Notes under the pieces: generated by a model | What the model saw: the letters and a program-made list of their open reading frames with translations, nothing else | Told to the model about the DNA's origin: nothing | Database searches by the model: none | Shown here: positions 1 to 64,000 of the stretch, piece after piece | How positions within the stretch are numbered: the first letter of the stretch is position 1 | How the letters are laid out: every line of letters starts with the position of its first letter | Program-made: the position numbers and the translations under genes | From: Psammoneis japonica | Lineage: Eukaryota | Direction of reading: 5' to 3' | Length of the DNA stretch: 64,000 bases | Assembly: GCA_008632985.1 (NCBI GenBank) | Contig: QPGO01000039.1 | Span: forward strand, 372,001 to 436,000

Positions 1-1182
1 GTACCGGTACCTGGCACTGGCGAAAACTCGTGTACCGAGGTAGATTTGGACTCGATTGACCGTTGGTATGTCGTGTACGAAATGACCTTTGTCGACGCCA
101 TTGAAAAGGCATGGAACGGAGGCGTCAAGTTGTTGGCTTTTATTGTGGTGATATTTTCGGGTATTTGGCCGTATGGCAAGAATATCATTCTAATGTTTGT
201 TTGGTACATGAAGTTGTCACCCAAACGACGTAGCTCGATCTTGGTTTGGTTGACACGGCTGTCCAAGTATACGCTTGTGGATGTCTTTGCTGTCATCACC
301 GTGCTGGTGGGAGTGTTGTTGGAGCTGGACGTGGGCGGGACCCAAGTCGTTGTTCGTGGAGAGCCTCGTCCAGCCATTATTTGCTTTTTTGTGGCCACCC
401 TCTGGGAGTTTGTGCAGATTGAATGGACCTTTCATAAGCACAAACAACATGTTGTCTTTTCGGAATTTACCGACAAAGACGACAAGGACGATAGCCCCAC
501 AAGCTTGCTTGGAGCGTTGCGATTCCGTACGCAGTTGCGGTCCAATCATGATTGCGTTGCGCCCAAAAGCACGACAGCCATGCAAGTTTGGGTTGGATTC
601 CTTCTCATATCCACAATTGCTCTGTATATTTCTGGATCCGTGACGGACATGATTCGTTTCATTTCGTACGGCAGCAGCAGTACTGGATGCGTGAAATCGT
701 ACAATCTCGTGTCGTTTGGCAACGCCATGGTGAGCGAGCTTGCGCTCACCGACAACTCGGCCAAGCCCGGCACATGGACTCTGTATATAATCTATGTGCT
801 ACTTGTGCTTGCCTTGCCCATTCTTGTGCATGTACTGCAGATTGTCATGCTGGTTTTCCAAGTAAACAACAAGAGACTCGCCGAATGGACCGGATCGACG
901 TGGGGATTTTCCAGTGTGGAAGTGCTCTTGATTGGAGTCTTTTCCGTCGAACACGCCTTTGAAAAGTTTGTGGCACAATTGGCCGGCAATGACTCGTCTC
1001 AATTCTTTACAATTACGAGTTCCCTCCAAGATGGATATTTCATTTTGATTGGATATTCCATTGCGGCGGGACTGCTGCAATACTTTGTGCAATGCGCCGT
1101 TTCTGAATTTTACAAAATTGATCCGTACCACAAGGTTCATGTCGTTTGGTTCAAGGCGCTTCGGTGTTGGCTCAAGGAATAA
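1..1182 (+). CDS. Paraquat-inducible protein A (PqiA)-like multi-pass membrane protein, 5'-truncated by the window edge
   Basis: Frame 1 is open from base 1 to TAA at 1180-1182. Two PqiA-like halves (FSGIWPYGK...LSKYTLVDVFAV; WGFSSVEVLLIGVF) and many hydrophobic helices. Confidence 0.6.
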   Translation, partial: VPVPGTGENSCTEVDLDSIDRWYVVYEMTFVDAIEKAWNGGVKLLAFIVVIFSGIWPYGKNIILMFVWYMKLSPKRRSSILVWLTRLSKYTLVDVFAVITVLVGVLLELDVGGTQVVVRGEPRPAIICFFVATLWEFVQIEWTFHKHKQHVVFSEFTDKDDKDDSPTSLLGALRFRTQLRSNHDCVAPKSTTAMQVWVGFLLISTIALYISGSVTDMIRFISYGSSSTGCVKSYNLVSFGNAMVSELALTDNSAKPGTWTLYIIYVLLVLALPILVHVLQIVMLVFQVNNKRLAEWTGSTWGFSSVEVLLIGVFSVEHAFEKFVAQLAGNDSSQFFTITSSLQDGYFILIGYSIAAGLLQYFVQCAVSEFYKIDPYHKVHVVWFKALRCWLKE

Positions 1183-1422
1183 CTCGTGGTGGGCATCCAA
1201 AACAATAATGATTTCGGGGTGAGCAAAGAGAACCAAACGGTGGCCAATTATTTGAAGAAACTGTACGTTTGCGCCTATTCTGCCAGGCGTGCAAGGTACT
1301 ATACAGCCGACTCTCTAGGGAGACTCAACAGAAGAGACGCCATGGTGTAACTCGTAACGCGGTGTTGCCTACTTGTTAAATAATTCCATAAACACTAGAG
1401 AATATCAATTCATTCCAATTCT

Positions 1423-2661
1423 CTACACCGTTGCGGATTCAACCTCTTGTTCTTGCTCCTCATCCGCGGCAGCGACAAGTGGCTCGGTAGGGTTATCCTC
1501 TTCTTCCTCCTCTTGTTGTTGTTGCTCTTGTTGTTGTCGATTTTCCTTCATTTTGACCAACGTATACAACAAGCTTCCACCCAAGACTGTAAAGATTCCC
1601 AACACACCCGACACGGTTGCCTTGTTGCCCCACAGATAGAATGCCAACATGGATTGGGCGGCAGCCTTGGCGGTACCAGAAATGGTATGCGACAGAGGCG
1701 AGGTCGCCTTGATTTGAAGCACGGTAACAATACCAATGGAAAACCCAAAGAAACCGGCAACCACCATGGCGGACCAAAAAATGGGAGACAGAAATTTGGA
1801 AGTTTCACTGTCCCACGAAAGTTGCTGGAGCAATACGTCTCGTTCAAACAAGAAGAGAAAGGTAGAAACAAGAGACAGGCATTGACATTGTTGTAAAAGG
1901 TCAATTTCCAATGATCATCTCCGACAATGGGCAAGACCTGTAGTAGAAGTGTGGATGGATTGAACAATACATTCAACGTAAGATTATGACGAGAACTCTG
2001 CAACAACAGCTACAGTATACACTCTCTCTTCAGGACTTGCCTTTTTGGTAAAGATTGAATTCAACGAAACAAACAAGGACGAGCAAACGCCCATGGCTGT
2101 TCCAAACCACGAAAAATCAATCTCTCCGCTGGATCCCAAAAAGAATCCAAAAATAACAATGGCCAGACAAGCCATGGTTGTCAAGGACGTTGGAACGCCC
2201 AACAAGAGGCGCGTCAGGGCGACATTGAATACAATTGTCAAACTCCGTGCGACATTGTAAAAGGACACTTGTACGTATTTGAGACAGAGATTGTTAAAGG
2301 TCATCATGCCGACGAAAATTACCGATAGAGGCATGATGCGTTTGCCCGTGGCAACATTGTACTGTGCCTTGGGGAATTGATCAAAAAAGGAGGATTCTTC
2401 TCCAGAATTATTGGAAGAAGAAGAAGATGTAGAAGAAAACCATTCTCGTGTTTTACCCGCTAACCAACAGACACCCACCGTCACGATGCATTGAAACCAC
2501 GTGACGAATAACGGAGCCGAAATGGAAATGGCATCGTTTGACACCAGGACCTTGTTGAGATAGACGAGGGAGATGGATACAATCCAGTACGTTGCCACCA
2601 CGGACAGCACATACATGTACTGTGGATTCGACACCAACTCGTGACACCAATAAATTAACAT
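1423..2661 (-). CDS. GDP-fucose transporter (SLC35C1-like nucleotide-sugar transporter)
   Basis: Motifs [60 protein letters not shown]. Intron 1938-2040 (GC-AG) joins FTKK|VLP. One -1 frameshift near 1858. ATG at 2661. Confidence 0.88.
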
Positions 2662-3059
2662 GGTTGCAATAAGTAGTCGTTGTTCTGCTGTATTCTGTTG
2701 TTGTAATACTGTAAGAACGCAGTAGTTGCGCAATCAAATCAATGAAGAAAAAGAAGTAAGAGGGTACAATGCAAAGCAGCAACGATTCAAAAAGACTGCG
2801 GCGACAGCGGCATTGGTGAAAAGTGCGAAGGCAGTCCCACTCAAAATTCAAAATGACCAAAAAATTCAAAATGACCGCTAAAATAGGAAAACTTTGAAAA
2901 ATTGAAAAATGCATCTTTTTCCCTTTTTTCTTTCGAAACCATGACATCACGAACCAATGACAACTTGTCATGACAACGGTCATACCGGTATTTCAAAAAG
3001 CGCGACCAAACGGCAAAAACAAAACACGGGGATCAACGGGCGGCGCCTTTTTTCTCCGA

Positions 3060-4840
3060 TGCTGTTCGAGAAATTTTCAGTTTTGAAAAAGCTCACACAG
3101 TTTTGCAAAACAACAAGTCTTTAATTTTTCACTTTTGTCACCCAACAAAATTCACAGTTGAGTGCTGTGCCAGGGTCCCACCTGTGGCTCAAACTCGTCA
3201 AAACAAAAAATGGCCCCACAGAGTGTGTGGGTGGTGAGAGAGAGTGGCACAAAACACTGGTGTGCTGCAAGCTGGTGGGCCAAGATGAAGCCAGCACAAT
3301 GAGCAGTGAGACCAGCCCTGCACTGGCCTCCACATTGACAGCAAAAAACACACACACAGCCACAATGAAGAGAAAATGCTCATTGTGCGTCATTGCAAAA
3401 CACAGGGCGTGTGCTTCGAACAATGCAGTCAGATGCCAGACAACACTCTGGGCCACTTGATGGACAACAAAGGGGCGGTTTTGCGTGCACTGCCTTTCCC
3501 CCTGTTTGACCAGCTTTGCACTTTTTTCAAATTTGACCTTGGCTCTCAAGTTGGTTTTCTTCTTTTTTGTGTCACCTTGTCCAGATCAGCTTTGTTGCAC
3601 AGATTTTTCAGCATTGCTTGTGGGCACTCTTCACACAATGTTGAGCACAACAGGCACAAATGACCATGTTTTCTCTTGCCAGTGGCAGCCACAACTCTGC
3701 AAAAAGCAATTTTGTTTCTCTCAAATGGATGGCCTTTTCCATTGTGCACCAGCCCATGCATGAAATTTGAGTCTTGCTCTGTTTGCTTTTCCCCATTTGA
3801 GTGCTGTTTTCATCAGTTGTGCCCATGGGCACACCGGCACACCCACATTTTGCCAACAGAGTTGTCTCTCAAAACCCAGATGTGCCAGCACTTTCTCCTG
3901 TGAGATTGATGGCAGAGTGGGCTTTTGCAGCCTGAGCAGCTAAGGAGTTTGTTGCAGAGCTGCACATCATTGGCGTGCAAGGCAGAAGGTGCAGCAATGG
4001 CATTGCCAGTGACAGCGTCATTCTTTGTTGTGATTGGCGCTGCTTGTTCTTGATGTTTTGCTGGAAAGAAGTTGGAGTCAATGCTTTTTGTTGAGCTTGG
4101 TGTGCAGAGTTGACTTTTTGAATTTTGTTTGGCAAGCTTGTTGTTTTCATGGCACCATCTTCTTGATGGTTGGTGTGGCAGTGGTGTGGTTGGGCAATTG
4201 ATCTTTTGCAGCTGCAGTGCTGCTGCAATCGCTTCTTGAAAACTGTTGCATGAGGCAGCAGAGTTTGCTCTGTGTGGGGGGGCAACTGTCTGTTGGTGTT
4301 GTGTGGCAGAGACTGAGGAACTGGGCATTCTGAAGCTTGTTTGATGAGCTCAGTGTTTCAGTGGTGACAACTTGCTGTTTGTCAGAGTTGAGCATGGAGA
4401 CAACCCTGCAAATGAAGAAAACATTGGTGGAAGGACAGCGGGTGTTGCCTGCTGTGCTGGGAGAGCATGGCTGCACATTGGTGCTAGAAATGGGTGAGCA
4501 TCAGCAGCAGATGTGCTGGCTGCAGCAGCTGTTGGCATTGCATGCGGTTGAAGCTGGGCTGAAGCTGGGCGGTGGAAATGCCTGAGCTTGTTGAATGGCA
4601 CTGGCAAATCCACATTGCACACCATTCTCGCTTGCAGAAACCAGATTCATTTGTCAGTGCCCTTGCGGGTGCACCACCACCAGCAGCATGTTGCCTGTTC
4701 ACATTCATTGTTGCAGGTGATGCATTGAAAGCATCACTCTGCAAAGCTGTGGGGCCCTGGTCGGAGTGAGATGACAACAGCGGTCGCAGCATCTTTGGTT
4801 CGAAGCGTGGGTGAAATGGCACAGGAAACCATTTTTAGCC
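3060..4840. mobile_element. TpA/CpG-depleted decayed sequence, probable transposon or gene relic of unknown family
   Basis: Almost no TA or CG. Overlapping Cys/His-rich, Tyr-free ORFs in many frames; no recognisable domain. Confidence 0.45.
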
Positions 4841-5140
4841 ACTGGCTCTGCCAGCTAGTCTAGCTAGAGAAAAAAGAAGCTTAGCAGCGTTTACTACCTG
4901 CATGGCCACATGCACCGCATGCGGTGACTTTGCATAATCTAGTCTCTACGGCGTAGAAAAGACGGCGCCCTTGCCGGAAGTGCTTCGGATTCCCTTTGTT
5001 CACCCCCCTCCCCCACAAAAAGATCATGAACGCTCCGGGTTAAATACGAAACCGTGTTCTGACGATTCGATGTAGCACCCCTGCTGCCATGCTTCATCCG
5101 TTGGTTCCAGAATCGTTCGAAGCAGAGTAATGGTTGTTAC

Positions 5141-7816
5141 CTACGTAGCGGTCGGAGCAGATGAGGGTGCATTTTCGCAACATTGAATGGCAAACTCTTG
5201 AGCAAAGCTGCAATCAAAGTCCCCCTCGGGATTGTTGGCTGTAAATTCAATTTCCCCACAATCAATATCAAAATCGTCCAAGACAATGGTGAGATTGGAA
5301 ATGGGTACAATATCCGTGCCTTCACAAATGCGACAAGCGTCTTGATTGGCAATTGGATTGTCGCAGCCGCAGAAGACGCCCGCGGTGCTTTGAAACGCGG
5401 GGCAAACGTCACTGGTGGAATCATAAAAATATGCCAATGCCGCCCAATCCAAACAGGTCCGATTAAAGGTGACTTCTTCTGATAATCTTTCAATCGCCAC
5501 AGCCGACCCATCCTCACAAAGGTCACAAAATTGTATATCCGAGGTACAACCACAATTTTTGAGGCCTGCATAGCGGATGGCGTCGCATTGACCCGGTTCC
5601 AAAGTTCCCGTAGATGCCAGCAGTTGAAGCTCGTAGCAATTGAGGGTGCCATAGCCGGCTTGTTCTACTAAAGCTGGAGCTTCCCACGAGTCTCGCGGAA
5701 TTAACAACTCGTCAAAATTTTGTTGAAAACACAAGCCAGTACAAGGAGAGGCAAAGAAACCATCGGGAGGGGGTGGAAGAATGCAACCGCAAAGTGTAAT
5801 GATATCCTCAAAAATACCCTTGTTTTCTTGGCAAGTCGTGTCGTTGGCAAACAATGTAAATTGCCGTTCCACTTCACCGCACGTGTACTCGTCTTGCGGG
5901 ATAAAATCAGGCGCAAATCCCTCCAAGATTCGATTGGAAAAGGGCGTCGAATTGCCCGGTCCACACAAACCACACGAAACGTCGTCAATCGAAACATTGG
6001 CACAACCACAGTAAAAGCGATATCGCTCAATATCGGCACAAAGAGCTTCATCTTGACTGGCTGTTTCTTGCAATTCCAAACACGTAATTGGAGTTTCACC
6101 TCCCGGTCGGTAAATAGTTCGATTGGGAAACAAGAGATTGTCGTCACTCGCACATATTGGACATGCCTTGGGAGCTGCCGTAGGAGTGTTACTACCCGGA
6201 TTATCATCAGAACAACACGGAGTTCCAAACAACTGCGCCTCGTCACATGTGTACTGGCCATTGGGATCGTTTCCGCTAAATTCCAGTTCTCCACAATCCA
6301 ATTCCAATCCCTGTAGTATTAGTGTTTGATTCGAATCGGGCACCACCTCTCCATCAGGACAGATGCGACACGCGCCTTGACTGGCAATGGGATTATCACA
6401 TCCACAATACTCGCCAAGCGTGTTTTGAAAGGCACGACACTGCTCATCATTGGTGTCTCGAAAAAATGCATCACCCGCAACATCCAAACAGGTGGTTTCA
6501 AGAAAGACTTGTTTTGCCAAATTTTGGCGAGTCACGGCGGTTCCGTCCTCGCACAAGTCACAATAGTCAACATCTGCAGAAATAGTACATCCACAATGTT
6601 TGACTCCAACATAATTTGCTGCATTGCATTCTCGGGGAAACAAGACTCCCCGTGCTACCAGTAATTGGTACTCGTAACAATTGAGCGTTCCAAAAAAGGG
6701 TTGATTTTGTAATGCTGGAGAATCCCAGAATTCTTGTCCAATGAGTGTTTCATCCAAACAAAGCGTCGTGCAGGAAACATCAACTTCTTCCGCAGGTGGT
6801 TCCAAGTTGCAACCGCAAAGCGCGGCAATGTCATCCTCAAGTAAATTCTTGTTTTCCGTACACAAATCAGCATTGTTGTTGTACAAACTCAATTGTCGTT
6901 CGACTTCACCACACGTGTATTGGTCGGCGGGAATAAAATTCGGAACAGCAAAGCCCGCCAAAATTCGATCCGGAAATGGAGTAGTAGTAGTCGTTGTACC
7001 ATTACAGAGTGTACAAGAAACTTGCTCTTCTGGAGATACATTGTCACAACCACAATAATAGCGATAGTTGGCAAGAGTGGCACAGGCTTTATTTGTGTTT
7101 GTATTTTGTGCTTCTTGCTGTAATTTCCGACATGAAATTGGGTCTTTGCCTTGTCTGTAAATGGTACGATTGCGCACAAAGTTGGCATTCTCCTCACAAA
7201 TGTTACAATCATCAATTAGGATCGTAGTTGGACTTGGCGTAATAATGCTCGGTGGAGTAGTTGTTGTTTCAGCGGTCGTGGGAGTAGCCGTTGGCGTCTC
7301 TGTGGGAATAGTCGTCGGCGACTCTGTTGTGGGAGAAGTCGTAGTAGCGATTGTTGTTGTTGCTGTGCTTGTTGTTGTAGTCATGGTGGTGGGTGTAATT
7401 GTATTGCTCTGCATCGTGGTGGGTGACACGGTAGGATTCGGCATACTAGTAGGAGCGGTGGTGCTGGGCGAAATGCTGGGCAAAGTGCTGGGCAAAGTGC
7501 TGGGCAAAGTGCTGGGCGAAGGTGTGGTGATTGGAATTCTCGTTGTAGGACGTAGCGTGGGTCGCATGGTGGTTGGAACAAGAGACGGTGATGCTGTAAT
7601 TGTCGTCGTCGGTTGAATGGTTGTACCTGATGCTGTTGTTGTAGACGTATCCTTCTCATCATTACTGTCGCTATTGTTTTGATTGGCCAAGGAAACCACC
7701 GTTGTAATGATTCCCGCCAACAAAAACACACTTCCCAACGCCAACAATATGGTGAGTGAGCTCAATTTTTTCATGTGGATGTTATATTGTTTGATGATGG
7801 AATCATGCACATGCAA
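5141..7816 (-). CDS. Membrane-anchored cell-surface protein with a Thr/Pro-rich mucin-like stalk and duplicated Cys-rich repeats
   Basis: 891-aa ORF (the true start may be MKKLSS near 7774). N-terminal TM helix, T/P/S-rich region, then two ~300-aa Cys-rich halves (YTCGEVERQ, GTLNCYE, CDLCEDG, CGCDNPIA each occur twice). Confidence 0.8.
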   Translation of the reverse strand: MHVHDSIIKQYNIHMKKLSSLTILLALGSVFLLAGIITTVVSLANQNNSDSNDEKDTSTTTASGTTIQPTTTITASPSLVPTTMRPTLRPTTRIPITTPSPSTLPSTLPSTLPSISPSTTAPTSMPNPTVSPTTMQSNTITPTTMTTTTSTATTTIATTTSPTTESPTTIPTETPTATPTTAETTTTPPSIITPSPTTILIDDCNICEENANFVRNRTIYRQGKDPISCRKLQQEAQNTNTNKACATLANYRYYCGCDNVSPEEQVSCTLCNGTTTTTTPFPDRILAGFAVPNFIPADQYTCGEVERQLSLYNNNADLCTENKNLLEDDIAALCGCNLEPPAEEVDVSCTTLCLDETLIGQEFWDSPALQNQPFFGTLNCYEYQLLVARGVLFPRECNAANYVGVKHCGCTISADVDYCDLCEDGTAVTRQNLAKQVFLETTCLDVAGDAFFRDTNDEQCRAFQNTLGEYCGCDNPIASQGACRICPDGEVVPDSNQTLILQGLELDCGELEFSGNDPNGQYTCDEAQLFGTPCCSDDNPGSNTPTAAPKACPICASDDNLLFPNRTIYRPGGETPITCLELQETASQDEALCADIERYRFYCGCANVSIDDVSCGLCGPGNSTPFSNRILEGFAPDFIPQDEYTCGEVERQFTLFANDTTCQENKGIFEDIITLCGCILPPPPDGFFASPCTGLCFQQNFDELLIPRDSWEAPALVEQAGYGTLNCYELQLLASTGTLEPGQCDAIRYAGLKNCGCTSDIQFCDLCEDGSAVAIERLSEEVTFNRTCLDWAALAYFYDSTSDVCPAFQSTAGVFCGCDNPIANQDACRICEGTDIVPISNLTIVLDDFDIDCGEIEFTANNPEGDFDCSFAQEFAIQCCENAPSSAPTAT
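7475..7519. repeat. 12-bp tandem repeat (GCTGGGCAAAGT)n encoding PSTL repeats
   Basis: Three full copies plus flanking partial copies are visible within the mucin stalk. Confidence 0.85.
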
Positions 7817-8286
7817 CGGACAGAGTCGTGTCGTGTGCTTTTTTTTGTCTCAAGAGAGAGAGAATTTTACAATGTGATGTTCGTTTGTTGTTTCATGAGT
7901 ACAGTAGCCAAAAAGGTACCGGTATCGTGTCAAAAAGCTTTTAGTTTGTCGTGCGCCTCGTCCTTCTCGTTTTTCTCTGATTGAGAGGCAGGTGCGTCCA
8001 GTCGTGCTTCGTGATGGGCGGACGGACGCTTTTCCGTTGAAAGTTGAACGGCAATTCCAAATTATTTGTGTTTGCATGCACATCTTTTTTTTTATGCAAC
8101 ACAAGTAAGTGCAACAAGACCTTCATTGACGTCGAGATCGTCGAGAGACCAAGCAGCAAGCAGCCAGAGAGACGAGAGTTTTGACAGTGAGGCTTCCGTG
8201 AGATTGTTGTGTTTCATGCAAAACGTTGTACTACCTTTCAGAGTAAAGCACTACTACGGTACCTGTGTTTCTCACGTGCTTGAACC

Positions 8287-9231
8287 ATGACAAAGGGTAT
8301 CCAACTGCCACGTCGTGTGCTTTTTCTGCTGCTCCATCTTTTTTTCGGTCAAATGATTTTTGCCCAAAATAATGACGAATGCAACGGCATGCAGCCTGGA
8401 GATATCATGGTTTCGGGATTCAACATGGATGACCCAGACGAGGTGATTCTAGTGATTCTCAAGAATATACCAAAGGGAACTCGATTTTTCTTGACAGACC
8501 GTCCTTGGAATGGAACCGGTTTTGTGGACGGTGATAACGATGGGACGCTCATGGTACGAGATTTTTTGGAACGCACATGGGTACAAACGACAATGACAAC
8601 CGATCAAACTCATTTACTCACATTGTTCTTTGCGTTAATTTTGTGAAAGTGGAATGTCGGTAGCACTCTTCCACAGAGTGTGGAAATCTGTTATCAGTGT
8701 ACTTTGGACGGGAGCGTGATTGACAATTTTGTTCCAGTCGAGACAAGTAACCCGAATCAAAGATTCTCTCTGGATAGCAAAGGTGATACCATGATTCTCT
8801 ACTGCATGACGACTGAATCACCAAACACCGGCAACAACATTCGTCACATTACTGCCCTTACAAACACTGGATTCTGGATCAATACTACTACTGATCAAGT
8901 AGTTAATGCTACCACAGAGCAGCAGTCTTTGTCTGACAGTGGTGCCAGTGTGTTGCCATCCAATCTTGCCACAGACACAGTCACGACTCTTTCCAACAAC
9001 TACAGTAACTACGAGTATGATGGCTTGTTGGTTGGGACACCCACTGAAATACGGTCTTACATGAGCAATGCTAGTTATTGGGATGGCCATGAGGGCTACA
9101 TTGATGACTTGCAGACCAAATCGTCCTTTAAAGTTATCGATGAACCCGATGAAAACAGTGCCTCGGAAACTACATCTAGAGACGTTTCAACACTTTGGAT
9201 GCTGCCAACATTTGCCTTGGCCTTTTTGTGA
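8287..9231 (+). CDS. Secreted, possibly GPI-anchored protein (lamin-tail-like beta domain suspected)
   Basis: Signal peptide; motif GDIMVSGFNMDDPD...IPKGTRFFLTD..W.G; intron 8554-8649 (GT..AG) joins LM|WNVG in frame with the 8680 ORF; hydrophobic C-terminus. Confidence 0.7.
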
Positions 9232-9749
9232 GTCTCACGTACAGAGAGGACTGGGGCAGCGAACTGTCTGCTTTCTTATAAACAACAAAGAGGATGTCGA
9301 GGAGAGATCCGCCTTAGAGACCGTAACAGCTTTCGTTTAATGTATGGTTCCCAGGAAGTGCTCTTACGTGTTCTTCGGTGTCGACATGATAATTCCTTAG
9401 ACTCATTCGGCCGTGCAGTATTGCGTGATAATGTCCTGTTCGAAAGTATAAGAGGTTCACAATGACGGTCAAGAAGTAATGTGGCCAGTCGTTCAGTTAT
9501 GTCGTTCTTGTCATTCCTTCGCATCCTTTCTATAATTCGCTTGCAGCATAAGTGGGAAAAATAATTCGTGTGCTTGTGCACCTGAGTGCATATTCGTAAT
9601 TCTGTTGGATTACCTGGCTTTTCCAATGGCATCGTGTCTACCTGTCTTTCCATGGTGTCAGACGAAACATGTGCCCGTTGTCCCCGGAATGTCGACTCTG
9701 GAAAATCGTGGCACTTCAAGCCAAAAAATATGACATTTGAACCATGTGA

Positions 9750-11500
9750 GTGTATGTCAGTTCTCACCATTGGTGTGTCTTGCCAACGCAGTGTGTGCGC
9801 TTCTAAATTGGCTTGCGGGCCGGGCAGCATGAAAATGTGGCATGTGGCTGTGTCAAAACTTGTTTGCCTTGTCCCGGCAGTGTGCCATTGCCCTTGTCAA
9901 ATTGTGTCTTCTTCTTTTGTCTTGTTGGTGTGTGACCTCAGACTGCATCTGCCAATGCTTGCAGCACTGCCTTTGCTTCTAGTGGGAAATGATCCTCAAA
10001 GAATCAGCCTTGCAGTCATGATGGTCCACTTGTGCAATCACAGAAGTTGTGAGTGGCAAACCTTGGCCACAGTCAAGCACCCCAGTCCAATCACCAAGGT
10101 TGTTTCCATTGCTTTTTGATTGCTTTTTGATGTGATGAGTTTGCACCTTAAGCCCTTGCCAATGCAGTGCACACTTTTGTCAGTGCCAGGCACATGCAAT
10201 CATTGCTTTTTGAGCTTGTTGCTGATGTGTCAATTGAGAAATTGGATTGTGACTTTGACCCTCAAGCTTGATTTCCCAAGAAGTTGACATTCAGATGTGT
10301 GAGTGGGTGGACAGATTGACTGTGATGGTTTTTGGCACTGTCCTGCACAATTTCCATGCAATGACTCTGAGAGCCACAATGACTTGATGTGCATTGATGG
10401 ATGCCGCCGCCATGCACAAAGTGTGGTTCAAGTGCCCCCCACACAGCACTTGGAGGGATTTTCCAAGTGATGCATCTTCCTGCTGAATGGGATGTTGTTC
10501 AACCCATTCATTCATGGCATGCACTGGCCACCCAAATGGTTGCATCAGTGACAATGCAAGGTTGTCACACCAGTGATTTTGGTGCAGGGGCTTGTCACCT
10601 GTTTTGGCATCCACATGCCTCCCCCTGACTGCCAGCACACTGATTGAGAAAAGTGCAGATCCCAAATGTGCAGGTCTCTCTTTTGCTTGCCACAATCAAC
10701 AAGTGTCACCAGCCAATGTCCCAAGCACCTCCAGTGTGTTGCTGGGGCAAATGCTGTGCTGTTGTCAGACAATTTCTTCTTTGAGAACTTGCATCACCAG
10801 GATGCAATTGGGGCATCAAATGAATGCCCCACAACCAAATCTGCTCATTCAAGCTGCAACTTGCTGTTGTGCATTTGTTGACCAGCGCAATGTCACTCAT
10901 GCTGGCTGTCAATGCCGCGGGCATGAGGGAATGAGAGATGAACTGCCTGAGTGCAAATCAAGGAGTTTGAGCACAGGAGCATGGATGGCAGCACAGATGG
11001 CCAAGGAACCAGTGTCATCATGCCAATTTAGTTGCAGGTGCTAAATGGGTTTGCACATGTTGCGCACTGATGGAAGTTCATCCAGTGACAAAAAGAGGGG
11101 TTTTTGTTCAGAGCACATGGCACATGTGGACTCAGCAACCCACACTTGGGCCTGTCCATTTGTTGAGGCCATCACAAAGGCTCCAGCATCATGGTGCCAT
11201 TGAACAGAGCAAAATGCCTTTGATGCAGAATTGGCTTGTTTTGAAAGATGCAATGTTGCCCACTCTTGTCACACCCCAGCAAGTTGCAAATGCAGACAGA
11301 TGTGTCGGCACTGAGCACAAATCTCTCTGACACTTCAATGCAGCCATGATGTGAGGCTTCCATTTGAAGCTCCCATGAGCTGGCATTTTTGGGAAAGCAA
11401 AAAGCAGGCAATCTGAATCTTCAAAAAATCATTTTTAAAAATGAGGAGTTTGATTTTGAAAATCCCCATTGCCCATCCATGATGCTTCTCATTTTGCTTG
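9750..11500. mobile_element. TpA/CpG-depleted decayed coding-like sequence of unknown identity
   Basis: Very few TA or CG. Long, partly open minus-strand frames broken by TGA; no domain recognised. Confidence 0.4.
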
Positions 11501-11775
11501 GACATCAATCACAACATTGATTGCTTGTCATCATGTGAGTGACAAGTCTGACCATGATCCATGCCACAGGGCCCTGTCCAGTCTGAGTTCTCCAGCTCAA
11601 GAGTTTGTTTTTCTGCTCTGGGCCCTGCTGCCTGTGAGCAGTTAGCAGCAGCACAGGCAAAGATGCGATGCACAAGAAATTTTTTTGAGGGACATCCATG
11701 ACTGAAACTTGTTTTTGCACGCCTCTCCATGCTGCACTTTTGCACATCACTTCATGTTGCCTCAACACATCAACA

Positions 11776-13700
11776 ACGGGAGTTGGAAATCTGTGGGTCA
11801 AAGCCCTTGGTGATGTCAACAAAGTACAGTCTGCATCATTTTCTGAGGCCAGTGGAAAAAGAGTTGGGATCGACACATTGGCATGGCTTCATGAAACATG
11901 CCACAAAGAGGCCACTGCACAGCGCTCCTGTCACAGCCACCGCATGCACCAAAGAGTTTGTTGACAGCAAATGAGTCCATGCACAACAAGCTTGTGTCAG
12001 CTGGGGCATCTCCTGTGCATGTTTTTGATGGGGCAAGGCATCCAATGAAGACTGCACGAAACAACAAGATTGCAAAAGCAGAGGCATGGATGGACAAGTG
12101 CTGTCAGAAAGGCAAAGCCGGTGATGCCATTGCTGAGGTTGACTGACACCAATCATTGCAAAGAGCAAGAGATCTGTGCAATCCTTCAGCAGACATCAGA
12201 GCTCATGTGGTCAAACAATGGATGTGGTTGGCAATGGGGCACAAGTCAACATGAATGTGCTCCATGTGAGTTCAAGCACCAACTTGTCAAGACAGAGGCA
12301 GATGGTCATGTCTGTGGTGTCATGATTGAGGACAGTGATGCCATCATTGTGGGGGCCAAGGTTGTTTGTTTTGAGGTTGACACATGGTTTGCCACATGGA
12401 AAGTGTGTGAAAGGAACTCCTTGCCCACCAATTGCCCCATTGGCACTCATGACTTCAAACACTGGGCAGTGACAGCAAATCTTCTTGGCTCAGACTACAA
12501 CCAACAAGTGGAGAACATGACTGGCCATTCAACAATCTTCAAGAGCATCCTTCTGAGGCTTGCTGGGGCAGATTGGTCTGGAGATGCTGCAGCAAGAGTG
12601 GTTGAGAAAGCATTTTGATGGGCTGCAATCCCAGCGGGCTGTGCAGACAACTTTGACAGGGCTGTGGTGCTGTTTGTGCACTGCCTGGTCCTTGACAAAA
12701 ATGACAATCTGGCTCCACTGCTGAATCCATTGGAAGGAAATGCAGGAGATGATCCTGGTTTGTCTTGGGGAGATGTCATTGGCTTCAACCCTGCTGAGTT
12801 GCTCCCCAATGCCATCACAAACTGCCGGATGGCATGGCAGTTTGAAGGGCCAACCTTTTTGAACAGCAAGGCATTGAGCAAGAAATTTTTGGCTCCTCTG
12901 TGCAATGCATCTGAGAATGAGCAACTTGTTGGGAAGGAGCTGCCTCTGTGTGCTTGGCTCAACTTCAAAGCCATGCCCATTCCATGTGTGCAAACTGACG
13001 TGATGCAGTGTTGGGCATCCACTTGACTCGGATGCCCCATTGCAGGTGATTGGTTGGAATTGGAGTTGGCTGTTCAAAGACTCATGTCAATCAACAAAGG
13101 AGCGCCAGAGCCAGAGAAAGTCCCGCTGCAAATTCAAAGATGGATGGTTCACAAGGTTGCAGTGCTGGTCAACAACAACATGGGTTGGGATCACAGTTGG
13201 TGTTGTGATTGCATGTTGGAGCTTGATTCAATGCTGTCAAGCTTGGTTGAAAACTTCTGCCAAAAAGGCAATGAACAACACAACCTTGAACAAAGGTTCT
13301 TGCTGTCACAAGGTGGCAGTTTGCTCATTGATGCAACAGAATTTATCTGCAGGACACTTGCCAAAGGCAACTTGGTTTGGCCGCTCAAACTCTGTTGCAT
13401 TCCATCCATGAAGACAGAAGTGGTGTCATCAAACCTGCAGTTGGCAAGCAACAAAAGATGCAGGAAGGCTGCATGCTTTGCTTGGAGTTTGATGCTGACA
13501 CAAAGAGTTTCTGTTGCACCCATTTTCATGCTGTGGATGCTGTGATGGATGAGGTGTGTGTTTGCACACTCTTGCAGCACCATTTTGAAAGAACGGTGCC
13601 TCCATCTCCAATCAACAAAGTGCCACTCTTGACTGAGCTTGTGACTGTGCAAGAGAAGACAAAGCTTGGCAGCATCAAAACAGGAAACAAGAGCCAGTGC
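11776..13700 (+). pseudogene. XPG/FEN1/Exo1-family 5' nuclease with C-terminal SWIM zinc finger (relic)
   Basis: N-domain (ACG)GVGNLW...GKRVGIDTLAWLH and PVHVFDGARHPMK; I-domain APCEFKHQL...GVMIEDSDAIIVG; H3TH LLGSDYN; SWIM-like CGCCDG*GVCLH at 13532-13567. Multiple frameshifts and TGA stops. Confidence 0.8.
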
Positions 13701-13756
13701 AGATTGAACCACCACAAGCAAACACAAATGATCATTTTGTGGCTGTTGCTCAATTC

Positions 13757-15900
13757 TCAATCCCAGTGGTTGACAGGAAGAACACTGTTGGCCCCTGGCC
13801 ATTGGAGTGGCATGCCAAGGTTCATTTCCATGTGCCCCCATTCCAACGTGCATGCGCGCATGGAACAACACAAAGATTCTTACATGGGACATCATTGTGA
13901 AGACCGTTCATGGCAACAAGCCAAGAAAAAGTTGCCTCCATCAGATGCTGCACCTTGCAAATGTGTCTTTCTTGTTTTCAAGTTCCAGCTCATCATGTTG
14001 TTTGACAGTTCATGGTTGCAAGACTCAAGGTGTGCACACTTGATTGAAACAATGTGGAAAATGGTGCTCTGTCTTCTCAAAACCTTTGTCACCACTGAGT
14101 CCTTTTTGTTTGGAGGGATTCTGTGCATGTGCAAGCAGACTTCCAGAGGTGACTCTGGGTCATGCATTTTGCAGTTTTGGTGGAATCAGTTTGCTTCCCA
14201 TCCAGCCCACAATTTTCCTTTGTCATTTCAAAGCAGGCACTCAGGATGTTGCGCTGGATGGTTTCAAGTTGTGCAGCCTGTGGAGTCTCTCAAACACCTT
14301 GAGTTGCTGAAGAAAAATGACTCTGGATCATTTTGTGATGAGCAGGCCAACGCCTTTTCATTCAAAGCCTTTGACAAGGCTTGGTCTTCACAGACAAGTG
14401 ATGCAGCCTTGTCAACTCCGGCATGTTTGAGTTTTTCTCCTTTTTCAACGTCTCAATTCTTTCATTCAACCATTTGTTGCACTTCACAAAAACATGCTCA
14501 CACTTTGAAACCTCCTCACCATCACTGTTGGTGCTGGATTCTGCAGAAGACATTGACACAACGCTTTTTCACTCCAGTTGTCACTTGAGTCTGTCCAGTT
14601 GGACTCACAACCATTGCTCTGAGAGTTGTCACTGTTGTTGGATTCTTCAGACCATTCAACATTTTGGTGGCCTGCACTCATGTGATTGACAAGGCTGTCA
14701 CCAGACTCTTGAGAATGTTCAATGACAGCTCCAATCCAAGCATTGTTGGTTGTGCCATTTTCCATGTCAAAGCAATCACATGGTGTTGAGAGAATCAAAA
14801 GAAATTCTCTGGACTTGGCCCACTGTGGTGCCCATTTTTCAACACATCTCTTCACTGAATGCCGTGAGACATGCCAAAAGCAGTTCCAGTGATCTTGCAC
14901 ACCGGGCAATGCTGTGCAAAGTGCTTCACAATCAGCAGCTGTTCAAATTTGGTTGGATTGCATTTTGGTGTTCTGTCATCTCCATCCAAATGGATTTCAG
15001 ACACAAAAATTGGTGCATCAACAAAGAAGCATGAGATGTGATGTTTCATCTTCTCCAAAGTGTGAAACCCAAACATGTTCTTGAAGCTGTTGGATTGTCA
15101 GTGCGCCATTTGGGTGATGCAAGTTGACAATGAGCAGCAGAATCTGAATCAAGAAAATCTGTGACAAAGTTTTCAATGTCACATTTGTCAAACAAAGGCT
15201 CAGTGTTGGCCACTTCAGTTTCATGCTTCCTGTGTGCGCTCACCCGGTTGCCTTGTTTCAGCAGCGAGATGATGTCTCCTGAGGTGCACTCTGAGCTGAC
15301 TTTTTAACAACTTCCAGCTCCATTGCTTTTGAAGGCTCATTCTCTTTGTCATGTGATGCTTCTCCATCATTGACACAATCACCAAGAGTGAGTGGGTTGA
15401 ATCTTGCTTGGCATCCCTTCAGCTTCGCAACTCCTCGTGCTTGTCCAGTGCTTGGTTGTGCACACTGCATGGCAACTTCCTCGTCTCCATCAACAATGAA
15501 TTCTCATTGGCACATTGGGACAATGAAAATGTGCTGCATCAGATCCCTTCACAAAGTGCTCACGGTCGACCACCTCCGCACCGCGGGCAGGGGTGCAGAT
15601 GGTTTCTTGCCGCCTTCAAAAGAGAGCGCAGTCATTGACTGACGGTCCAATGATGCCTTGCAACAGGAGCCTGATCCCCAAGTTGTCAATCACATCACAA
15701 GATGTTCCAAAGTTCACCAACACTGCTTCTCTCCATTTCTCTGCTTTCTCCAACTTGCCTCCAAGTCGCAGATGCACACATCGCCCGGCACGAGGTTCAT
15801 CTTTGCCTGCTCTTCGGCTCAAGCACGAAAACTCTCTTGGATCTCACAGCACTTTAGACCCCAGCTGCAAACCCATTGATCTTTCTCCTTGTGGGACAAG
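13757..15900 (-). pseudogene. DDE_Tnp_4-type (Harbinger/ISL2EU) transposase relic
   Basis: HTH_Tnp_4-like FEQLLIVKHF...GTAFGMS..SVKRCVEKWAPQW (~14820-14950); catalytic-region GDKGF (14079-14093) followed by NQVCTP*VLQP*TVKQHDELE; C-terminal LEWGHMEMNLGMPL. The 5' boundary is approximate. Confidence 0.72.
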
Positions 15901-16371
15901 AGGAGGTCGGGTGCTGCGCGCACAGGTGTTGTCATCGTATGAATGAATCTCAGATGCTGCCAGTGCGGGTGTGATGGTGATGGGTGCTGCAAGCGCAAAA
16001 TTTGGCCTGCTTTGTTTAGTCGATCGTGGATGTCGGATGTCCCTCAAAATTTTAGCGTCAAGATTTTCACGTGCGTTTTTACGTGGGTGATCACTGCTTG
16101 TGCTGTTGTCCTGTTTTGCTCCCAACAGTCTCAAACCGGCCTCCCATACCGGTAGACTACTATGAACCAAACTTCACGATAGCCTTATTGTTTCATTGGG
16201 ATGCACTTGCTCTTGTCTTGTTTTTTTTCTTGTTCTTGGGTGCGAGCGAATCAAGGTGTGTTTGGTGCGTTCTTCGAAACTCCAATGGATCTCAGCATCA
16301 GGGATTTCTGCCGATGATTCCAACCTTTCACCTCGCTATGGCGGATTGGACCACGACTACGGAAATCACCA

Positions 16372-18185
16372 ATGATGATGACTACAAAGCCGGAGGCTAT
16401 ACATGGCAATGGCCAAGAAGAAGAAGAAGAAGAAGAAGACCGTACTGAACCGGAAGAACTCCTCGCAGATATTTCACCTGCTGAGTCCATGGGAATTTCC
16501 GAGCTCGCCAAACCCTTGCGGACAGGGGCCATAGCTTTGCTCGATGCACATTGGATCATTCAACTGGCAACAAAATGTCGAAAGCAACAACAACAAGTAG
16601 GAGACGGCGATAGTAGCGGGGTGAAAGAACTTATAAGGATACCACGTCGACAAGATCTTCCCCAACCCGAGGCGTTCGTGTCCTACGAGCAACTGGTCGA
16701 ATCCACTCTGCCTACCTACCAAAGCCTCCCCATAATCTGTTTAAGTTACATGTGGCTAGATCCATCCCATCCGGATCCGGAAGGTCTCACCCTACAGCTA
16801 CTCGGTCGTCTTTTGGAGGTACTCATCGAGCCCAATGCAACATGGGGGGTCTTTTGGGACTATGCCTCTCTCTTTCAACACCCGGATCCTGCTAACGGTA
16901 AACTTCGAACATCGGAAGAAACGTATATGTTTCGTCAAGGTTTGGAGGCGCTTCCATCTCTGTATGGCCATGAGCACACCCGTGTCCTGAAGATTACACA
17001 GTATCCCGAGTCCGCATTTCATCCATTGTCGTTGTCTTCCAATGATGCAGCACAAGGTAACTCAGTTGTGCGCCTTCCGCACAACAGCGCTCCATACGAT
17101 AGCCGTGGATGGCCCTTTGTTGAATCGTGTTGGGCGGGTCTTACCAAAAACTCGGAGAATGTGTTGGACCTTGGGGCGTGGGATCCCAGTGCGGCTGCAG
17201 CTTCTCATCATCATTCTGGTACAGAGCAAGCCAGCCAGGAAGCACTGGAGTTGGTGGCCTTGCTGAATCAGCTTCGAGAAGGGACACGCCGGGCGCCTCT
17301 GGTCCCAGAACGATTTGACAAACTGCTGGACACCAAGTCCTTTTCCAATGGCAAGGAAGACGGGCCTCTAGTCAAGCGCCTCTATTGCCAATCGTTTGAC
17401 AACCATTTTCGTTCCGTCGAAACCCTCGTCTATGCTCGCCTGGCATGGACGGATCAGGACATCATACGTTTTGCCGAGGTCTTGAGCTGCGGTGTAGCCT
17501 TGAAACTCTCTAAGCTGAATTTGTCTGGTAACAACTTTGGCGTCAGGGATGTCAAAGGATCCGCGATTCTATTTTGGGACAGACCAACAGTGGTGAGAGC
17601 ATTGCAGCTCCTCCGGTTCGAACCTTGGATGTGGGTCACAATCGAACGTTGCGCGACGAGGGTGCAACCGTCTTGGCCGAACTCTGCAAGCACCATGTGT
17701 CAGACCTTACACTCTGCGATGTTGGACTGACATCCCAAGGTTGTCCCGGATTTGCAAATGTCCTTACATCGACAAAAGAACCAATTTGTTTGTGTCACCT
17801 GGATCTTTCGCACAATCCTCACATTGGCAATGATGGAGCAAGATCGTTGCTGCCGTTGCTCTGGAAAACTCCAAACGTGCGATTTTTTGACGTTGGACTA
17901 ACAGAAGAAGGATACGAGCTGCTGCTTCCTCCACCAGACACTGAGGGGGTTCGGTGGACAGACGTTGTCCTGGATAAGATCTTCGTATCCGAAACAAAGC
18001 TTCTTGTTCGTCTCGTCCTTGGTTCGTCCTCGTTGGACGGTGTCAATTTTCTCGATTGTTGTGAGTTACGCGAACGCATGTTTGACGAACTCAAGAAGAT
18101 GCGAAAAAAATCCCGCCCATGCGTTTGCTTGGTTGTGAGTGCTGTGGTGGCTTCAGTTTCACTTTTCATTGTCCGGAAGCGTTGA
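16372..18185 (+). CDS. HET-like domain plus RI-type leucine-rich repeats and a C-terminal TM helix
   Basis: CLSYMW..PSHPDPEG, VFWDYASLFQ, LPSLYG, YDSRGWPFVE, then LRRs (LNLSGNNFG, LDVGHN, LDLSHNPHIG). A -1 frameshift at GGG 17546-17548 joins the 16372 and 17574 ORFs. Confidence 0.7.
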
Positions 18186-18649
18186 TGGTGTCCCGTCCAC
18201 TTCGAAACAAATAGATTGCTGCCTGCGGGGCGGCATCCATGTCTTGCAACGCGCAAGAACTCCTGTTCGGTGGCACGGAAGGTTCATGCGCTTGAACACT
18301 CTGAAGAACACACAACAGGATCGAATCCACATTTACGCTCCAGAAGGAACTAATTGACCCACTCATGCACAAATCGTGCTGTCTTTAGCTTCGGTCATCC
18401 TTTTTCATAGCAACAGCAGTAATTTGATCATTTGATTGATGGTCCAATGGGATTTGCTTCCCATTTTGTACCCATCGAAGCCTTTGCCATAGAGCGATCT
18501 CCTAAAGCACTTCTCGATTGGGAAGAGAGTTTGCCCTTGCCAGCCCAAACGTTGTTGCTGGACAGTTCTTTGGCCTTGCGCAAGCTCTCCGTTTTCGGTG
18601 TGGTGCACCCTTCTTGGGGATCAATGGTTTAGGAACAAAAGCAAGCTGA

Positions 18650-20720
18650 CGGCAATGCAAACTCTACGAAGTGCAACACCTCATGATGCTCTGTTCTGGC
18701 AGCAACCGCCCCAATCCATTTCGTTGCAAGAACAAGCAGTTCTCGTCTAAACATGCACGAATGTAGATTGCACCTCTTCCAAGTTGTCACCGATGTGCAA
18801 AGCATAGACACTCATTCATCGGGGTGCTTCCGCTTGCCTGCCCTTGCCCTTTTGGACTTTTCTGTGGAGGCAAAAGAAGTTCTTGTGGTTGTTGATGGCA
18901 TGGTCCAGAGGCAAAACTGCTGTCGACTCAACTTGTGAGACATGGGTTGGTGACCTCAGCTCCAGCAACCACCAACCCTCACAAACTCCAAATCTTCCAA
19001 AGAAACACCTTCCTTCAGCTCAACTCCCTAAAAAAGACAAAATGGTTGGCCTGCCAGGACTTGTCTGATCACAATGGTGAAAGCACCACCAAGTCACATC
19101 TTCAACTTCATCAGGTCATCACAAATTGGGTGACAAAGCACAAAGAAAACAAGTGGAAGACAGAACATGCTGCTGCTGAAGATGCTGACAAGACATTTTG
19201 TGACACTTGTGTGGATGTTGCTGAGTCCTGGCACATGGAGGTGGCAAATGTGCAAACAAAGCCCAAGAGCATTGCAGATGTCTCCTTCCCCCTGAGATTG
19301 ACAAAATGCAATGTTGTCAATCCTTGAAGCACTGAACATTTCATCTCAAAATTTTCTTTGTAAAGACAATGAGACACAGCCATTCAGTGAAGCATCCAAC
19401 TCTCATTGCGTGTCAGCACACAGTCTTCTTTTTGGAAAGACAAATGCAGAGGTCCAACAACACACTTTTCCCATCCCACCACTGGCATGGTTGGTTTGTG
19501 ACCAAACTGGAAGTGGTGTGCAAAAATGTGGTTCTGGAAATTTGAAGCATTGCAAGTCTGCCTTTGTGAACTTGCAATGTGCAGCATGTGCAATTTGGAA
19601 AACTCTGCCCAACAAGCCAAAAAGAGACCCACATCAAACTCATTTGTGCCAGAAAACAACAAAAGAACAAGGGGGGTTGTTGGTTTGCACATTGTGTGTG
19701 ATGCCACAGATAAAGTGTCACAAAGATTGGGTGTTGCCATGAAAATGAGAGCCACCAAGGTGGGTTTCATGCTGCTGCAGCCACCCATCCAACAATGGCC
19801 AAAAACGTGGTTGCCATGGGGGCGCGAGTGCATGGGACCAGCACACAGCGCTCTGATGTCTGATGACACAAGAGGTGACCTGCCACAGCTGTTGCTTTGT
19901 CATCATTGCCAATTGCCCACCACGGAGAACTGGGTCTGCCACATTGAAACATCACACCAGCTGCCAACTTGGAGGACACATTTGTGTTTGCTTTGTTGGC
20001 GGTGCAGTGTGCTGGGAATTGTAGAGCCAGAGGAGAGGGCAACATCATGCTGTGTCAAAAAAGAACACCTCATCAAAATCTGACTGCAAGTGGTGCAAGA
20101 GAGGTGCCTGTCAAATCTCCTCAATGCTGCGACAACAATGGACACAAACAATTGCTTGTTGTCACGCACGCTGCTTTGCATCTGTGGCCTCTGCCCTCCA
20201 GCCCTGTGGCTGCAGTCTCTGCTTTTTGGTGGGAAAGAACAAGGTCATGTGCTGAAACATCACACCAGCTGCCAACTTGGAGGACACATTTGTTTGCTTT
20301 GTTGACGCTGGGAGCAGCAGCCACAGAGAGGAGAGGAGAGAGGGCAACATCATGCTGTCACAGAAAAAAGACAACTCATCAAAATCTGACTTCAAGTGGT
20401 GTGCAAGAGAGGTGCTTGTCAAATTCCCTCAATGCTGTGACAATGGACACATGCAATTGCTTGTCGTGCACGCTGCTTTGCACATCTGGCCTCTGCCTCC
20501 AGCCCTGTGGCTGCAGTCTCTCTGCTTTTTGGGAAAGAACAACAAGGTCACGTGTGCTGATTCCTGCTGTGAAGAGGGTGCCATGTTCACTCCATTCCAC
20601 TCACTGGAGTGCTCAGCACATTTCTCTGGAGATCACAGCATGGTGCTCCATTGCTCTGCGGTGACACTTGCTCCAGTGTGTGGCTTCAGTCAATTGAAAA
20701 AGCAATGAGCTGCATCGCAA
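18650..20720. mobile_element. TpA/CpG-depleted decayed sequence
   Basis: Dinucleotide depletion, Tyr-free ORFs and an internal tandem duplication. Confidence 0.45.
19945..20560 (+). repeat. Imperfect tandem duplication, ~308-bp unit x2
   Basis: TGAAACATCACACCAGCTGCCAACTTGGAGGACACATTTG starts at 19945 and at 20253; the rest of the units is colinear with small indels. Confidence 0.9.
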
Positions 20721-20908
20721 TCGGTAGACGCACAGACTCACCTCTTGAAAAGACACGTCACGCTCTGACCGTTGATGGTTTGTTTCCTAAATATTTTTCA
20801 AAAAGACCCTGTCCACGTAGACTTTGTACCAAACTCAACGCACGAGACATTCTTGCGAGTTGTTTCTCGTTGCTCCTCACCACAACACAACACACAAGTC
20901 GAGAGACC

Positions 20909-22299
20909 ATGATGCATTGGAAAAGCAAACGCGATTTTCTACTAGCCCAAGGCCAAGTGGCTATCATTTTATTGATTGCCTATATAGGTGATCGTTGGCC
21001 CAAATCGTATCCACGCAATGACAATCATGATCCCCGCATGTTTTGGATCATGAATGCCATTTTGTTGGTCGTTTCGTTGGTGTCGATGAAACACGAAGAA
21101 TCACGACAACACCAAGACGGCACGTCGTCGAAAATTCAATTATTGTCTCGTGCACAGACAGAAGAATGGAAGGGTTGGATGCAATGGGCCTTTGTCATGT
21201 ATCATTATTACCGCGTCTACTATGTCTACAATGAAATTCGCGTGTTTGTTTCGGCCTATGTGTGGATGACGGGCTTTGGTAATTTTCTCTACTTTGACAA
21301 GCGCCACGATTTTAGTATCGATCGTATGGTGTCCATGTGGCTCCGTATCAATTACTTTCCATTGTTGCTATCGATCTTTTTAAAAGTCAAGTTGGAACTC
21401 TACTATGTCGTTCCTCTCCATACGGTGGGATTTTTCATTACACTCGCCACGTGCTACCTGGCGAGTGTACTCAAAAATCGAGTCGGACTGTCGTATTGGA
21501 CGAGCAATATCATGGCATTGTTGGTTTGTACCGCGCTTCATGTGTCATTTTACGAAACGTCCGCTGTCGAATTCCTCAAGCTCTTTTCGGACGAGTACTA
21601 CTTTCGCTTTCAAGCCGACAAGTATTCGGCGCTTGTGGGGATTTGGTCGGGACTCATTTGGTCCAAACTGGTGGAATATATGCAATGGGCCTACGGTATG
21701 CATTCGGGTGAAAGTATCGTTGCCACGTGGATGCAACGCTTTGTTGGCTCGGCTCTTATCTTTTTGTGGTGGTTTGGTTTTGGCAAGATTTCTGACAAGT
21801 ACATTTACAATCCCATGCATCCTTACATTTTTTGGATGCCAGTCGCGGGGTGGTTATTGATTCGGAATTCGAGCAAGTACTGACGGAATGTCATTGCGTT
21901 GTTTTGGAATATTTGGGACGAATCACGCTGGAAACCTACGTGTTGCAATTTCACGTATTCATGTGTCAATCCGTTCAACACATTCCCATTGTTATTCCCA
22001 ACAGCGGAGCGGACGGACCACTTTTGTTAAAGACGGCAAACATGCTCTTGTGTGGTGCCGTTTTCTTATCCTTGGCCGTATGGGCACGCAATGTCACAGT
22101 GACGACGCAAACGTCCGTCGTGGACTTGTTGGGCGGCGTCTTGTCGTGCAAGGCGAAGTCGTCGTCGCGAGAACGCAACGATTCTGACATTCACAAGGAC
22201 AATGACGAGGAGGTTGAAGACCAGGATTTGGAAGATTTGATCAAGGATGAAGAAAAAGGCAACGAGGTGGAAATGAACAAGGTGTCACCCAAGGCATGA
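20909..22299 (+). CDS. Cas1p/CASD1/RWA-family O-acetyltransferase membrane domain protein
   Basis: LSRAQTEEWKGWMQ, YNEIRVFVSAYVWMTGFGNF, YYVVPLHT, LGRITLETYVLQFH. One -1 frameshift at ~21880 (SKY|LTECH). Confidence 0.85.
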
Positions 22300-23118
22300 A
22301 TTGTCGCGTAATAGTGCCAAAGGCGAGGGAGGGGATTCAATCGTTGAGCAGCAATAGTCTTTGGCCAGTGCGTCTCATAATAATTTAGTATCATTACTAT
22401 TTCAATCCCGATACTTTGATGCCAACCTCATCTACTAGAGTACACCATAACTAGAGGTAGAATAGAGATTACGGTCAAGCTCTGAGCAAGAGTCGCTAAT
22501 ATCTCATAATCTGTTGAATACGCGTGCCACAAGTGCACATCAAACTGAAAACGGTTTCGCTTGGACAATGAGTGGTGTCAATTGATAATTCCGGAAAACT
22601 GTCGCAAGAGTTTGGTTGAAAAATGAAGGAGTTGTACAAAAAACATGGAAAGAGCGAATCTCGTGGAAAATGCAGTAGTATAAAATATGCCGCAGGCCCG
22701 GTGCCCGGTTGCAACTCTTTTCTTGTGTGTACTCGCGCCGATCCTCGATTCCATTTGTCTGTTTTCTCTCTGTTTCGTATCATTCTTCCAGATGATACAA
22801 CAGTTTTTATTTTGCGTCAAAGGCACCATCAACACAAAGAGGAGGACCGCGAAGACGGCAGCGGATAGGCGAGAGGAGAAAGAAACACGAAAAGTTGGAA
22901 GTTGTCGATACCCATTCTTGTTTCAGTCTTGGACACGTCTCAGTGTGGCATGCTTTCCTTAATTAAATTATTAGCAAAGCGACAGACGGGAGTGATCTGA
23001 AAAATGCGTCCAACAGCGTTTTCCTTCACATTGAACATCTTCGACGAACTATCACATTACTGCCGTACACCCAATTCCTTTCAACGTTCAAAATTGCAAG
23101 CAAAAAAGAAAAAAGAGA

Positions 23119-24266
23119 ATGAAGAACGGTAGAGCAATGACACGGATTGTGGCGGTTGCCGCTCTGCTGTCATTCTTGTGGTCAGCAATGGTTGTCATCG
23201 CCTTTACAACTTATACTTTGACAGGCAACAATAGCTACTATGAATTTCAGCAACCGAGGCTTATCCCACAAAACCATATGAATCGTCTTCCTCCCATTCG
23301 ACCAACATCAACCTATGATCCTGCCAAGGGTTTTTACGCGGTGCACGAACTTGTTACGAACAAGACTCTGATCGAACTTCATCGAGAGTGCTACAGTCTC
23401 AAAGAAGAGTTTGTATTCTTCATTACACCAACATACCAGAGACCAACTCAAATGGCCGATATGACTCGACTCGCACAAACTCTGGCTCATGACAAGGGAA
23501 TATACTGGATCGTGGTGGAAGATGCCAAGCTTCCATGCAACAGAATACGAAACTTGCTCGAGCGCACAGGTCTTCCTTTTGCCCATATTGCGGTTCCCAC
23601 GCCACCCGGGATAAAGATATCTCGTAGAAACAGAGGTGTCAATCAAAGAAACAAAGCTCTTGGTGTCATTGAATTGCTCGAAACGCCCGGTGTCATTTAC
23701 TTTGGAGACGATGACAACGGTACGTTGGTCGCTGCTATTTTTCAAATGCAGAGGTACAAAATACGTATGCGACATTTTGAAGGAAAGATCCAGATATGCA
23801 TGTCGATACTCCTCACCCTCATTGCGTTTATACTGCCTTTACTGATGTAGCATACGACATTCGCCTCTTTCCTCAAATTCGCCAAACAAAGCGAGTCGGT
23901 GTGTCTGGAGTTGGATTGTCAGCGGGTGTGTACGAGAGATGTCATGTAAACCCAAAAACAGGCAAGGTTGATCGCTTCTACAGCAACTGGGCCATGTCGA
24001 GAAAGTTCAAGGTAGACATGGCTGGGTTTTCTTTTCATACATCTATCTTTTTGGAGAAAAAGCCTCGTTTCCGAAATTACTTGATGTCGGGCATGTTGGA
24101 AACCGATTTTGTTGAACAAATGATACCGGGTGTTGCCGAGCTGGAGCCTTTGGATAAGTGCGAAGCCATTTACGCATGGCATGTCAAAACAAAAACCGCA
24201 GACGGCATTCAATGGAAACAAGTTGAAAATGATGCGGATTTTGTTAGATTGCGTCCCTCAATATGA
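23119..24266 (+). CDS. Glycosyltransferase family 43 (beta-1,3-glucuronyltransferase-like)
   Basis: FITPTYQRPTQMADMTRLAQTL, WIVVED, NQRNKAL, IYFGDDDN|AYD, VDMAGF; intron 23720-23850; type II TM anchor. Confidence 0.9.
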
Positions 24267-24379
24267 CAAAAGGAGTTTGTCTTTTTCCTTCGATGCACAA
24301 GGCTACTCCATGTGCGGGAAATCAGTGTGAAAGAACAGAAGCCGGTCACTGAAGAGTCGGCTGTATTGATTCAGCTAGC

Positions 24380-25136
24380 ATGGAGCAGGGCTGGGAAAGG
24401 GTGATGAAGGAATGCGTACGTCCAGTCGTTCTCTTCTACATCCCCATAATTCTTGCCTGTTACGGCTTGACAGTGATGTCGATGAAGCGGACAAAGCCCG
24501 AGTGGACTGGAATCAAGCTGCAAAAGCTTGCTGGGCAGCTATCCATGTATCCTCCCTTGTGTTGATCTTCGCTTCACATGCAACCATGTAGATCGTCGCT
24601 TCTGGACACTTGATTAAAAAGAACGAACCTGCAAATCGACCCACATGTGTGATGGGTTTTGCAATTTTTACGTTGCAACCAACATTGTTCTGACGATTGG
24701 TCAGATCCAAACAGCAAAGCCTCCGTTGCTGTACCAACTATTGGCCCATCATGTGGTTTCCATCACGTGTCACGTTGGAGGCTTTTACCTTGACACTTTC
24801 CGTTGAATCTCTTTTTGGTTCCCGTGTTTGCATGTAAAGAGCATTTCCCAGAATGGCGCAAGCATTCGTGGCATTTGTGGAACAGCAGGTTGCTGTGGTT
24901 GACCTTTTGTCACGCACAGACTTATTCTTTTTCCCTGTTGGCGGATTCTTTGGATCTGAGAACGATGGCAGGCTGTAGCAGCCGAGGGAGCGGATGTTCA
25001 CTTGGTTGAGACTCTCCTTTATCCCAGTGCTATCTTTGGGCTGTTGGTTCTTTCCACGATTTGGTTCCTCACAATTGACCGTGGACTCAAGAAAGAAATC
25101 GTTGCGTACATGAAAGCAAAGAAGAAGAACGAATGA
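24380..25136 (+). pseudogene. TLC (TRAM/LAG1/CLN8)-domain membrane protein, disrupted
   Basis: Fragments across frames: LLYQLLAHHVVSI, NLFLVPVF, LLWLTF.THRLILFP, LLVLSTIWF...GLKK. In-frame TAG/TGA stops, frameshifts and an apparent internal deletion. Confidence 0.6.
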
Positions 25137-25379
25137 GTGTCATCGTCCATCAACATGGCCTTTCTTAGACACCACAGCTAGTACGAGCAGAAGACCAGCT
25201 GCCGACATGCTTTTTTCACTTGACGCGTTCATTGTTGTAATAAGAATTAAGATCACCTGGCTGCCAGGCGCACTTACATGCAAATACCACACCACATTTG
25301 AAAGGATCCATCGCAATCCCTAGATCAATGCGCATGACTTCCTAAAGAAATATTTTCATGTCGTTTCTAAATTTTGATC

Positions 25380-26430
25380 TCTGCAAGTCCATGGCTTCTG
25401 TCGCGTCTTCAGCCAAGACTCTGAGATCTGGCTGAGCAGGGGTGCCCAGGGGTCTGGTGGGCCAGGTGTCTGGGGGGCTTGGGGTGTTGACACGTGGGTT
25501 CAGAGTTTTTGCAAATCTGATCTGCAACTTCATGGCCCTCCGCTGAGTTGTCTGTTGTCTCGTGGCACTCTTTCTGTGCAGCACCGCACCTCCAGCATGA
25601 CACACACCACAACCTTCTCCAGACTGCCCCAAATGCTGGCACCCGCAGTGGCTGAGCACACCCCAGAAGCCAAAAGTGTTGTGCAAGTGAGACATCAAAG
25701 AGATTTCAAATTTCTTCTCAACTCACTCATGCTGCAGTCCACACTGGGTGTTGCACAATTCCATGGCAGGGTCAGTTGGATGACTTCACATCTGTGCAAC
25801 AATTGCCGCCCCTCCCCCCCAAAAGCTGAAAGCACTCCAAAAGCCAAGCTGAAAGCACCCCAAAAGCCAACTTGTCTGTGCTGTGGGAAACGACATTTTT
25901 CGCAGTGTTTTCTCCACTCAACCCACGCGCAATTGCAAGCTGTGCAATTGTTTCTCTGTTTCATGCCACTTTTCTTGATGCAAACCTGTCACCCCATTTT
26001 TTAGCTCCAAAATGCAGGCACACTCCTCATGCACAGCTGCAGCCTCCGCAGCTGCTCCTCTGTCCAACTCACCGCTTTTCTTGATGCAAACCTCCTGTTG
26101 CTCCGCCTTTTGAGCACCATGTGTCGACACTCCTCTTTGCTGCAAACTTCACAAGAGTGGCTCAGCTGCCGCATTTTGGCCTGCGCCACAGACACTCAAA
26201 TGACAACACTAGCGTGCAATCAAAAAGTTTGAACAGGGCCAAAAGCCATGACTTTTCCACAGCTCCCGCACACTGCACCCAGAGTGCAGCATCTGACAAG
26301 TTTTTTCTTGCACCCCATTGCCCTTGGACGCTGAGAGATGCACTGGCCATTCAGATGTGCCATCCACATTTCCATGCAGCATGGATCTCTTCGCTGTTGT
26401 CCAAACTGCAGGTCGGTGCCAGTTTTCACA
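25380..26430. mobile_element. TpA/CpG-depleted decayed sequence
   Basis: Dinucleotide depletion; largely open minus-strand frame at 25342-26145 with TGA interruptions. Confidence 0.4.
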
Positions 26431-26553
26431 ATAATTGACAATTTTGCTTCTATGTGCGTGGCAACTGTGCGTGGCAAACAGCACGTCATAATAAATGTAA
26501 GGAGCGAATCGAAAGCCTCAGTTTTGGCAAAAGCACACACATCTAAAAGGGGA

Positions 26554-26626
26554 AGGTCCTACCGAGAATCGAACTCGGGTCGCAGGAATCAGAACCCTGA
26601 GTGATAACCAACTACACTATAGGACC
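26554..26626 (-). tRNA. tRNA-Gln (anticodon CTG)
   Basis: Reverse complement GGTCCTATAGTGTAGTTGGTTATCACTCAGGGTTCTGATTCCTGCGACCCGAGTTCGATTCTCGGTAGGACCT: acceptor stem GGTCCTA/TAGGACC, anticodon arm CAGGG-TTCTGAT-TCCTG, T-loop TTCGATT, and a TTTT Pol III terminator just downstream. Confidence 0.95.
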
Positions 26627-26799
26627 AACAACTGCCTTGGTGGCTGTGTGGGTTTTTAAACGTTGAAGTGAGATTTGCGCACCCTCTTTGATCATCGATC
26701 CCCAATCCCGCGTGCAATGCGAGTGCCCACCGAAATGATCAAATGCCGACATCATGATGTTTTTTTCTAACCAAACAGCTCAAAGTCCACTTGTTCTAC

Positions 26800-28620
26800 T
26801 TTTGCTCAACTGAAAACCACTCATTCATCAGAAAAGAGCTTGTGCTGCACTGCAGGGCAAAAAAGGTTCTTCCAAGTGGCTTGACATCGCACATCGAAGC
26901 ACACCCACACATGGAGCAGTTTGTTTGTGCTCCAACTTTTGCCGCTTGAGGTGCAAAAACAAGACTCCTCTTTGACTGAGCAAGACACCAAAAACTGCCT
27001 TCATGCACTGGCCAAGTGTGCAAGACCCAGACCACTGTAGAATTTGTTCCAGAGGTGTGCTCCCAGCCAGAGGGGGGCCTCTGTGTGACGTTGCCCCACA
27101 AATTTTTCTGTGCTTGCCAAGCTCCACAGTTTGTGTGATGGGTGTTTGGCACATCTGTCTTTGACATCTGAACAAACAAGCAATTTTGTTGCAAGAATGC
27201 AGCTGTGCTTTTCAACACTTGTTGTTTTTGAAACCCACCTGAAGTCATGCAGACATGTGCGTGCATGACATTGCAGCACAAATGACGAAAGAGCACAACA
27301 ATGCTGAGGTTGTGGCCCAGTGCTGGCACAAGAAGGCCCCGCCCAGAGCTGGAGTGTGTCAGCAAAAGATGGTGGCTGGCTTCCAATGTGAAGTGTCAAG
27401 AGGAAGGGGAAAAGCAATTTTCTGATCAGCTGCTGGACATTGCCAGTGTGCGTGAGTTTTCTGGCTGTGGAGTGTGGCCCAAGCACACAGAAGCTGGCAA
27501 GTGGGGTGCAGAACATTCAAGTGACAAACAGAATGAGTTGACAAGCAATCCATTGCTGCAGCGCTGTTGTTGCTGAATGACTTCCAGTGCCATGCTTGCA
27601 AACAAAATGCATTTTCCTTGATTTTTTCAAGCAGTGTGTTGGAAGTGAGAAACAGGCATGGTGGCTCTCTGCCCCCTGCTTTCATTGTGCTTTCATTTTT
27701 TTTTTTGCAACATGGCAAAGTGCGCACACAAATTCACACAGACTTCTGGCTGCACCCCCCCATGCCCCATTTGATCAACTGAAACAAGCACTCTGAGAGA
27801 GAGAGAGAGAGAGAGCGCTTGCCTGTCCCCACCCAAACACTCATCAAATGACCTGGTCAGTGCAAACAAAAAGGCTCACAGCTCCCACAAGTGGTGCTTG
27901 GCTGCCCTCATTTGTGGGGCTCTTTGGGTTGCAAGACTGGCACAGCTGCTGATGCAGAGTGACAAAGAAGATGATGCAAGAAGCACCATCAGATTGTTGA
28001 GCAGCAGCAGAAAAAACTCACATGCTGCAAAGAACTTCTGTGGCTCTTGCACCTTTTGTTGCTGTGTTTGTGCTGGCTCTGTGTGTTTGACTTTGTCATT
28101 TACAGAGGCAAGCACAATTCCATCACCATCCATCACCACAACAAGCAGAAAGCATTTTCTGAAGCAAGAGTTGTGAGATCAAAAAAGCACAACAGCTGTG
28201 GAATGATGCACGACCCCTCCCCAGCAGTGTTGCTCTGGCAGTCTCATCTCAAGATGGAGCGACACTTGCATCTCTTGTCATCACAGCAGCATGCCCTTGC
28301 AAGGAAATTGCAGGTGGACACCACTCTTGTGAGCTGAGCCAATCTCTCTTGGCTTCCTGGTGACATCTTCTAATTTCAACAACTGCATCTCACAATGGTG
28401 ACAAGGACCACAGTTCGCCACATGCCTGCCGTTGCAGCCAGCAGAAGAGCAGAGCCAACTCCAGCCCCTGATGTGACAGCTTGAGTTGGTATGAGGGAGA
28501 ACACTTCAATCAGCAAAGACTCAAGAGGCACTCTCAATTCTCGAAAGCAGTTTTTGTTTGTTGCAGGTCAACACATGGTTCGAGTGTGCAGTGTGCAGTT
28601 CACAAGAAGTTCAGCAATGG
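26800..28620. mobile_element. TpA/CpG-depleted decayed sequence
   Basis: Dinucleotide depletion; no recognisable domain. Confidence 0.4.
27795..27815. repeat. (GA)10 microsatellite
   Basis: Directly visible. Confidence 0.95.
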
Positions 28621-28813
28621 GTTCTTACGGGTGTCGCCACTGTATTTTAATGATCAGCATCAAGCCATAAATATAAACTCAAATAACGAGATTACAACCC
28701 ATCCATGTACGAACGCAGAAAAAACCTTCTAATGGCAATAGAGAACCGATCTTTTAGAATTATAACATTACAGATAATCAAATTCAACACTCTCGTTCGA
28801 TCCCAACATAAAT

Positions 28814-29602
28814 CTAAACGATTTCTCGATGCATCTTGTAGATTCCTTCGGGACACTTGACGACAGCATCGTCTCGTTTGGTATCAAACACACACCGTTT
28901 CAACTCGCACCTTCCCTTGAGTGATCGATACCCTTCTGGACACGGTTCTTGACATCGACTGGAACCATGATGCACTCGAACCTTACCAGGCGGACATTTC
29001 TCATTGTTGGGCACTACTAGAGTCTGCCGCGCCAAACTTACAGGCTCACGTTCACAGACGCCATTGTGTTTGTAGTAAAACTTGCCCGGAGCTCCCACAA
29101 TTTTACACTCCATTCGTGGGCAATTGCGATGGTTCGTTTCTTCGTTGGATGGATCGCAACAATACGCGTCATATCATGCATACCGTCAGGACACGACATG
29201 AATTTCGGAGACAGCGTGGCTCTTCTCAAAACACAACGCCGTCCGGATTTGCTGCTCTTGTAAAACTCGGGACAGGGAGCATAGCAAAACTTGTTGGATC
29301 GAAGGAGTGTATAATTTGGAGGACACTCGGGTTTGACTACCTTGTGTAAGCCACGACGACGACAATAGCCCTTTTTAAATGTGTAATCGGGAGGACAAGT
29401 CGCGTCTACAAACGGCCGCTCCACCACGAGACGGTCTCGACACATTCATGGCCATTGTTGTAGAACTTACCGGCGATATCTGGTTCTTGCGGGCATTCTG
29501 CCAACCATACCGTATCAGCTACGACGAGTAGCGGAGTAGTAAGCAGCACGAGGAGGATGGACAAAGCATATTGTTGTTGTAGTAGTTACGGCTTTTCATC
29601 AT
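28814..29602 (-). CDS. Secreted Cys-rich protein with two internal repeats (frameshifted in this assembly)
   Basis: Signal peptide YALSILLVLLTTPLLVVA; repeats GKFY..HG.C...CPP.Y....CY.PCP..Y. Three -1 frameshifts (~29586, 29447, 29170), each repaired by doubling one base. Confidence 0.65.
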
Positions 29603-29849
29603 GGCGATGTGATGTGATGCCGATGCGATGCGGTCCATCTCGCCAATGAAATACCTATACGTAAACGAATTACTCATTGGCCAGGCATTGGCGAGATTGA
29701 ATTTACGAACCTACAAGCTTGTATAAATTCAAAAAAGACGTATTGCGATTGCTTTTGGGCTGGTGCACTGCAAGAGGAATTGGCGCATGACGGACGGACG
29801 ACGACGACGCGACTAACTTTACTTGAAACTGCAAAATACTCTCCTCACC

Positions 29850-30860
29850 ATGACGGCTTCTTGGAAAGGCGTCGGCGGCGGCGGCTCATCCTCGCTACGT
29901 CCATGGATACTTTCCGTGACCCTGTTGCTTGGAGGTGTCGTACTCTTGGCGGCGACATTTGTAACCACAAATAAGCATCAACAGAAATCAAGCAGCAACA
30001 AAGAACAGGAAATTCGCGTAGCCTTTCTGGGTAATTCGATTTTCTACTTTAATGATTGTCCTCGCTTGTTGCAGCACATGATGGGAAGCAGCAACATGTT
30101 ACAAAATTCGTGCTTGCGTGGTGGAGCATCGTTTGTGTCACTCTTGATCAAGGGCAATGGTATGCAAGAAAAATTCAACTCTCGCCCGGGTCAAGCAACA
30201 AACGACATTGGAGCACCCACGGTGAAGGAGCTTCTCTTGGCGAATAATAATGGTACTACCAAGTGGGATTTTGTATTAATGAATGACTATACACAAGCTC
30301 CAGCCAGAAGGGACAGTCGTGAAAAATCGATAAAGGCATTAAAGGACGAGTATGCGCCCATGATTCGTGACTGCGGTGCGACACCCATCTTTTTGCAAAC
30401 GGCAGCCTATCGCAAAGAAGCAATTCGTGACACAAAAGACTTGGGTAATGTGCAAGAATTTACCGCAAAAGTCAAGCAAGGCTATCAAATGTATGCTGAG
30501 GCCCTAGCCAAGGAACTGCCACCGGAGCAACAACCGCGTGTTGCTCCGGTGGGGGACGCCTTTTTGTATGTCCATAATCACAATTTGGATTTGTGGAACA
30601 AGCTGTACTGGACAGACGATTTCCATCCGAGTCCCTATGGAACGTGGTTACAGGCCTGTGTCTTGTATTGCACGATTCTCAACCAAGCTCCACCAATCTA
30701 CAATCCAAAGTGGTTTGACACGGCGCGATACTTTCCTGATGAAGATTTAAACAACATCCCATTCCCCACATTGGAAGAGGCTCATGAATTGCGACAAGTG
30801 GCTAGTGTTGTTTGCGGTATTGGCGGAGAGGCTGAAAAGGAACTGGAGGATCCACAGTAG
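29850..30860 (+). CDS. SGNH/GDSL-type hydrolase with N-terminal membrane anchor
   Basis: Block I AFLGNSIFYFND, WDFVLMND, block V DDFHPS; TM helix near the N-terminus. Confidence 0.75.
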   Translation: MTASWKGVGGGGSSSLRPWILSVTLLLGGVVLLAATFVTTNKHQQKSSSNKEQEIRVAFLGNSIFYFNDCPRLLQHMMGSSNMLQNSCLRGGASFVSLLIKGNGMQEKFNSRPGQATNDIGAPTVKELLLANNNGTTKWDFVLMNDYTQAPARRDSREKSIKALKDEYAPMIRDCGATPIFLQTAAYRKEAIRDTKDLGNVQEFTAKVKQGYQMYAEALAKELPPEQQPRVAPVGDAFLYVHNHNLDLWNKLYWTDDFHPSPYGTWLQACVLYCTILNQAPPIYNPKWFDTARYFPDEDLNNIPFPTLEEAHELRQVASVVCGIGGEAEKELEDPQ

Positions 30861-30946
30861 CGCTGATATAAATAAAGCCTAGAAATGGCGTCTGAAAAGG
30901 AATTGGAGTACTCACAGTAGTGTTACACATAAATTTTGCATGACTA

Positions 30947-33025
30947 TCAACCATCATCCTCTACAATTACATCTGCAAATCCTTTCTCTTTTTCTTTTTG
31001 TCGCACAACTTCTTTCAACCCAACCTCCAGATTTGCTACCCACCGACGAGTATCGAAAAGCGGTAGGGATGACTTGTATGGTTCTTGTAGCTTGCTTGAC
31101 AGAGACTCGAACCAGTCCATTGACGTGGCACATTGAAACATGACCTCTTCATAGTCGCCCATGCTGGGACACACGAGCTCTTGCAATCCACATGCAAAAA
31201 GCAAACTCGCACCTACACGACTCGGTAGCTTGTCCGTATCTACAATAAGGCCTTCATCCCTGTCGTGTCGTTTGACGCCGCTTGGTGGTCTCAAGAGAGA
31301 AATCATTGGCACTCCGGCAAACAAGGTGTCACATCCAAGCGTATGAGCATTGTATGCGGGTGTGTCCAAGAAGACATTGGCACAACCCAATCGTTCCAAG
31401 TGCAAATCTCGCGGACAGATATCTGCAAAGACCAACACATTCGGATTCAATCCAAATTCCTCTTGTGCAATGTTCCTTAGATTCCGTTCCATTTCAGGAC
31501 CCGACCGCAACAACCACAGCACGGCACGTTTGTACTTTGTATGTGTTTGTGCTTTCAAGTGTGCTTGTACTTTCACCAAGGCTCGTAGCCACGATCGAAA
31601 GGTGTTTGGATCAATCTTGTCGGGTCGTGAATGACAGCAAAACACAAAGGCATCGCTTGGCAAGTCGTACTTGGATCGTAGCTTTACTTTCATTTCGGAA
31701 CTTGTCACAAACTGGGAGGCGCATGTCGCATGGCTATTGACAAAGTAGCAATGTGGCATGTAAATCATGTGTTCGGTGTAGTATTCTCGCAAATGCTTGG
31801 GCACGACAATGGGATCCACCACTATGAAATCCAAATAGGGCGCCCCGGTGGATCCGGGAAAGCCCATGTAGGACACTTGAAGTGGCGCGGGTCGGCATGA
31901 CATGATTTCACCCACAAGACTCGTTCCGGCATATCCGCACAAGTCGACAAGGACATCTAGGCTGTCCTTTTCAATTTGTTGCGCAAGCTCTTGGGCCGAC
32001 GACACTACTCCACCTGGCTGCAACACGGTAAAGCTGTCGCTGCCTTTTCGGATTGTTTCCACTTCCTGGCCAGAGTCACGAGTCAGCGAGTATACATGGA
32101 CAGAAAAATCACTACGATTGTGATGACCAAACACATTCTGCATGAGAAATGCCAATGGATGTTTTGATGTAAAGTCAGGACTGAGATATCCAATCCGAAT
32201 CTGTTTTCGGTTGCGTTTGGGCGTTTGTTTCGATACTCGTACAGTGGGCACATTTTGTTTTTGACGAGACGGAAATTCAAATTGCTCAAATGCAGCCTTC
32301 TCGTCCCGAGCCGTCGATACAACGATTCGACGTGCTTGTATGGCCGCAATCCGTGTTGCCATTTCCAACGAAATACACGGCCACTTGAGTGCTTCAAACG
32401 GATGAACCAAAAGCGGAGTCCCACTGTTAATCCTTTCCAAGGTCTCTTCCGATCGATCCAACAAGGCCATTAATTGATTGGCATCATCTACATACGTGTC
32501 CCAGTGGCAGCAAGCTGCGTTGGTACGAAACAACATGCTCGTGGCCTTGTCCAGCATGTTGGACGTAGATTCGTCACCACTGCTGCTTTTTTTCTTGGAC
32601 ACGGACTCGACAACTTGTCGTAATTGTGTAGATGCTTCTTCGTATCGTTCTTGATCCAAAAAGATGGACGACAATCCCATCCGTTCCTTGTTTGCTTGTA
32701 TGCTGTCTGGTGGATACGAATCAATTCGTAGTTGCAAGCACTCCTCAAAGAGTCGCGACAAACCACGAGCGTTGGGATCCAATTTGTACACGTCAGACAA
32801 GAGGCGAAAGGCTTCATCCACATTCTTGTCTCGGACAGAATCATGAGCGCGATTCATAAGGTTGGATACCTCGGAGGAGGAGGAGGACGACAAGCAAAGG
32901 ACTGGTAGACAACAACCGCACAACCAGACACATGATGCTCCGAACCAAACACAAAAATTGAAACCTTGTGATCTTCTCTTCTTCCTCTTCATCCTTGAGC
33001 AACTTTGAGTATTTGGAGCCACCAT
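30947..33025 (-). CDS. GT41 glycosyltransferase (OGT/SPINDLY-like)
   Basis: RIGYLSPDFTSKHPLAFLM, DVLVDLCGY, RPAPLQVSYMGFPGSTG, KIDP, VFLDTPAYNAHT, SRVGASLL, PLFDTRRWVANLE; short TPR-like region. Confidence 0.88.
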   Translation of the reverse strand: MVAPNTQSCSRMKRKKRRSQGFNFCVWFGASCVWLCGCCLPVLCLSSSSSSEVSNLMNRAHDSVRDKNVDEAFRLLSDVYKLDPNARGLSRLFEECLQLRIDSYPPDSIQANKERMGLSSIFLDQERYEEASTQLRQVVESVSKKKSSSGDESTSNMLDKATSMLFRTNAACCHWDTYVDDANQLMALLDRSEETLERINSGTPLLVHPFEALKWPCISLEMATRIAAIQARRIVVSTARDEKAAFEQFEFPSRQKQNVPTVRVSKQTPKRNRKQIRIGYLSPDFTSKHPLAFLMQNVFGHHNRSDFSVHVYSLTRDSGQEVETIRKGSDSFTVLQPGGVVSSAQELAQQIEKDSLDVLVDLCGYAGTSLVGEIMSCRPAPLQVSYMGFPGSTGAPYLDFIVVDPIVVPKHLREYYTEHMIYMPHCYFVNSHATCASQFVTSSEMKVKLRSKYDLPSDAFVFCCHSRPDKIDPNTFRSWLRALVKVQAHLKAQTHTKYKRAVLWLLRSGPEMERNLRNIAQEEFGLNPNVLVFADICPRDLHLERLGCANVFLDTPAYNAHTLGCDTLFAGVPMISLLRPPSGVKRHDRDEGLIVDTDKLPSRVGASLLFACGLQELVCPSMGDYEEVMFQCATSMDWFESLSSKLQEPYKSSLPLFDTRRWVANLEVGLKEVVRQKEKEKGFADVIVEDDG

Positions 33026-33174
33026 TTTTCGAATTTGCTTGTTAAGTGAAGGTGGGTCAACAACATCATCTTCCGCTTCAGCATTATTTGATGTTCGCTG
33101 GTGGAAGGTGTTGTTGAGTGCTAGGGCTTCATGTTTTATTTCTATCTCCGATCTCCGATCTCCGCCAGCTAGCC

Positions 33175-35625
33175 ACTATCCCTGCTTATTTTTCACGAGC
33201 TCTAATTTGCACACGAACCACATGCTGGTTCCTGTGCATTTACGTACATTTTATACCAGTCGCATCGTAGAGGGGTGTTGTTCGCCGGCCCTGACGAACT
33301 CTTTCTCAGACATAAAATACTTTTCACGACGTTCCGGCACATGACTGCCGGCTCGGTGGACACTGTTTCGAGTGCGTTTTCACGTAGAGCCTACTGCAGA
33401 TGTAGGCATTCAGATTTAATTCGGTACAAATCTACGCAGCATTTTGCGCAGGGTGCACACGAACCACCAGGTGGTTCGTGTGCACCCAAAAATGCACACG
33501 GACCACCACACGACGCTCGCGGAGCGGCCACCGCTGCGTAGAAATGGCATTTTGTACTGTGACGTCATCTTGCACGTAGATTCTACGGCAGTACTGAAAA
33601 GCCGCTCCTTCCTTCTATTTTTTGGGCCGAAATTCAGATCTGCCTCTCACAATTTTCAGTACAAAAAATGCGTAAAAGTTACGGAACGAAAATGGTGAGT
33701 CGCCGTTCATCGGTAAGAACGTTACTGCTTGTGTTATTGGGTCAAAACTCGCAATGTTTCGATTGTATCTCATCATCAACTTATATGACTGTCGTTCTAT
33801 CTAAAAACATTGCGACTTTTGCCACTTGCAGAGCGAAAAAAAGACTTTTGCTGCCGCCCACTTGTTTCACCCGATGTCGCTGCTTCCGACAACTTCAGGC
33901 GACGTTCTCAAGGTTCAACATTGAAGGTGTGGCATAGGAGAACATTCATTCGTCGACATTTGTGATCGAGATGAAGGAGAAAACATCCTGACTGTTATGG
34001 GAGGTGATGCTGAGCTGAAAACAAGAGCTCATCCACAAGTGCATCCGTCGCCTTGGTCCTGTCGCAACCGCCTGATCGACTCAGAATGCCAAGAAATTCA
34101 TGAGGAGGGGTTGTTGAAGGAATTAGAGAGCCCATTCATGCAATGAAGGAAGCTGCTATGGGCAAGAAAAGGAAACAAAAGAGCAATTCAAGGACGTGAG
34201 GACACGCAAGCAGCTGGACTCAGACTTCTGCGAATCTAGCACCTGCAGCCAAATCGATGCAAAGCACAGTTGCACACCTTGTTTGTCCCTCAAAGGGGCT
34301 TTTTCGAGTCCCTCATACCTTCAAGATCGAACTGTAACTATGCCCAGTAGAGAATAAATGTCGATACGAGTGTTTTCTCGGCATGCTGGGGTCTGCCAGT
34401 TCAATCTGCCGTGGCATGTTGCATCTCCTCGAGGTCGTGGCATGTAGCTCCTAGTCATAATTAGCCATTAACAGCACTAGTCTGTTGCACTTTTGTCAGA
34501 TTACTCATTGATAAATCTATTCTCATCATTGCAGTAATGATTTCCAGCACTTGGAGCCTTGCAGAGAGAACTGCCTGCGCACACCAAGAACCGGATCAAT
34601 CCCACTTCCGGGCTTCAATGTCACTAATTGTGTTTGTTGACTTTTGCTATAGCTCATATTGGACATCCTCCTACGTAGCAGATGCTTCCTGTGCTATTCT
34701 ATAAAGTGTCCAATCTATATTATTAACAAACTATGCATCGTTCGGTGTATGCAAAATGATGAAAATGGTGTCCGACAAATGGGTTCCGGCCAGCTGTCGT
34801 CATTTACCTATCACTGGCAGCATTTTCTACAGTTTGATCCCGATCTTAGAAAGATTGACCACTTCAAAACGCCTCTTTGCAGACAATATGAACAATTTAA
34901 GCCGTGCTCCGAGTCGATTTGGTTGGAGCTGGTGTGTTCAAAGGATCCGAGGTCCAACTGCTTGCGGCTCCTCAGGAACTCGCACAAAATTTTGACACCT
35001 GATAACTGTCCAGAACCGTCTCATACATCCATAGAGGGTGGCGTTTGAGCCATTGATTGAAACTTTTGGAACGATTAACGTAGACATTGAGTCGATTGAT
35101 TGTCGCAAATGATTTTGACAAGCAAGGATTGCCGCGCTTGCTTTTGTTTTTGACACGGAGAACACTGCCAAAGAAAGAGCTTGTGCCTTTCTATGTCATC
35201 TTTATCGAATATATCGTCCAAGTCATGGGTACCTGCACAATGCATTCCACTTCACACCTTCAAAACATTTGCTGTCGTGTCGGATGCAGAAGAAACAAAG
35301 AAATTGAGTGAAAAGTTCAGATGACGATTAAAGGCATCAAATGAAGATGCCTTGCTTTAGTACCCTTACCATATGATCATAATGAGGTTTTAACATACTA
35401 TCCAGGTGTTTCTTACACTTGGTGTTAAATATTGCCGCCGCCGCAACCGATCCCATGGTCGACTTGAGTTGCGTCGCGTGCTTGCGTTTTCGACTTTTCG
35501 ATGAAGAAAAATTGATTTTATGGGTTATGAGCGTTTTGTCGAAAATCACAGCGATGGCCGCGCGGACGTGGCCCAAAAGCGTCGTGACCAGGTGGTTCGT
35601 GTGCATAAGCAGGGCTATAGGGCCC
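33175..35625. mobile_element. Possible non-autonomous DNA element with inverted subterminal TGCACACGAACCAC motifs
   Basis: Left end CTATCCCTGCTTAT...TGCACACGAACCAC (33176-33221); right end reverse complement CTATAGCCCTGCTTATGCACACGAACCACC (35591-35620); no intact ORF inside. Confidence 0.45.
33451..33487. repeat. Perfect 18-bp-arm palindrome
   Basis: GGGTGCACACGAACCACC-A-GGTGGTTCGTGTGCACCC. Confidence 0.95.
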
Positions 35626-36164
35626 TAGGTAGCCAGATCTCCGCGAGAAAAAAAGTGAGCGCAGTTGTGCGCAGAGCGCAGTCGTCGCAACGAGAAACCG
35701 TGCAAACGGACAGTCGTTGAATGACGCGGAGAGTTCATTCAGTGTTATTTGACTCACATGTATTTTGGAAGCCGCGTCTCAAAAGTGGCATTGGCGTAAA
35801 GAAGGGTATTTTGTGATTATTCTCAATTAGGTGAAAAGAAAAGTAGTGAAGAGAGGCACAGTGAACTGGGCAACTTGGGCACGACACCAGTGGGAGTGCG
35901 AGTCAGTTCTTGGTTGCCTGAGCCGAGCAGATAGGTGGTCGTGCATTTGCAGTTTGTGCAGCGGAACAGAATTGCAATAAAGGTATGATCAACTCAATAT
36001 GTGGGTTCTAGAACATATAAACACTAAGTACTTCTGTATTTCGCATACGAAATAGGCGCTCGCGGTGTCAAGCTGTCTCCCACGTCGTCATTCGCCAGAT
36101 TGGCTCCTTGGGCCCAATCGAGCGACTGCGCACGTTGTTTTCAACCCCAGAGAGATTCGTATGA

Positions 36165-36710
36165 CTACGATGCCCCTATTAGAAATGCCGAAGTGAGCGC
36201 TGGGAGAAAGGACGCGTGACCAAAACGAGCCGCCATGTCCTGTCCGGATTGGGCTTTGAGAAGGCGTGTTCTTGCGGCTACAAAGTCATCTGGCTCATCA
36301 CTTATGCATCGATTGTAGAGAATACGCTTGACTTCCAAATATTCCAATCGTTTCTCCTTTTTCTCATTGCTTCTGGATCCAAAGATGACTTTAGCCTTGG
36401 ACGATCCGTTGTTGCGAACATGATTGAGAAATGCTTGCTCCACCGCGACTCGGGTCAAGAGATGATAGTAACCAGCTTGCAGATTCTTTCCGTATCTCTT
36501 TCTCGAAGGGCAGTAAATGTAGTCCTTTTTAATCCCATTGTTGCTTTCAGAAGGAATATAGCACGGTTCGCCACCATCGAGCGTGTCAGATGGGCGGCGC
36601 CAAGATCGATATCGCATTGGAAATCGGGCGTATTTTGAATCCATTTCTGGAATATACCTGACCATCATTTCGTTCTTTTCTGCTGTCTTCTCCTTGGTAA
36701 GCTTCGACAT
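36165..36710 (-). CDS. Hypothetical protein (181 aa)
   Basis: Clean ATG-to-stop ORF with ordinary composition; no domain recognised. Confidence 0.6.
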   Translation of the reverse strand: MSKLTKEKTAEKNEMMVRYIPEMDSKYARFPMRYRSWRRPSDTLDGGEPCYIPSESNNGIKKDYIYCPSRKRYGKNLQAGYYHLLTRVAVEQAFLNHVRNNGSSKAKVIFGSRSNEKKEKRLEYLEVKRILYNRCISDEPDDFVAARTRLLKAQSGQDMAARFGHASFLPALTSAFLIGAS

Positions 36711-37154
36711 GGTTGTGTTGTGCTTCGAGAGAGGTCGATTGTTTTATGAGAATGATTCTCTTTATGGCCTCTTCCTCTTGCGTTCTCTCGACTGACTCGT
36801 GACTGCCAGAGGAAGCGAGAAGAAAGCCAAGATTAGAGTTCCCACGACTGATGCTAATGAATCTGAGTCAGGTCGCGTTTTAGTTCGTACACGCGACCAA
36901 AGATTTCAAATAAAATCTACATCAATGTAGATGAAATTTTTTTGACGTCATCCTCATTTTTTCGCGTGACTCGCCCTCATTCGTGACTAAACGTGAAGTT
37001 GGGCACTTCTGGTATCTTTTTCATCTCATCAGTTGTTCTCAACACTGACACCTGACTGACACCTCCGCTGTTTGTTGTTCGTTTGTTCCGATCTTGTCGG
37101 AACCGCCTTCTATTCTCGCTTTGTCAGTTTCCTTTCAACTGGTTTCCCGTAATC

Positions 37155-38336
37155 ATGTCGAAAGCTATTATTGCTTTTGTGGCGCTCCTTATTTCAACGG
37201 GACATTTTACTTTGGCATTTGCCCCTCCTTCTCGCCTTGTACGAGTATCCTCGACTCGCGTCTCTCGCGCAAGTAACGACGTGTTCCTTTCCAAAGGTTA
37301 CCGAGACCGAACGGAAAAGACGCAGCTGTGGGCAAAACAATCGTCGGATGATGAGAAGGCACATGGAGGAGGACCGTATGTCAATTTGAGTCTGGTCCGA
37401 CAGACAGTTTTGAACCAAGTCTTGATTGGCTTTACCATTTTCAATGGTGGATACGGTGCTCAAGTTTTGGCTCGTGATGCTCACTTTGACACCACTGCCA
37501 TTGCGCTGGGCATTGCTGGAGTAATCCCTCTTATTCTGTTTTCGCGAAAAATCGAAACGAGCGAGTCGCCTGCTGTTGCGGACCTGAATTTGTCGACAAA
37601 CATGCTAGTACTACGGCAGTTTGGAGACCGGCCACAACCAATTGTGGCGTTTGTTGTATCCGCCTTTCTTGCTGGCTTAACGGGATTGGTCGAGGAAACG
37701 ACATTTCGTGGTGAAATAATGCCTGTGTTGACAGACAAATTTGGCAGTCTCCCCGCGGGCTTTGCAGCTACCACCCTCCTTTTTGCAGTTTTGCATACCA
37801 ACCCTCTTAGTTTGTTCAGGGGACGAGAAGCGTTTTTAGATACAGCCGTTTTGATTGCTTACCAACTCGTGACGGGATCCATCTTTGCCACTCTCTTTCT
37901 GGCCACTGGAAATCTTGCTGTGCCAATCATTGCACACGCCCTCTTTGATTTCTACGTCTTTTACGCGACACATTTGATTGTTACGACGCAAATGGAGTAT
38001 GCGCGCAACGAAGCTCTCATGCCGGTGGCACCGGCCAGTGTCGAGGCCAAGTGGCGTAGAGAACGTGGGGATGAGTTCTTGTTGGGCGCTCGTGAAAGTT
38101 TCTACCTTGCAGACATCAACCGTGACGGTGTGCTCACTCGGCAAGAACTGCGGATTGCTTTGTATTCATACGGTATTCGGCTATCGAGCGATGAAAGCGA
38201 AGTTGTTACGCAAGCCGCAGATAAGGACAGGAGCGGTACCATTGACTTTGCAGAATTCTTAGAGTTTGTTGGGCCCTCGGGAAGCCCCGGCAAAGCCATC
38301 AAGAACTCGTTACTGGGTGTGAGCGGGACAGGATGA
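37155..38336 (+). CDS. Plastid-targeted CPBP/Abi (CAAX protease type II) family protein with a C-terminal EF-hand pair
   Basis: Signal peptide ending TLA-FAP; GLVEETTFRG, FAVLH, IIAHALFD; EF loops DINRDGVLTRQEL and DKDRSGTIDFAEF. Confidence 0.85.
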   Translation: MSKAIIAFVALLISTGHFTLAFAPPSRLVRVSSTRVSRASNDVFLSKGYRDRTEKTQLWAKQSSDDEKAHGGGPYVNLSLVRQTVLNQVLIGFTIFNGGYGAQVLARDAHFDTTAIALGIAGVIPLILFSRKIETSESPAVADLNLSTNMLVLRQFGDRPQPIVAFVVSAFLAGLTGLVEETTFRGEIMPVLTDKFGSLPAGFAATTLLFAVLHTNPLSLFRGREAFLDTAVLIAYQLVTGSIFATLFLATGNLAVPIIAHALFDFYVFYATHLIVTTQMEYARNEALMPVAPASVEAKWRRERGDEFLLGARESFYLADINRDGVLTRQELRIALYSYGIRLSSDESEVVTQAADKDRSGTIDFAEFLEFVGPSGSPGKAIKNSLLGVSGTG

Positions 38337-38639
38337 TCGCGCATCCTGGGCAATCAAAGAGCAGTTGGCTACAAGAGCCACGTGTTTCGTTGTATTTTTA
38401 ATATGAAGTAAAACCAAATCTGGAACTATAGTCAGGCGGCTGGACTGTGGCGTAACATGGGTATCTGTTTTCTAGAGTAGTTTTGTTGAAAGTTCGCTCT
38501 CACCTCAACTTAAGCAGTTGCTGCAGCTACGAGGCTCCCTTCAATAGTGAGGATGTTTCAGTTTTGCGATTACCGCAACCCTCAGCGGCATGCTAGCTAT
38601 CGTTCGCCTAAAAAAAAATTCTGTTGCCCCTGGGTTCTG

Positions 38640-40514
38640 TCAGACGCTCCTCACGTAGACGTTCTCATCCCAAGCATTCAACAATCTCTCAGGCCCTTTC
38701 CCTTCGAGAAGCTCTCCTTGTTGCACGGTCAAGTGATTATAGATTTTTCCCAAATGCCTGGCTGTACCCGGTCCTATTCGTTGCACTACATGATGTGGCT
38801 GGATGTCCGCCCACGAGCTGACTCCAGTCGCTTCCATGACTTGTACACATGCGTGAACGGTTTCACGGTGAAAGTTTGCGACCCGCACATGCTTGACGGT
38901 AGGGTCCAAGCCCCACGCTAAATCCGGATTTTGGGTTGTTATTCCCGTAGGGCAAGTGTTGGTGTTGCATTTTAATGCTTGGATGCAACCCAAGGAAAAC
39001 AAAAACGACCGCGCGGCGTTGCACACATCGGCGCCACACGCAAAGGCCTTGTACATGGTGAAACCCGATATAATCTTGCCAGAACATACCAGAGCTACCT
39101 TGCTTTTCGATTTGTCCACCGGATCTCGTAATCCGCTTCCTACCAATACTGCATGCGCAAGCGTTAGTCCATCTGCCAGAGGCATTCCGATGGAGTTGCT
39201 AAATTCAGGCGGAGCTGCACCCGTTCCGCCCTCTCCTCCATCAATGGTGATAAAACCTGGGTGGATACCTGTCTTTACAAAGGCGCGCACCAAACTAACA
39301 AACTCTTCCGGTAATCCCATGCAGAGTTTGATCCCAACAGGCTTGCCACCAGATAGCTCTCGTAGTGTCCTAATGAACTTACATAGCTCAATGGGATTGC
39401 TAAAGGCTGAATGCCGCGGAGGAGAGTCGCAATCATGAAGAGCGGGATAGTCCAAATTACGGGCGTGGGCAATCTCTTGTGTGATCTTCTCTTTTGGCAA
39501 CAATCCACCGTGAGCCGGCTTGGCGCCTTGCGATAACTTGATTTCAATCATTCTCGTAAACTCGGCATTCTCTTGAAATAAATCTGGGTCAAAAATGCGT
39601 TGATGCTTTTCGTTGAATTTTCCGCAACCAAAGTAGGCAGTACCAATATTCCACACTACCGGTAAATCGGCTCCACCCTCCTTGTGAAACTTGCTAATAC
39701 CACCCTCGCCCGTATTGTGAGAAAAGTTTCCCAACTTTGCAGCCTGAGACAAGGCTAGAATGGCACGATCCGACAAGGCTCCGTAGGACATGGCGCTAAT
39801 GTTGAGCAATGAGGAAGAATAAGGCTGTTTGGTAGTTTCTGGATTGTTGGCACCAATAAAAACGCGTTGCTCTCCCAAAGTGGTGGGAAACATGGAGTGA
39901 CTAGCCCATTCATATCCCAAAGCATGAACGTCACGGCGTGTACCAAACGGCATGCTACTAGAGCCACTTGTGGGTGTCTGTTTGGATCGTTGATAGGCAA
40001 TGGCTCGATGCATACGAGAAAATGGGACTGCTTCGGTATCACTTTCAATGAAATACTGTCGAATTTCAGGACGAATGCTCTCCAATAGGTAACGCACATT
40101 TCCCAAAACTGGAAAGTTGCGGCGAATGGTTTGATGGGCTTGACGAATGTCCCTGATACCGACGTACCAATAGAGTGACGTGGTGGATGCTAGAAGGGAA
40201 GAAAGCAGTGTTGACTCGGCAGCGAGAGACATTAAGGTGATGGCACCGAGACCATAGCCAACCTTTCGAAACAACGATCTGTTCCAGTGTTCAACGAAAT
40301 CTGGCAGTCCACCACTTGCTGAACTAATGAGAGGTTGGCCGCCTTCTTTTTCTCTCTCCGCATCGGATATTGATGATGATGTTTTATATCGTCGATGAGT
40401 TTGATGCTGTGGTATAATGCTGTAGAAGCATCGAGTCGATGATTTAAGGCTGCTGTGAAACGCCGCGATGCTTCTTCGGGCAGCGCCATGCTTCAAAATC
40501 ATAGTCAACTTCAT
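38640..40514 (-). CDS. FMN-binding glutamate synthase family protein (stand-alone FMN domain), probably mitochondrial
   Basis: NISAMSYGALS, NTGEGG, IEIKLSQGAKPAHGG, GKPVGIK, IDGGEGGTGAAP, CIQALKCNTNTCPTGITTQ; Arg/Ser-rich presequence. Confidence 0.9.
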   Translation of the reverse strand: MKLTMILKHGAARRSIAAFHSSLKSSTRCFYSIIPQHQTHRRYKTSSSISDAEREKEGGQPLISSASGGLPDFVEHWNRSLFRKVGYGLGAITLMSLAAESTLLSSLLASTTSLYWYVGIRDIRQAHQTIRRNFPVLGNVRYLLESIRPEIRQYFIESDTEAVPFSRMHRAIAYQRSKQTPTSGSSSMPFGTRRDVHALGYEWASHSMFPTTLGEQRVFIGANNPETTKQPYSSSLLNISAMSYGALSDRAILALSQAAKLGNFSHNTGEGGISKFHKEGGADLPVVWNIGTAYFGCGKFNEKHQRIFDPDLFQENAEFTRMIEIKLSQGAKPAHGGLLPKEKITQEIAHARNLDYPALHDCDSPPRHSAFSNPIELCKFIRTLRELSGGKPVGIKLCMGLPEEFVSLVRAFVKTGIHPGFITIDGGEGGTGAAPPEFSNSIGMPLADGLTLAHAVLVGSGLRDPVDKSKSKVALVCSGKIISGFTMYKAFACGADVCNAARSFLFSLGCIQALKCNTNTCPTGITTQNPDLAWGLDPTVKHVRVANFHRETVHACVQVMEATGVSSWADIQPHHVVQRIGPGTARHLGKIYNHLTVQQGELLEGKGPERLLNAWDENVYVRSV

Positions 40515-40890
40515 TGGTGCTTAAAGCGTTATCGTGCTTTGGGAACAACAGTAGCTTCGAAAGATGAGGATTTATCGTGCTTTTGACGTTTTAGATTTTT
40601 CCAAAATTTCAAGATCTTCGTATTTGAATACAATTATATTTGACACGGCTGAAAAAAAGAGACTTTCGCATGCTCGCGATGATGATTGAGAGGTTTGAGG
40701 AGATAACCTTAGAAGACAGAGAGACGTGGTTATCGGTAAGAAACAACTGAAAAGGATGATACGTGTAGGTATTGAGGAAAGTATCGAAAGTTCTGGTGCT
40801 ACAGACAAGACAAACCACAGGGACAAAGTTTTTGGTTGATGTCACAAGCTCTGCAAAGCTGATCTTCAGAGCAGTCTCTCTCAAAATAAT

Positions 40891-43800
40891 TCAGATGTTC
40901 TCGCCATTGAATTCCAGCGACATCATGACGGCGCCATGTGTGTCTATAATGTGCTGCACTTTGGCATGTGCTCCCCAGCTGCGATAACAGTCTACGGCGT
41001 TTTCCAGATGATACGACGCCCAGTAGGTATCGCTGTCACATTCAAGATGGAACAAGGCCGCACACTCATGTGAAATGGCCATTTCATGGGTAAATCCTCC
41101 ACGAGTCGCACTCCTAATGGCTGTCTTGTAGAGCTCAGAGGCAGTTTGATGCTTGTTTTTGGTGAAAGCGATCTCTGCCTCGAGCAGCTGCGACAGATGA
41201 ACACAATCCACACTCCCGTCACCGGCGGTTTGTCGGAGTGACTTTTCAATTTGCTCTCCGATTTTTAAGTTTCTACGTTTGCGCTCACCAAGTCGAGACA
41301 ATGCCAGAGCAGACAATCCACGAAAGAAGAAGTGACGAGGTATGAGTTCGTGGCCCATTAGGACCTTAAACCCTGCATCGGACGAGCTGTCAGCATAGTA
41401 CCCGGCTTGATGATATTGATAGAAGAGGTAGCAGAGCTGCATCTTGGCGGATCTGATAAGACGATCCACGGTATGGTATTGCCTCTCCCTTCCAAGTTCC
41501 AGAATAAACTCCTCGTTTACAAGATCTGAAGATAGGCAAGTTGGATTGTTGGTGGAGTTGCCCCGCAAATTCTTGCATTGTTGCAATAAGATGCGATGAA
41601 AACTGCAAACGGAGTTCTGTCCGTGTCGTCTGATAACGTGAAGGTGTTCTTCCATCTCGGGAACAAGCACATCGAGGGTACGTGAACCAGTCAAAAAGAT
41701 GGCACGGTCGTGTTCGAGTAGACAATACAAGCCATATTCTGTGTCGCCCACTTGCATACCCACCTGGTATCCATAAAGCAACGGCCTTATGGATGATCGA
41801 AGATCATGTGTCCAGCAATTTGCATATGCGTACACCCCCAATACTGCAGCAGCGAAAGCTTCTTTTGTTTCGAATCGTTCGGTTAGGGCCAGCGCAACTT
41901 CAGCTGCAAAGTCCAAATAAGTGATTCAAGGTAAGAGTCACATGTCGACAGTATGAGGCACGATTTTAGTATCGATACACTTACAATACATGTATGCCAA
42001 CTTCCAATCTCCCAGTGCAACGCCGATGGCCATGCCATAAGCGCCAAAGAATGAGGGGTGGTTACTCGAAACACCATACTTAATAGCCCAACGTACTGTC
42101 TTCATGGAGAGTACAAGGAAGAGATTCTTCGAGAAAACAAACGAGCATCCCCCCATTAGACTTATGATTTTCATTGCAGCAAGTCGTTTCTCATCTTCGA
42201 GGAGATGAAGATCAGTCAACGACGCAAGAGTGTGGTTCTTGAGAAGCAACCGGGTCTTTCCAAACTCCCAAAGAACTCGTTGCACGCTCGGATTTGATGG
42301 GAGATCGCAGATTCCAATGTCCTTGAGTAAACCAAGGCATGTCACCACTGCGTCCTTGTACCTCTCCTCCGCTGTATACGAACAAATACTAACCAAGTGC
42401 GCCCTCAGTTTGTCTTTGAATGGAATGTCTCGTGAGAACAGTGCGGCGAGGTGGGATTCAAGTGCAGTCTTATCTCCAGAGCAGAATGGCCTCCGCAGCT
42501 CCACTGTAGAGATCGAGTGTTTCCTGATACTCACTGGACCATGAGGCATGACCGAGACAATGCAGACCCGACTCATAGTATGTCAGAGCACGACGAAAGG
42601 CTCCCTTGATCATTGATTCGTTGCCGGACAGAAGATTATACTTTGCAAGTCGCGAGAGCTCGCCTTCTTCGAGAAGCGACATGCAACCGTTGCACAAGTC
42701 AACTGCCAAGAAGAGGTTGTCGTCAAGCTCAGATCCTCCTGAATCAAGTAGCAGCTTTCCTATTGACAACTGCCGAGCATGTGATTGCTCCTCAGATTTC
42801 ATTCCGAGGACAGCATCTTGAATCTGATCGTGGACAAAAGACAGCATGTCGCCCTCCTTTTCCAGCAGCCCGAACGCAACACAATCATCAACGATGCTTT
42901 CTATCTGCACAGAGGCCTCGGATAGTTCGGTGCCAGCGATCCCCGATACGACCAAGGTAAGAGTGTCTTTTCGGAATCGGTGTCCTAGATACGCAGCACA
43001 TTCAAGCAATAGCTGCGTCTTGCTATTGACTTGTTGTAACTTACTCTTCACCAGTTCTTCCACATTATCAGTTGAAACCATTTCCCGAATCTTACCGAGA
43101 TCCCAGCTCCATTTGAGTGTACCAAAGTTAAACGTTAACATCTCCTTGTCTTTCAGAGCCCGCAAGAACTGTATCACAAAGAAGGCGTTTCCGCGCGTCT
43201 TTTTATAGACAACCTCAGAGAGTGGTCTAGCAGTTTCCGCGTCCATTCTTAAAGCCGTGGCAGTGATTGAACTAACAGTGTCTTGGTCCAATTCTGTAAC
43301 TTCAACCCGTCTCACATCTACTTTTTGCTCCTTAAATGATCGAAGCTTTTTTGTAAAGTGGTGATTCTCATGGAGCTCATTACTTCTTGCTGTCATGACT
43401 AGAAAGAAGGACGAAATACTTGAATCGGTCATAAGAGACTCGACAAGCTCTAACGATACTTCGTCGGTTCGCTGCATATCGTCAAGTACCAGGACAAGTG
43501 GGTGATGTTCATTCGCCACAGCTCGGATAAACTTTTGCACGCAATATTGAATCTGCCCGCTCCTTCCTTCTCCAACGTTATCGTTTTTTCGTTGCTTTCT
43601 GTTTTCCTCAAGTAGTCTATCAAGGCTCGGTACCATAGATCCAAGCACGTGGCTACTCTCTCTAAGGGTCTCTCGAATACTATCACGAATTCTGTTTATG
43701 GTAGCGTCATCGCGTTCCATTATTTGACAAACAAGATGAGAGAATGCGTCGGTGAAAGCCGCACAGGGGGTTGCGCTGTTTCGAACATCAAATTTCCCAA

Positions 43801-44260
43801 TGACGAAGAACCCTTGGAGCTCTGCAACATGGGGTTGAAGCTCGAGGGCAAGTTTGGTCTTTCCTGTACCAGAAAAGCCTGTGAGGTAGACAGCTCGGCA
43901 GCAATTCAGACTGGTCGGTTCGACAGACGTTGGCTCGACTCCTCCAAGGCTCTTCAAAAATGTTTCCTTCAAAATTTTCTTCTCGACATCTCTTCCGTAG
44001 ACCTCTATTTCAGACAGGTTGAGCTTGTTTAATGTAAATTCGTCACTTGATAGTATATCTCTATCTGAGCGAGCAGCCGTAGTGATTGTGAGTTCGCGTT
44101 TTGCTAATTCTGCGAACTCGTGAGACACGGACACTCCCTCGGTTGATCCCGTTGTCGATGATGACACTGTATTTTGAGACACCGTATAGCCATCGCTAGA
44201 ACTTGGTTTCCCGTTCTTTGCGGACTTCCAAGATCCCTTGTTAAAGACTTGCACAATCAT
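40891..44260 (-). CDS. STAND-class AAA ATPase (AAA_16-like) with helical/TPR-like C-terminal region
   Basis: VYGRDVE, Walker A GFSGTGKT, Walker B LVLVLDD, KTRGNAFFVIQFL, FVHDQIQDA; intron 41904-41984; frameshift near 42485. Confidence 0.8.
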
Positions 44261-44832
44261 GGCGTCTGAGATCACAAATCCGCAGGGAACGGCACCTGCT
44301 TTCGATTTCCGTGGTCCTGACTCCAGCAACAGTCCGATTGTACCTTTCTCAAAAGTCACACAGCAATCAAATACCAATGCCTACTTCTGGGGGGTGATCA
44401 ATGCTCTCTAATAGAGTGGTAAGGTAATGTGTGTTTGTTTTGTTCGTTGCATGCAATGTTGGAAGATAAATGGCCTGATCTTGGATCTGGTGCGTTTGGT
44501 CCAAACCACGCAATTTGGGTCTGTAGAAACGTACTGGACGAAAACGAATCACTACGACATGTACAGTACCGTATGTGATACTGTACAGTACTGTATGTTG
44601 TAAAAAATGAGAACACTGCTGGTGGCTGGCCGGCTCGATGAGAATTCCGATGATGACGACGAACCGGCCGAGCGAGCAAAATTCCAAAAAAATCTGTCCA
44701 AGAGGTTATGTGCAGAAGAGAATCATCAGTAGCATCGCGGCCAAGATGTATGGAACGGCGAAAGCATCATGGGATTCAGGAGACACGGGTAGATAAACGT
44801 GGTTATCTATAAGAAACAAACGAAAAGATTCG

Positions 44833-46152
44833 ATGGTCTCTCAACGACGTGTAGGTACAGGCGAGAGTATCGAAAGCTCTGGTGCCATTGAAAAGGCAAA
44901 CTATACTGACGAACTTTCGTTCATGTCACAAGAACTCTGTGATGAAGATCTTCAAAGCATGCTCGCTGAAAATGCAAATCAAAGTGGATCGTTACTAAAA
45001 ACGGTGCCAAAGTCCTTGCACTTTCCCTTGACAACCTCACTCAGACACTCGCTTCGTGTGTTGGATCTTAGCCGGAACGGACTTCGGACATTGCCACCAG
45101 AAATCAAAAGTCTGCTTATGCTCCAATCTCTCAATGTCAGTCGGAATAAGCTTGTCTCGATACCTTCAGAAATTGGACAACTGCTGCATTTGACTCATTT
45201 GAATGCTCTTTCAAACCACTTGAAACTTACTACTATCCCAATAACCGAGTTGGCGGCGCTGCCAAAGCTTGCGTCTCTTGACTTGAGATATAATCCAAAG
45301 CTCAAGGAATCGGCTCGGTTGGCACTGATGGACAAATTCGACACGGATCGCGTGGAAATCTTGGTGACTACGGCCAAGAATAAGCAGAACACTACAAAAC
45401 TATCGGCAGGCGAACGTGACGCGACGCAACTCCGTTCTCAATTGGAACCGTATAGTACACCGCAGCTCAAGAAGCGGTTGCAAGAAAGCTTTGGTGTCTG
45501 CAATGTTGAGAATGAATTTGATCGGGAACACGTGATGCAGCGTGTCTTGGAATGCTACGCTGCAGCACCATCACGAACGATCCGTCGTGTACAGGGAACA
45601 GCGATTGATTCAGCAACCCTCGAGAGCTTGCTAGTTGAAATGAAGGCGATTGAATGGCCTGGAACGACTAGAGAACGTCCCAAGATCTCGGCGGAACAAT
45701 ACATGATCCTTCAACGACCCACGAGTGCTAATCTGAAAAGCAAAAATGCTCGTCTGCAAGCCTCCAAACTGGAACGATATCAAGGAATATGGAACAAGGC
45801 ATTGGAGGCCATTGACGAGGTTGACAAGGAGTTTGCGGATCGCTTCACAGCGCTGGCAGTCACCAAGGACTTTCGTGGCTCACCTCACATTGACACGCTC
45901 AACATTGCACCCTTTTATGCCATTTCCATGGGTGACTTTGACGGCGGCGGGAAAATTTGTGTGGAATGCTCCCCAATGGAAGTCGCCGAGGTGGAAACAA
46001 AAGGTCGTTTTGCCAAGGTCGATGGCCGGTTTCCACATTGGGTAACACCGTACACTGGTACTAGGTACTCTTTGATTTACTATGTTACGAGTGGAGAAGT
46101 TGTACCTCAAACGACGGCGGTATTCGAGCCGACGGAGCATGAAAGAAAATAA
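44833..46152 (+). CDS. LRR protein with C-terminal 2OG-Fe(II) dioxygenase-like domain
   Basis: LRRs (LDLSRNGL, LNVSRNKL, LDLRYN); HxD (PHID), GDFDGGG, distal His (PHWV), RYSLIYY. Confidence 0.75.
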   Translation: MVSQRRVGTGESIESSGAIEKANYTDELSFMSQELCDEDLQSMLAENANQSGSLLKTVPKSLHFPLTTSLRHSLRVLDLSRNGLRTLPPEIKSLLMLQSLNVSRNKLVSIPSEIGQLLHLTHLNALSNHLKLTTIPITELAALPKLASLDLRYNPKLKESARLALMDKFDTDRVEILVTTAKNKQNTTKLSAGERDATQLRSQLEPYSTPQLKKRLQESFGVCNVENEFDREHVMQRVLECYAAAPSRTIRRVQGTAIDSATLESLLVEMKAIEWPGTTRERPKISAEQYMILQRPTSANLKSKNARLQASKLERYQGIWNKALEAIDEVDKEFADRFTALAVTKDFRGSPHIDTLNIAPFYAISMGDFDGGGKICVECSPMEVAEVETKGRFAKVDGRFPHWVTPYTGTRYSLIYYVTSGEVVPQTTAVFEPTEHERK

Positions 46153-46375
46153 GTACGATCGTCTAGCTTGGCAGGCTGCTCGATCAAGGAGAGGTGTTTC
46201 TGGAGAAGCAAAAAGTGAATGAACCCACGGTATCGATCAGGATGGCTTAGCTGGTGCTCTCTTTGAGCCAGAGTATGTTCCGCCTCTGGTAGTGTCAAAA
46301 GAAGTCTCGTTGGGCAAGATACTGAAGTAGTCTTTTCCTGCAGGATTCGACCTGTGCAAACTTTTGGTGGACTTT

Positions 46376-47473
46376 TCAATCCAGAGTTGCGTTTTCCCTT
46401 TCAAGGCTGTACAAATAGTCCATACACGGACCCCCTTGTACCCGTGATCGACTCACCGCTTTTGTCCAGTGAATAACACCGTGCTGTCTTTCTGCCCGTT
46501 CCCGTCTTGTAATATTCAAGGTCGAATTCCATGCGACAATTTCCCCAAAAGTTCCACCCAAGTCTCCAATTATATAGTTTGGGGCTGAAGTTTTTGATAT
46601 CATTTGTATTTGCTTTGAAAATTTGCCAGTCATAGTACCCCCGTCAAACTTCTCTTCAAAGGTTCGTTCCCTGCCGAGAAACCTTGTAAATGCATGTTTC
46701 AGCGCGTCTGGCCCCGTAACAAAGACCACTCTTGGTTTTGCGATATTGTCCAGGTACAAGACGCGATTGAGAATTTCCATCATGCAGTAGTATGCAATGG
46801 GATGGCGGGGCTCCATTGCCATAAACCACTGGCTTGGTCTGTTCCATGCGTCATTAAAGAAGAATGCTGTGCTATTTGGTAAAATAGTGCTTTCGTCAAA
46901 ACTCTCTTGTGGCCAGTTGTCAATATCAGTATAGATACCGCCATATCTGTAAAGAATAAGAATGCGCCACACATCGACTTTCATTGCTCCCTTGAACTTG
47001 ACGCATTGCATGATTTTTGCCAAGTGTGGAAACTCGGGCCAGCCATCCTCGTACATCAACCTGTCAATAGAATCATCGTCGTGAAAGAAGATTGAATGTT
47101 TTGGAAGTGCGGCTTTCCATTTATCAACTGTTTTTGATAGGTCTGGGGGAAGACAGCGAGACTTCATGGTAATGTGGATTATTCTTGGTATTTTGTAATT
47201 GTCCTCGTCGGGATCATTCTGGACAAGATGGTCGTACACTGGAACTAACGGTGCAGAACAGTTCATGGCTTTGATATGGCCCATTGTCAGGGACTCAAGA
47301 GGGATAGGGGAGTGGGTTTCAAATTTAGCGGGCATGTCAACGTCTTGTGGTATAATCTCCGGCAGAACCCGCGATGTGAGTTCCGTCTGAAACAGAACAA
47401 CGGCCACGATCAGTGTCAACGGCAAGAGCGTTCTCAAAGGCAAGAGCAAGTTGTTCAAAGGCGCTCGCATCAT
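46376..47473 (-). CDS. Glycosyltransferase family 32 (OCH1-like, DxD)
   Basis: KIPRIIH, GAMKVDVWRILILYRYGGIYTDID, VTGPDAL; type II TM anchor. Confidence 0.88.
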   Translation of the reverse strand: MMRAPLNNLLLPLRTLLPLTLIVAVVLFQTELTSRVLPEIIPQDVDMPAKFETHSPIPLESLTMGHIKAMNCSAPLVPVYDHLVQNDPDEDNYKIPRIIHITMKSRCLPPDLSKTVDKWKAALPKHSIFFHDDDSIDRLMYEDGWPEFPHLAKIMQCVKFKGAMKVDVWRILILYRYGGIYTDIDNWPQESFDESTILPNSTAFFFNDAWNRPSQWFMAMEPRHPIAYYCMMEILNRVLYLDNIAKPRVVFVTGPDALKHAFTRFLGRERTFEEKFDGGTMTGKFSKQIQMISKTSAPNYIIGDLGGTFGEIVAWNSTLNITRRERAERQHGVIHWTKAVSRSRVQGGPCMDYLYSLERENATLD

Positions 47474-48321
47474 TGTGGTCTATAAGTTGTAGAGAATAAC
47501 GAAAGGCTGTGTGATGTCAAGGTCCAATTGCCATTGTGGATTGTCCGCTGTGTTGATGCGTTACGGCTTGACCGTTGAGCTTCAAATTTCAAAATCCCAG
47601 CATAATTAAATTTCCTTCATGAACGGTTATTGAATAAATTTGATGTTGCTGATTTTCATTCCGAACGAAGTCTTGACTTCGGCCATACCGGTATTTGATA
47701 GATTGCTACCAGGTACTCCTACTCTCTATCATAGCTACTAGATTTCTGTCAGTCGCCTCCTTCGCTTCACTCTTAATGCCGGTACAAACAGATCTTCGAC
47801 CTTACTTCGACCGACCTGTGAGCAGATCCTACTCTCTAGCCTACATGGCTGGTCGCTTTCGACCACCGCTCATGCCCTGTACAAGAACTTCAAGTTGATC
47901 TTCTCACGATGGTGACAGATGAGAATATGATGTGATGTGATTTACAAAGTGTGATTGAGATTTACAGTGCAAGTATACCGTCGACGAGTGAATGATTCTA
48001 AACGAGGAGTGGACCAAAAAAAATGACTCTTGATGCGTTCCTCACATCTTTCATTAGGTGTAACCGACATCCTAGCATCGATAGACATCGATACTTTGTC
48101 CCCAACATTCGCATCATACACTTTCTTTCACTGCCATTAAGGAACCGCGTTCAATGCTACATTTGAGAACCTGCAGTCGGAATCAAGAAACGCGTTAGTG
48201 GAGCCGAGGAAGGGCGACAAAGTCAAGGATACAAACACCTACCCGGTACCAATGCTTTTTGCATTGCTCAGCCGAAACACCTTAGAAATCTTTCTTTGAG
48301 ATCGTGTTCCAGCGGCATCCC

Positions 48322-51300
48322 TCTACAGAGTCTCGTCATCGAAGCTAGTCCAAATCTTCCTAGTAGGGACTGTGTCTCGATTCTCCGAATCAACTGAATC
48401 TCCCGGGTTCAAACGGGGCCAAAGAGTCTGCACAGGCGACAGAGAGATAAAATTGTTAGATGCAGTGCCGAAGCAACAGCGCGTACCGAGAAGTTACTTC
48501 ATCGATGACTTACTTGATCCCAATGGTAATTGCAAGATAAGGCAGAACGCAAACCGTAAAAATATTTTTCGGATATAGTTTTCCATTTGCGACCCTCGGT
48601 TTCGATTGCAGCACGAAGAGTCGCGTTGTCCGAGTCTGTCCAAGGCATTGCTACCAAATCCACATTCGCACCGTTCGTGTTCTCAGATAGGGCTCGTTTC
48701 TTTCGTTTCAACTTCACCTGCAGGGCCTGTAGACCAGAAAGTGAAAGGAAGCAAAAGTGTGGTTATGAGGTACGAAAGCCTCAGAACAAGCAAAGGTAGC
48801 CAGGAATCACTCTTACTTGATCCCAATGACTTGAACATTGACAAGAAGTGCGCTCGCCCTTGAAGTAGTTCTTCGAAATCTTCGCCCAGTTTCGTCCTTC
48901 TTTAGCTACAGCGACACGTAAGTTCTCGTCTTCCTCCGCCGTCCAGCGCTTTCTCTTCTTCGTGGTTTGAGTTACGGTGGCATCATTTCCAATTCCAGAA
49001 ACGGAAACGGAACTGGAAGAATCTTCGATGGCCACAAATTCGTCACTCTCAACGCTTGCGGTTTCACACACGGCCCCGTCTTTGCGTTTCAATTTTGAAT
49101 GAAGGGTCTGCAGAAAATAGAAATGGAAGGGAAGCCATAGTTGGCAAGAGATTATGCAAGTACCGATGGGAAAGGCACAGGACATGATTCTTACTTGATC
49201 CCAATGCGTCATACATTGAACAGGATTGCGCTCGCCCTTGAAGTAGCACATCGATATGTATGCCCAGCAACGTCCTTCTTTCGCTACAGCGGCACGTAGC
49301 TTCTCGTCTTCCTCCGCGGTCCAGAGCTTCTTCTTCTGCGTGGTTTGAGCTATGGTGCCATCATTATTTCCACTTCCAGAGCCGGTTAGAGCGGAACCAG
49401 CGTCAGCGGCGGCTTTATTTCCATGATCAGAACAGGGATCTCCTGATCCAACGGTTGTCGAAATCTCGGTACTCGCCTTGGGCCTATCTGCTGCGAACTC
49501 ACGTTGACGATCGGTTTGCGCTGTACCGACACATGCACCCGAAAAAACATCGATGTCAACAACATCGTCACTCTCAACGCTTGCGATTTCAGATACGGCC
49601 CCGTCTTTGTGCTTCGATTTCGGCTGAAGGGTCTGCAGAAAATAGAAATGGAAGGAAAGCAATCGTTTGGTATATGGGAGTGTGCAGGTACCGAAAGGAA
49701 AGGCACTGGACATGATTCTTACTTGATCCCAATGTTTTGAACATTGAACAGCAGTGCGCTCGCCCTTGAAGTAAGACATGGATATGAATTCCCAGCATCG
49801 TCCTTCTTTCGCTACAGCGGCACGCAGCTTCTCATCTTCCTCCGCAGTCCAGCGCTTCTTCTTCTTGTTCTTCTTCGCGCTTTGAGATACGGTGCCATCA
49901 TTTCCATTCCCAGAAACGGGAACGGAACCAGCATTAGCGGTGGAATCACTAATATTATCAGAACAGGGCTCTCCTGCTCCAACGGTTGTCGAAAGCTCGG
50001 TAATCTTCTTGGGCTTATCTGCTGCAAACTCACGTTGACGATCGGTTTGTGCGGTGCCAACACATAAACCCGAAGAATCATCGATGGCCCCAAAATCGTC
50101 ACTCTCAACGCTTGCGGTTTCACACACGGCCCCGTCTTTGCGTTTCGATTTCGACTGAAGGGCCTGCAGAAAATAGAAATGGAAGGAAAGCAATAGGTTC
50201 GTGTAAGGGAAAGTGCAAGTACCGAAAAGGAAGGGCACAGGACATGATTCTTACGTCATGCCAATGTTTAGAACATTGAGCAGCAGTGCACTCGCCGTTG
50301 AAGTAGTTCTTGGAGATCTTCGCCCAGTTTCGTCCTTCTTTAGCAACAGCGGCAAGCAGATTCTCGTCTTCCTCCGCCGTCCAGCGTTTCCTCTTCTTTA
50401 TGGCTTGAGCTACGTCTAGCCAGCTTCGTTCTTCCTTCTCTTCAGCGACAAGTAGTTGGCCGTCTTCTTCTGCCGTCCAACGCTGCCTTTCCTTCGTGGA
50501 GCGTGCACCGGCATGTCCATTTCCATAGTCGGAGCCGTGCTGAGTGGAATCAATAGCAGAGGTGGTGTCATTCTTTCCACCTTCAGAACCGGCCTTCCCC
50601 GATGCAAGGGTTGCTGCAACCTCTGTACGTTCACTGGCCCTGTTTGCCGCGACCTCACATCGAGTACCGTCATCGATGGCCCCAATATCGTCACTCTCAA
50701 CGCTTGCGATTTCAGATACAGCCCCGTCTTTGCGTTTCGATTTCGACTGAAGGGCCTGCAGAAAATAGAAATGGAAGGAAAGCAATAGGTTCGTGTAAGG
50801 GAAAGTGCAAGTACCGAAAATGAAAGGCACAGGACATGATTCTTACATTACGCCAATGATTTGAACATTGAGCAGCAGTGCACTCGCCCTTGAAGTAGTT
50901 CTTCGATATCTTCGCCCAGTTTCGTCCTTCTTTAGCAACAGCGGCACGTAGATTCTCGTCTTCCTCCGCAGTCCAGCGTTTCCTCGTCTTTGTGGCTTGA
51001 GCTACGTCTAGCCAGCTTCGTTCTTCCTTCTCTTCAGCGACAAGTAGTCGTTCGTCTTCCTCTGCCGTCCAACGCTGCCTTTCCTTCGCAGTGCGTGCAC
51101 CGGCACGTCCATTGCCATGGTTGGAGCCGGGCTGAGTGGACTCAATAGCAGAGGTGGTGTCATTCTTTCCACCTTCAGAACCGGCATGCATCGATGCAAG
51201 GGTTGCTAAAACCTCTTTACGTTCGCTGGGCCTGTCTGCCGCGACCTCGCATCGAGCACCGTGTTGGGTTGTGCCAAGCGATTCTCCCCAAGAGTTGATG

Positions 51301-52403
51301 GACACTGAGAGAGGTATCTGCGAACCGTTTTCTTCCCTAAAACTCATACTATTAGGTAAGAAATAATACGGCCTGTGGATCTGTCAAGGGAAATGCGAAT
51401 TAGGTTAGACCGAGAGGAATTCAGTTACAAGCACTACACGCGAGACCTAAACCACAACGCGAGACGACTTACCTGTTCCCAGCGATCTTGGCAGTCCTTG
51501 GCAGACCGGACTCCGCGAAAAAAGTAATACGATATCGCGTTCCAATTGGACGCCTCAATCACCACGGCACCCCGGAGTTTCTCATCCTCCGACTTGGTCC
51601 AGTGCTTCTGCTTCCGAGGATCGCGCAAAGAATTGACCTTGTCTGATGAAACTGTGGGCACATGTTTTATGCCTCTCTTCAACTTCGTTTTCTCATTACA
51701 AGAGATGATCCATCCAGGATGTAACAGGCGCTCATTACATGGACGTTTTTCCTGATTAGTGCACGCTGGCATTGCAATCTCGAGTGAAGCCATGAAAGGA
51801 AATTGTATCTTTGGTGAGTATAACCAGCCACAAAACGCAGCACGCACTCTAGAGTTTGTATCTTTTACCTCACACCACCGCGCCATGCACTGCAAATCCG
51901 ATCGCAAGCCACGAAAGTATTGGGTGGATACGACATGCCAATTGCATCCCTCCTTTTCGGCAGCGTAAATGAGGATTTTGTCCTCTTCATCTTCCCACTT
52001 GTTGCCGCCGCCGTAATAGATCCCACAACCTTGTACTGGAGCCTCTGCGGACGAAATGTTCGTCTTGATGTTTGTGAATAAAACAGAATACAAACGGCGA
52101 GTGAGATGCTATGTTTGTGTATCCATCGCGACAGATACAGTACGCCGCAACCAAGACAAACGGGACAGACGGTGCACGAGGGAACACGAGCGATAGGAAA
52201 GTGTATTGACAGTTCGTCGACTACGAGGTACTCACTGTCCGCTCTTCTCGAGTATGAGCCATAGATCTAAGCGTTTGGGCCGCTTGCGATTCACACGGCA
52301 AGAGAGATTCCGTTTGCGACGTGCGAGCGGCGTGCGGAATACCGGCAATCGTATTGGCGTTCATGTCGACAGGGGCGGAATACCTTGTCGACGCTGTATT
52401 CAT
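48322..52403 (-). CDS. Multi-exon Myb/SANT-repeat protein (about 8 full repeats, 2 half repeats, degenerate final repeat)
   Basis: Repeated WTAEEDE.LR.AVAKEGR.W..IS..YFKGER...QC..HW.Q, each followed by a GT..AG intron. Start and end are approximate. Confidence 0.8.
48720..51260 (-). repeat. Tandem exon+intron duplications (periods ~525, 531 and 592 bp)
   Basis: The near-identical acceptor (plus strand CTGCAGAAAATAGAAATGGAAGG) occurs at 49108, 49633, 50164 and 50756. Confidence 0.9.
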
Positions 52404-53922
52404 CTTGTATACAATAGGCTGGATGATTCGAATAGAGAGACAACGAGTGATGGATGTATACGGCGAGTGCGTTGAAAGCTTTGAGTCTAACGCTGCCGCC
52501 GCTGTTGTTGTTGTTGTTGCCGTCGGGTTTTTGTGTGTCATTGCTTTCGAGGGCAGATCTTTTCTCGTAGAAGGTCGGTATTGGTCTACACCCGTATGGT
52601 TTCTACGCAGAGCCGCGTAGGGCGAGAATTTGAAAGCGGCGCGCCACAAGTTGCGTCATGGAGCTCGAAGAACTCGCTTTCTCTTCCCTTCACGTGAAAT
52701 TGAAAGCAGGACACTCATGCATTTCTCCAATTCAAGCACAAGCTTATTGCGTCCTGGTACCTGATTAAGCATTGCCTTTTTTGGTCCCATGGTGGTTTTG
52801 TACAGCCGAAAACCGAAACCGGCAGATTCCGCTTCCTCGGCAACGATGCGCTCAACACCAACAGTACACGACTACGGCACAGCGAAAAGTCCTTGCTTGT
52901 ATTCTCATGGGCGTACCGTAGTGCTCCAAAAAAGACATTTCTTGGCAAAGAAACCCTTTTTCCTCCTGCTTTCGCACTGCGCTTTCGCCTGTTGCCCTCT
53001 TCTTGGCTTCGTCGTGGGCATGTCGAAACACAAATAATGTACAGGAGCAATCCGCAATTTTACCCAGGAAGAAAGTCTCTAACAATTATCTTTTTTCTTG
53101 GGGACCGTTTCCGTCAAAACACTATATACAAATTCATGCAACAAAACTTGGAAACGCAACATCATGCGTATTATTCTCACTTGTTCTCATTGATAGCATG
53201 ACTTCTTGACTACCCAGAAAAGAGAGCGGCTTCTTTTGTAGAGTAGCGATTTTTGTTCCTTACGGTTCTTGACCGACATTGGTCCATAGTTACAACAAAA
53301 TATCGGATGCAAATCAATGTCAAAATCATGCAAGACCCGACGTGCGTGCACTCGACTACAGGATAGTGGCTAGCAATCGATTCGTCGTTTGCCTTTTTGA
53401 GAATGAAGAAACATCAAACTCATGCGGTCATACGCTCATCAAAAATATAAAATCACAATGGATGCAAGCGTCGGCATTTGTCGTTTTTTCCCCTCAAGCG
53501 ATCGCCAGGCTGTAGCGCCTCTCGAGTTGGCGCTATACTACAAAGGAGACACTCTCCATCCAACATGCGCGTGGAATGTGTGTTGTTGTTGCGAGTCAAA
53601 AATTCGTGACTTTTGCTTGGTACAATCTCTGAGGAGGAGGAGGCAGCACACAATCGATCAGGCAGTCATTCCCAGAGCAGCAACAGCAGAACCCAAGGCG
53701 TCGTTTTTGGTATTGCAAGATTTTCTCGTTTCACACACACACACAACGCCATTGTCTTGTCGCGGCGGCACATTTCATTTTGTCTCGCGCGATCACTGGA
53801 ATGAAAGGACAAACAGCCAAACAGACAAAACCTAATCGAACGAATCAATCGATAAAACGCTCGGCATCGCGCGGTCGCGCGGGACCTGCCACCAACAGAA
53901 AGGCGAAAACGGGCCATGGGCC

Positions 53923-56900
53923 ATGATGATGGCGAGAGAGAACAGCGGTGAGATGCGAGAAGCCAAGAGCACTGGCGTTTTGGTTGGTCCAGATCTCAAT
54001 CCGTCTCGTACACCTCTGGATAAGAAGCTTTACAGGCAGATTTTGCTACCCAACGGGTTACGTGCACTCTTGATATCCGACACGGTTGCAATCCATCAAC
54101 AACAACATCACAGCGGTGGCGGCTACTACTGCTCGGACAGTGATGATGAAGAGAGCTCGTCCAAAGACGAAGAAGATAGTCATGACAATGATGATTCCGA
54201 GTGCAGTACGGATGATGAGGGGTTGCGTGACGCTGCAGCTGCGGTATTGGTGGGAGTCGGCTCCATGTATGATCCTCCCGAGTTACAAGGACTGGCCCAT
54301 TTTCTAGAACACATGCTATTCATGGGAACGGAGAAATTTCCGGATGAAAATGCCTTTGATGCATTTTTGAGTAAAAGCGGAGGAAGCGATAATGCTTATA
54401 CGGACTTTGAACAAACAGTCTATCATTTGGAGATACCACAAGAAAGTTTCTTTCAAGCTCTCGACATGTTGGCGCAATTCTTTATACGCCCACTCATGCT
54501 GGAGGATGCTGTTGAACGGGAACTAAACAGCATTGAATCCGAGTTTCACTTGTGTAAGCGGGGGGATGATTCAAGATCGTTGGGAGTCATGGCTCAAACT
54601 TGTGGACACGACGAACACCCGTTTGCCTCCTTTTCGTGGGGAAACCTCAAGAGTCTCAAGGTATGTGAGTCAGTCAGTCAGCGATTTCGTTCTAGTGCTG
54701 TAGGTTATATTACAATGTTCTTATTTGAAACCATGTTGTTTGTTGTTTTTACAGGATATTCCAGAAAAGAATGGTGTGAACGTAATGGAGGAGCTGAGAA
54801 AGTTCTACGACCAGGTAAGTTGAAGAATTGCCTGGAAATTTGAAGTCGTCAGCGTTCTAATCTGTCTCTCTGCTCTACTTTGTAGTATTATTATGCATCC
54901 AATATGCGTTTAGCCGTGATTGGAGCATATTCACTGGACGAATTGGAAGAGCGGGTCGTAAGTTATTTCTCGAATGTACCTGCAGAGCCACGACAAGTGT
55001 CTCCGATACAGCCACAGATTGACAATGCAAAGTCGTGGGATGGGACCTACCATTCAGCCATTGCAAGATATAAAGAGCCCTTCAAAGCAACATCCATGGG
55101 CGTCGTCTACCGCATTGTTCCAGTCAATGATGCTCACACGCTCACAATTACGTGGCAGCTCCCACCTCAATTTTCCAATTGGAAGTCCAAACCAGGCGAC
55201 TATCTTTCTCACCTGCTGGGTCATGAATCAAAGGGCTCCGTTTTGTCCTCTCTCAAATCAAAATCTTGGGTCACGGCTCTTTATGCGGGGATTGGTGACC
55301 AAGGCTTTGAGGTGCGTTGGTTGAAACGAGTGGAAAGGGAAGAGAATTGCGAAATCGTCGTTTTCGTTTCGCTCTTACACTGTTGCGTTTCGTGAATACA
55401 TTTTTATTTCGCAGAATGCATCGTCACATGCACTCTTTAGCATTTCCATTTCCTTGTCTGTCGAGGGAGCATCCAACTGGATTGAAGTTGCCCGTGAAGT
55501 GTTTGCATATATTGGAATGTTGAGATACCATTGCTTGCATGAACTGCCTCTTTGGATTTACGAGGAACTCAAATCCATACAGCAACTGAGCTACCGCTAT
55601 GAAGATGAATCGCCAGCAGAAGATTTGGTACAAGAGTTGGTGGAGGAAATGGCACCGCATCAGGCACTCCCACCAGAACGCCTCTTGGATGGGTCGTCTC
55701 TCTTGTTTGAATACGATAAAGAGGCAATCAAGGTGAAATTGTGGGTTGATGTTTGCCTGCCATTGTCTCATTGTTCTCACTTGGTAGTTGTTCCGCTTGT
55801 CGACCGCGACATTATTTTGTTTGTAGGATCTACTGAATAACTACTTGGTACCAAGCAACGCTCGATTTGATCTCATGTCGTCCGCCTTTGGTCGTTCGAC
55901 CGATTTTTCGGATGAAGTTGAAGAGACCTTGTCGTTGTCGGCCGACATTGACATGGAAGCGATCGAACCCGATGATGACGGCAAGTTTAGCCCAGAACTG
56001 GCTGGCCCACCGCTTGTGGATCCCATCTTTGGAACCCGATTTTGGTGTCATCGCCTCACCGAAACGACATTGAATTTGCTTGGAACCGCTTCCCTCCCTC
56101 GCCTTGACCCTTCTTCTTGTCTCTGCCTCCCACCTCCCAACCCCTTTGTGCCGACCAATTTTGAACTAAAGCCATTGCCACCACACGATAGTCACCACCC
56201 GCTCGTCCGTTGTTCTCTGAAAGTTTGTGTCTTGGTTGGGAAACGAAAGGTACGAAGCATCTAGCGGTCGTGGCAACACATGGTGGAAAATTTATTCTTA
56301 TTCTCATTTTGGCTGTTGAGTCTATCTACCGCAGTCATGGTTTCCTGCAACGGCAACCAAGTACGACAGCACCAAGAATTTGATTCTTCTCTCCTACGAA
56401 GACGAGGACGAGAAATGGCACAAGGTTGATGCTGTCGGAAAATTCCCGCACGTTTCTCCAAACTTTGAGGGAACCTTTGATGACAAGCAACTCAAGTACC
56501 GAGTTGTGGCAGCCGCGTTGGAAGGACAAGAGCCGACATTAAAGTTTGGCGATGACAGTGATCACCATGTGGAGGAAGGCATGCATTTTCCTCCAATACC
56601 ACCCGCCATGGATGAATCCCGTCTGCCGCAGCTTGTTGTCGATAACAAGGTAAGCAACGAATCGAATCATCACAAGCGTAGCGTGACTATCCGTCCTCCA
56701 TTATCACTTCTCACTTCCCCTTCTTCCCCAATATTATCAGACCTTGAAGTTTTGGTACCTTCAAGACCGACGATTCAAAAGACCTTGCGCGGAGTTTCGA
56801 ATTCGCATTATATGTGCCGCCGCACGATCCACACCACTCGAGGATGCTTGCACCGACTTGTTGGTGATCTTGTTTGACGATGCAGTATCTGAAATATGCT

Positions 56901-58226
56901 ACTTGGCAAGTATCTGCGAACTTGGAAGTAGCATTCAATCCAGTGTCGTTGGGTTGATCCTTCGGGTGCACGGCTTTAATGACAAGTTGCTTAATTTGGT
57001 GGAATTGCTAGTCAAGAGGCTCTTTAGCTTTCGAGGTAGAAAGCCACAAGAGGGACTACCGGATATCGAACAGAAACGTTTTGACGCGTGCTTTGAACAG
57101 CTGCAGCGACGATATGCAAACCACGGACTCCGGGCTTCTAAGCTTTGCTCGGACGTAAGGCTGCGTTGCCTACAGAAAAGAGGATGGTCTTCACACGCAA
57201 AGGTGAGGTTCGCCAAGACCTGGTCTTGAACACACGCGCTTGGTTGACAACTTGCTAACAAGGCTCGTTCTCTTCTTTTTCCATAACACCCAGTCCAAGG
57301 CTTTACAGGACCTGTCTACCGCTTGTTTTGTGGAAACCATTTCTGGCCTATTAAGCCGTATACATGTCGAAGCATTTTATCACGGAAACGTTGATGTACC
57401 CGCGGCCGAAGTTGCCGCAAACATGTTGACGAGGCTCATCAACGAGTCTGGTGGTGGCGGCTTGTCAAGAAAGCAATTTCCATCTTTGCAAGTGATTCAA
57501 ATCCCACTCACCACCACCACAGCACTGCACACTATTACCGTACCTGCCAAGGACCCCGACGAGCCAAACACGGCAATCGAATATTATTTGCAGGTAGACA
57601 GAGACAATTTGATGCAACGCGTCTTGATTGACGTCATCATACAAATCATGTCGGAACCCTTTTATGACCAGTTGAGAAGCAAAGATCAATTTGGTTACGA
57701 CGTGTCGTGTGATTCTCGGTGGACCTTTGGCGTCATTGGGATGCATTTGCGAGTTGTTACTTCCACCAAGGACGCTACTGAAACGACGATACGAATCGAA
57801 AGATTCCTTGCCGAATTTCGAAAACATCTTCAAGACATGACGCAAGATGACTTCATGCAACACGTGATTGGATTGGCAAAGTCCAAGTTGCTTGCGCCAA
57901 CGTGGCTCGAAGAAGAGTGCGACAATTTGTGGGCCGAGATTTGTGATTTTCGATATGAATGGCAAATTCAAAGGAACGAAGTGTTGTGCCTCAAAAGCAT
58001 TACCAAAGAACAAGTTCTCGAGGCCTATGATGATTATTTCATGCCGGAGAACGGAATCAAACGGCGAGTTTTAGTCGTTCAAGTCATTGGAACCAAGGAC
58101 AAGCAGTCTTCATTTCAAGAAACGCGTCCTTTGGATGTGGGAGAATTTGTGGTTGAGCAGATTCGAGCCTTTCAGGCTGAGTCACGTTGTCGGACGTGGG
58201 GCAACATTTTACTAAAGACTGATTGA
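53923..58226 (+). CDS. Nardilysin/insulysin-like M16A metallopeptidase
   Basis: GLAHFLEHMLFMG (HxxEH) and an acidic insert after LPNGLRALLISD. Introns 54661-54754, 54815-54885, 55312-55414, 55733-55826, 56250-56334, 56650-56740 and 57203-57293 give a continuous frame. Confidence 0.92.
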
Positions 58227-58279
58227 AATCGGATGGGTTGCTCCTTTCTGTAGAGACAAGTGAGTTTCAAAGCAATTTG

Positions 58280-60230
58280 GATGCTGGCCACCTCTAAACC
58301 CTAGAGCATCATGCTGTTCCATCATTGACCATTTCCATAATTGATTGTAACAAGCTGGTGACTCCAGAAAGGTGTCTGGACTTTAAAGAGCCTTCTCAGA
58401 GTGACTTAGGCAAGCACGAAGGCGCTTGGTTGGTTTTGTGCTTTTGTTGATGTGATGAGACGCCACTGACCAACCACATGCACACACGGTGGATTGGTGG
58501 TGCCCGTGTTGCAGTGCATCAACAAAGACTGCACAAAAGGCACAAGCTGTGGCAAGATGCTTTCGAAACTCATGCTGCAGTTAGCGGTGTGTTGCTGTCT
58601 CTCACCTCAATGACGTGAGCAAGGGAGCCAGCCCACAAATCCTTTGCCATCTTTTGCACAACCAGCCACAACCCCAGGGGAGCTTTCCATCCCTGGCGCT
58701 TGTCATTTTTTCATCAAAAAACTTGTTCTCAGAACTGCATTGCTGGTGATGCCTTTCCTGTGGTGCAAGCTGCTTGACACCCCAAGTTTTGCCAAGGTGT
58801 TCACAGTGAACATCTTCTCTTGGCTGCTGCTCTTCCCTTTGTCATCCACACAGAGATGCTGCCACAGGTTTTTGCCATGCCACAGGTGTGCACCCAGAGC
58901 CCATCACAGCCTGGACTTTTTCCACTCCTGCACAAAGTTGCCATGGTCTGTTTGGAGCCTGCGCCATCTGAGTTGCCTTTTGCACCCACCTGTGACCCAA
59001 ATGGTGCTGCTGGGCTTCTGTCATGTTTTGGTGACAAAAGAGAAGCCATGGTTGGAGCCTTGGCACATTTTTCAGATTTGGCAGTCTTGCTCAAAGAAGC
59101 TTTGCCTTTGCCACACTCATGATGTTTTGCGAGATGACAAAAGTAAAGAATGATGAGGTCTCAGTTTGGCCAGCAAGCTGACAGTGTCAAAAACAAGTCA
59201 CAAAGCTGCGAACCAACTCAAACTGAGCAGCGCTTTGCCATTTTTGTGAAAAGTGTTTGCTTCAACTCAGCAAACATTTTTCAAGCAATGCAAGCAATCA
59301 AACAAAGAAGAAAAACAAGCTTTCTTTGTCTTGCAGCTTTGTTTTAATCATGGTTGAACACAGCAAAGCTTGGGAAGCTTTGGCACATGGAGCAAGAGCC
59401 ACATGGAGAAATTGAAGTCAGGTGTCCTCAAGTTTGACCCTGGCTTTCAACTGTGTCAAAGCAAGGCCTGTTGCTGCTGCTGGCAACAGCTTGATGCCTT
59501 TGTGAAATCAAGATTGCACTTTGCCAAATTTGCTGAAAAAAATTAAAATGGTTTGGACCGACATTGCTGATGAAAAGGAAGCTGCCGATTGCCGCAAATG
59601 TTGTGGCTGGTCATTTGATGAACAAATGCCTGGGAACAAAAAGTTTGGTTGCAGTTGCCTCCTCATTCACTGTGGTCTCCTCCTCTTTCTCTGCATCTGC
59701 AGTGGCCAACTTGCCCTCTGCAATGTCTGCAACTTTGCTGTTGTCTCCAACTGCTGCAACATTTTTCTGCTCCCCCCTTGCTCCCCTCCTGTTCCCTCGC
59801 TCCAAAGCAGCTGCCAATTCCATCTTTTGCCTTCAACTTTTTGTGCCTGATCCCATTTGGCAGCACTTCACTTTTTTCCAATCTTGCAATGGCCAGCTTG
59901 TTGCTCCCACACATGTTTGTGCCTCCTGCACCATGTTGCTGGCTTTGTTTCTCGTTCAGCTCCTGGCTGCCTTTCTGGCAACGTCCATTGCCCCAAAATC
60001 CAATGGACACCTTTGTTTCCATTGGAGCTCACTTTGACTCTCTTTGTTCTCTTCTCAACTGCCAATGGTTCCTGACAGTTGCCACTGCCCTTCCTCTGCA
60101 TGCCCCATCTCGCTCTGCTGCGCAGCATGTCGCTCTCCCCTGAATGCACCACGCGCACCAAGCGATGCATGCCCCACGGACGGGCACCAACCAAACATTT
60201 CCATCTGAAGCTGTCCGCCCTCCAAGCTGG
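58280..60230. mobile_element. TpA/CpG-depleted decayed sequence
   Basis: Dinucleotide depletion; Tyr-free ORFs; no domain recognised. Confidence 0.4.
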
Positions 60231-60760
60231 GAAGACCCTGTCGCAAATCAGCTAATTTAAAACAAATCGACTGACAAAAGTCATTATGATTTTGCTGCCG
60301 TAAGTACAAAATGGGGGCCACCGGAATCACAGCATAAGCTCCGGGTTCACGGGCAGATAATGCATCGTCTGCAGTAGCTACCGTATGTTGAGTCTGAGTT
60401 ATCTCTACTGATGGTAGGTCCTCTACTCTAGTAGACGAGCAAGTGCAAAACAAACAGAAGAAGTGGCTGAAGCTACATGTGCTCTCTAGAAAGCTGCCTG
60501 GTGCACAGAACGGCGCAATTTCGTTGGCAAGTCGTTTGCGATAACGCAAGCATTCGTTTGATCATGTTGATGTGAGCGCCGGATTTCAGCGCTGCACCGT
60601 GTTTCCCACAAAATGATGACGTCCGGTCATGCGTCGATACTGAATAGCATTTCGACAAAGCGAGACGTGTATTCACTTTCAACTTCGTATTGATGAAGTT
60701 CTGCATATGTTTTTTTCAATATGGCGCACGGTACTGGTATTTCCACATCCACCGATTGCA

Positions 60761-62647
60761 CTACACCTTCTCCATCGAATCGATTTTACATCGACGAAAC
60801 ACCTCTCCCTGCGATCGCAGCCACCTGCATTCAAGGGCTTTTTGTATTGCAACCCATTCAGGCAGGTCAAACCTTCCGCCCATTTCAGTTGGCAACATAT
60901 TTTGGAAAAGGCCATAGTCTCTTGCCAAGACTGTGGGAAGCTCATTCTCCGCTGCATCATGAATGATGATGCGCTGCCGTTCTCTTTTGTCACAGACAGC
61001 GAAGGCTATAGGCTTGACGAAATATAGCATTACCCATGAGGAACAACAGACATGAATCGCATTCAGACGAACAGGCATAATGCTTTTTTCCAGTTCCACT
61101 ACTTGCTGCTGGAATCTTCGATCGTAGTCCCAGATCGTCGAGTTCTTTCCCAATCAAGGATGACAAAATCAGCTTGCTTGCCCCGATTCTCCCTCACAAT
61201 TATCTCAAGCACATACCAATACGCTCGTAGCTTCCAGAAAGGGATGACCACTAGTGAGCTCCCTATCAAGAACATTAACCAAGACAACAAACTGCCAGGC
61301 ACAGATCTACTCACCATACTATCCAGAGTGTGCTTACCGGGGTTTCGACGAGACTGCTCCATAAAGATCAAACTCCTTCCCGATGCATCACGGAATGGTA
61401 GATAGCAAAACATGCAAGCCTCGACGGTTTCCAAATCATCACGCAATGCACCACTCAACGTCATGCTCATGGTATATTTTTCCTGTCCAAACAACAGACG
61501 TCGCTCTGACCAGTAAGTCACAAAGCGTTGTGCAGCTCGCTTCGAAATGAAAATGAAGGCCGTGAGATACCATTGCAAAAAAGAAAAAATACACAGCAAA
61601 AAAGCATACCTGAGGATCCATGTCTTCTCGATATAGAAATTGTGTAAGCCGATCGTCGCTAAACTCGCGCATGTCAGCCTTGCATTGAGCTTCCAAAACC
61701 GATGACTTCTTTTCGGCAGGGAAGCGATCTAATTCAAGTCGCATGTCTTTCAAGAGAGAGTCTATAGAGGCGGGAGTAGGTCCTTTCACGCGTTTTTTCG
61801 CAGGTGCGCTGATATGTAAGGATTTTCCGAAAAGGTCTTGAAACAGGGAAACCCGTTCTTCTTCCGTCAGTGATTCCTTTTCGCTTCTGATTTCTTCTTC
61901 TGTAAACTTCGGAGCGTCCTCCATAACCACTACGTTCCACAAATCTTCCGCTGTTCCAGCTTCATCGTCGAGTCTCTCGTTTTCCACCGGAAAAGGGTTT
62001 ACATCAACATCGTTAGTATTCCAGTTTTCAGGATTTGATACGATGGGCTGAATCAACGGAGAGTGCGCTTTCACCGCCACTTCTTTTTGACCCGGTTCCT
62101 CGCTTTCCATTCCTGAAGTTTCTGATTCTGATCGTGAAGAGCTGACAGTGTCAGCCGAGAAGACTGGCATTGGCATGTTTTGATTTCCCATAGCGACGCG
62201 TTCTTCATCTGAACCACATTTGCCCATAGACGTGATACTCAAAGGATTCCTTTCCAAGTTCGATTGTCCACTTCGAGAGCCATCCCGTAGAGATTGCTTA
62301 ATTTTTCCCAGAGCACTGCTGCTGTCCATTTCTTGCCAGACATTGGCACAATCGCCATCATCATTCTCAACAAACCCGTTCTCCTTTGCTTCTTTCTCCG
62401 TTAACATCTGCAGAAACCTTCCCGGTGGATCTAATGCACGTATAGAATCGATAATTTTGTATGAGACAACATTCTTGGTCTCTCGACTGGTCGTTGAGCA
62501 ATACTCTTTTCTGAAGAACTGGCAAATATCACGAAACTGCTTCGAGCCACTGTGATCTCGACATGGGATACCGCGACCGAAAAGCACATCATTCTTATTC
62601 GGCTCTCGAATGAACCTGGGTTGCGTCCCTTCGCCTTCTTCGGACAT
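60761..62647 (-). CDS. Protein with an N-terminal NDVLFGRG (DUF6824-like) domain and a C-terminal CRAL-TRIO-like domain
   Basis: PNKNDVLFGRG...PPGRFL...KIKQSLRD; QFLYRED...AAQRFVTYW, LPTEMGG; introns 61540-61609 and 61231-61314; -1 frameshift near 61146. Confidence 0.75.
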
Positions 62648-63079
62648 CACGCTTTTAGGTACTAGTATGGCTTTGGAGGGGAATGTGGAGCGTCTGCGTC
62701 GTATCTCGCATCTTCTGAGCAAGGTACAGATCTTCGTGCAAACGCGTCGCGTCGTTTTTAGAAAAAGGAAGTGCTGGTTGCTGGTGCGTGGTGCTGAACG
62801 TTTCGCTATTTTCCGACTTTACTTTTTTGTTCGTTCGTGAAAAAAGTTTATACTCTACGTACTAAAAGATCGCTTCTCTACTGGACTTTATCATACAGTA
62901 CGTACAGTACAGTGGGGCCCTATCTAGATTAGAGAGGACAAAATTTCACGCTGAATCGAATGGGCCACTCTGATCTTCTGAAAATTGAGTCTTGGGAGTA
63001 TGTATCCTTTTGAGCAGGTCAATTATTTTCCCGCCAAAATACTTAATTAATTTAATTCAGCCGTTAAGTCTTGTAACAG

Positions 63080-63740
63080 CAGGTGCGTCGACCGACGAAA
63101 CCTCCAGACAACAATGTTGCAGGTGCAAACTGGTGGATGGCGTCACCTTCTTTGCTGCACCGCAGCTGGGAAGCTGTCGCGAAACGGACAGCAGCTGGCT
63201 CTCCACCTGGCTGCTCAAGAGAGCAGCTGGTCTGGAGCAGAGAGTGGACAAGCTCTGCAGTGGATGACCTGCAGCACTTCGCGTTGTGCAGCCATCCCAA
63301 GCGGGCTGTCACCGAGGGATTGGTGCAGGAAACACTGGGTTTTCCTGACGCATTGTCTTCAAACGTCGTTGCAACAATGTTGAAGGGCACCAGACAATGG
63401 TGCTGGTGGAGTCACATTTTTTGAGGTTTTTTAGCTGAGTCTGACCCACTTGCACGGATTGACAGCAAGCACACATGTCAAAGTGTCGCAAGGCAATGTG
63501 GTCAGAGTGCCCAGGTCGATGCCGACTGGCGCTGTCACTTGACACTTCAGGGGTGCACACAAGATGCCCACCAAGCTCCAGAGCAGATGGGTTGAGGCAA
63601 GCTGTTTTGTGCTCATGACAAAACAGGCCTGCACAGCCAACAAAGATTTGAGGCTTCTTGATGCCCAAGAAGTTGGGCAGCGCGCTGAGCACAAAACATC
63701 TGTGACACCAACAATCCAGGTGTCGCACTAGCCGTCAAGA
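63080..63740. mobile_element. TpA-depleted (partly CpG-depleted) decayed sequence
   Basis: TA nearly absent; CG retained in the left part. Confidence 0.35.
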
Positions 63741-64000
63741 TTTCTTGAAATAAAACCCAACATTTTCTCCCTTTAATCCAAGATCGTGCTGATTTGACAA
63801 GTCAGCTTTTCTGAAACATTCAACAACAAACATCTGTGTTCCTCAGCTCAACTGTTTGCCCCCCCATCCGACAAGCCTTGTGTGTGTGTTTGGTTCTATT
63901 TTAATTTCTGGATTGTGCATTAATTGGCTTTCTGGATCAAAATCGTCGCCTGCATCCATCAATCTAGATTCTAATTGTTTTCTCAATTTTCTCTCCCTGC

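Follow-up and report, generated by a model that had tools for sequence, protein, structure and literature searches.

Sharply bounded loss of TpA and CpG in a Psammoneis japonica contig points to an undescribed mutation process

Introduction

What could take nearly every TpA and most CpG dinucleotides out of a few stretches of a chromosome, and is such a process already described? This question is raised by a 64,000-nt stretch of Psammoneis japonica contig QPGO01000039.1 (hereafter the window), probably part of a gene-dense diatom chromosome. A preliminary description had reported about seven sharply bounded blocks that are poor in TA and CG, rich in TG and CA and surrounded by DNA using both normally, and had proposed that TA and CG were converted to TG and CA within silenced repeats. 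To our knowledge, targeted hypermutation of mobile DNA takes few forms, all of them based on cytosine deamination, and we found no description in the literature of TpA and CpG erasure of this kind.

Results

Composition and borders of the depleted blocks

We called blocks with a two-state HMM over TA and CG positions and obtained six depleted blocks with a combined length of 13,636 bases (13.6 kb); segmentation on TA only added a seventh, partial segment, in agreement with the number first reported. Pooled, the six HMM blocks contain 27 TA where the rate in the remaining window predicts 510 (observed/expected (o/e) 0.03) and 121 CG compared to 731 expected (o/e 0.15), with TG and CA at o/e 1.85 and 1.86. 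Elsewhere in the window, TA stands at o/e 0.53 and CG at 0.97, and normal use of TA and CG in the surroundings was confirmed. The 14.1 kb lying outside both the blocks and the long ORFs has the same composition as coding DNA (TA o/e 0.57, CG o/e 1.00). G+C is nearly equal in blocks (0.479) and outside (0.471). Per kb, TG+CA is up by 80 in the blocks and TA+CG is down by 80.1, and the total of pyrimidine-purine steps is 242.5 in blocks and 242.9 outside. AT is lower and GC higher inside the blocks than conversion of TA and CG predicts.

Block 1 spans 3068-4761 within a TA-poor extent of 2990-4835 and holds three TA (o/e 0.03) and 16 CG (o/e 0.16). Block 2 has a CG-poor core at 9822-15562, with 11 TA (o/e 0.03) and 42 CG (o/e 0.13), and remains TA-poor to 15937. 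Block 3 (18832-20715) contains four TA and 16 CG, and block 4 (25405-26391) two TA where 30 are expected and 19 CG where 63 are expected. Block 5 (26798-28625) has four TA (o/e 0.03) and 17 CG (o/e 0.16). Block 6 (58615-60110) lies in a region that is TA-poor at 58408-60252 and CG-poor at 58231-60110, with three TA and 11 CG. The seventh segment (63075-63728) has a single TA compared to 17.9 expected and 24 CG compared to 46.8 expected. Borders are sharp, to approximately 10-50 bases. Between blocks 4 and 5, an island of 406 bases (26392-26797) is normal in composition (13 TA compared to 15.3 expected, 19 CG compared to 21.3 expected), and an intact tRNA-Gln(CTG) gene (26554-26626, minus strand; Rfam tRNA, 59.9 bits) sits inside it.

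Five of the seven blocks have no recognizable content. Pfam searches of six-frame read-throughs, with stops as X, gave nothing credible for blocks 1, 3, 4, 5 and 6, and the sole match across all blocks was a weak one to XPG_I. A word-seeded protein search with a block 3 ORF was without match. Besides the tRNA gene, an Rfam search of the whole window at E<=1 gave only two snoRNA matches, both below threshold and both outside the blocks. Because TAA and TAG are scarce in the blocks (0.92 and 0.59 per kb per strand, compared to 7.8 and 7.6 outside), long spurious ORFs appear there; that effect, and its example of a 403-codon ORF at 13377-14588 with one Tyr, were as first described.

TpA loss does not simply follow CpG loss. 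In the margin of block 2 (15563-15937), we counted one TA compared to 10.4 expected, yet 18 CG compared to 26 expected. Across three segments (this margin, block 4 and the seventh segment), TA is at 6-10% of expectation and CG at 30-69%, and in general TA loss ends at the CG-loss border or a few hundred bases further out. TpA erasure is not secondary to CpG erasure; it is at least as complete and is seen where CpG is largely kept.

Relics of two genes in block 2

Block 2 holds two convergent gene relics. The first, at 11779-13585 on the plus strand, is a diatom-type nuclease gene of the XPG_N + XPG_I kind with at least three frameshifts and in-frame TGA stops. A word-seeded protein search with it was without match, but phmmer identified 36 relatives (best E 2e-44), and in the relatives both Pfam domains, XPG_N and XPG_I, score above the cut-offs. 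By tblastn, the relic covers residues 2-598 of relative P0001 in frames 1/3/1/2; in Pfam, the relic itself gives XPG_I alone at 17.5 bits. Period-3 signal within the blocks is confined to this relic, at 12300-13200.

The second relic (13760-15082, minus strand) resembles PIF/Harbinger-like transposases of the HTH_Tnp_4/DDE_Tnp_4 family and matches residues 363-859 of protein P0049 in four colinear pieces (E 2e-12 and 7e-10). Its relatives score 19.8-21.1 bits for HTH_Tnp_4, below the cut-off of 27, and P0051 scores 24.3 bits for DDE_Tnp_4, just below the cut-off of 24.8. The order of the two relics is that of the genes at locus L002, an intact relative. Judged from these likenesses and this gene order, block 2 is probably what remains of a PIF/Harbinger-like DNA transposon, now dead, that included an XPG-type nuclease gene. 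PIF/Harbinger-type transposons have terminal inverted repeats and a 3-base target duplication. Neither a four-letter nor a purine/pyrimidine-coded comparison found an inverted repeat joining the block 2 ends; such repeats may have been erased by decay. In a metagenome scan, 119 stretches fit a pattern, and only two of these encode a relative. At the DNA level, L001 (TA o/e 0.58, CG 0.77) and L002 (TA 0.72, CG 0.70), which encode intact relatives, use both dinucleotides normally, and Tyr makes up 1-9% of XPG family members.

Direction and spectrum of the changes

The direction of change was read from two relics in one block against relatives that are 30-41% identical, with the ancestor itself unseen. 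For the XPG relic, we used 35 family members (the 36 matches minus P0024, an unrelated peptidase) in an alignment of 421 columns, of which 177 have a consensus of >=50%. At 11 columns with conserved Tyr, the relic has Cys seven times, His twice and Tyr and Phe once each. None of eight conserved Arg columns has Arg: two have Gln, two TGA, and one each Trp, Val, Leu and Lys, such that Gln, TGA or Trp replaces Arg at five of the eight. Tyr and Arg are therefore kept at 1/19 columns, compared to 104/158 for other conserved residues (Fisher p=2.9e-7). The motifs PVHVFDG (for PV[Y/F]VFDG) and HECAPCE (for YxxAPYE), singled out in the preliminary description, are both present, and its reading of TGA as former Arg codons fits the two columns above. 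In the transposase relic, none of 13 Tyr positions compared with P0049 is kept, with five replaced by His, one by Cys and two by Phe.

Among relatives of the XPG relic, six (P0008, P0014, P0016, P0026, P0033 and P0036) have Cys or His at some consensus-Tyr columns. Their Tyr content is normal, and we dropped the idea that they are further hypermutated cases. Given this subfamily, part of the Tyr signal of the relic could be family variation.

Single-base changes in the XPG relic could be assigned unambiguously at 47 sites, comprising 12 CG>CA, nine TA>TG, four TA>CA, four CG>TG, four other transitions and 14 transversions. Transitions in TA or CG context make up 29/33, compared to 0.47 under a conservative null (p=1.5e-6); CG>TG/CA accounts for 16 of the 33 inferred transitions and A:T>G:C at TpA for 13. 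A lack of TpA context among A>G changes had been set beforehand as the outcome that would speak against the proposal; nine of 11 such changes are preceded by T. We set aside the apparent strand bias of CG>CA (12) over CG>TG (four) as a detection bias, because, on one side, changes crossing a codon boundary are synonymous and thus unseen. These data support the origin of the blocks by mutation, TpA to TpG or CpA plus CpG to TpG or CpA, in the direction first proposed.

Duplications and read support

We found no similarity between blocks within the window by self-comparison, whether in four letters or coded as purine/pyrimidine. Block 3 contains a tandem duplication (19940-20252 and 20248-20555) whose units share 82% of letters, or 90% when written as purines and pyrimidines, and block 4 has a further small one, which came to light in the purine/pyrimidine-coded self-comparison. 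The in-block tandem copies differ as TG versus CA, in both letters, at 6/406 positions, compared to 2/1434 in repeats outside (Fisher p=0.002), a count beyond which their divergence and shortness allow nothing; it adds support for mutation in place, with independent conversions after duplication.

We assembled contigs from exact 31-letter words of the reads of run X1, which may derive from the sample that was assembled and for which no library type is recorded. Over the blocks, these contigs have a word depth of ~60, like flanking genes, and 0-3 differences per contig, and they bridge four block borders. One contig covers 2500-5192, including block 1, with three differences, all three of TA/CG versus TG/CA type. 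Over 2500-21500, 92 of 160 contigs are <95% alike (48 at 90-95%, 44 under 90%). Depth in bins within blocks reaches 1.4-5x that of flanks, with the extra contig depth highest in block 3; the extra contigs that are 85-95% alike are the sole hint of further block copies. Run X2 (same sample) gave contigs over gene regions and none within blocks, which is a gap in cover and says nothing of expression.

Along a single strand, the order of TG and CA is random, with an autocorrelation near zero. This led us to reject mutation that runs processively along a strand, as it does in single RIP events. The same observation bears on whether the blocks could be a sequencing or base-calling artefact in which modified bases (5mC as T, modified A or T as G or C) yield false TG and CA. 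Heavy modification of diatom transposon DNA is plausible, and X1 may share its sample with the assembly and has no recorded library type. However, symmetric modified sites predict conflicting all-TG and all-CA versions; TG and CA are instead mixed at random on one strand, which misread modified bases cannot produce. In addition, the X1 contigs repeat the block letters at flank-like depth across four borders, and the relics also bear frameshifts and 14 transversions. The artefact reading is largely refuted already, and we regard it as exceedingly improbable.

Discussion

The blocks are probably silent, decayed insertions in a gene-dense chromosome, in which nearly all TpA and most CpG would have been converted in place to TpG or CpA. 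The changes have a consistent direction, the conversions are transitions only and they are sharply targeted, unlike ordinary decay of unconstrained DNA. Conversion would have occurred one site at a time, on either strand, and stopped within tens of bases of the block edge. Deaminated 5-methylcytosine in methylated transposon DNA may account for the CpG part. For the TpA part, the data point to a mutation process not described before: a further, context-specific conversion of A:T to G:C that would act in the same domains, with an efficiency at least that of CpG decay and partly independently of it. Two routes lead among the possibilities. Adenine, or a modified adenine, that follows T may be deaminated to hypoxanthine and read as G, or T preceding A may be modified or oxidized (5hmU/5fU type) and mispair with G. 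In either case the element would be permanently dead, with Tyr changed to Cys or His and Arg to stop, Gln or Trp, and would be inactivated without A+T enrichment of the RIP type. The data support an erasure confined to silent stretches with sharp bounds, among them at least one dead transposon, which upholds part of the earlier claim that silenced repeats are targeted; as to the word "repeats", the blocks are mutually unrelated in the window.

Ordinary neutral decay, in which a genome-wide bias against TpA together with CpG decay affects any old unconstrained DNA without targeting, would fit the low TA (o/e 0.53) and high TG/CA (1.2) found across the whole window. This is quite improbable given that the 14.1 kb outside blocks and long ORFs keeps TA at 0.57 and CG at 1.00, that the blocks end within tens of bases and that the 406-base tRNA island between two blocks is normal. 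Transitions out of context are also rare (4/33), which makes the XPG relic too young for general saturation. It is very improbable, too, that the elements were TA- and CG-poor while active, through selection to evade a host nuclease or sensor of these dinucleotides. Viruses and phages are known to avoid dinucleotides, but a working protein could not retain as few as 1/19 conserved Tyr and Arg, carry TGA at Arg columns and have at least three frameshifts. Tyr is used normally by intact relatives, with TA o/e of 0.58-0.72 in their DNA, and the blocks have no period-3 coding signal beyond 12300-13200.

The changes might instead have been made in RNA, by ADAR-like hyper-editing before integration that was fixed by reverse transcription, with CpG decay coming later. 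ADARs favor a 5' U, and editing of the two strands in a duplex would account for TA>TG as well as TA>CA. Against this, the sole element that we could identify is not a retroelement but probably a DNA transposon with a transposase of the DDE type, and ADARs are commonly viewed as metazoan enzymes. The loss is ~95% complete and TpA-strict (9/11 A>G after T), a strictness we would not expect of an ADAR. TA loss ends at the CG-loss borders or a few hundred bases past them, and three polymorphic sites of the TA/TG type between haplotypes in block 1 argue for change in place. We judge editing of RNA highly improbable and favor targeted conversion in the DNA of silent insertions.

It is possible, though doubtful enough that we offer it tentatively, that this conversion is an enzymatic defence. 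Diatoms, or this lineage, might mark inserted mobile DNA and rewrite both self-complementary pyrimidine-purine dinucleotides, using a TpA-specific DNA-level A:T>G:C editor alongside CpG methylation and deamination. The editor would be a duplex-DNA adenine deaminase, or an enzyme that modifies thymine to a product pairing with G. If true, this defence would mirror RIP, killing transposons but leaving no A+T-rich isochores, and its editor would be the first in any eukaryote to act naturally on DNA bases at TpA.

Whatever its basis, near-complete TpA-specific A:T>G:C change would, for a nuclear genome, constitute a mutational signature not seen before, and the enzyme activity or base modification behind it would probably be new as well. 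Such a process would be relevant to transposon silencing in diatoms and offer a candidate role for genome-defence genes of unknown function, of which DNMT4 is an obvious one. Repeat annotation would be affected as well, as such relics evade similarity searches and yield long false ORFs. An adenine- or thymine-directed DNA editor, if responsible, would also matter in practice, for base editing.

Comparison with known systems

Parts of the pattern have precedents. Enterobacterial very-short-patch repair depletes CTAG, an example of loss of a TpA-containing word via biased T:G repair, and dinoflagellates have 5-hydroxymethyluracil in place of T at TpA and TpC, an example of thymine modification. 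We know of no case in which either erases TpA in eukaryotic transposons. Editing by APOBEC (of cDNA) and ADAR (of double-stranded RNA) resembles the blocks in inactivating mobile elements through context-dependent transitions, and A>G is the ADAR outcome. These enzymes act partially on RNA or single-stranded retroelement intermediates, APOBEC in a strand-specific manner, whereas block 2 is the probable relic of a DNA transposon altered on both strands, near-completely and with signs of in-place change.

The CpG component agrees with decay of 5-methylcytosine as found in vertebrates, Cryptococcus and diatoms, where silenced elements change CpG to TpG or CpA and unmethylated neighbors keep CpG o/e near 1; here, CG o/e is 0.15 in blocks and 0.97-1.00 outside. 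A RIP-like decay aimed at CpG is described for basidiomycete transposons (PMC3318451). Methylation-driven CpG decay, unlike the process in the blocks, leaves TpA alone.

The blocks also have a likeness in form to RIP of Neurospora and other ascomycetes, which involves RID (DNMT4 family) and DIM-2. RIP is set off by duplicated sequence and depends on a RID/DNMT4-type enzyme and a sexual phase. As in the blocks, RIP is a near-saturating, transition-only hypermutation of sharp segments beside untouched genes, and it ruins transposon genes by missense changes and stop codons. Diatoms possess RID-related DNMT4 enzymes of unknown function (PMC9998398). RIP turns C:G into T:A, chiefly at CpA, and so makes TpA, removes CpA and TpG and lowers G+C, whereas in the blocks TpA is destroyed, TpG and CpA are made, G+C is unchanged and outcomes at neighboring sites are uncorrelated. 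RIP yields only C:G>T:A, but 13/33 transitions in the XPG relic are A:T>G:C, and Tyr gave Cys or His at 9/11 columns in this relic and at 6/13 in the transposase relic. The signature of RIP is a TpA/ApT ratio >0.89, a (CpA+TpG)/(ApC+GpT) ratio <1.03 and A+T enrichment. In the blocks these indices are inverted, at 0.04 and 2.04, and in its result the process is the opposite of RIP, as the preliminary description had held.

Composition and extent of the depleted blocks

The TpA observed/expected (o/e) ratio in 500-base windows fell from about 0.5 to 0.00-0.08 in discrete stretches, where CpG also fell, from about 1.0 to 0.04-0.3, and TpG and CpA rose to 1.7-2.1. A two-state HMM on TA and CG positions called six blocks, at 3068-4761 (block 1), 9822-15562 (block 2), 18832-20715 (block 3), 25405-26391 (block 4), 26798-28625 (block 5) and 58615-60110 (block 6); segmentation on TA alone added a seventh segment at 63075-63728. 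Block borders were sharp to within tens of bases. Pooled over 13,636 bases, the blocks held 27 TA against 510 expected at the rate of the rest of the window (o/e 0.53 there) and 121 CG against 731 expected (o/e 0.97 in the rest). G+C content (0.479 in the blocks versus 0.471 in the rest of the window) and the density of pyrimidine-purine steps (242.5 versus 242.9 per kb) were nearly equal, and the combined loss of TA and CG (80.1 per kb) matched the gain of TG and CA (80 per kb), as expected from transitions confined to TA and CG. These counts across the 64-kb window confirm the stretches short of TA and CG and rich in TG/CA that the preliminary description reported. The long spurious ORFs that it had noted arise because TAA and TAG are nearly gone (0.92 and 0.59 per kb per strand in the blocks versus 7.8 and 7.6 outside).

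The pooled blocks were also lower in ApT (53 versus 65 per kb) and higher in GpC (76 versus 58 per kb), by arithmetic about 16 per kb below and 18 per kb above the prediction from TA and CG conversion alone; another ancestral composition or a third process could be the cause. Between the tandem copies in block 4, CAATTG in one copy twice lay opposite CAGCTG in the other. Surviving CpG in block cores was concentrated in G+C-rich contexts (41 of 101: GCGC 19, CCGC 15, GCGG 7), and surviving TpA lay mostly in TTAA, CTAA/TTAG and CTAG.

The blocks are neither a sequencing artefact nor neutral drift

The sequencing run X1 contained 97% of sampled words from 8000-17500. Contigs derived from its reads reproduced the blocks with 0-3 differences each from the window, at a word depth of about 60 both inside and outside blocks, and crossed the borders of blocks 1 and 3 on both sides and that of block 2 on the left; X1, a run of unrecorded library type, is not fully independent, as it may be the sample from which the window was assembled. 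A stronger argument against an artefact is the mixing of TG and CA on a single strand, since a misread symmetric modified site would be called TG in reads of one strand and CA in reads of the opposite strand. As in normal DNA, the autocorrelation of TG/CA order on one strand was close to zero from lag 1 to lag 5 in the largest block; in the five smaller blocks most values lay within ±0.12 and one reached 0.20. Together, the single-strand mixing and the X1 contigs largely rule out a basecalling artefact. In block 1, an X1 contig differed from the window at three positions (TG/CG, CA/TA and TA/CA), as would be expected of alleles that differ at the few TA and CG sites still left, although with n=3 this is only a hint.

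Drift of unconstrained DNA was likewise ruled out, because the 14.1 kb outside both the blocks and ORFs of at least 150 codons had TA and CG o/e ratios of 0.57 and 1.00, equal to those of coding DNA. The process was targeted to bounded silent DNA. Blocks 4 and 5 are separated by a 406-base island (26392-26797) of normal composition (TA 13 of 15.3 expected, CG 19 of 21.3 expected) that contains an intact tRNA-Gln(CTG) gene. Either two insertions occurred, each about 170 bases from the Pol III gene and one per side, or the active tRNA gene forms a barrier within one silent domain.

The blocks occupy gaps between ordinary eukaryotic genes, which encode O-GlcNAc-transferase-type, glutamate-synthase-type, Myb, Cas1p-type acyltransferase and DUF6824 proteins. 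A 902-codon ORF (5141-7849; region 5041-7727) had no Pfam match and has a paralogue about 90% alike in X1 and X2, a second run of the same sample, in which 1334 bases (6174-7509) are replaced by 23 other letters. At 48663-51262, a unit of about 590 bases is repeated in tandem within and beside a Myb-domain ORF (48781-50250); the copies are 78-92% alike and normal in composition.

No kinship between blocks was detected within the window in either four-letter or purine/pyrimidine code. Of the 160 X1 contigs over 2500-21500, 92 matched at below 95% (48 at 90-95%, 44 below 90%), and bins inside blocks reached 1.4-5x the flanking depth in X1, which suggests a few other copies elsewhere in the genome. 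Copies hit independently at 80 sites per kb are expected, by arithmetic, to diverge by about 8%, which fits the class of contigs under 95%.

Block 2 is a dead two-gene transposon

Six-frame Pfam scans of the blocks returned a single match, a weak XPG_I in block 2, and nothing credible in the other blocks; a period-3 signal was kept only at 12300-13200. Searched exhaustively with phmmer, the read-through of 12049-13398 gave 36 relatives (best E 2e-44, identity 33-41%). The XPG-type relatives are proteins of some 650 residues that carry XPG_N, XPG_I and, at the C terminus, a conserved CxCx6CxH motif that may resemble a SWIM zinc finger. Their ESM Atlas cluster is eukaryotic; few of its members have a record, and diatoms are the most frequent phylum among those that do. 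The relic spans residues 2-598 of one relative, P0001, at 11779-13573 in frames 1/3/1/2, and has therefore undergone at least three frameshifts.

On the metagenome contig L002, an intact XPG-type gene is convergent with a second ORF that has a 95%-identical relative, P0049 (859 aa), and a more distant one, P0051. Both proteins matched HTH_Tnp_4 and DDE_Tnp_4 slightly below the Pfam cut-offs. Residues 363-859 of P0049 match block 2 on its minus strand (15082-13760) as four colinear pieces, so that block 2 and L002 share an order of convergent XPG-type and transposase-like genes. Because its relics match the XPG family and P0049 and are arranged as in L002, block 2 is the remains of a DNA transposon with two genes, probably of the PIF/Harbinger-like kind. 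The recurrence of this convergent pair in the relic (11779-15082) and intact in L002 (824-3478) suggests a putative undescribed family of diatom transposons carrying a structure-specific nuclease with the CxCx6CxH motif.

Direction of change in the relic genes

We aligned four pieces of the XPG relic (11779-13585, plus strand) to a profile of 35 family members; one of the 36 hits (P0024, an unrelated peptidase) was left out. The alignment covered 421 columns with at least six family residues, 177 of them with a consensus of at least 50%. Among 11 consensus Tyr columns the relic had Cys in seven, His in two and Tyr and Phe in one each, and none of eight consensus Arg was kept (Gln 2, TGA 2, and Trp, Val, Leu and Lys once each). 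Consensus Cys (9 of 9), Trp (5 of 6) and Gly (13 of 16) were largely retained. Overall, Tyr and Arg were kept in 1 of 19 columns versus 104 of 158 for all other residues (Fisher p=2.9e-7).

Of 72 mismatch columns, 47 could be explained by one unambiguous base change and 15 needed more than one; the rest were ambiguous. The 47 comprised 12 CG>CA, 9 TA>TG, 4 TA>CA, 4 CG>TG, 4 other transitions and 14 transversions. With distant relatives rather than the true ancestor as reference, 29 of 33 transitions thus fell in TA or CG context, against a null of 0.47 that allows for half of block G, A, C and T now lying in TG/CA (p=1.5e-6). None of 13 aligned P0049 Tyr was kept in the transposase relic (His 5, Cys 1, Phe 2, others). 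Tyr content was ordinary in XPG-type family members, and TA and CG o/e were 0.58 and 0.77 in L001, a second contig encoding an intact relative, and 0.72 and 0.70 in L002; mutation therefore removed TA from a copy already dead or dying. At the level of sequence comparison and on one element, these data demonstrate change from TpA and CpG to TpG and CpA, and the direction proposed in the preliminary description was upheld.

As a caveat to the Tyr columns, a subfamily of six members (P0008, P0014, P0016, P0026, P0033 and P0036) has Cys or His at several family-Tyr columns and normal Tyr overall, so that part of the Tyr signal could reflect family variation. The likely source is natural variation and, less probably, partial loss of TpA in other genomes.

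TpA loss is separable from CpG loss

Just beyond block 2, 15563-15937 had 1 TA of 10.4 expected and 18 CG of 26 expected; weak colinear transposase matches extend to 15872, and the transposase relic probably has its 5' end in this stretch. TA was also the more depleted in block 4 (TA 2 of 30, CG 19 of 63 expected) and in the seventh segment (TA 1 of 17.9, CG 24 of 46.8 expected), and the reverse case was found in a short stretch at 58231-58407 (CG 0 of 8.3, TA 6 of 7.3 expected). Because the two losses are separable, CpG decay does not bring about the TpA process as a side effect, and wherever both can be compared the TpA process has gone further towards completion. TG-versus-CA differences occurred at 6 of 406 aligned positions in tandem copies within blocks versus 2 of 1434 in repeats outside (Fisher p=0.002), an excess that fits independent hits after duplication.

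The process makes only transitions. These fall at both self-complementary pyrimidine-purine steps and on either strand, were made one site at a time, and are confined to bounded domains. The CpG loss would be due to deamination of 5mC, and to judge from the CpG o/e of 1.0 outside the blocks, the rest of the genome is probably unmethylated. Two routes rank as likeliest for the TpA loss: adenine or modified adenine 3' of T may be deaminated, or thymine 5' of A may be modified or oxidised and mispair with G. Biased T:G repair seems an unlikely source, and so does RNA editing ahead of integration, the one identified element being a DNA transposon. A hint that may bear on the choice between the two routes comes from the Tyr codons of both convergent relic genes (12250-15100), which gave 12 TA>TG and 3 TA>CA on the plus strand (binomial p about 0.035, by arithmetic); a strand bias at TA independent of gene orientation is possible, but its signal is too slight to support a conclusion. 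The chance that the hypermutation stems from a categorically new DNA-editing activity is substantial.

Comparison with known systems

Joint loss of TpA and CpG in repeats was not described in the literature searched by full text, and term look-ups in three diatom papers (PMC2806351; 10.1101/2025.10.24.684338; PMC4504042) gave no description either. We know of no counterpart to the TpA component. According to PMC9998398, 31 of 60 diatom species carry DNMT4 enzymes, which are relatives of RID, the enzyme of RIP, and have been assigned no function. We class the process in the blocks as a form of targeted hypermutation of mobile DNA for which the searched literature yielded no earlier description. 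It shares its CpG component with methylation-driven decay and adds a TpA component to it. Relative to RIP the outcome is inverse, with TpA/ApT of 0.04 and (CpA+TpG)/(ApC+GpT) of 2.04.

What the first reader, a model, noticed from the sequence alone, without database searches (positions are those of the whole stretch)
11683..16049. Harbinger/ISL2EU-like transposon carrying an XPG/Exo1 nuclease-SWIM gene
Seen: convergent XPG-family nuclease+SWIM (+) and DDE_Tnp_4-like transposase (-) relics end close together near 13.7 kb, and each starts just inside one copy of a 15-bp inverted repeat. Established: Harbingers carry a Myb/SANT accessory gene, and ISL2EU elements carry a YqaJ (lambda-exonuclease-like) gene. 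Inference: here an unrelated 5'->3' nuclease fold fills the accessory slot, suggesting non-homologous replacement and possibly a distinct lineage that needs end processing for transposition.
Basis: partly seen in the sequence, partly recalled or inferred. Interest (0 to 1): 0.8.

Follow-up and report, generated by a model that had tools for sequence, protein, structure and literature searches.

The report
Dead transposon with its own EXO1-like nuclease
This stretch is the decayed remains of a two-gene jumping element in a microbial eukaryote, in which a transposase-like protein of an unannotated family travels with its own EXO1-type DNA nuclease, a pairing that is rare and hardly described.

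Summary
The observation largely holds. A perfect 15-bp inverted repeat (11683-11697 / 16035-16049) brackets two convergent gene relics whose 3' ends lie about 60 bp apart.

The + strand relic (11776 to about 13697) belongs to a small, distinct family of about 650-aa EXO1-like XPG nucleases ending in a CxCx6CxH zinc knuckle. It is not a host EXO1 pseudogene.

The - strand relic (15876 down to 13757) is not a Pfam-recognisable DDE_Tnp_4. It is a broken copy of an about 870-aa protein family with no Pfam annotation. That family fits the published PHIS (Harbinger/ISL2EU/Spy) catalytic signature in five of six spacings, with a 227-residue insertion.

The two genes are also convergent neighbours in a second eukaryotic contig (L006), and probably share a third contig.

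Both relics are dead, with frameshifts, stops and a lost catalytic segment. They lie in a strongly CpG-depleted block, and the source reads hold further diverged copies.

The best reading is a relic of a two-gene cut-and-paste transposon with a nuclease accessory gene. Assigning it to PHIS rather than Academ is likely but unproven. No target-site duplication or empty site could be established.

The parts
11683..11697 (.). Left arm of the perfect 15-bp inverted repeat (candidate TIR), TTTTGAGGGACATCC
   Evidence: chance estimate
16035..16049 (.). Right arm of the 15-bp inverted repeat (candidate TIR), GGATGTCCCTCAAAA
11680..11682 (.). TTT directly outside the left arm. With TTT at 16050-16052 it is a possible 3-bp target-site duplication. 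The reading is ambiguous because it lies in a T7 run. The flanks read gAAATTT[...]TTTTagc.
   Evidence: sequence; inference only
16050..16052 (.). TTT directly outside the right arm (possible TSD partner)
   Evidence: sequence; inference only
11713..11760 (.). 25-bp tandem repeat (1.9 copies, 78% matches) between the left arm and the nuclease start. Possibly a subterminal repeat. Not followed up.
11776..13697 (+). Relic of an EXO1-like XPG nuclease gene with a C-terminal zinc knuckle. The Met position reads ACG. There are at least 4 frame changes, near 11919, 12224, 13434-13493 and 13590. In-frame stops include TGA at 12144, 12616, 13024 and 13550. The second acidic residue of the family's FEAEWQ motif is K here (CEFKHQ).
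   Evidence: C-terminal tail read by eye against P0001
13529..13567 (+). Zinc knuckle CCGCCDG*GVCLH (family consensus CxCx6CxH, SWIM-like), with TGA where the family has Arg
13757..15876 (-). Relic of the about 870-aa partner (putative transposase) gene. It is collinear with P0055, P0057 and P0059 from about aa 28 to the C-terminus, in three frames, with many stops. The stop TGA is at 13759-13757.
   Evidence: tblastn; family HMM
15505..15804 (-). N-terminal region of the partner (family motifs CxCxWDDC, VARHHWS, PNxP). It is a possible THAP-like DNA-binding domain, supported only as a lead.
   Evidence: hmm 26-125, iE 1.1e-07; THAP clusters, score 0.88
14760..14879 (-). HTH region of the partner (VSRHSVKRCVEKWAPQWAK), homologous to the stretch that gives sub-threshold HTH_Tnp_4 hits in intact relatives
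14483..14759 (-). Where the first catalytic Asp (FxxDGKD), the conserved Lys and the conserved Glu should lie. Family-profile positions 409-590 have no match, and only about 92 codons remain. The D1-K segment appears deleted.
13757..14315 (-). C-terminal catalytic half of the partner: GDKGFEKTEHHFP..., the R-x3-E region and TLEWGHMEMNLGMPL...NHWD*, in three frames
   Evidence: 55.1, 12.1 and 22.7 bits; tblastx to L006
10001..15500 (.). CpG-depleted block (CpG o/e 0.07-0.28, against about 0.85-1.05 in the flanks). It starts about 1.7 kb left of the left IR arm.

Best explanation
Window 11683-16049 is a dead, mutated copy of a two-gene cut-and-paste DNA transposon.

In intact relatives one gene encodes an about 870-aa protein. 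From N- to C-terminus it has a Cys/His N-terminal domain, a coiled coil, a helix-turn-helix, and a D..K..E...D..P..R-x3-E catalytic core. The core is of the PIF/Harbinger-ISL2EU-Spy (PHIS) kind, split by a 227-residue insertion. This protein is the putative transposase.

The convergent gene encodes an about 650-aa EXO1-like 5' nuclease that ends in a CxCx6CxH (SWIM-like) zinc knuckle.

Inferred mechanism: the transposase binds the 15-bp terminal inverted repeats and makes the 3'-OH cuts and strand transfer at an AT-rich target. The element's own 5'-3' exo/flap nuclease processes the other (5') strand at the transposon ends, or resects and repairs the donor and target gaps. This is the job that the unrelated YqaJ exonuclease is thought to do in ISL2EU elements.

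What is shown: gene identities, family membership, synteny in a second genome, the IR, and the decay. What is inferred: mobility, the PHIS assignment, the TSD, and the role of the nuclease.

This copy cannot move on its own. Both genes carry frameshifts and stops, the nuclease start codon is lost, and the transposase segment holding the first catalytic Asp is missing. The region is CpG-depleted, as expected for long-methylated repeat DNA.
For: NUCLEASE. phmmer of the read-through frame 12049-13545 found only 41 proteins at E<=1e-3 among 1.84 billion. The best were E=7.1e-49 and 4.5e-40. 13 of the 14 hits scanned carry XPG_I and/or XPG_N (12 at Pfam domain level, P0003 only sub-threshold) or no family (P0005); the 14th is a spurious peptidase. 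The full-length hits that reach the C-terminus (4 of the 7 fetched: P0001, P0006, P0007, P0038, plus P0024 with a CxC variant) share the C-terminal PFSCCGCYDGRxxCSH motif. The family profile hits EXO1 best in the PDB (3.2e-37), ahead of Rad2 (1.6e-28) and FEN1 (about 1e-21).

PARTNER. tblastn of three full-length proteins maps collinearly to 15843 down to 13763 on the minus strand. The HMM domains are collinear from hmm 26 to 830. The only other hit in the 64-kb window is noise at iE 5.2.

CO-OCCURRENCE. In L006 a nuclease gene at 8001-9305 (488.7 bits) is followed by a convergent partner ORF at 9713-10168 (284.3 bits), cut by the contig end. L006's other ORFs are eukaryotic-type genes (VTC, NUDIX, DUF202). 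Nuclease P0006/P0044 and partner P0063/P0088 both come from NCBI+ENA+JGI records on a contig of exactly 6509 nt. That they share one contig is an inference.

CATALYTIC SIGNATURE. In 26 aligned partners, counting non-gap rows: D1 is D in 15 of 16, K in 15 of 15, E in 15 of 15, D3 in 18 of 18, P in 18 of 18, R in 17 of 18, and E in 18 of 18. The spacings are 22, 29-30, 227, 18, 25 and 3. The published PHIS signature is D(19-29)K(29)D(18-40)D(11-19)P(18-28)R(3)E (PMC4122938, passages read). HTH_Tnp_4 is the only Pfam family hit by more than 2 of the 26 members. It hits 5, best E=0.00059. The nearest language-model clusters are DDE_Tnp_4 at 0.91.

ENDS. The 15-bp IR is perfect, and 2 of 3000 shuffles reach it.

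REPEAT NATURE. Contigs of run X1 tile the locus with almost no differences, so the stops and frameshifts are real. A further 20 of the 39 laid contigs are only 90-95% alike. Summed depth rises from about 72 to 262 at 11971-12127 and to 264-495 at 15739-15895, and 5 contigs carry A>C at 15879.

DECAY. CpG o/e is 0.229 in the element against 0.832 in the rest of the window. TpG+CpA o/e is 1.83 against 1.32.

EXPRESSION ELSEWHERE. One partner fragment (P0071) is an MMETSP transcript.
Against: No partner member passes any Pfam threshold, 0 of 26. DDE_Tnp_4 appears in only 1 of 26, at E=0.082.

The 227-residue gap between the second acidic residue and the GDKGF Asp lies far outside the PHIS range of 18-40. 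The conserved second acidic residue is Glu, not Asp.

The AlphaFold model of the core was poor (mean pLDDT 54.1). No RNase H fold could be shown.

No empty site, no unambiguous TSD and no second full copy with the same termini were obtained. The TIR motif is absent from L006 at up to 3 mismatches.

Only one nuclease copy was found in the 7-Mb assembly holding L006.

Of 20 nuclease clusters looked up, only 1 shares a contig length with a partner cluster. Most of those contigs are too short to hold both genes. However, four nuclease contigs of 5.7-17 kb and several partner contigs of 5-54 kb show no such match in my incomplete lists.

In L001 an intact nuclease gene has 243 bp of downstream sequence without a convincing partner C-terminus (iE 0.051).

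The CpG-poor block begins about 1.7 kb left of the left IR arm. The true left border could therefore lie elsewhere.
Confidence: 0.66

Rival explanations
1. It is a relic of a mobile two-gene element, but the transposase belongs to another superfamily. The most likely candidate is Academ, whose AcademX lineage encodes a nuclease (of XPG type by my recollection). It could also be an unnamed superfamily rather than PHIS/ISL2EU.
For: AcademX is described as generating 3-4 bp TSDs and encoding a nuclease (PMC10045372, passage read). The Academ RNase H-like domain has no detectable Pfam similarity (PMC5751038, passage read). The partner here also has none. A long insertion inside the catalytic core (227 residues) is untypical of PHIS. 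The 'TTT' reading of the flanks would be a 3-bp TSD. Curated Academ elements average 5565 bp (PMC10294476), the same order of size as this element.
Against: Five of six PHIS spacings fit, with invariant K, P, R and E. The only recurring Pfam family is HTH_Tnp_4, which accompanies DDE_Tnp_4 transposases. The language-model neighbours are DDE_Tnp_4 clusters. By my recollection, AcademX fuses the transposase and XPG in one protein, whereas here they are separate convergent genes. No Academ sequence could be brought in, so this rival is untested rather than rejected.
Confidence: 0.17
2. The two genes form a conserved, non-mobile host cassette, for example a domesticated transposase working with a repair nuclease. 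The cassette became a pseudogene pair here, and the 15-bp inverted repeat is a coincidence or a regulatory palindrome.
For: Copy number is low where it could be counted, 1 in G001. No TSD or empty site was shown. Intact members are seen as single ORFs on metagenome contigs. One member is transcribed (P0071).
Against: The source reads hold several diverged copies (20 of 39 laid contigs at 90-95% likeness, with local depth 3-6 times the baseline). Both genes are dead here, and the nuclease is truncated in L006, which argues against a needed host function. Distribution is patchy: 41 nuclease representatives among 1.84 billion proteins. Strong CpG depletion is typical of silenced repeats. The perfect IR sits exactly outside both gene starts, matched by 2 of 3000 shuffles.
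Confidence: 0.1
3. The adjacency is chance: a one-off host EXO1 pseudogene next to an unrelated decayed gene.
For: Pfam on the window alone gives only weak XPG hits and nothing on the minus strand.
Against: The nuclease matches a dedicated family across its non-catalytic 300-aa tail and zinc knuckle. No canonical EXO1 was among the 41 hits scanned or fetched. The same pair of families is convergent in L006.
Confidence: 0.02

Closest known systems
ISL2EU elements (PHIS superfamily; PMC4482050 and PMC4122938, passages read)
   Same: Both are two-gene elements with TIRs. The transposase is described as having THAP + HTH + DDE, and the partner here has a Cys/His N-terminal domain (THAP only as a lead), an HTH_Tnp_4-like stretch, and a D-K-acidic-D-P-R-x3-E core. 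The second gene is a nuclease with 5'-3' polarity. The target is AT-rich, and the flanks here read AAATTT/TTTT.
   Different: The accessory nuclease is EXO1/XPG-fold, not YqaJ (lambda-exonuclease fold). The transposase core carries a 227-residue insertion and a Glu at the second acidic position. No Pfam DDE_Tnp_4 or THAP hit passes threshold. A 2-bp AT TSD could not be shown.
PIF/Harbinger elements
   Same: Both have two genes and short TIRs, and may share a 3-bp TSD. Both show the PHIS catalytic signature and an AT-rich target.
   Different: There is no Myb/SANT accessory protein. The transposase is about twice as long. The TSD, if it is TTT, is not the TWA consensus.
AcademX lineage of Academ transposons (Kojima 2020, not held in the library; nuclease and 3-4 bp TSD quoted from PMC10045372; 'XPG' and 'fused protein' are recalled)
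   Same: Both are DNA transposons carrying a nuclease (of the XPG family by recollection). The transposase lacks Pfam similarity. The 3-4 bp TSD is compatible with the TTT reading.
   Different: Here the nuclease is a separate convergent gene with its own zinc knuckle. The transposase motifs fit PHIS. The relation of the two nucleases and the two transposases could not be tested.
Kolobok lineages with accessory nucleases (KolobokE lambda-exonuclease-like, KolobokD DnaQ, KolobokP His-Me; PMC9587614, passages read)
   Same: The principle is shared: a DDE transposon that recruits its own nuclease, sometimes encoded on the complementary strand downstream of the transposase.
   Different: The transposase superfamily and the nuclease folds differ.
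Tn7 TnsA/TnsB (recalled, used only as a working analogy)
   Same: It is a possible model for division of labour: a DDE protein cuts the 3' ends and a separate nuclease cuts the 5' ends.
   Different: It is bacterial, and TnsA has a restriction-enzyme fold. There is no evidence here that the EXO1-like protein cuts the transposon ends.

Membership tests
XPG/Rad2 5' nuclease family (EXO1-like) | XPG_N and XPG_I domains | tested here: met
   Intact relatives pass the Pfam cut-offs, e.g. P0001 XPG_N 47.5 bits and XPG_I 28.6 bits. The window relic alone is sub-threshold at 15.8 and 19.6 bits, but scores 254.7 bits against the family profile. The best PDB relative is EXO1 at 3.2e-37.
XPG/Rad2 5' nuclease family (EXO1-like) | Intact set of acidic active-site residues | tested here: not met
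   This applies to the window copy. GIDTL, VFDG, EDSD and GSDY are kept, but the family's FEAEWQ reads CEFKHQ, with Lys at the second acidic position. The gene also has frameshifts and stops (read by eye). Intact relatives keep the residues.
SWIM zinc finger (PF04434) | CxCxnCxH motif | tested here: met
   The family reads CCGCYDGRxxCSH, i.e. CxCx6CxH. The window reads CCGCCDG*GVCLH. That this pattern defines SWIM is recalled.
SWIM zinc finger (PF04434) | Pfam score over the curated cut-off | tested here: not met
   No SWIM hit at E<=0.01 in 14 of 14 proteins scanned. On C-terminal pieces the best is 13.9 bits against a 19.6 cut-off, for L001 only. L004 and the window give none.
PHIS superfamily (PIF/Harbinger, ISL2EU, Spy) | DDE_Tnp_4-type catalytic domain recognisable by profile | tested here: not met
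   0 of 26 partner proteins pass Pfam. 1 of 26 gives DDE_Tnp_4 at E=0.082. The window's minus strand gives none.
PHIS superfamily (PIF/Harbinger, ISL2EU, Spy) | Signature D(19-29)K(29)D(18-40)D(11-19)P(18-28)R(3)E (PMC4122938) | tested here: inconclusive
   The spacings are 22, 29-30, 227, 18, 25 and 3, with near-invariant D, K, E, D, P, R and E. Five of six are in range, one is far out, and the second acidic residue is Glu.
PHIS superfamily (PIF/Harbinger, ISL2EU, Spy) | HTH (HTH_Tnp_4) before the catalytic core | tested here: inconclusive
   5 of 26 members hit it, best E=0.00059, all below the 27-bit cut-off.
ISL2EU group | N-terminal THAP domain in the transposase | tested here: inconclusive
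   No Pfam THAP hit. Language-model neighbours of P0057 residues 1-150 are THAP clusters at 0.88, which the tool calls a lead only.
ISL2EU group | Second ORF with a YqaJ exonuclease domain | tested here: not met
   The second ORF is XPG/EXO1-like.
ISL2EU group | 2-bp AT target-site duplication at A|AT|T | tested here: inconclusive
   The flanks read gAAATTT[TIR...TIR]TTTTagc. AT fits the right side only if the TIR is shortened by one base. The left side lies in a T7 run. No empty site is available.
PIF/Harbinger group | Myb/SANT accessory protein and TWA TSD | tested here: not met
   There is no Myb/SANT gene inside the IRs. The possible TSD is TTT.
Academ superfamily (AcademX) | Academ-type DDE transposase | not testable with these tools
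   No Academ sequence or profile could be obtained. Kojima 2020 and Yuan & Wessler 2011 are not held.
Cut-and-paste DNA transposon (general) | Terminal inverted repeats | tested here: met
   Perfect 15-bp IR.
Cut-and-paste DNA transposon (general) | Several copies at different loci, empty sites, TSD | tested here: inconclusive
   Diverged copies are indicated by contigs of the source run. The window holds no second copy, no whole genome is held, and no empty site was found.

The most novel reading that the evidence does not exclude
The element represents a distinct, undescribed lineage of PHIS-related transposons of marine microbial eukaryotes. Its enlarged D-E-E transposase, with a 227-residue inserted domain, cannot finish transposition alone. 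It works as a two-protein machine with a dedicated EXO1-like nuclease tethered through its SWIM-like knuckle. The nuclease would cut or resect the 5' strand at the ends, in the manner of TnsA/TnsB. The 5' nuclease partner would then have been acquired independently three times in this clade's relatives (YqaJ in ISL2EU, XPG here and in green-alga elements noted earlier in this scan). That would point to a general need of PHIS-type transposition for 5'-end processing.
Probability: 0.25. Interest if true: 0.8.

Novelty: new variant of a known kind. Interest (0 to 1): 0.55.

Why it matters
How PIF/Harbinger-ISL2EU-type transposases cleave the second DNA strand, and why many of them need a second protein, is unsettled. 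If a lineage of these elements carries a well-understood enzyme type (an EXO1-like 5' exo/flap nuclease) as its obligate partner, that question becomes directly testable with an intact pair from the metagenome relatives.

The work also gives a function lead for two protein families that have no useful annotation: the about 870-aa partner family (27 members found) and the about 650-aa XPG-plus-knuckle family (41 representatives).

It shows that 'exonuclease 1'-like genes in algal and protist genomes may be transposon genes.

The window copy itself is only a fossil. Its value is as a pointer to the family and as evidence that such elements invaded this lineage and were silenced.

Tried and rejected
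GENOME AND NEIGHBOURING FINDINGS
- No whole genome is held for the window. Copy number, consensus, TSD and empty sites could therefore not be determined.
- There is no second copy in the window by blastn or tblastx.
- Earlier-findings look-ups by place and by sequence gave nothing. A look-up by diatom words also gave nothing.

HOMOLOGUE AND CONTEXT SEARCHES
- The word-index search with the decayed nuclease found nothing.
- The first alignment (A1) was too diverse for a locus scan. The smaller A2 gave 5 metagenome loci, all too short for context (1.0-2.5 kb).
- The viral contig scan gave 0 relatives.
- PF13359 was sought to obtain genuine DDE_Tnp_4 sequences for a profile comparison. There were 0 matches in G001 and 0 of 151 genomes of its phylum, so no hhalign test was possible.
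- A PDB profile search with the partner family gave only two noise hits, E=0.056 and 0.83.
- Contig-length matching of nuclease and partner clusters gave 1 of 20 nuclease clusters matched, at 6509 nt.
- A weak partner-like hit downstream of the L001 nuclease (iE 0.051) was not counted.
- The TIR motif was not found in L006.

STRUCTURE
- The AlphaFold2 model of P0058 with 26 sequences had mean pLDDT 54.1, with the catalytic parts under 50. No fold search was run on it.
- Complex prediction was not run. The alignments are shallow, the cognate pair exceeds the size limit, and the contacting domains are unknown.

READS AND BORDERS
- Sequencing runs: no RNA holder is listed. The only strong holder (X1, 0.96 of words) is probably the source sample, so it gives no independent strain and no empty site.
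- No alternative terminal IR was found for the wider CpG-poor block.
- Pfam six-frame scans of 9700-11700 and of four other CpG-poor blocks gave nothing.

MY OWN READING
- My by-eye DDE reading (EFIVDGDEEV...GEASHD at 15258-15503) was rejected, because that stretch aligns to the N-terminal third of the homologues.

LITERATURE
- Full-text searches on ISL2EU/Harbinger/YqaJ, XPG + DNA transposon + transposase + second ORF, EXO1/transposon-encoded/Harbinger/SWIM and Academ + XPG turned up no description of an XPG/EXO1 nuclease gene in a PHIS element. For some searches I read only the search listings and start-of-abstract lines, not the papers.
- No held paper contains both 'Academ' and 'XPG'.
- Kojima 2020 and Yuan & Wessler 2011 are not held.
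- Repbase and Dfam could not be consulted.
- No paper's supplementary tables were opened. The family tables of PMC4482050 may bear on whether such a family is already listed.

Full report
WHAT IS THERE

The window is eukaryotic. It has long ORFs with Pfam hits such as Cas1_AcylT, Glyco_transf_41, Myb arrays, Peptidase_M16 and DUF6824. That DUF6824 is typical of diatoms or stramenopiles is my recollection, and I did not verify the taxon.

The perfect 15-bp inverted repeat is real. Its arms lie at 11683-11697 and 16035-16049. It is the only occurrence of that word in the 64 kb at up to 2 mismatches. When the two about 400-bp zones upstream of the two gene starts are shuffled, a perfect inverted repeat of 15 or more arises in 2 of 3000 trials. 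The zones were chosen after the fact.

THE + STRAND GENE

Pfam on the raw ORFs gives only sub-threshold XPG_N (E=0.02, 11895-12146) and XPG_I (E=0.0012, 12049-12618).

The read-through of frame 12049-13545 was scored against 1.84 billion representative proteins. It found just 41 proteins at E<=1e-3, the best at 7.1e-49 and 4.5e-40. The alignments run far beyond the nuclease core (query 67-463).

Of the 14 hits scanned, 13 carry XPG_I and/or XPG_N (12 at Pfam domain level, P0003 only sub-threshold) or no family (P0005), and one is a spurious peptidase. The full-length hits are about 640-735 aa. Those that reach the C-terminus end in ...PSMKTEV...YPFSCCGCYDGRxxCSH....

The family profile finds human EXO1 first in the PDB (3.2e-37). 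Rad2 follows at 1.6e-28, FEN1 at about 1e-21 and GEN1 at 5e-14. So this is a separate EXO1-like clade with a long tail and a CxCx6CxH knuckle. The relic is a member of it, not a copy of the host's EXO1.

The SWIM label is motif-level only. Pfam SWIM reaches at most 13.9 bits against a 19.6 cut-off.

On the window, the family profile maps to three stretches:
- 11779-13434, one frame, 254.7 bits.
- 11919-12224, another frame, 51.6 bits.
- 13493-13594, a third frame, 16.5 bits. This holds PFSCCGCCDG*GVCLH.

The family's Met-Gly start reads ACG-GGA at 11776. There are in-frame TGAs at 12144, 12616, 13024 and 13550, the last where the family has Arg. The second acidic residue of FEAEWQ is Lys. By eye against P0001, the tail (FERTVPPSPINKVPLLTELV...) continues in a fourth frame to about 13697.

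THE - STRAND GENE

Pfam finds nothing there, neither in single ORFs nor in three read-through frames at E<=10.

The key came from a relative of the nuclease in the genome collection. L006 is the end of a 674-kb contig filed under a Pirellulaceae MAG, but its ORFs are eukaryote-type genes: VTC split over ORFs, DUF202, NUDIX and Trypsin. In L006 a nuclease gene at 8001-9305 is followed by a convergent ORF at 9698-10168, cut by the contig end.

tblastx shows that this ORF is homologous to the window's minus strand at 13760-14180.

With that 156-aa piece (P0054), the word-index search returned intact proteins of 877, 866 and 865 aa plus fragments. A profile of them returned 27 members in all. None has a precomputed Pfam domain, and one is an MMETSP transcript.

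tblastn of the three full-length proteins and a family HMM map collinearly onto the window's minus strand:
- hmm 26-125 at 15804-15505.
- hmm 200-374 at 15382-14864.
- hmm 369-408 at 14879-14760.
- hmm 591-648 at 14482-14312.
- hmm 647-764 at 14315-13962.
- hmm 760-799 at 13974-13855.
- hmm 798-830 at 13852-13754.

These lie in three frames with many stops. The only other hit in the window is noise (iE 5.2). The stop codon is TGA at 13759-13757, about 60 bp from where nuclease homology ends.

Profile positions 409-590 have no counterpart, and only about 92 codons remain there. This stretch holds the first catalytic Asp, the conserved Lys and Glu, and an acidic insert.

IS THE PARTNER A TRANSPOSASE, AND OF WHICH KIND?

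No member passes a Pfam threshold. HTH_Tnp_4 is the only family hit by more than two of the 26 members. It hits 5, best E=0.00059. DDE_Tnp_4 appears once at E=0.082.

The protein-language-model neighbours of P0058 are DDE_Tnp_4 clusters (0.91, all ten best in one clan). Those of the N-terminal 150 residues of P0057 are THAP clusters (0.88). The tool rates both as leads.

The published PHIS signature is D(19-29)K(29)D(18-40)D(11-19)P(18-28)R(3)E (PMC4122938, passages read). I compared it with the 26-member alignment, counting non-gap rows:
- D in FxxDGKD: 15 of 16.
- K: 15 of 15.
- An invariant E: 15 of 15.
- D of GDKGF: 18 of 18.
- P: 18 of 18.
- R: 17 of 18.
- E: 18 of 18.
- Spacings: 22, 29-30, 227, 18, 25 and 3.

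Five spacings are in range. One is not, because of a 227-residue, partly acidic and partly helical insertion. The second acidic residue is Glu.

ISL2EU transposases are described as THAP + HTH + DDE with a YqaJ second ORF (PMC4482050, passages read). That is the closest published architecture.

The AlphaFold model was too poor to show a fold (pLDDT 54.1). A PDB profile search gave nothing.

I rate 'PHIS-related transposase' as likely, not shown. The main alternative is Academ. Its AcademX lineage encodes a nuclease and makes 3-4 bp TSDs (PMC10045372; that the nuclease is XPG and is fused to the transposase is recalled). Its catalytic domain also lacks Pfam similarity (PMC5751038). No Academ sequence could be obtained for a test.

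ARE THE TWO GENES ONE UNIT, AND IS IT MOBILE?

For:
- The pair recurs convergently in L006.
- Nuclease P0006/P0044 and partner P0063/P0088 both come from NCBI+ENA+JGI records with a contig length of exactly 6509 nt. That length is enough for both genes. That they share one contig is an inference.
- The IR sits just outside both starts.
- Contigs of the one run that holds the locus tile it almost without differences, so the stops and frameshifts are not assembly noise. The differences are an extra G after 15430 and C>T at 14485 and 15791.
- A further 20 of the 39 laid contigs are only 90-95% alike, and summed depth rises locally 3-6 fold. This indicates other diverged copies in the same sample.
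- The element's CpG o/e is 0.229 against 0.832 for the rest of the window, with TpG+CpA excess.

Against or open:
- There is no empty site and no clear TSD. The flanks read gAAATTT[...]TTTTagc. That allows TTT as a 3-bp TSD, or an AAATTT-type target as in Spy/ISL2EU, but it lies in a homopolymer run.
- There is no second copy in the window, and only one copy in the 7-Mb G001.
- The TIR word is absent from L006.
- Only 1 of 20 nuclease clusters shares a contig length with a partner cluster.
- An intact nuclease on L001 has no convincing partner within 243 bp downstream.
- The CpG-poor block starts at about 10.0 kb, 1.7 kb left of the left arm, with no Pfam hit and no alternative IR there.

EARLIER NOTES OF THIS SCAN

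A word search showed that other agents had reported intact Harbinger/ISL2EU-type transposons with an XPG-SWIM nuclease in Ostreococcus and related picoalgae. I did not test those claims. Sequence look-ups with P0055 and P0001 found no look-alike in earlier windows. The present families are therefore not close relatives of anything already indexed. The notes agree with the reading that this nuclease type travels with PHIS-type transposases and extend it to green algae, but they are not independent evidence.

VERDICT

The flagged region is a fossil of a two-gene DNA transposon whose accessory gene is an EXO1-like nuclease with a SWIM-like knuckle.

The idea of a transposon-borne nuclease is not new (ISL2EU-YqaJ, Kolobok lineages, AcademX). 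I found no description of this particular pairing or of the about 870-aa partner family in the papers I could search. Repbase could not be checked.

I file it as a new variant of a known kind, of moderate interest. The copy in hand is dead, and the interest lies in the intact relatives.

Noticed in passing
window 10001-11682: Strongly CpG-depleted DNA (2-3 CpG per 500 bp, o/e 0.07-0.10) continues about 1.7 kb to the left of the left IR arm. It has no Pfam hit in six frames and no terminal IR of its own. It may be another old repeat, spread of methylation, or part of a larger element.
   Followed up: partly
window 3001-5000, 19001-20500, 25001-28500, 58001-60000: Four further CpG-poor blocks (1-kb o/e down to 0.11-0.17). 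They show no DNA similarity to each other or to the element. They gave no Pfam hit at E<=0.001 in six read-through frames.
   Followed up: partly
L006 (1-10169), end of a 674-kb contig filed as a Pirellulaceae MAG: The ORFs are eukaryote-type (VTC domain split over two ORFs, DUF202, NUDIX, Trypsin) and GC is about 47%. The contig looks like eukaryotic DNA binned into a bacterial genome.
   Followed up: partly
window 48699-52108: Tandem array of Myb-domain ORFs on the minus strand, with repeats 77-92% identical at DNA level.
   Followed up: no
window 11713-11760: 25-bp tandem repeat (1.9 copies) between the left IR arm and the nuclease start. It could be a subterminal binding-site repeat.
   Followed up: no
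window 13332-14588 (+): The longest open frame in the region (418 aa, no Pfam hit) is for most of its length (13757-14588) the antisense of the partner relic. It is not a gene in its own right.
   Followed up: yes
window 14485, 15430, 15791: The run's contigs differ from the window here (C>T, one extra G, C>T). These are alleles or assembly errors inside the relic.
   Followed up: no
window 19945-20560: Local tandem duplication of about 310 bp at 82% identity inside an ORF-rich stretch.
   Followed up: no
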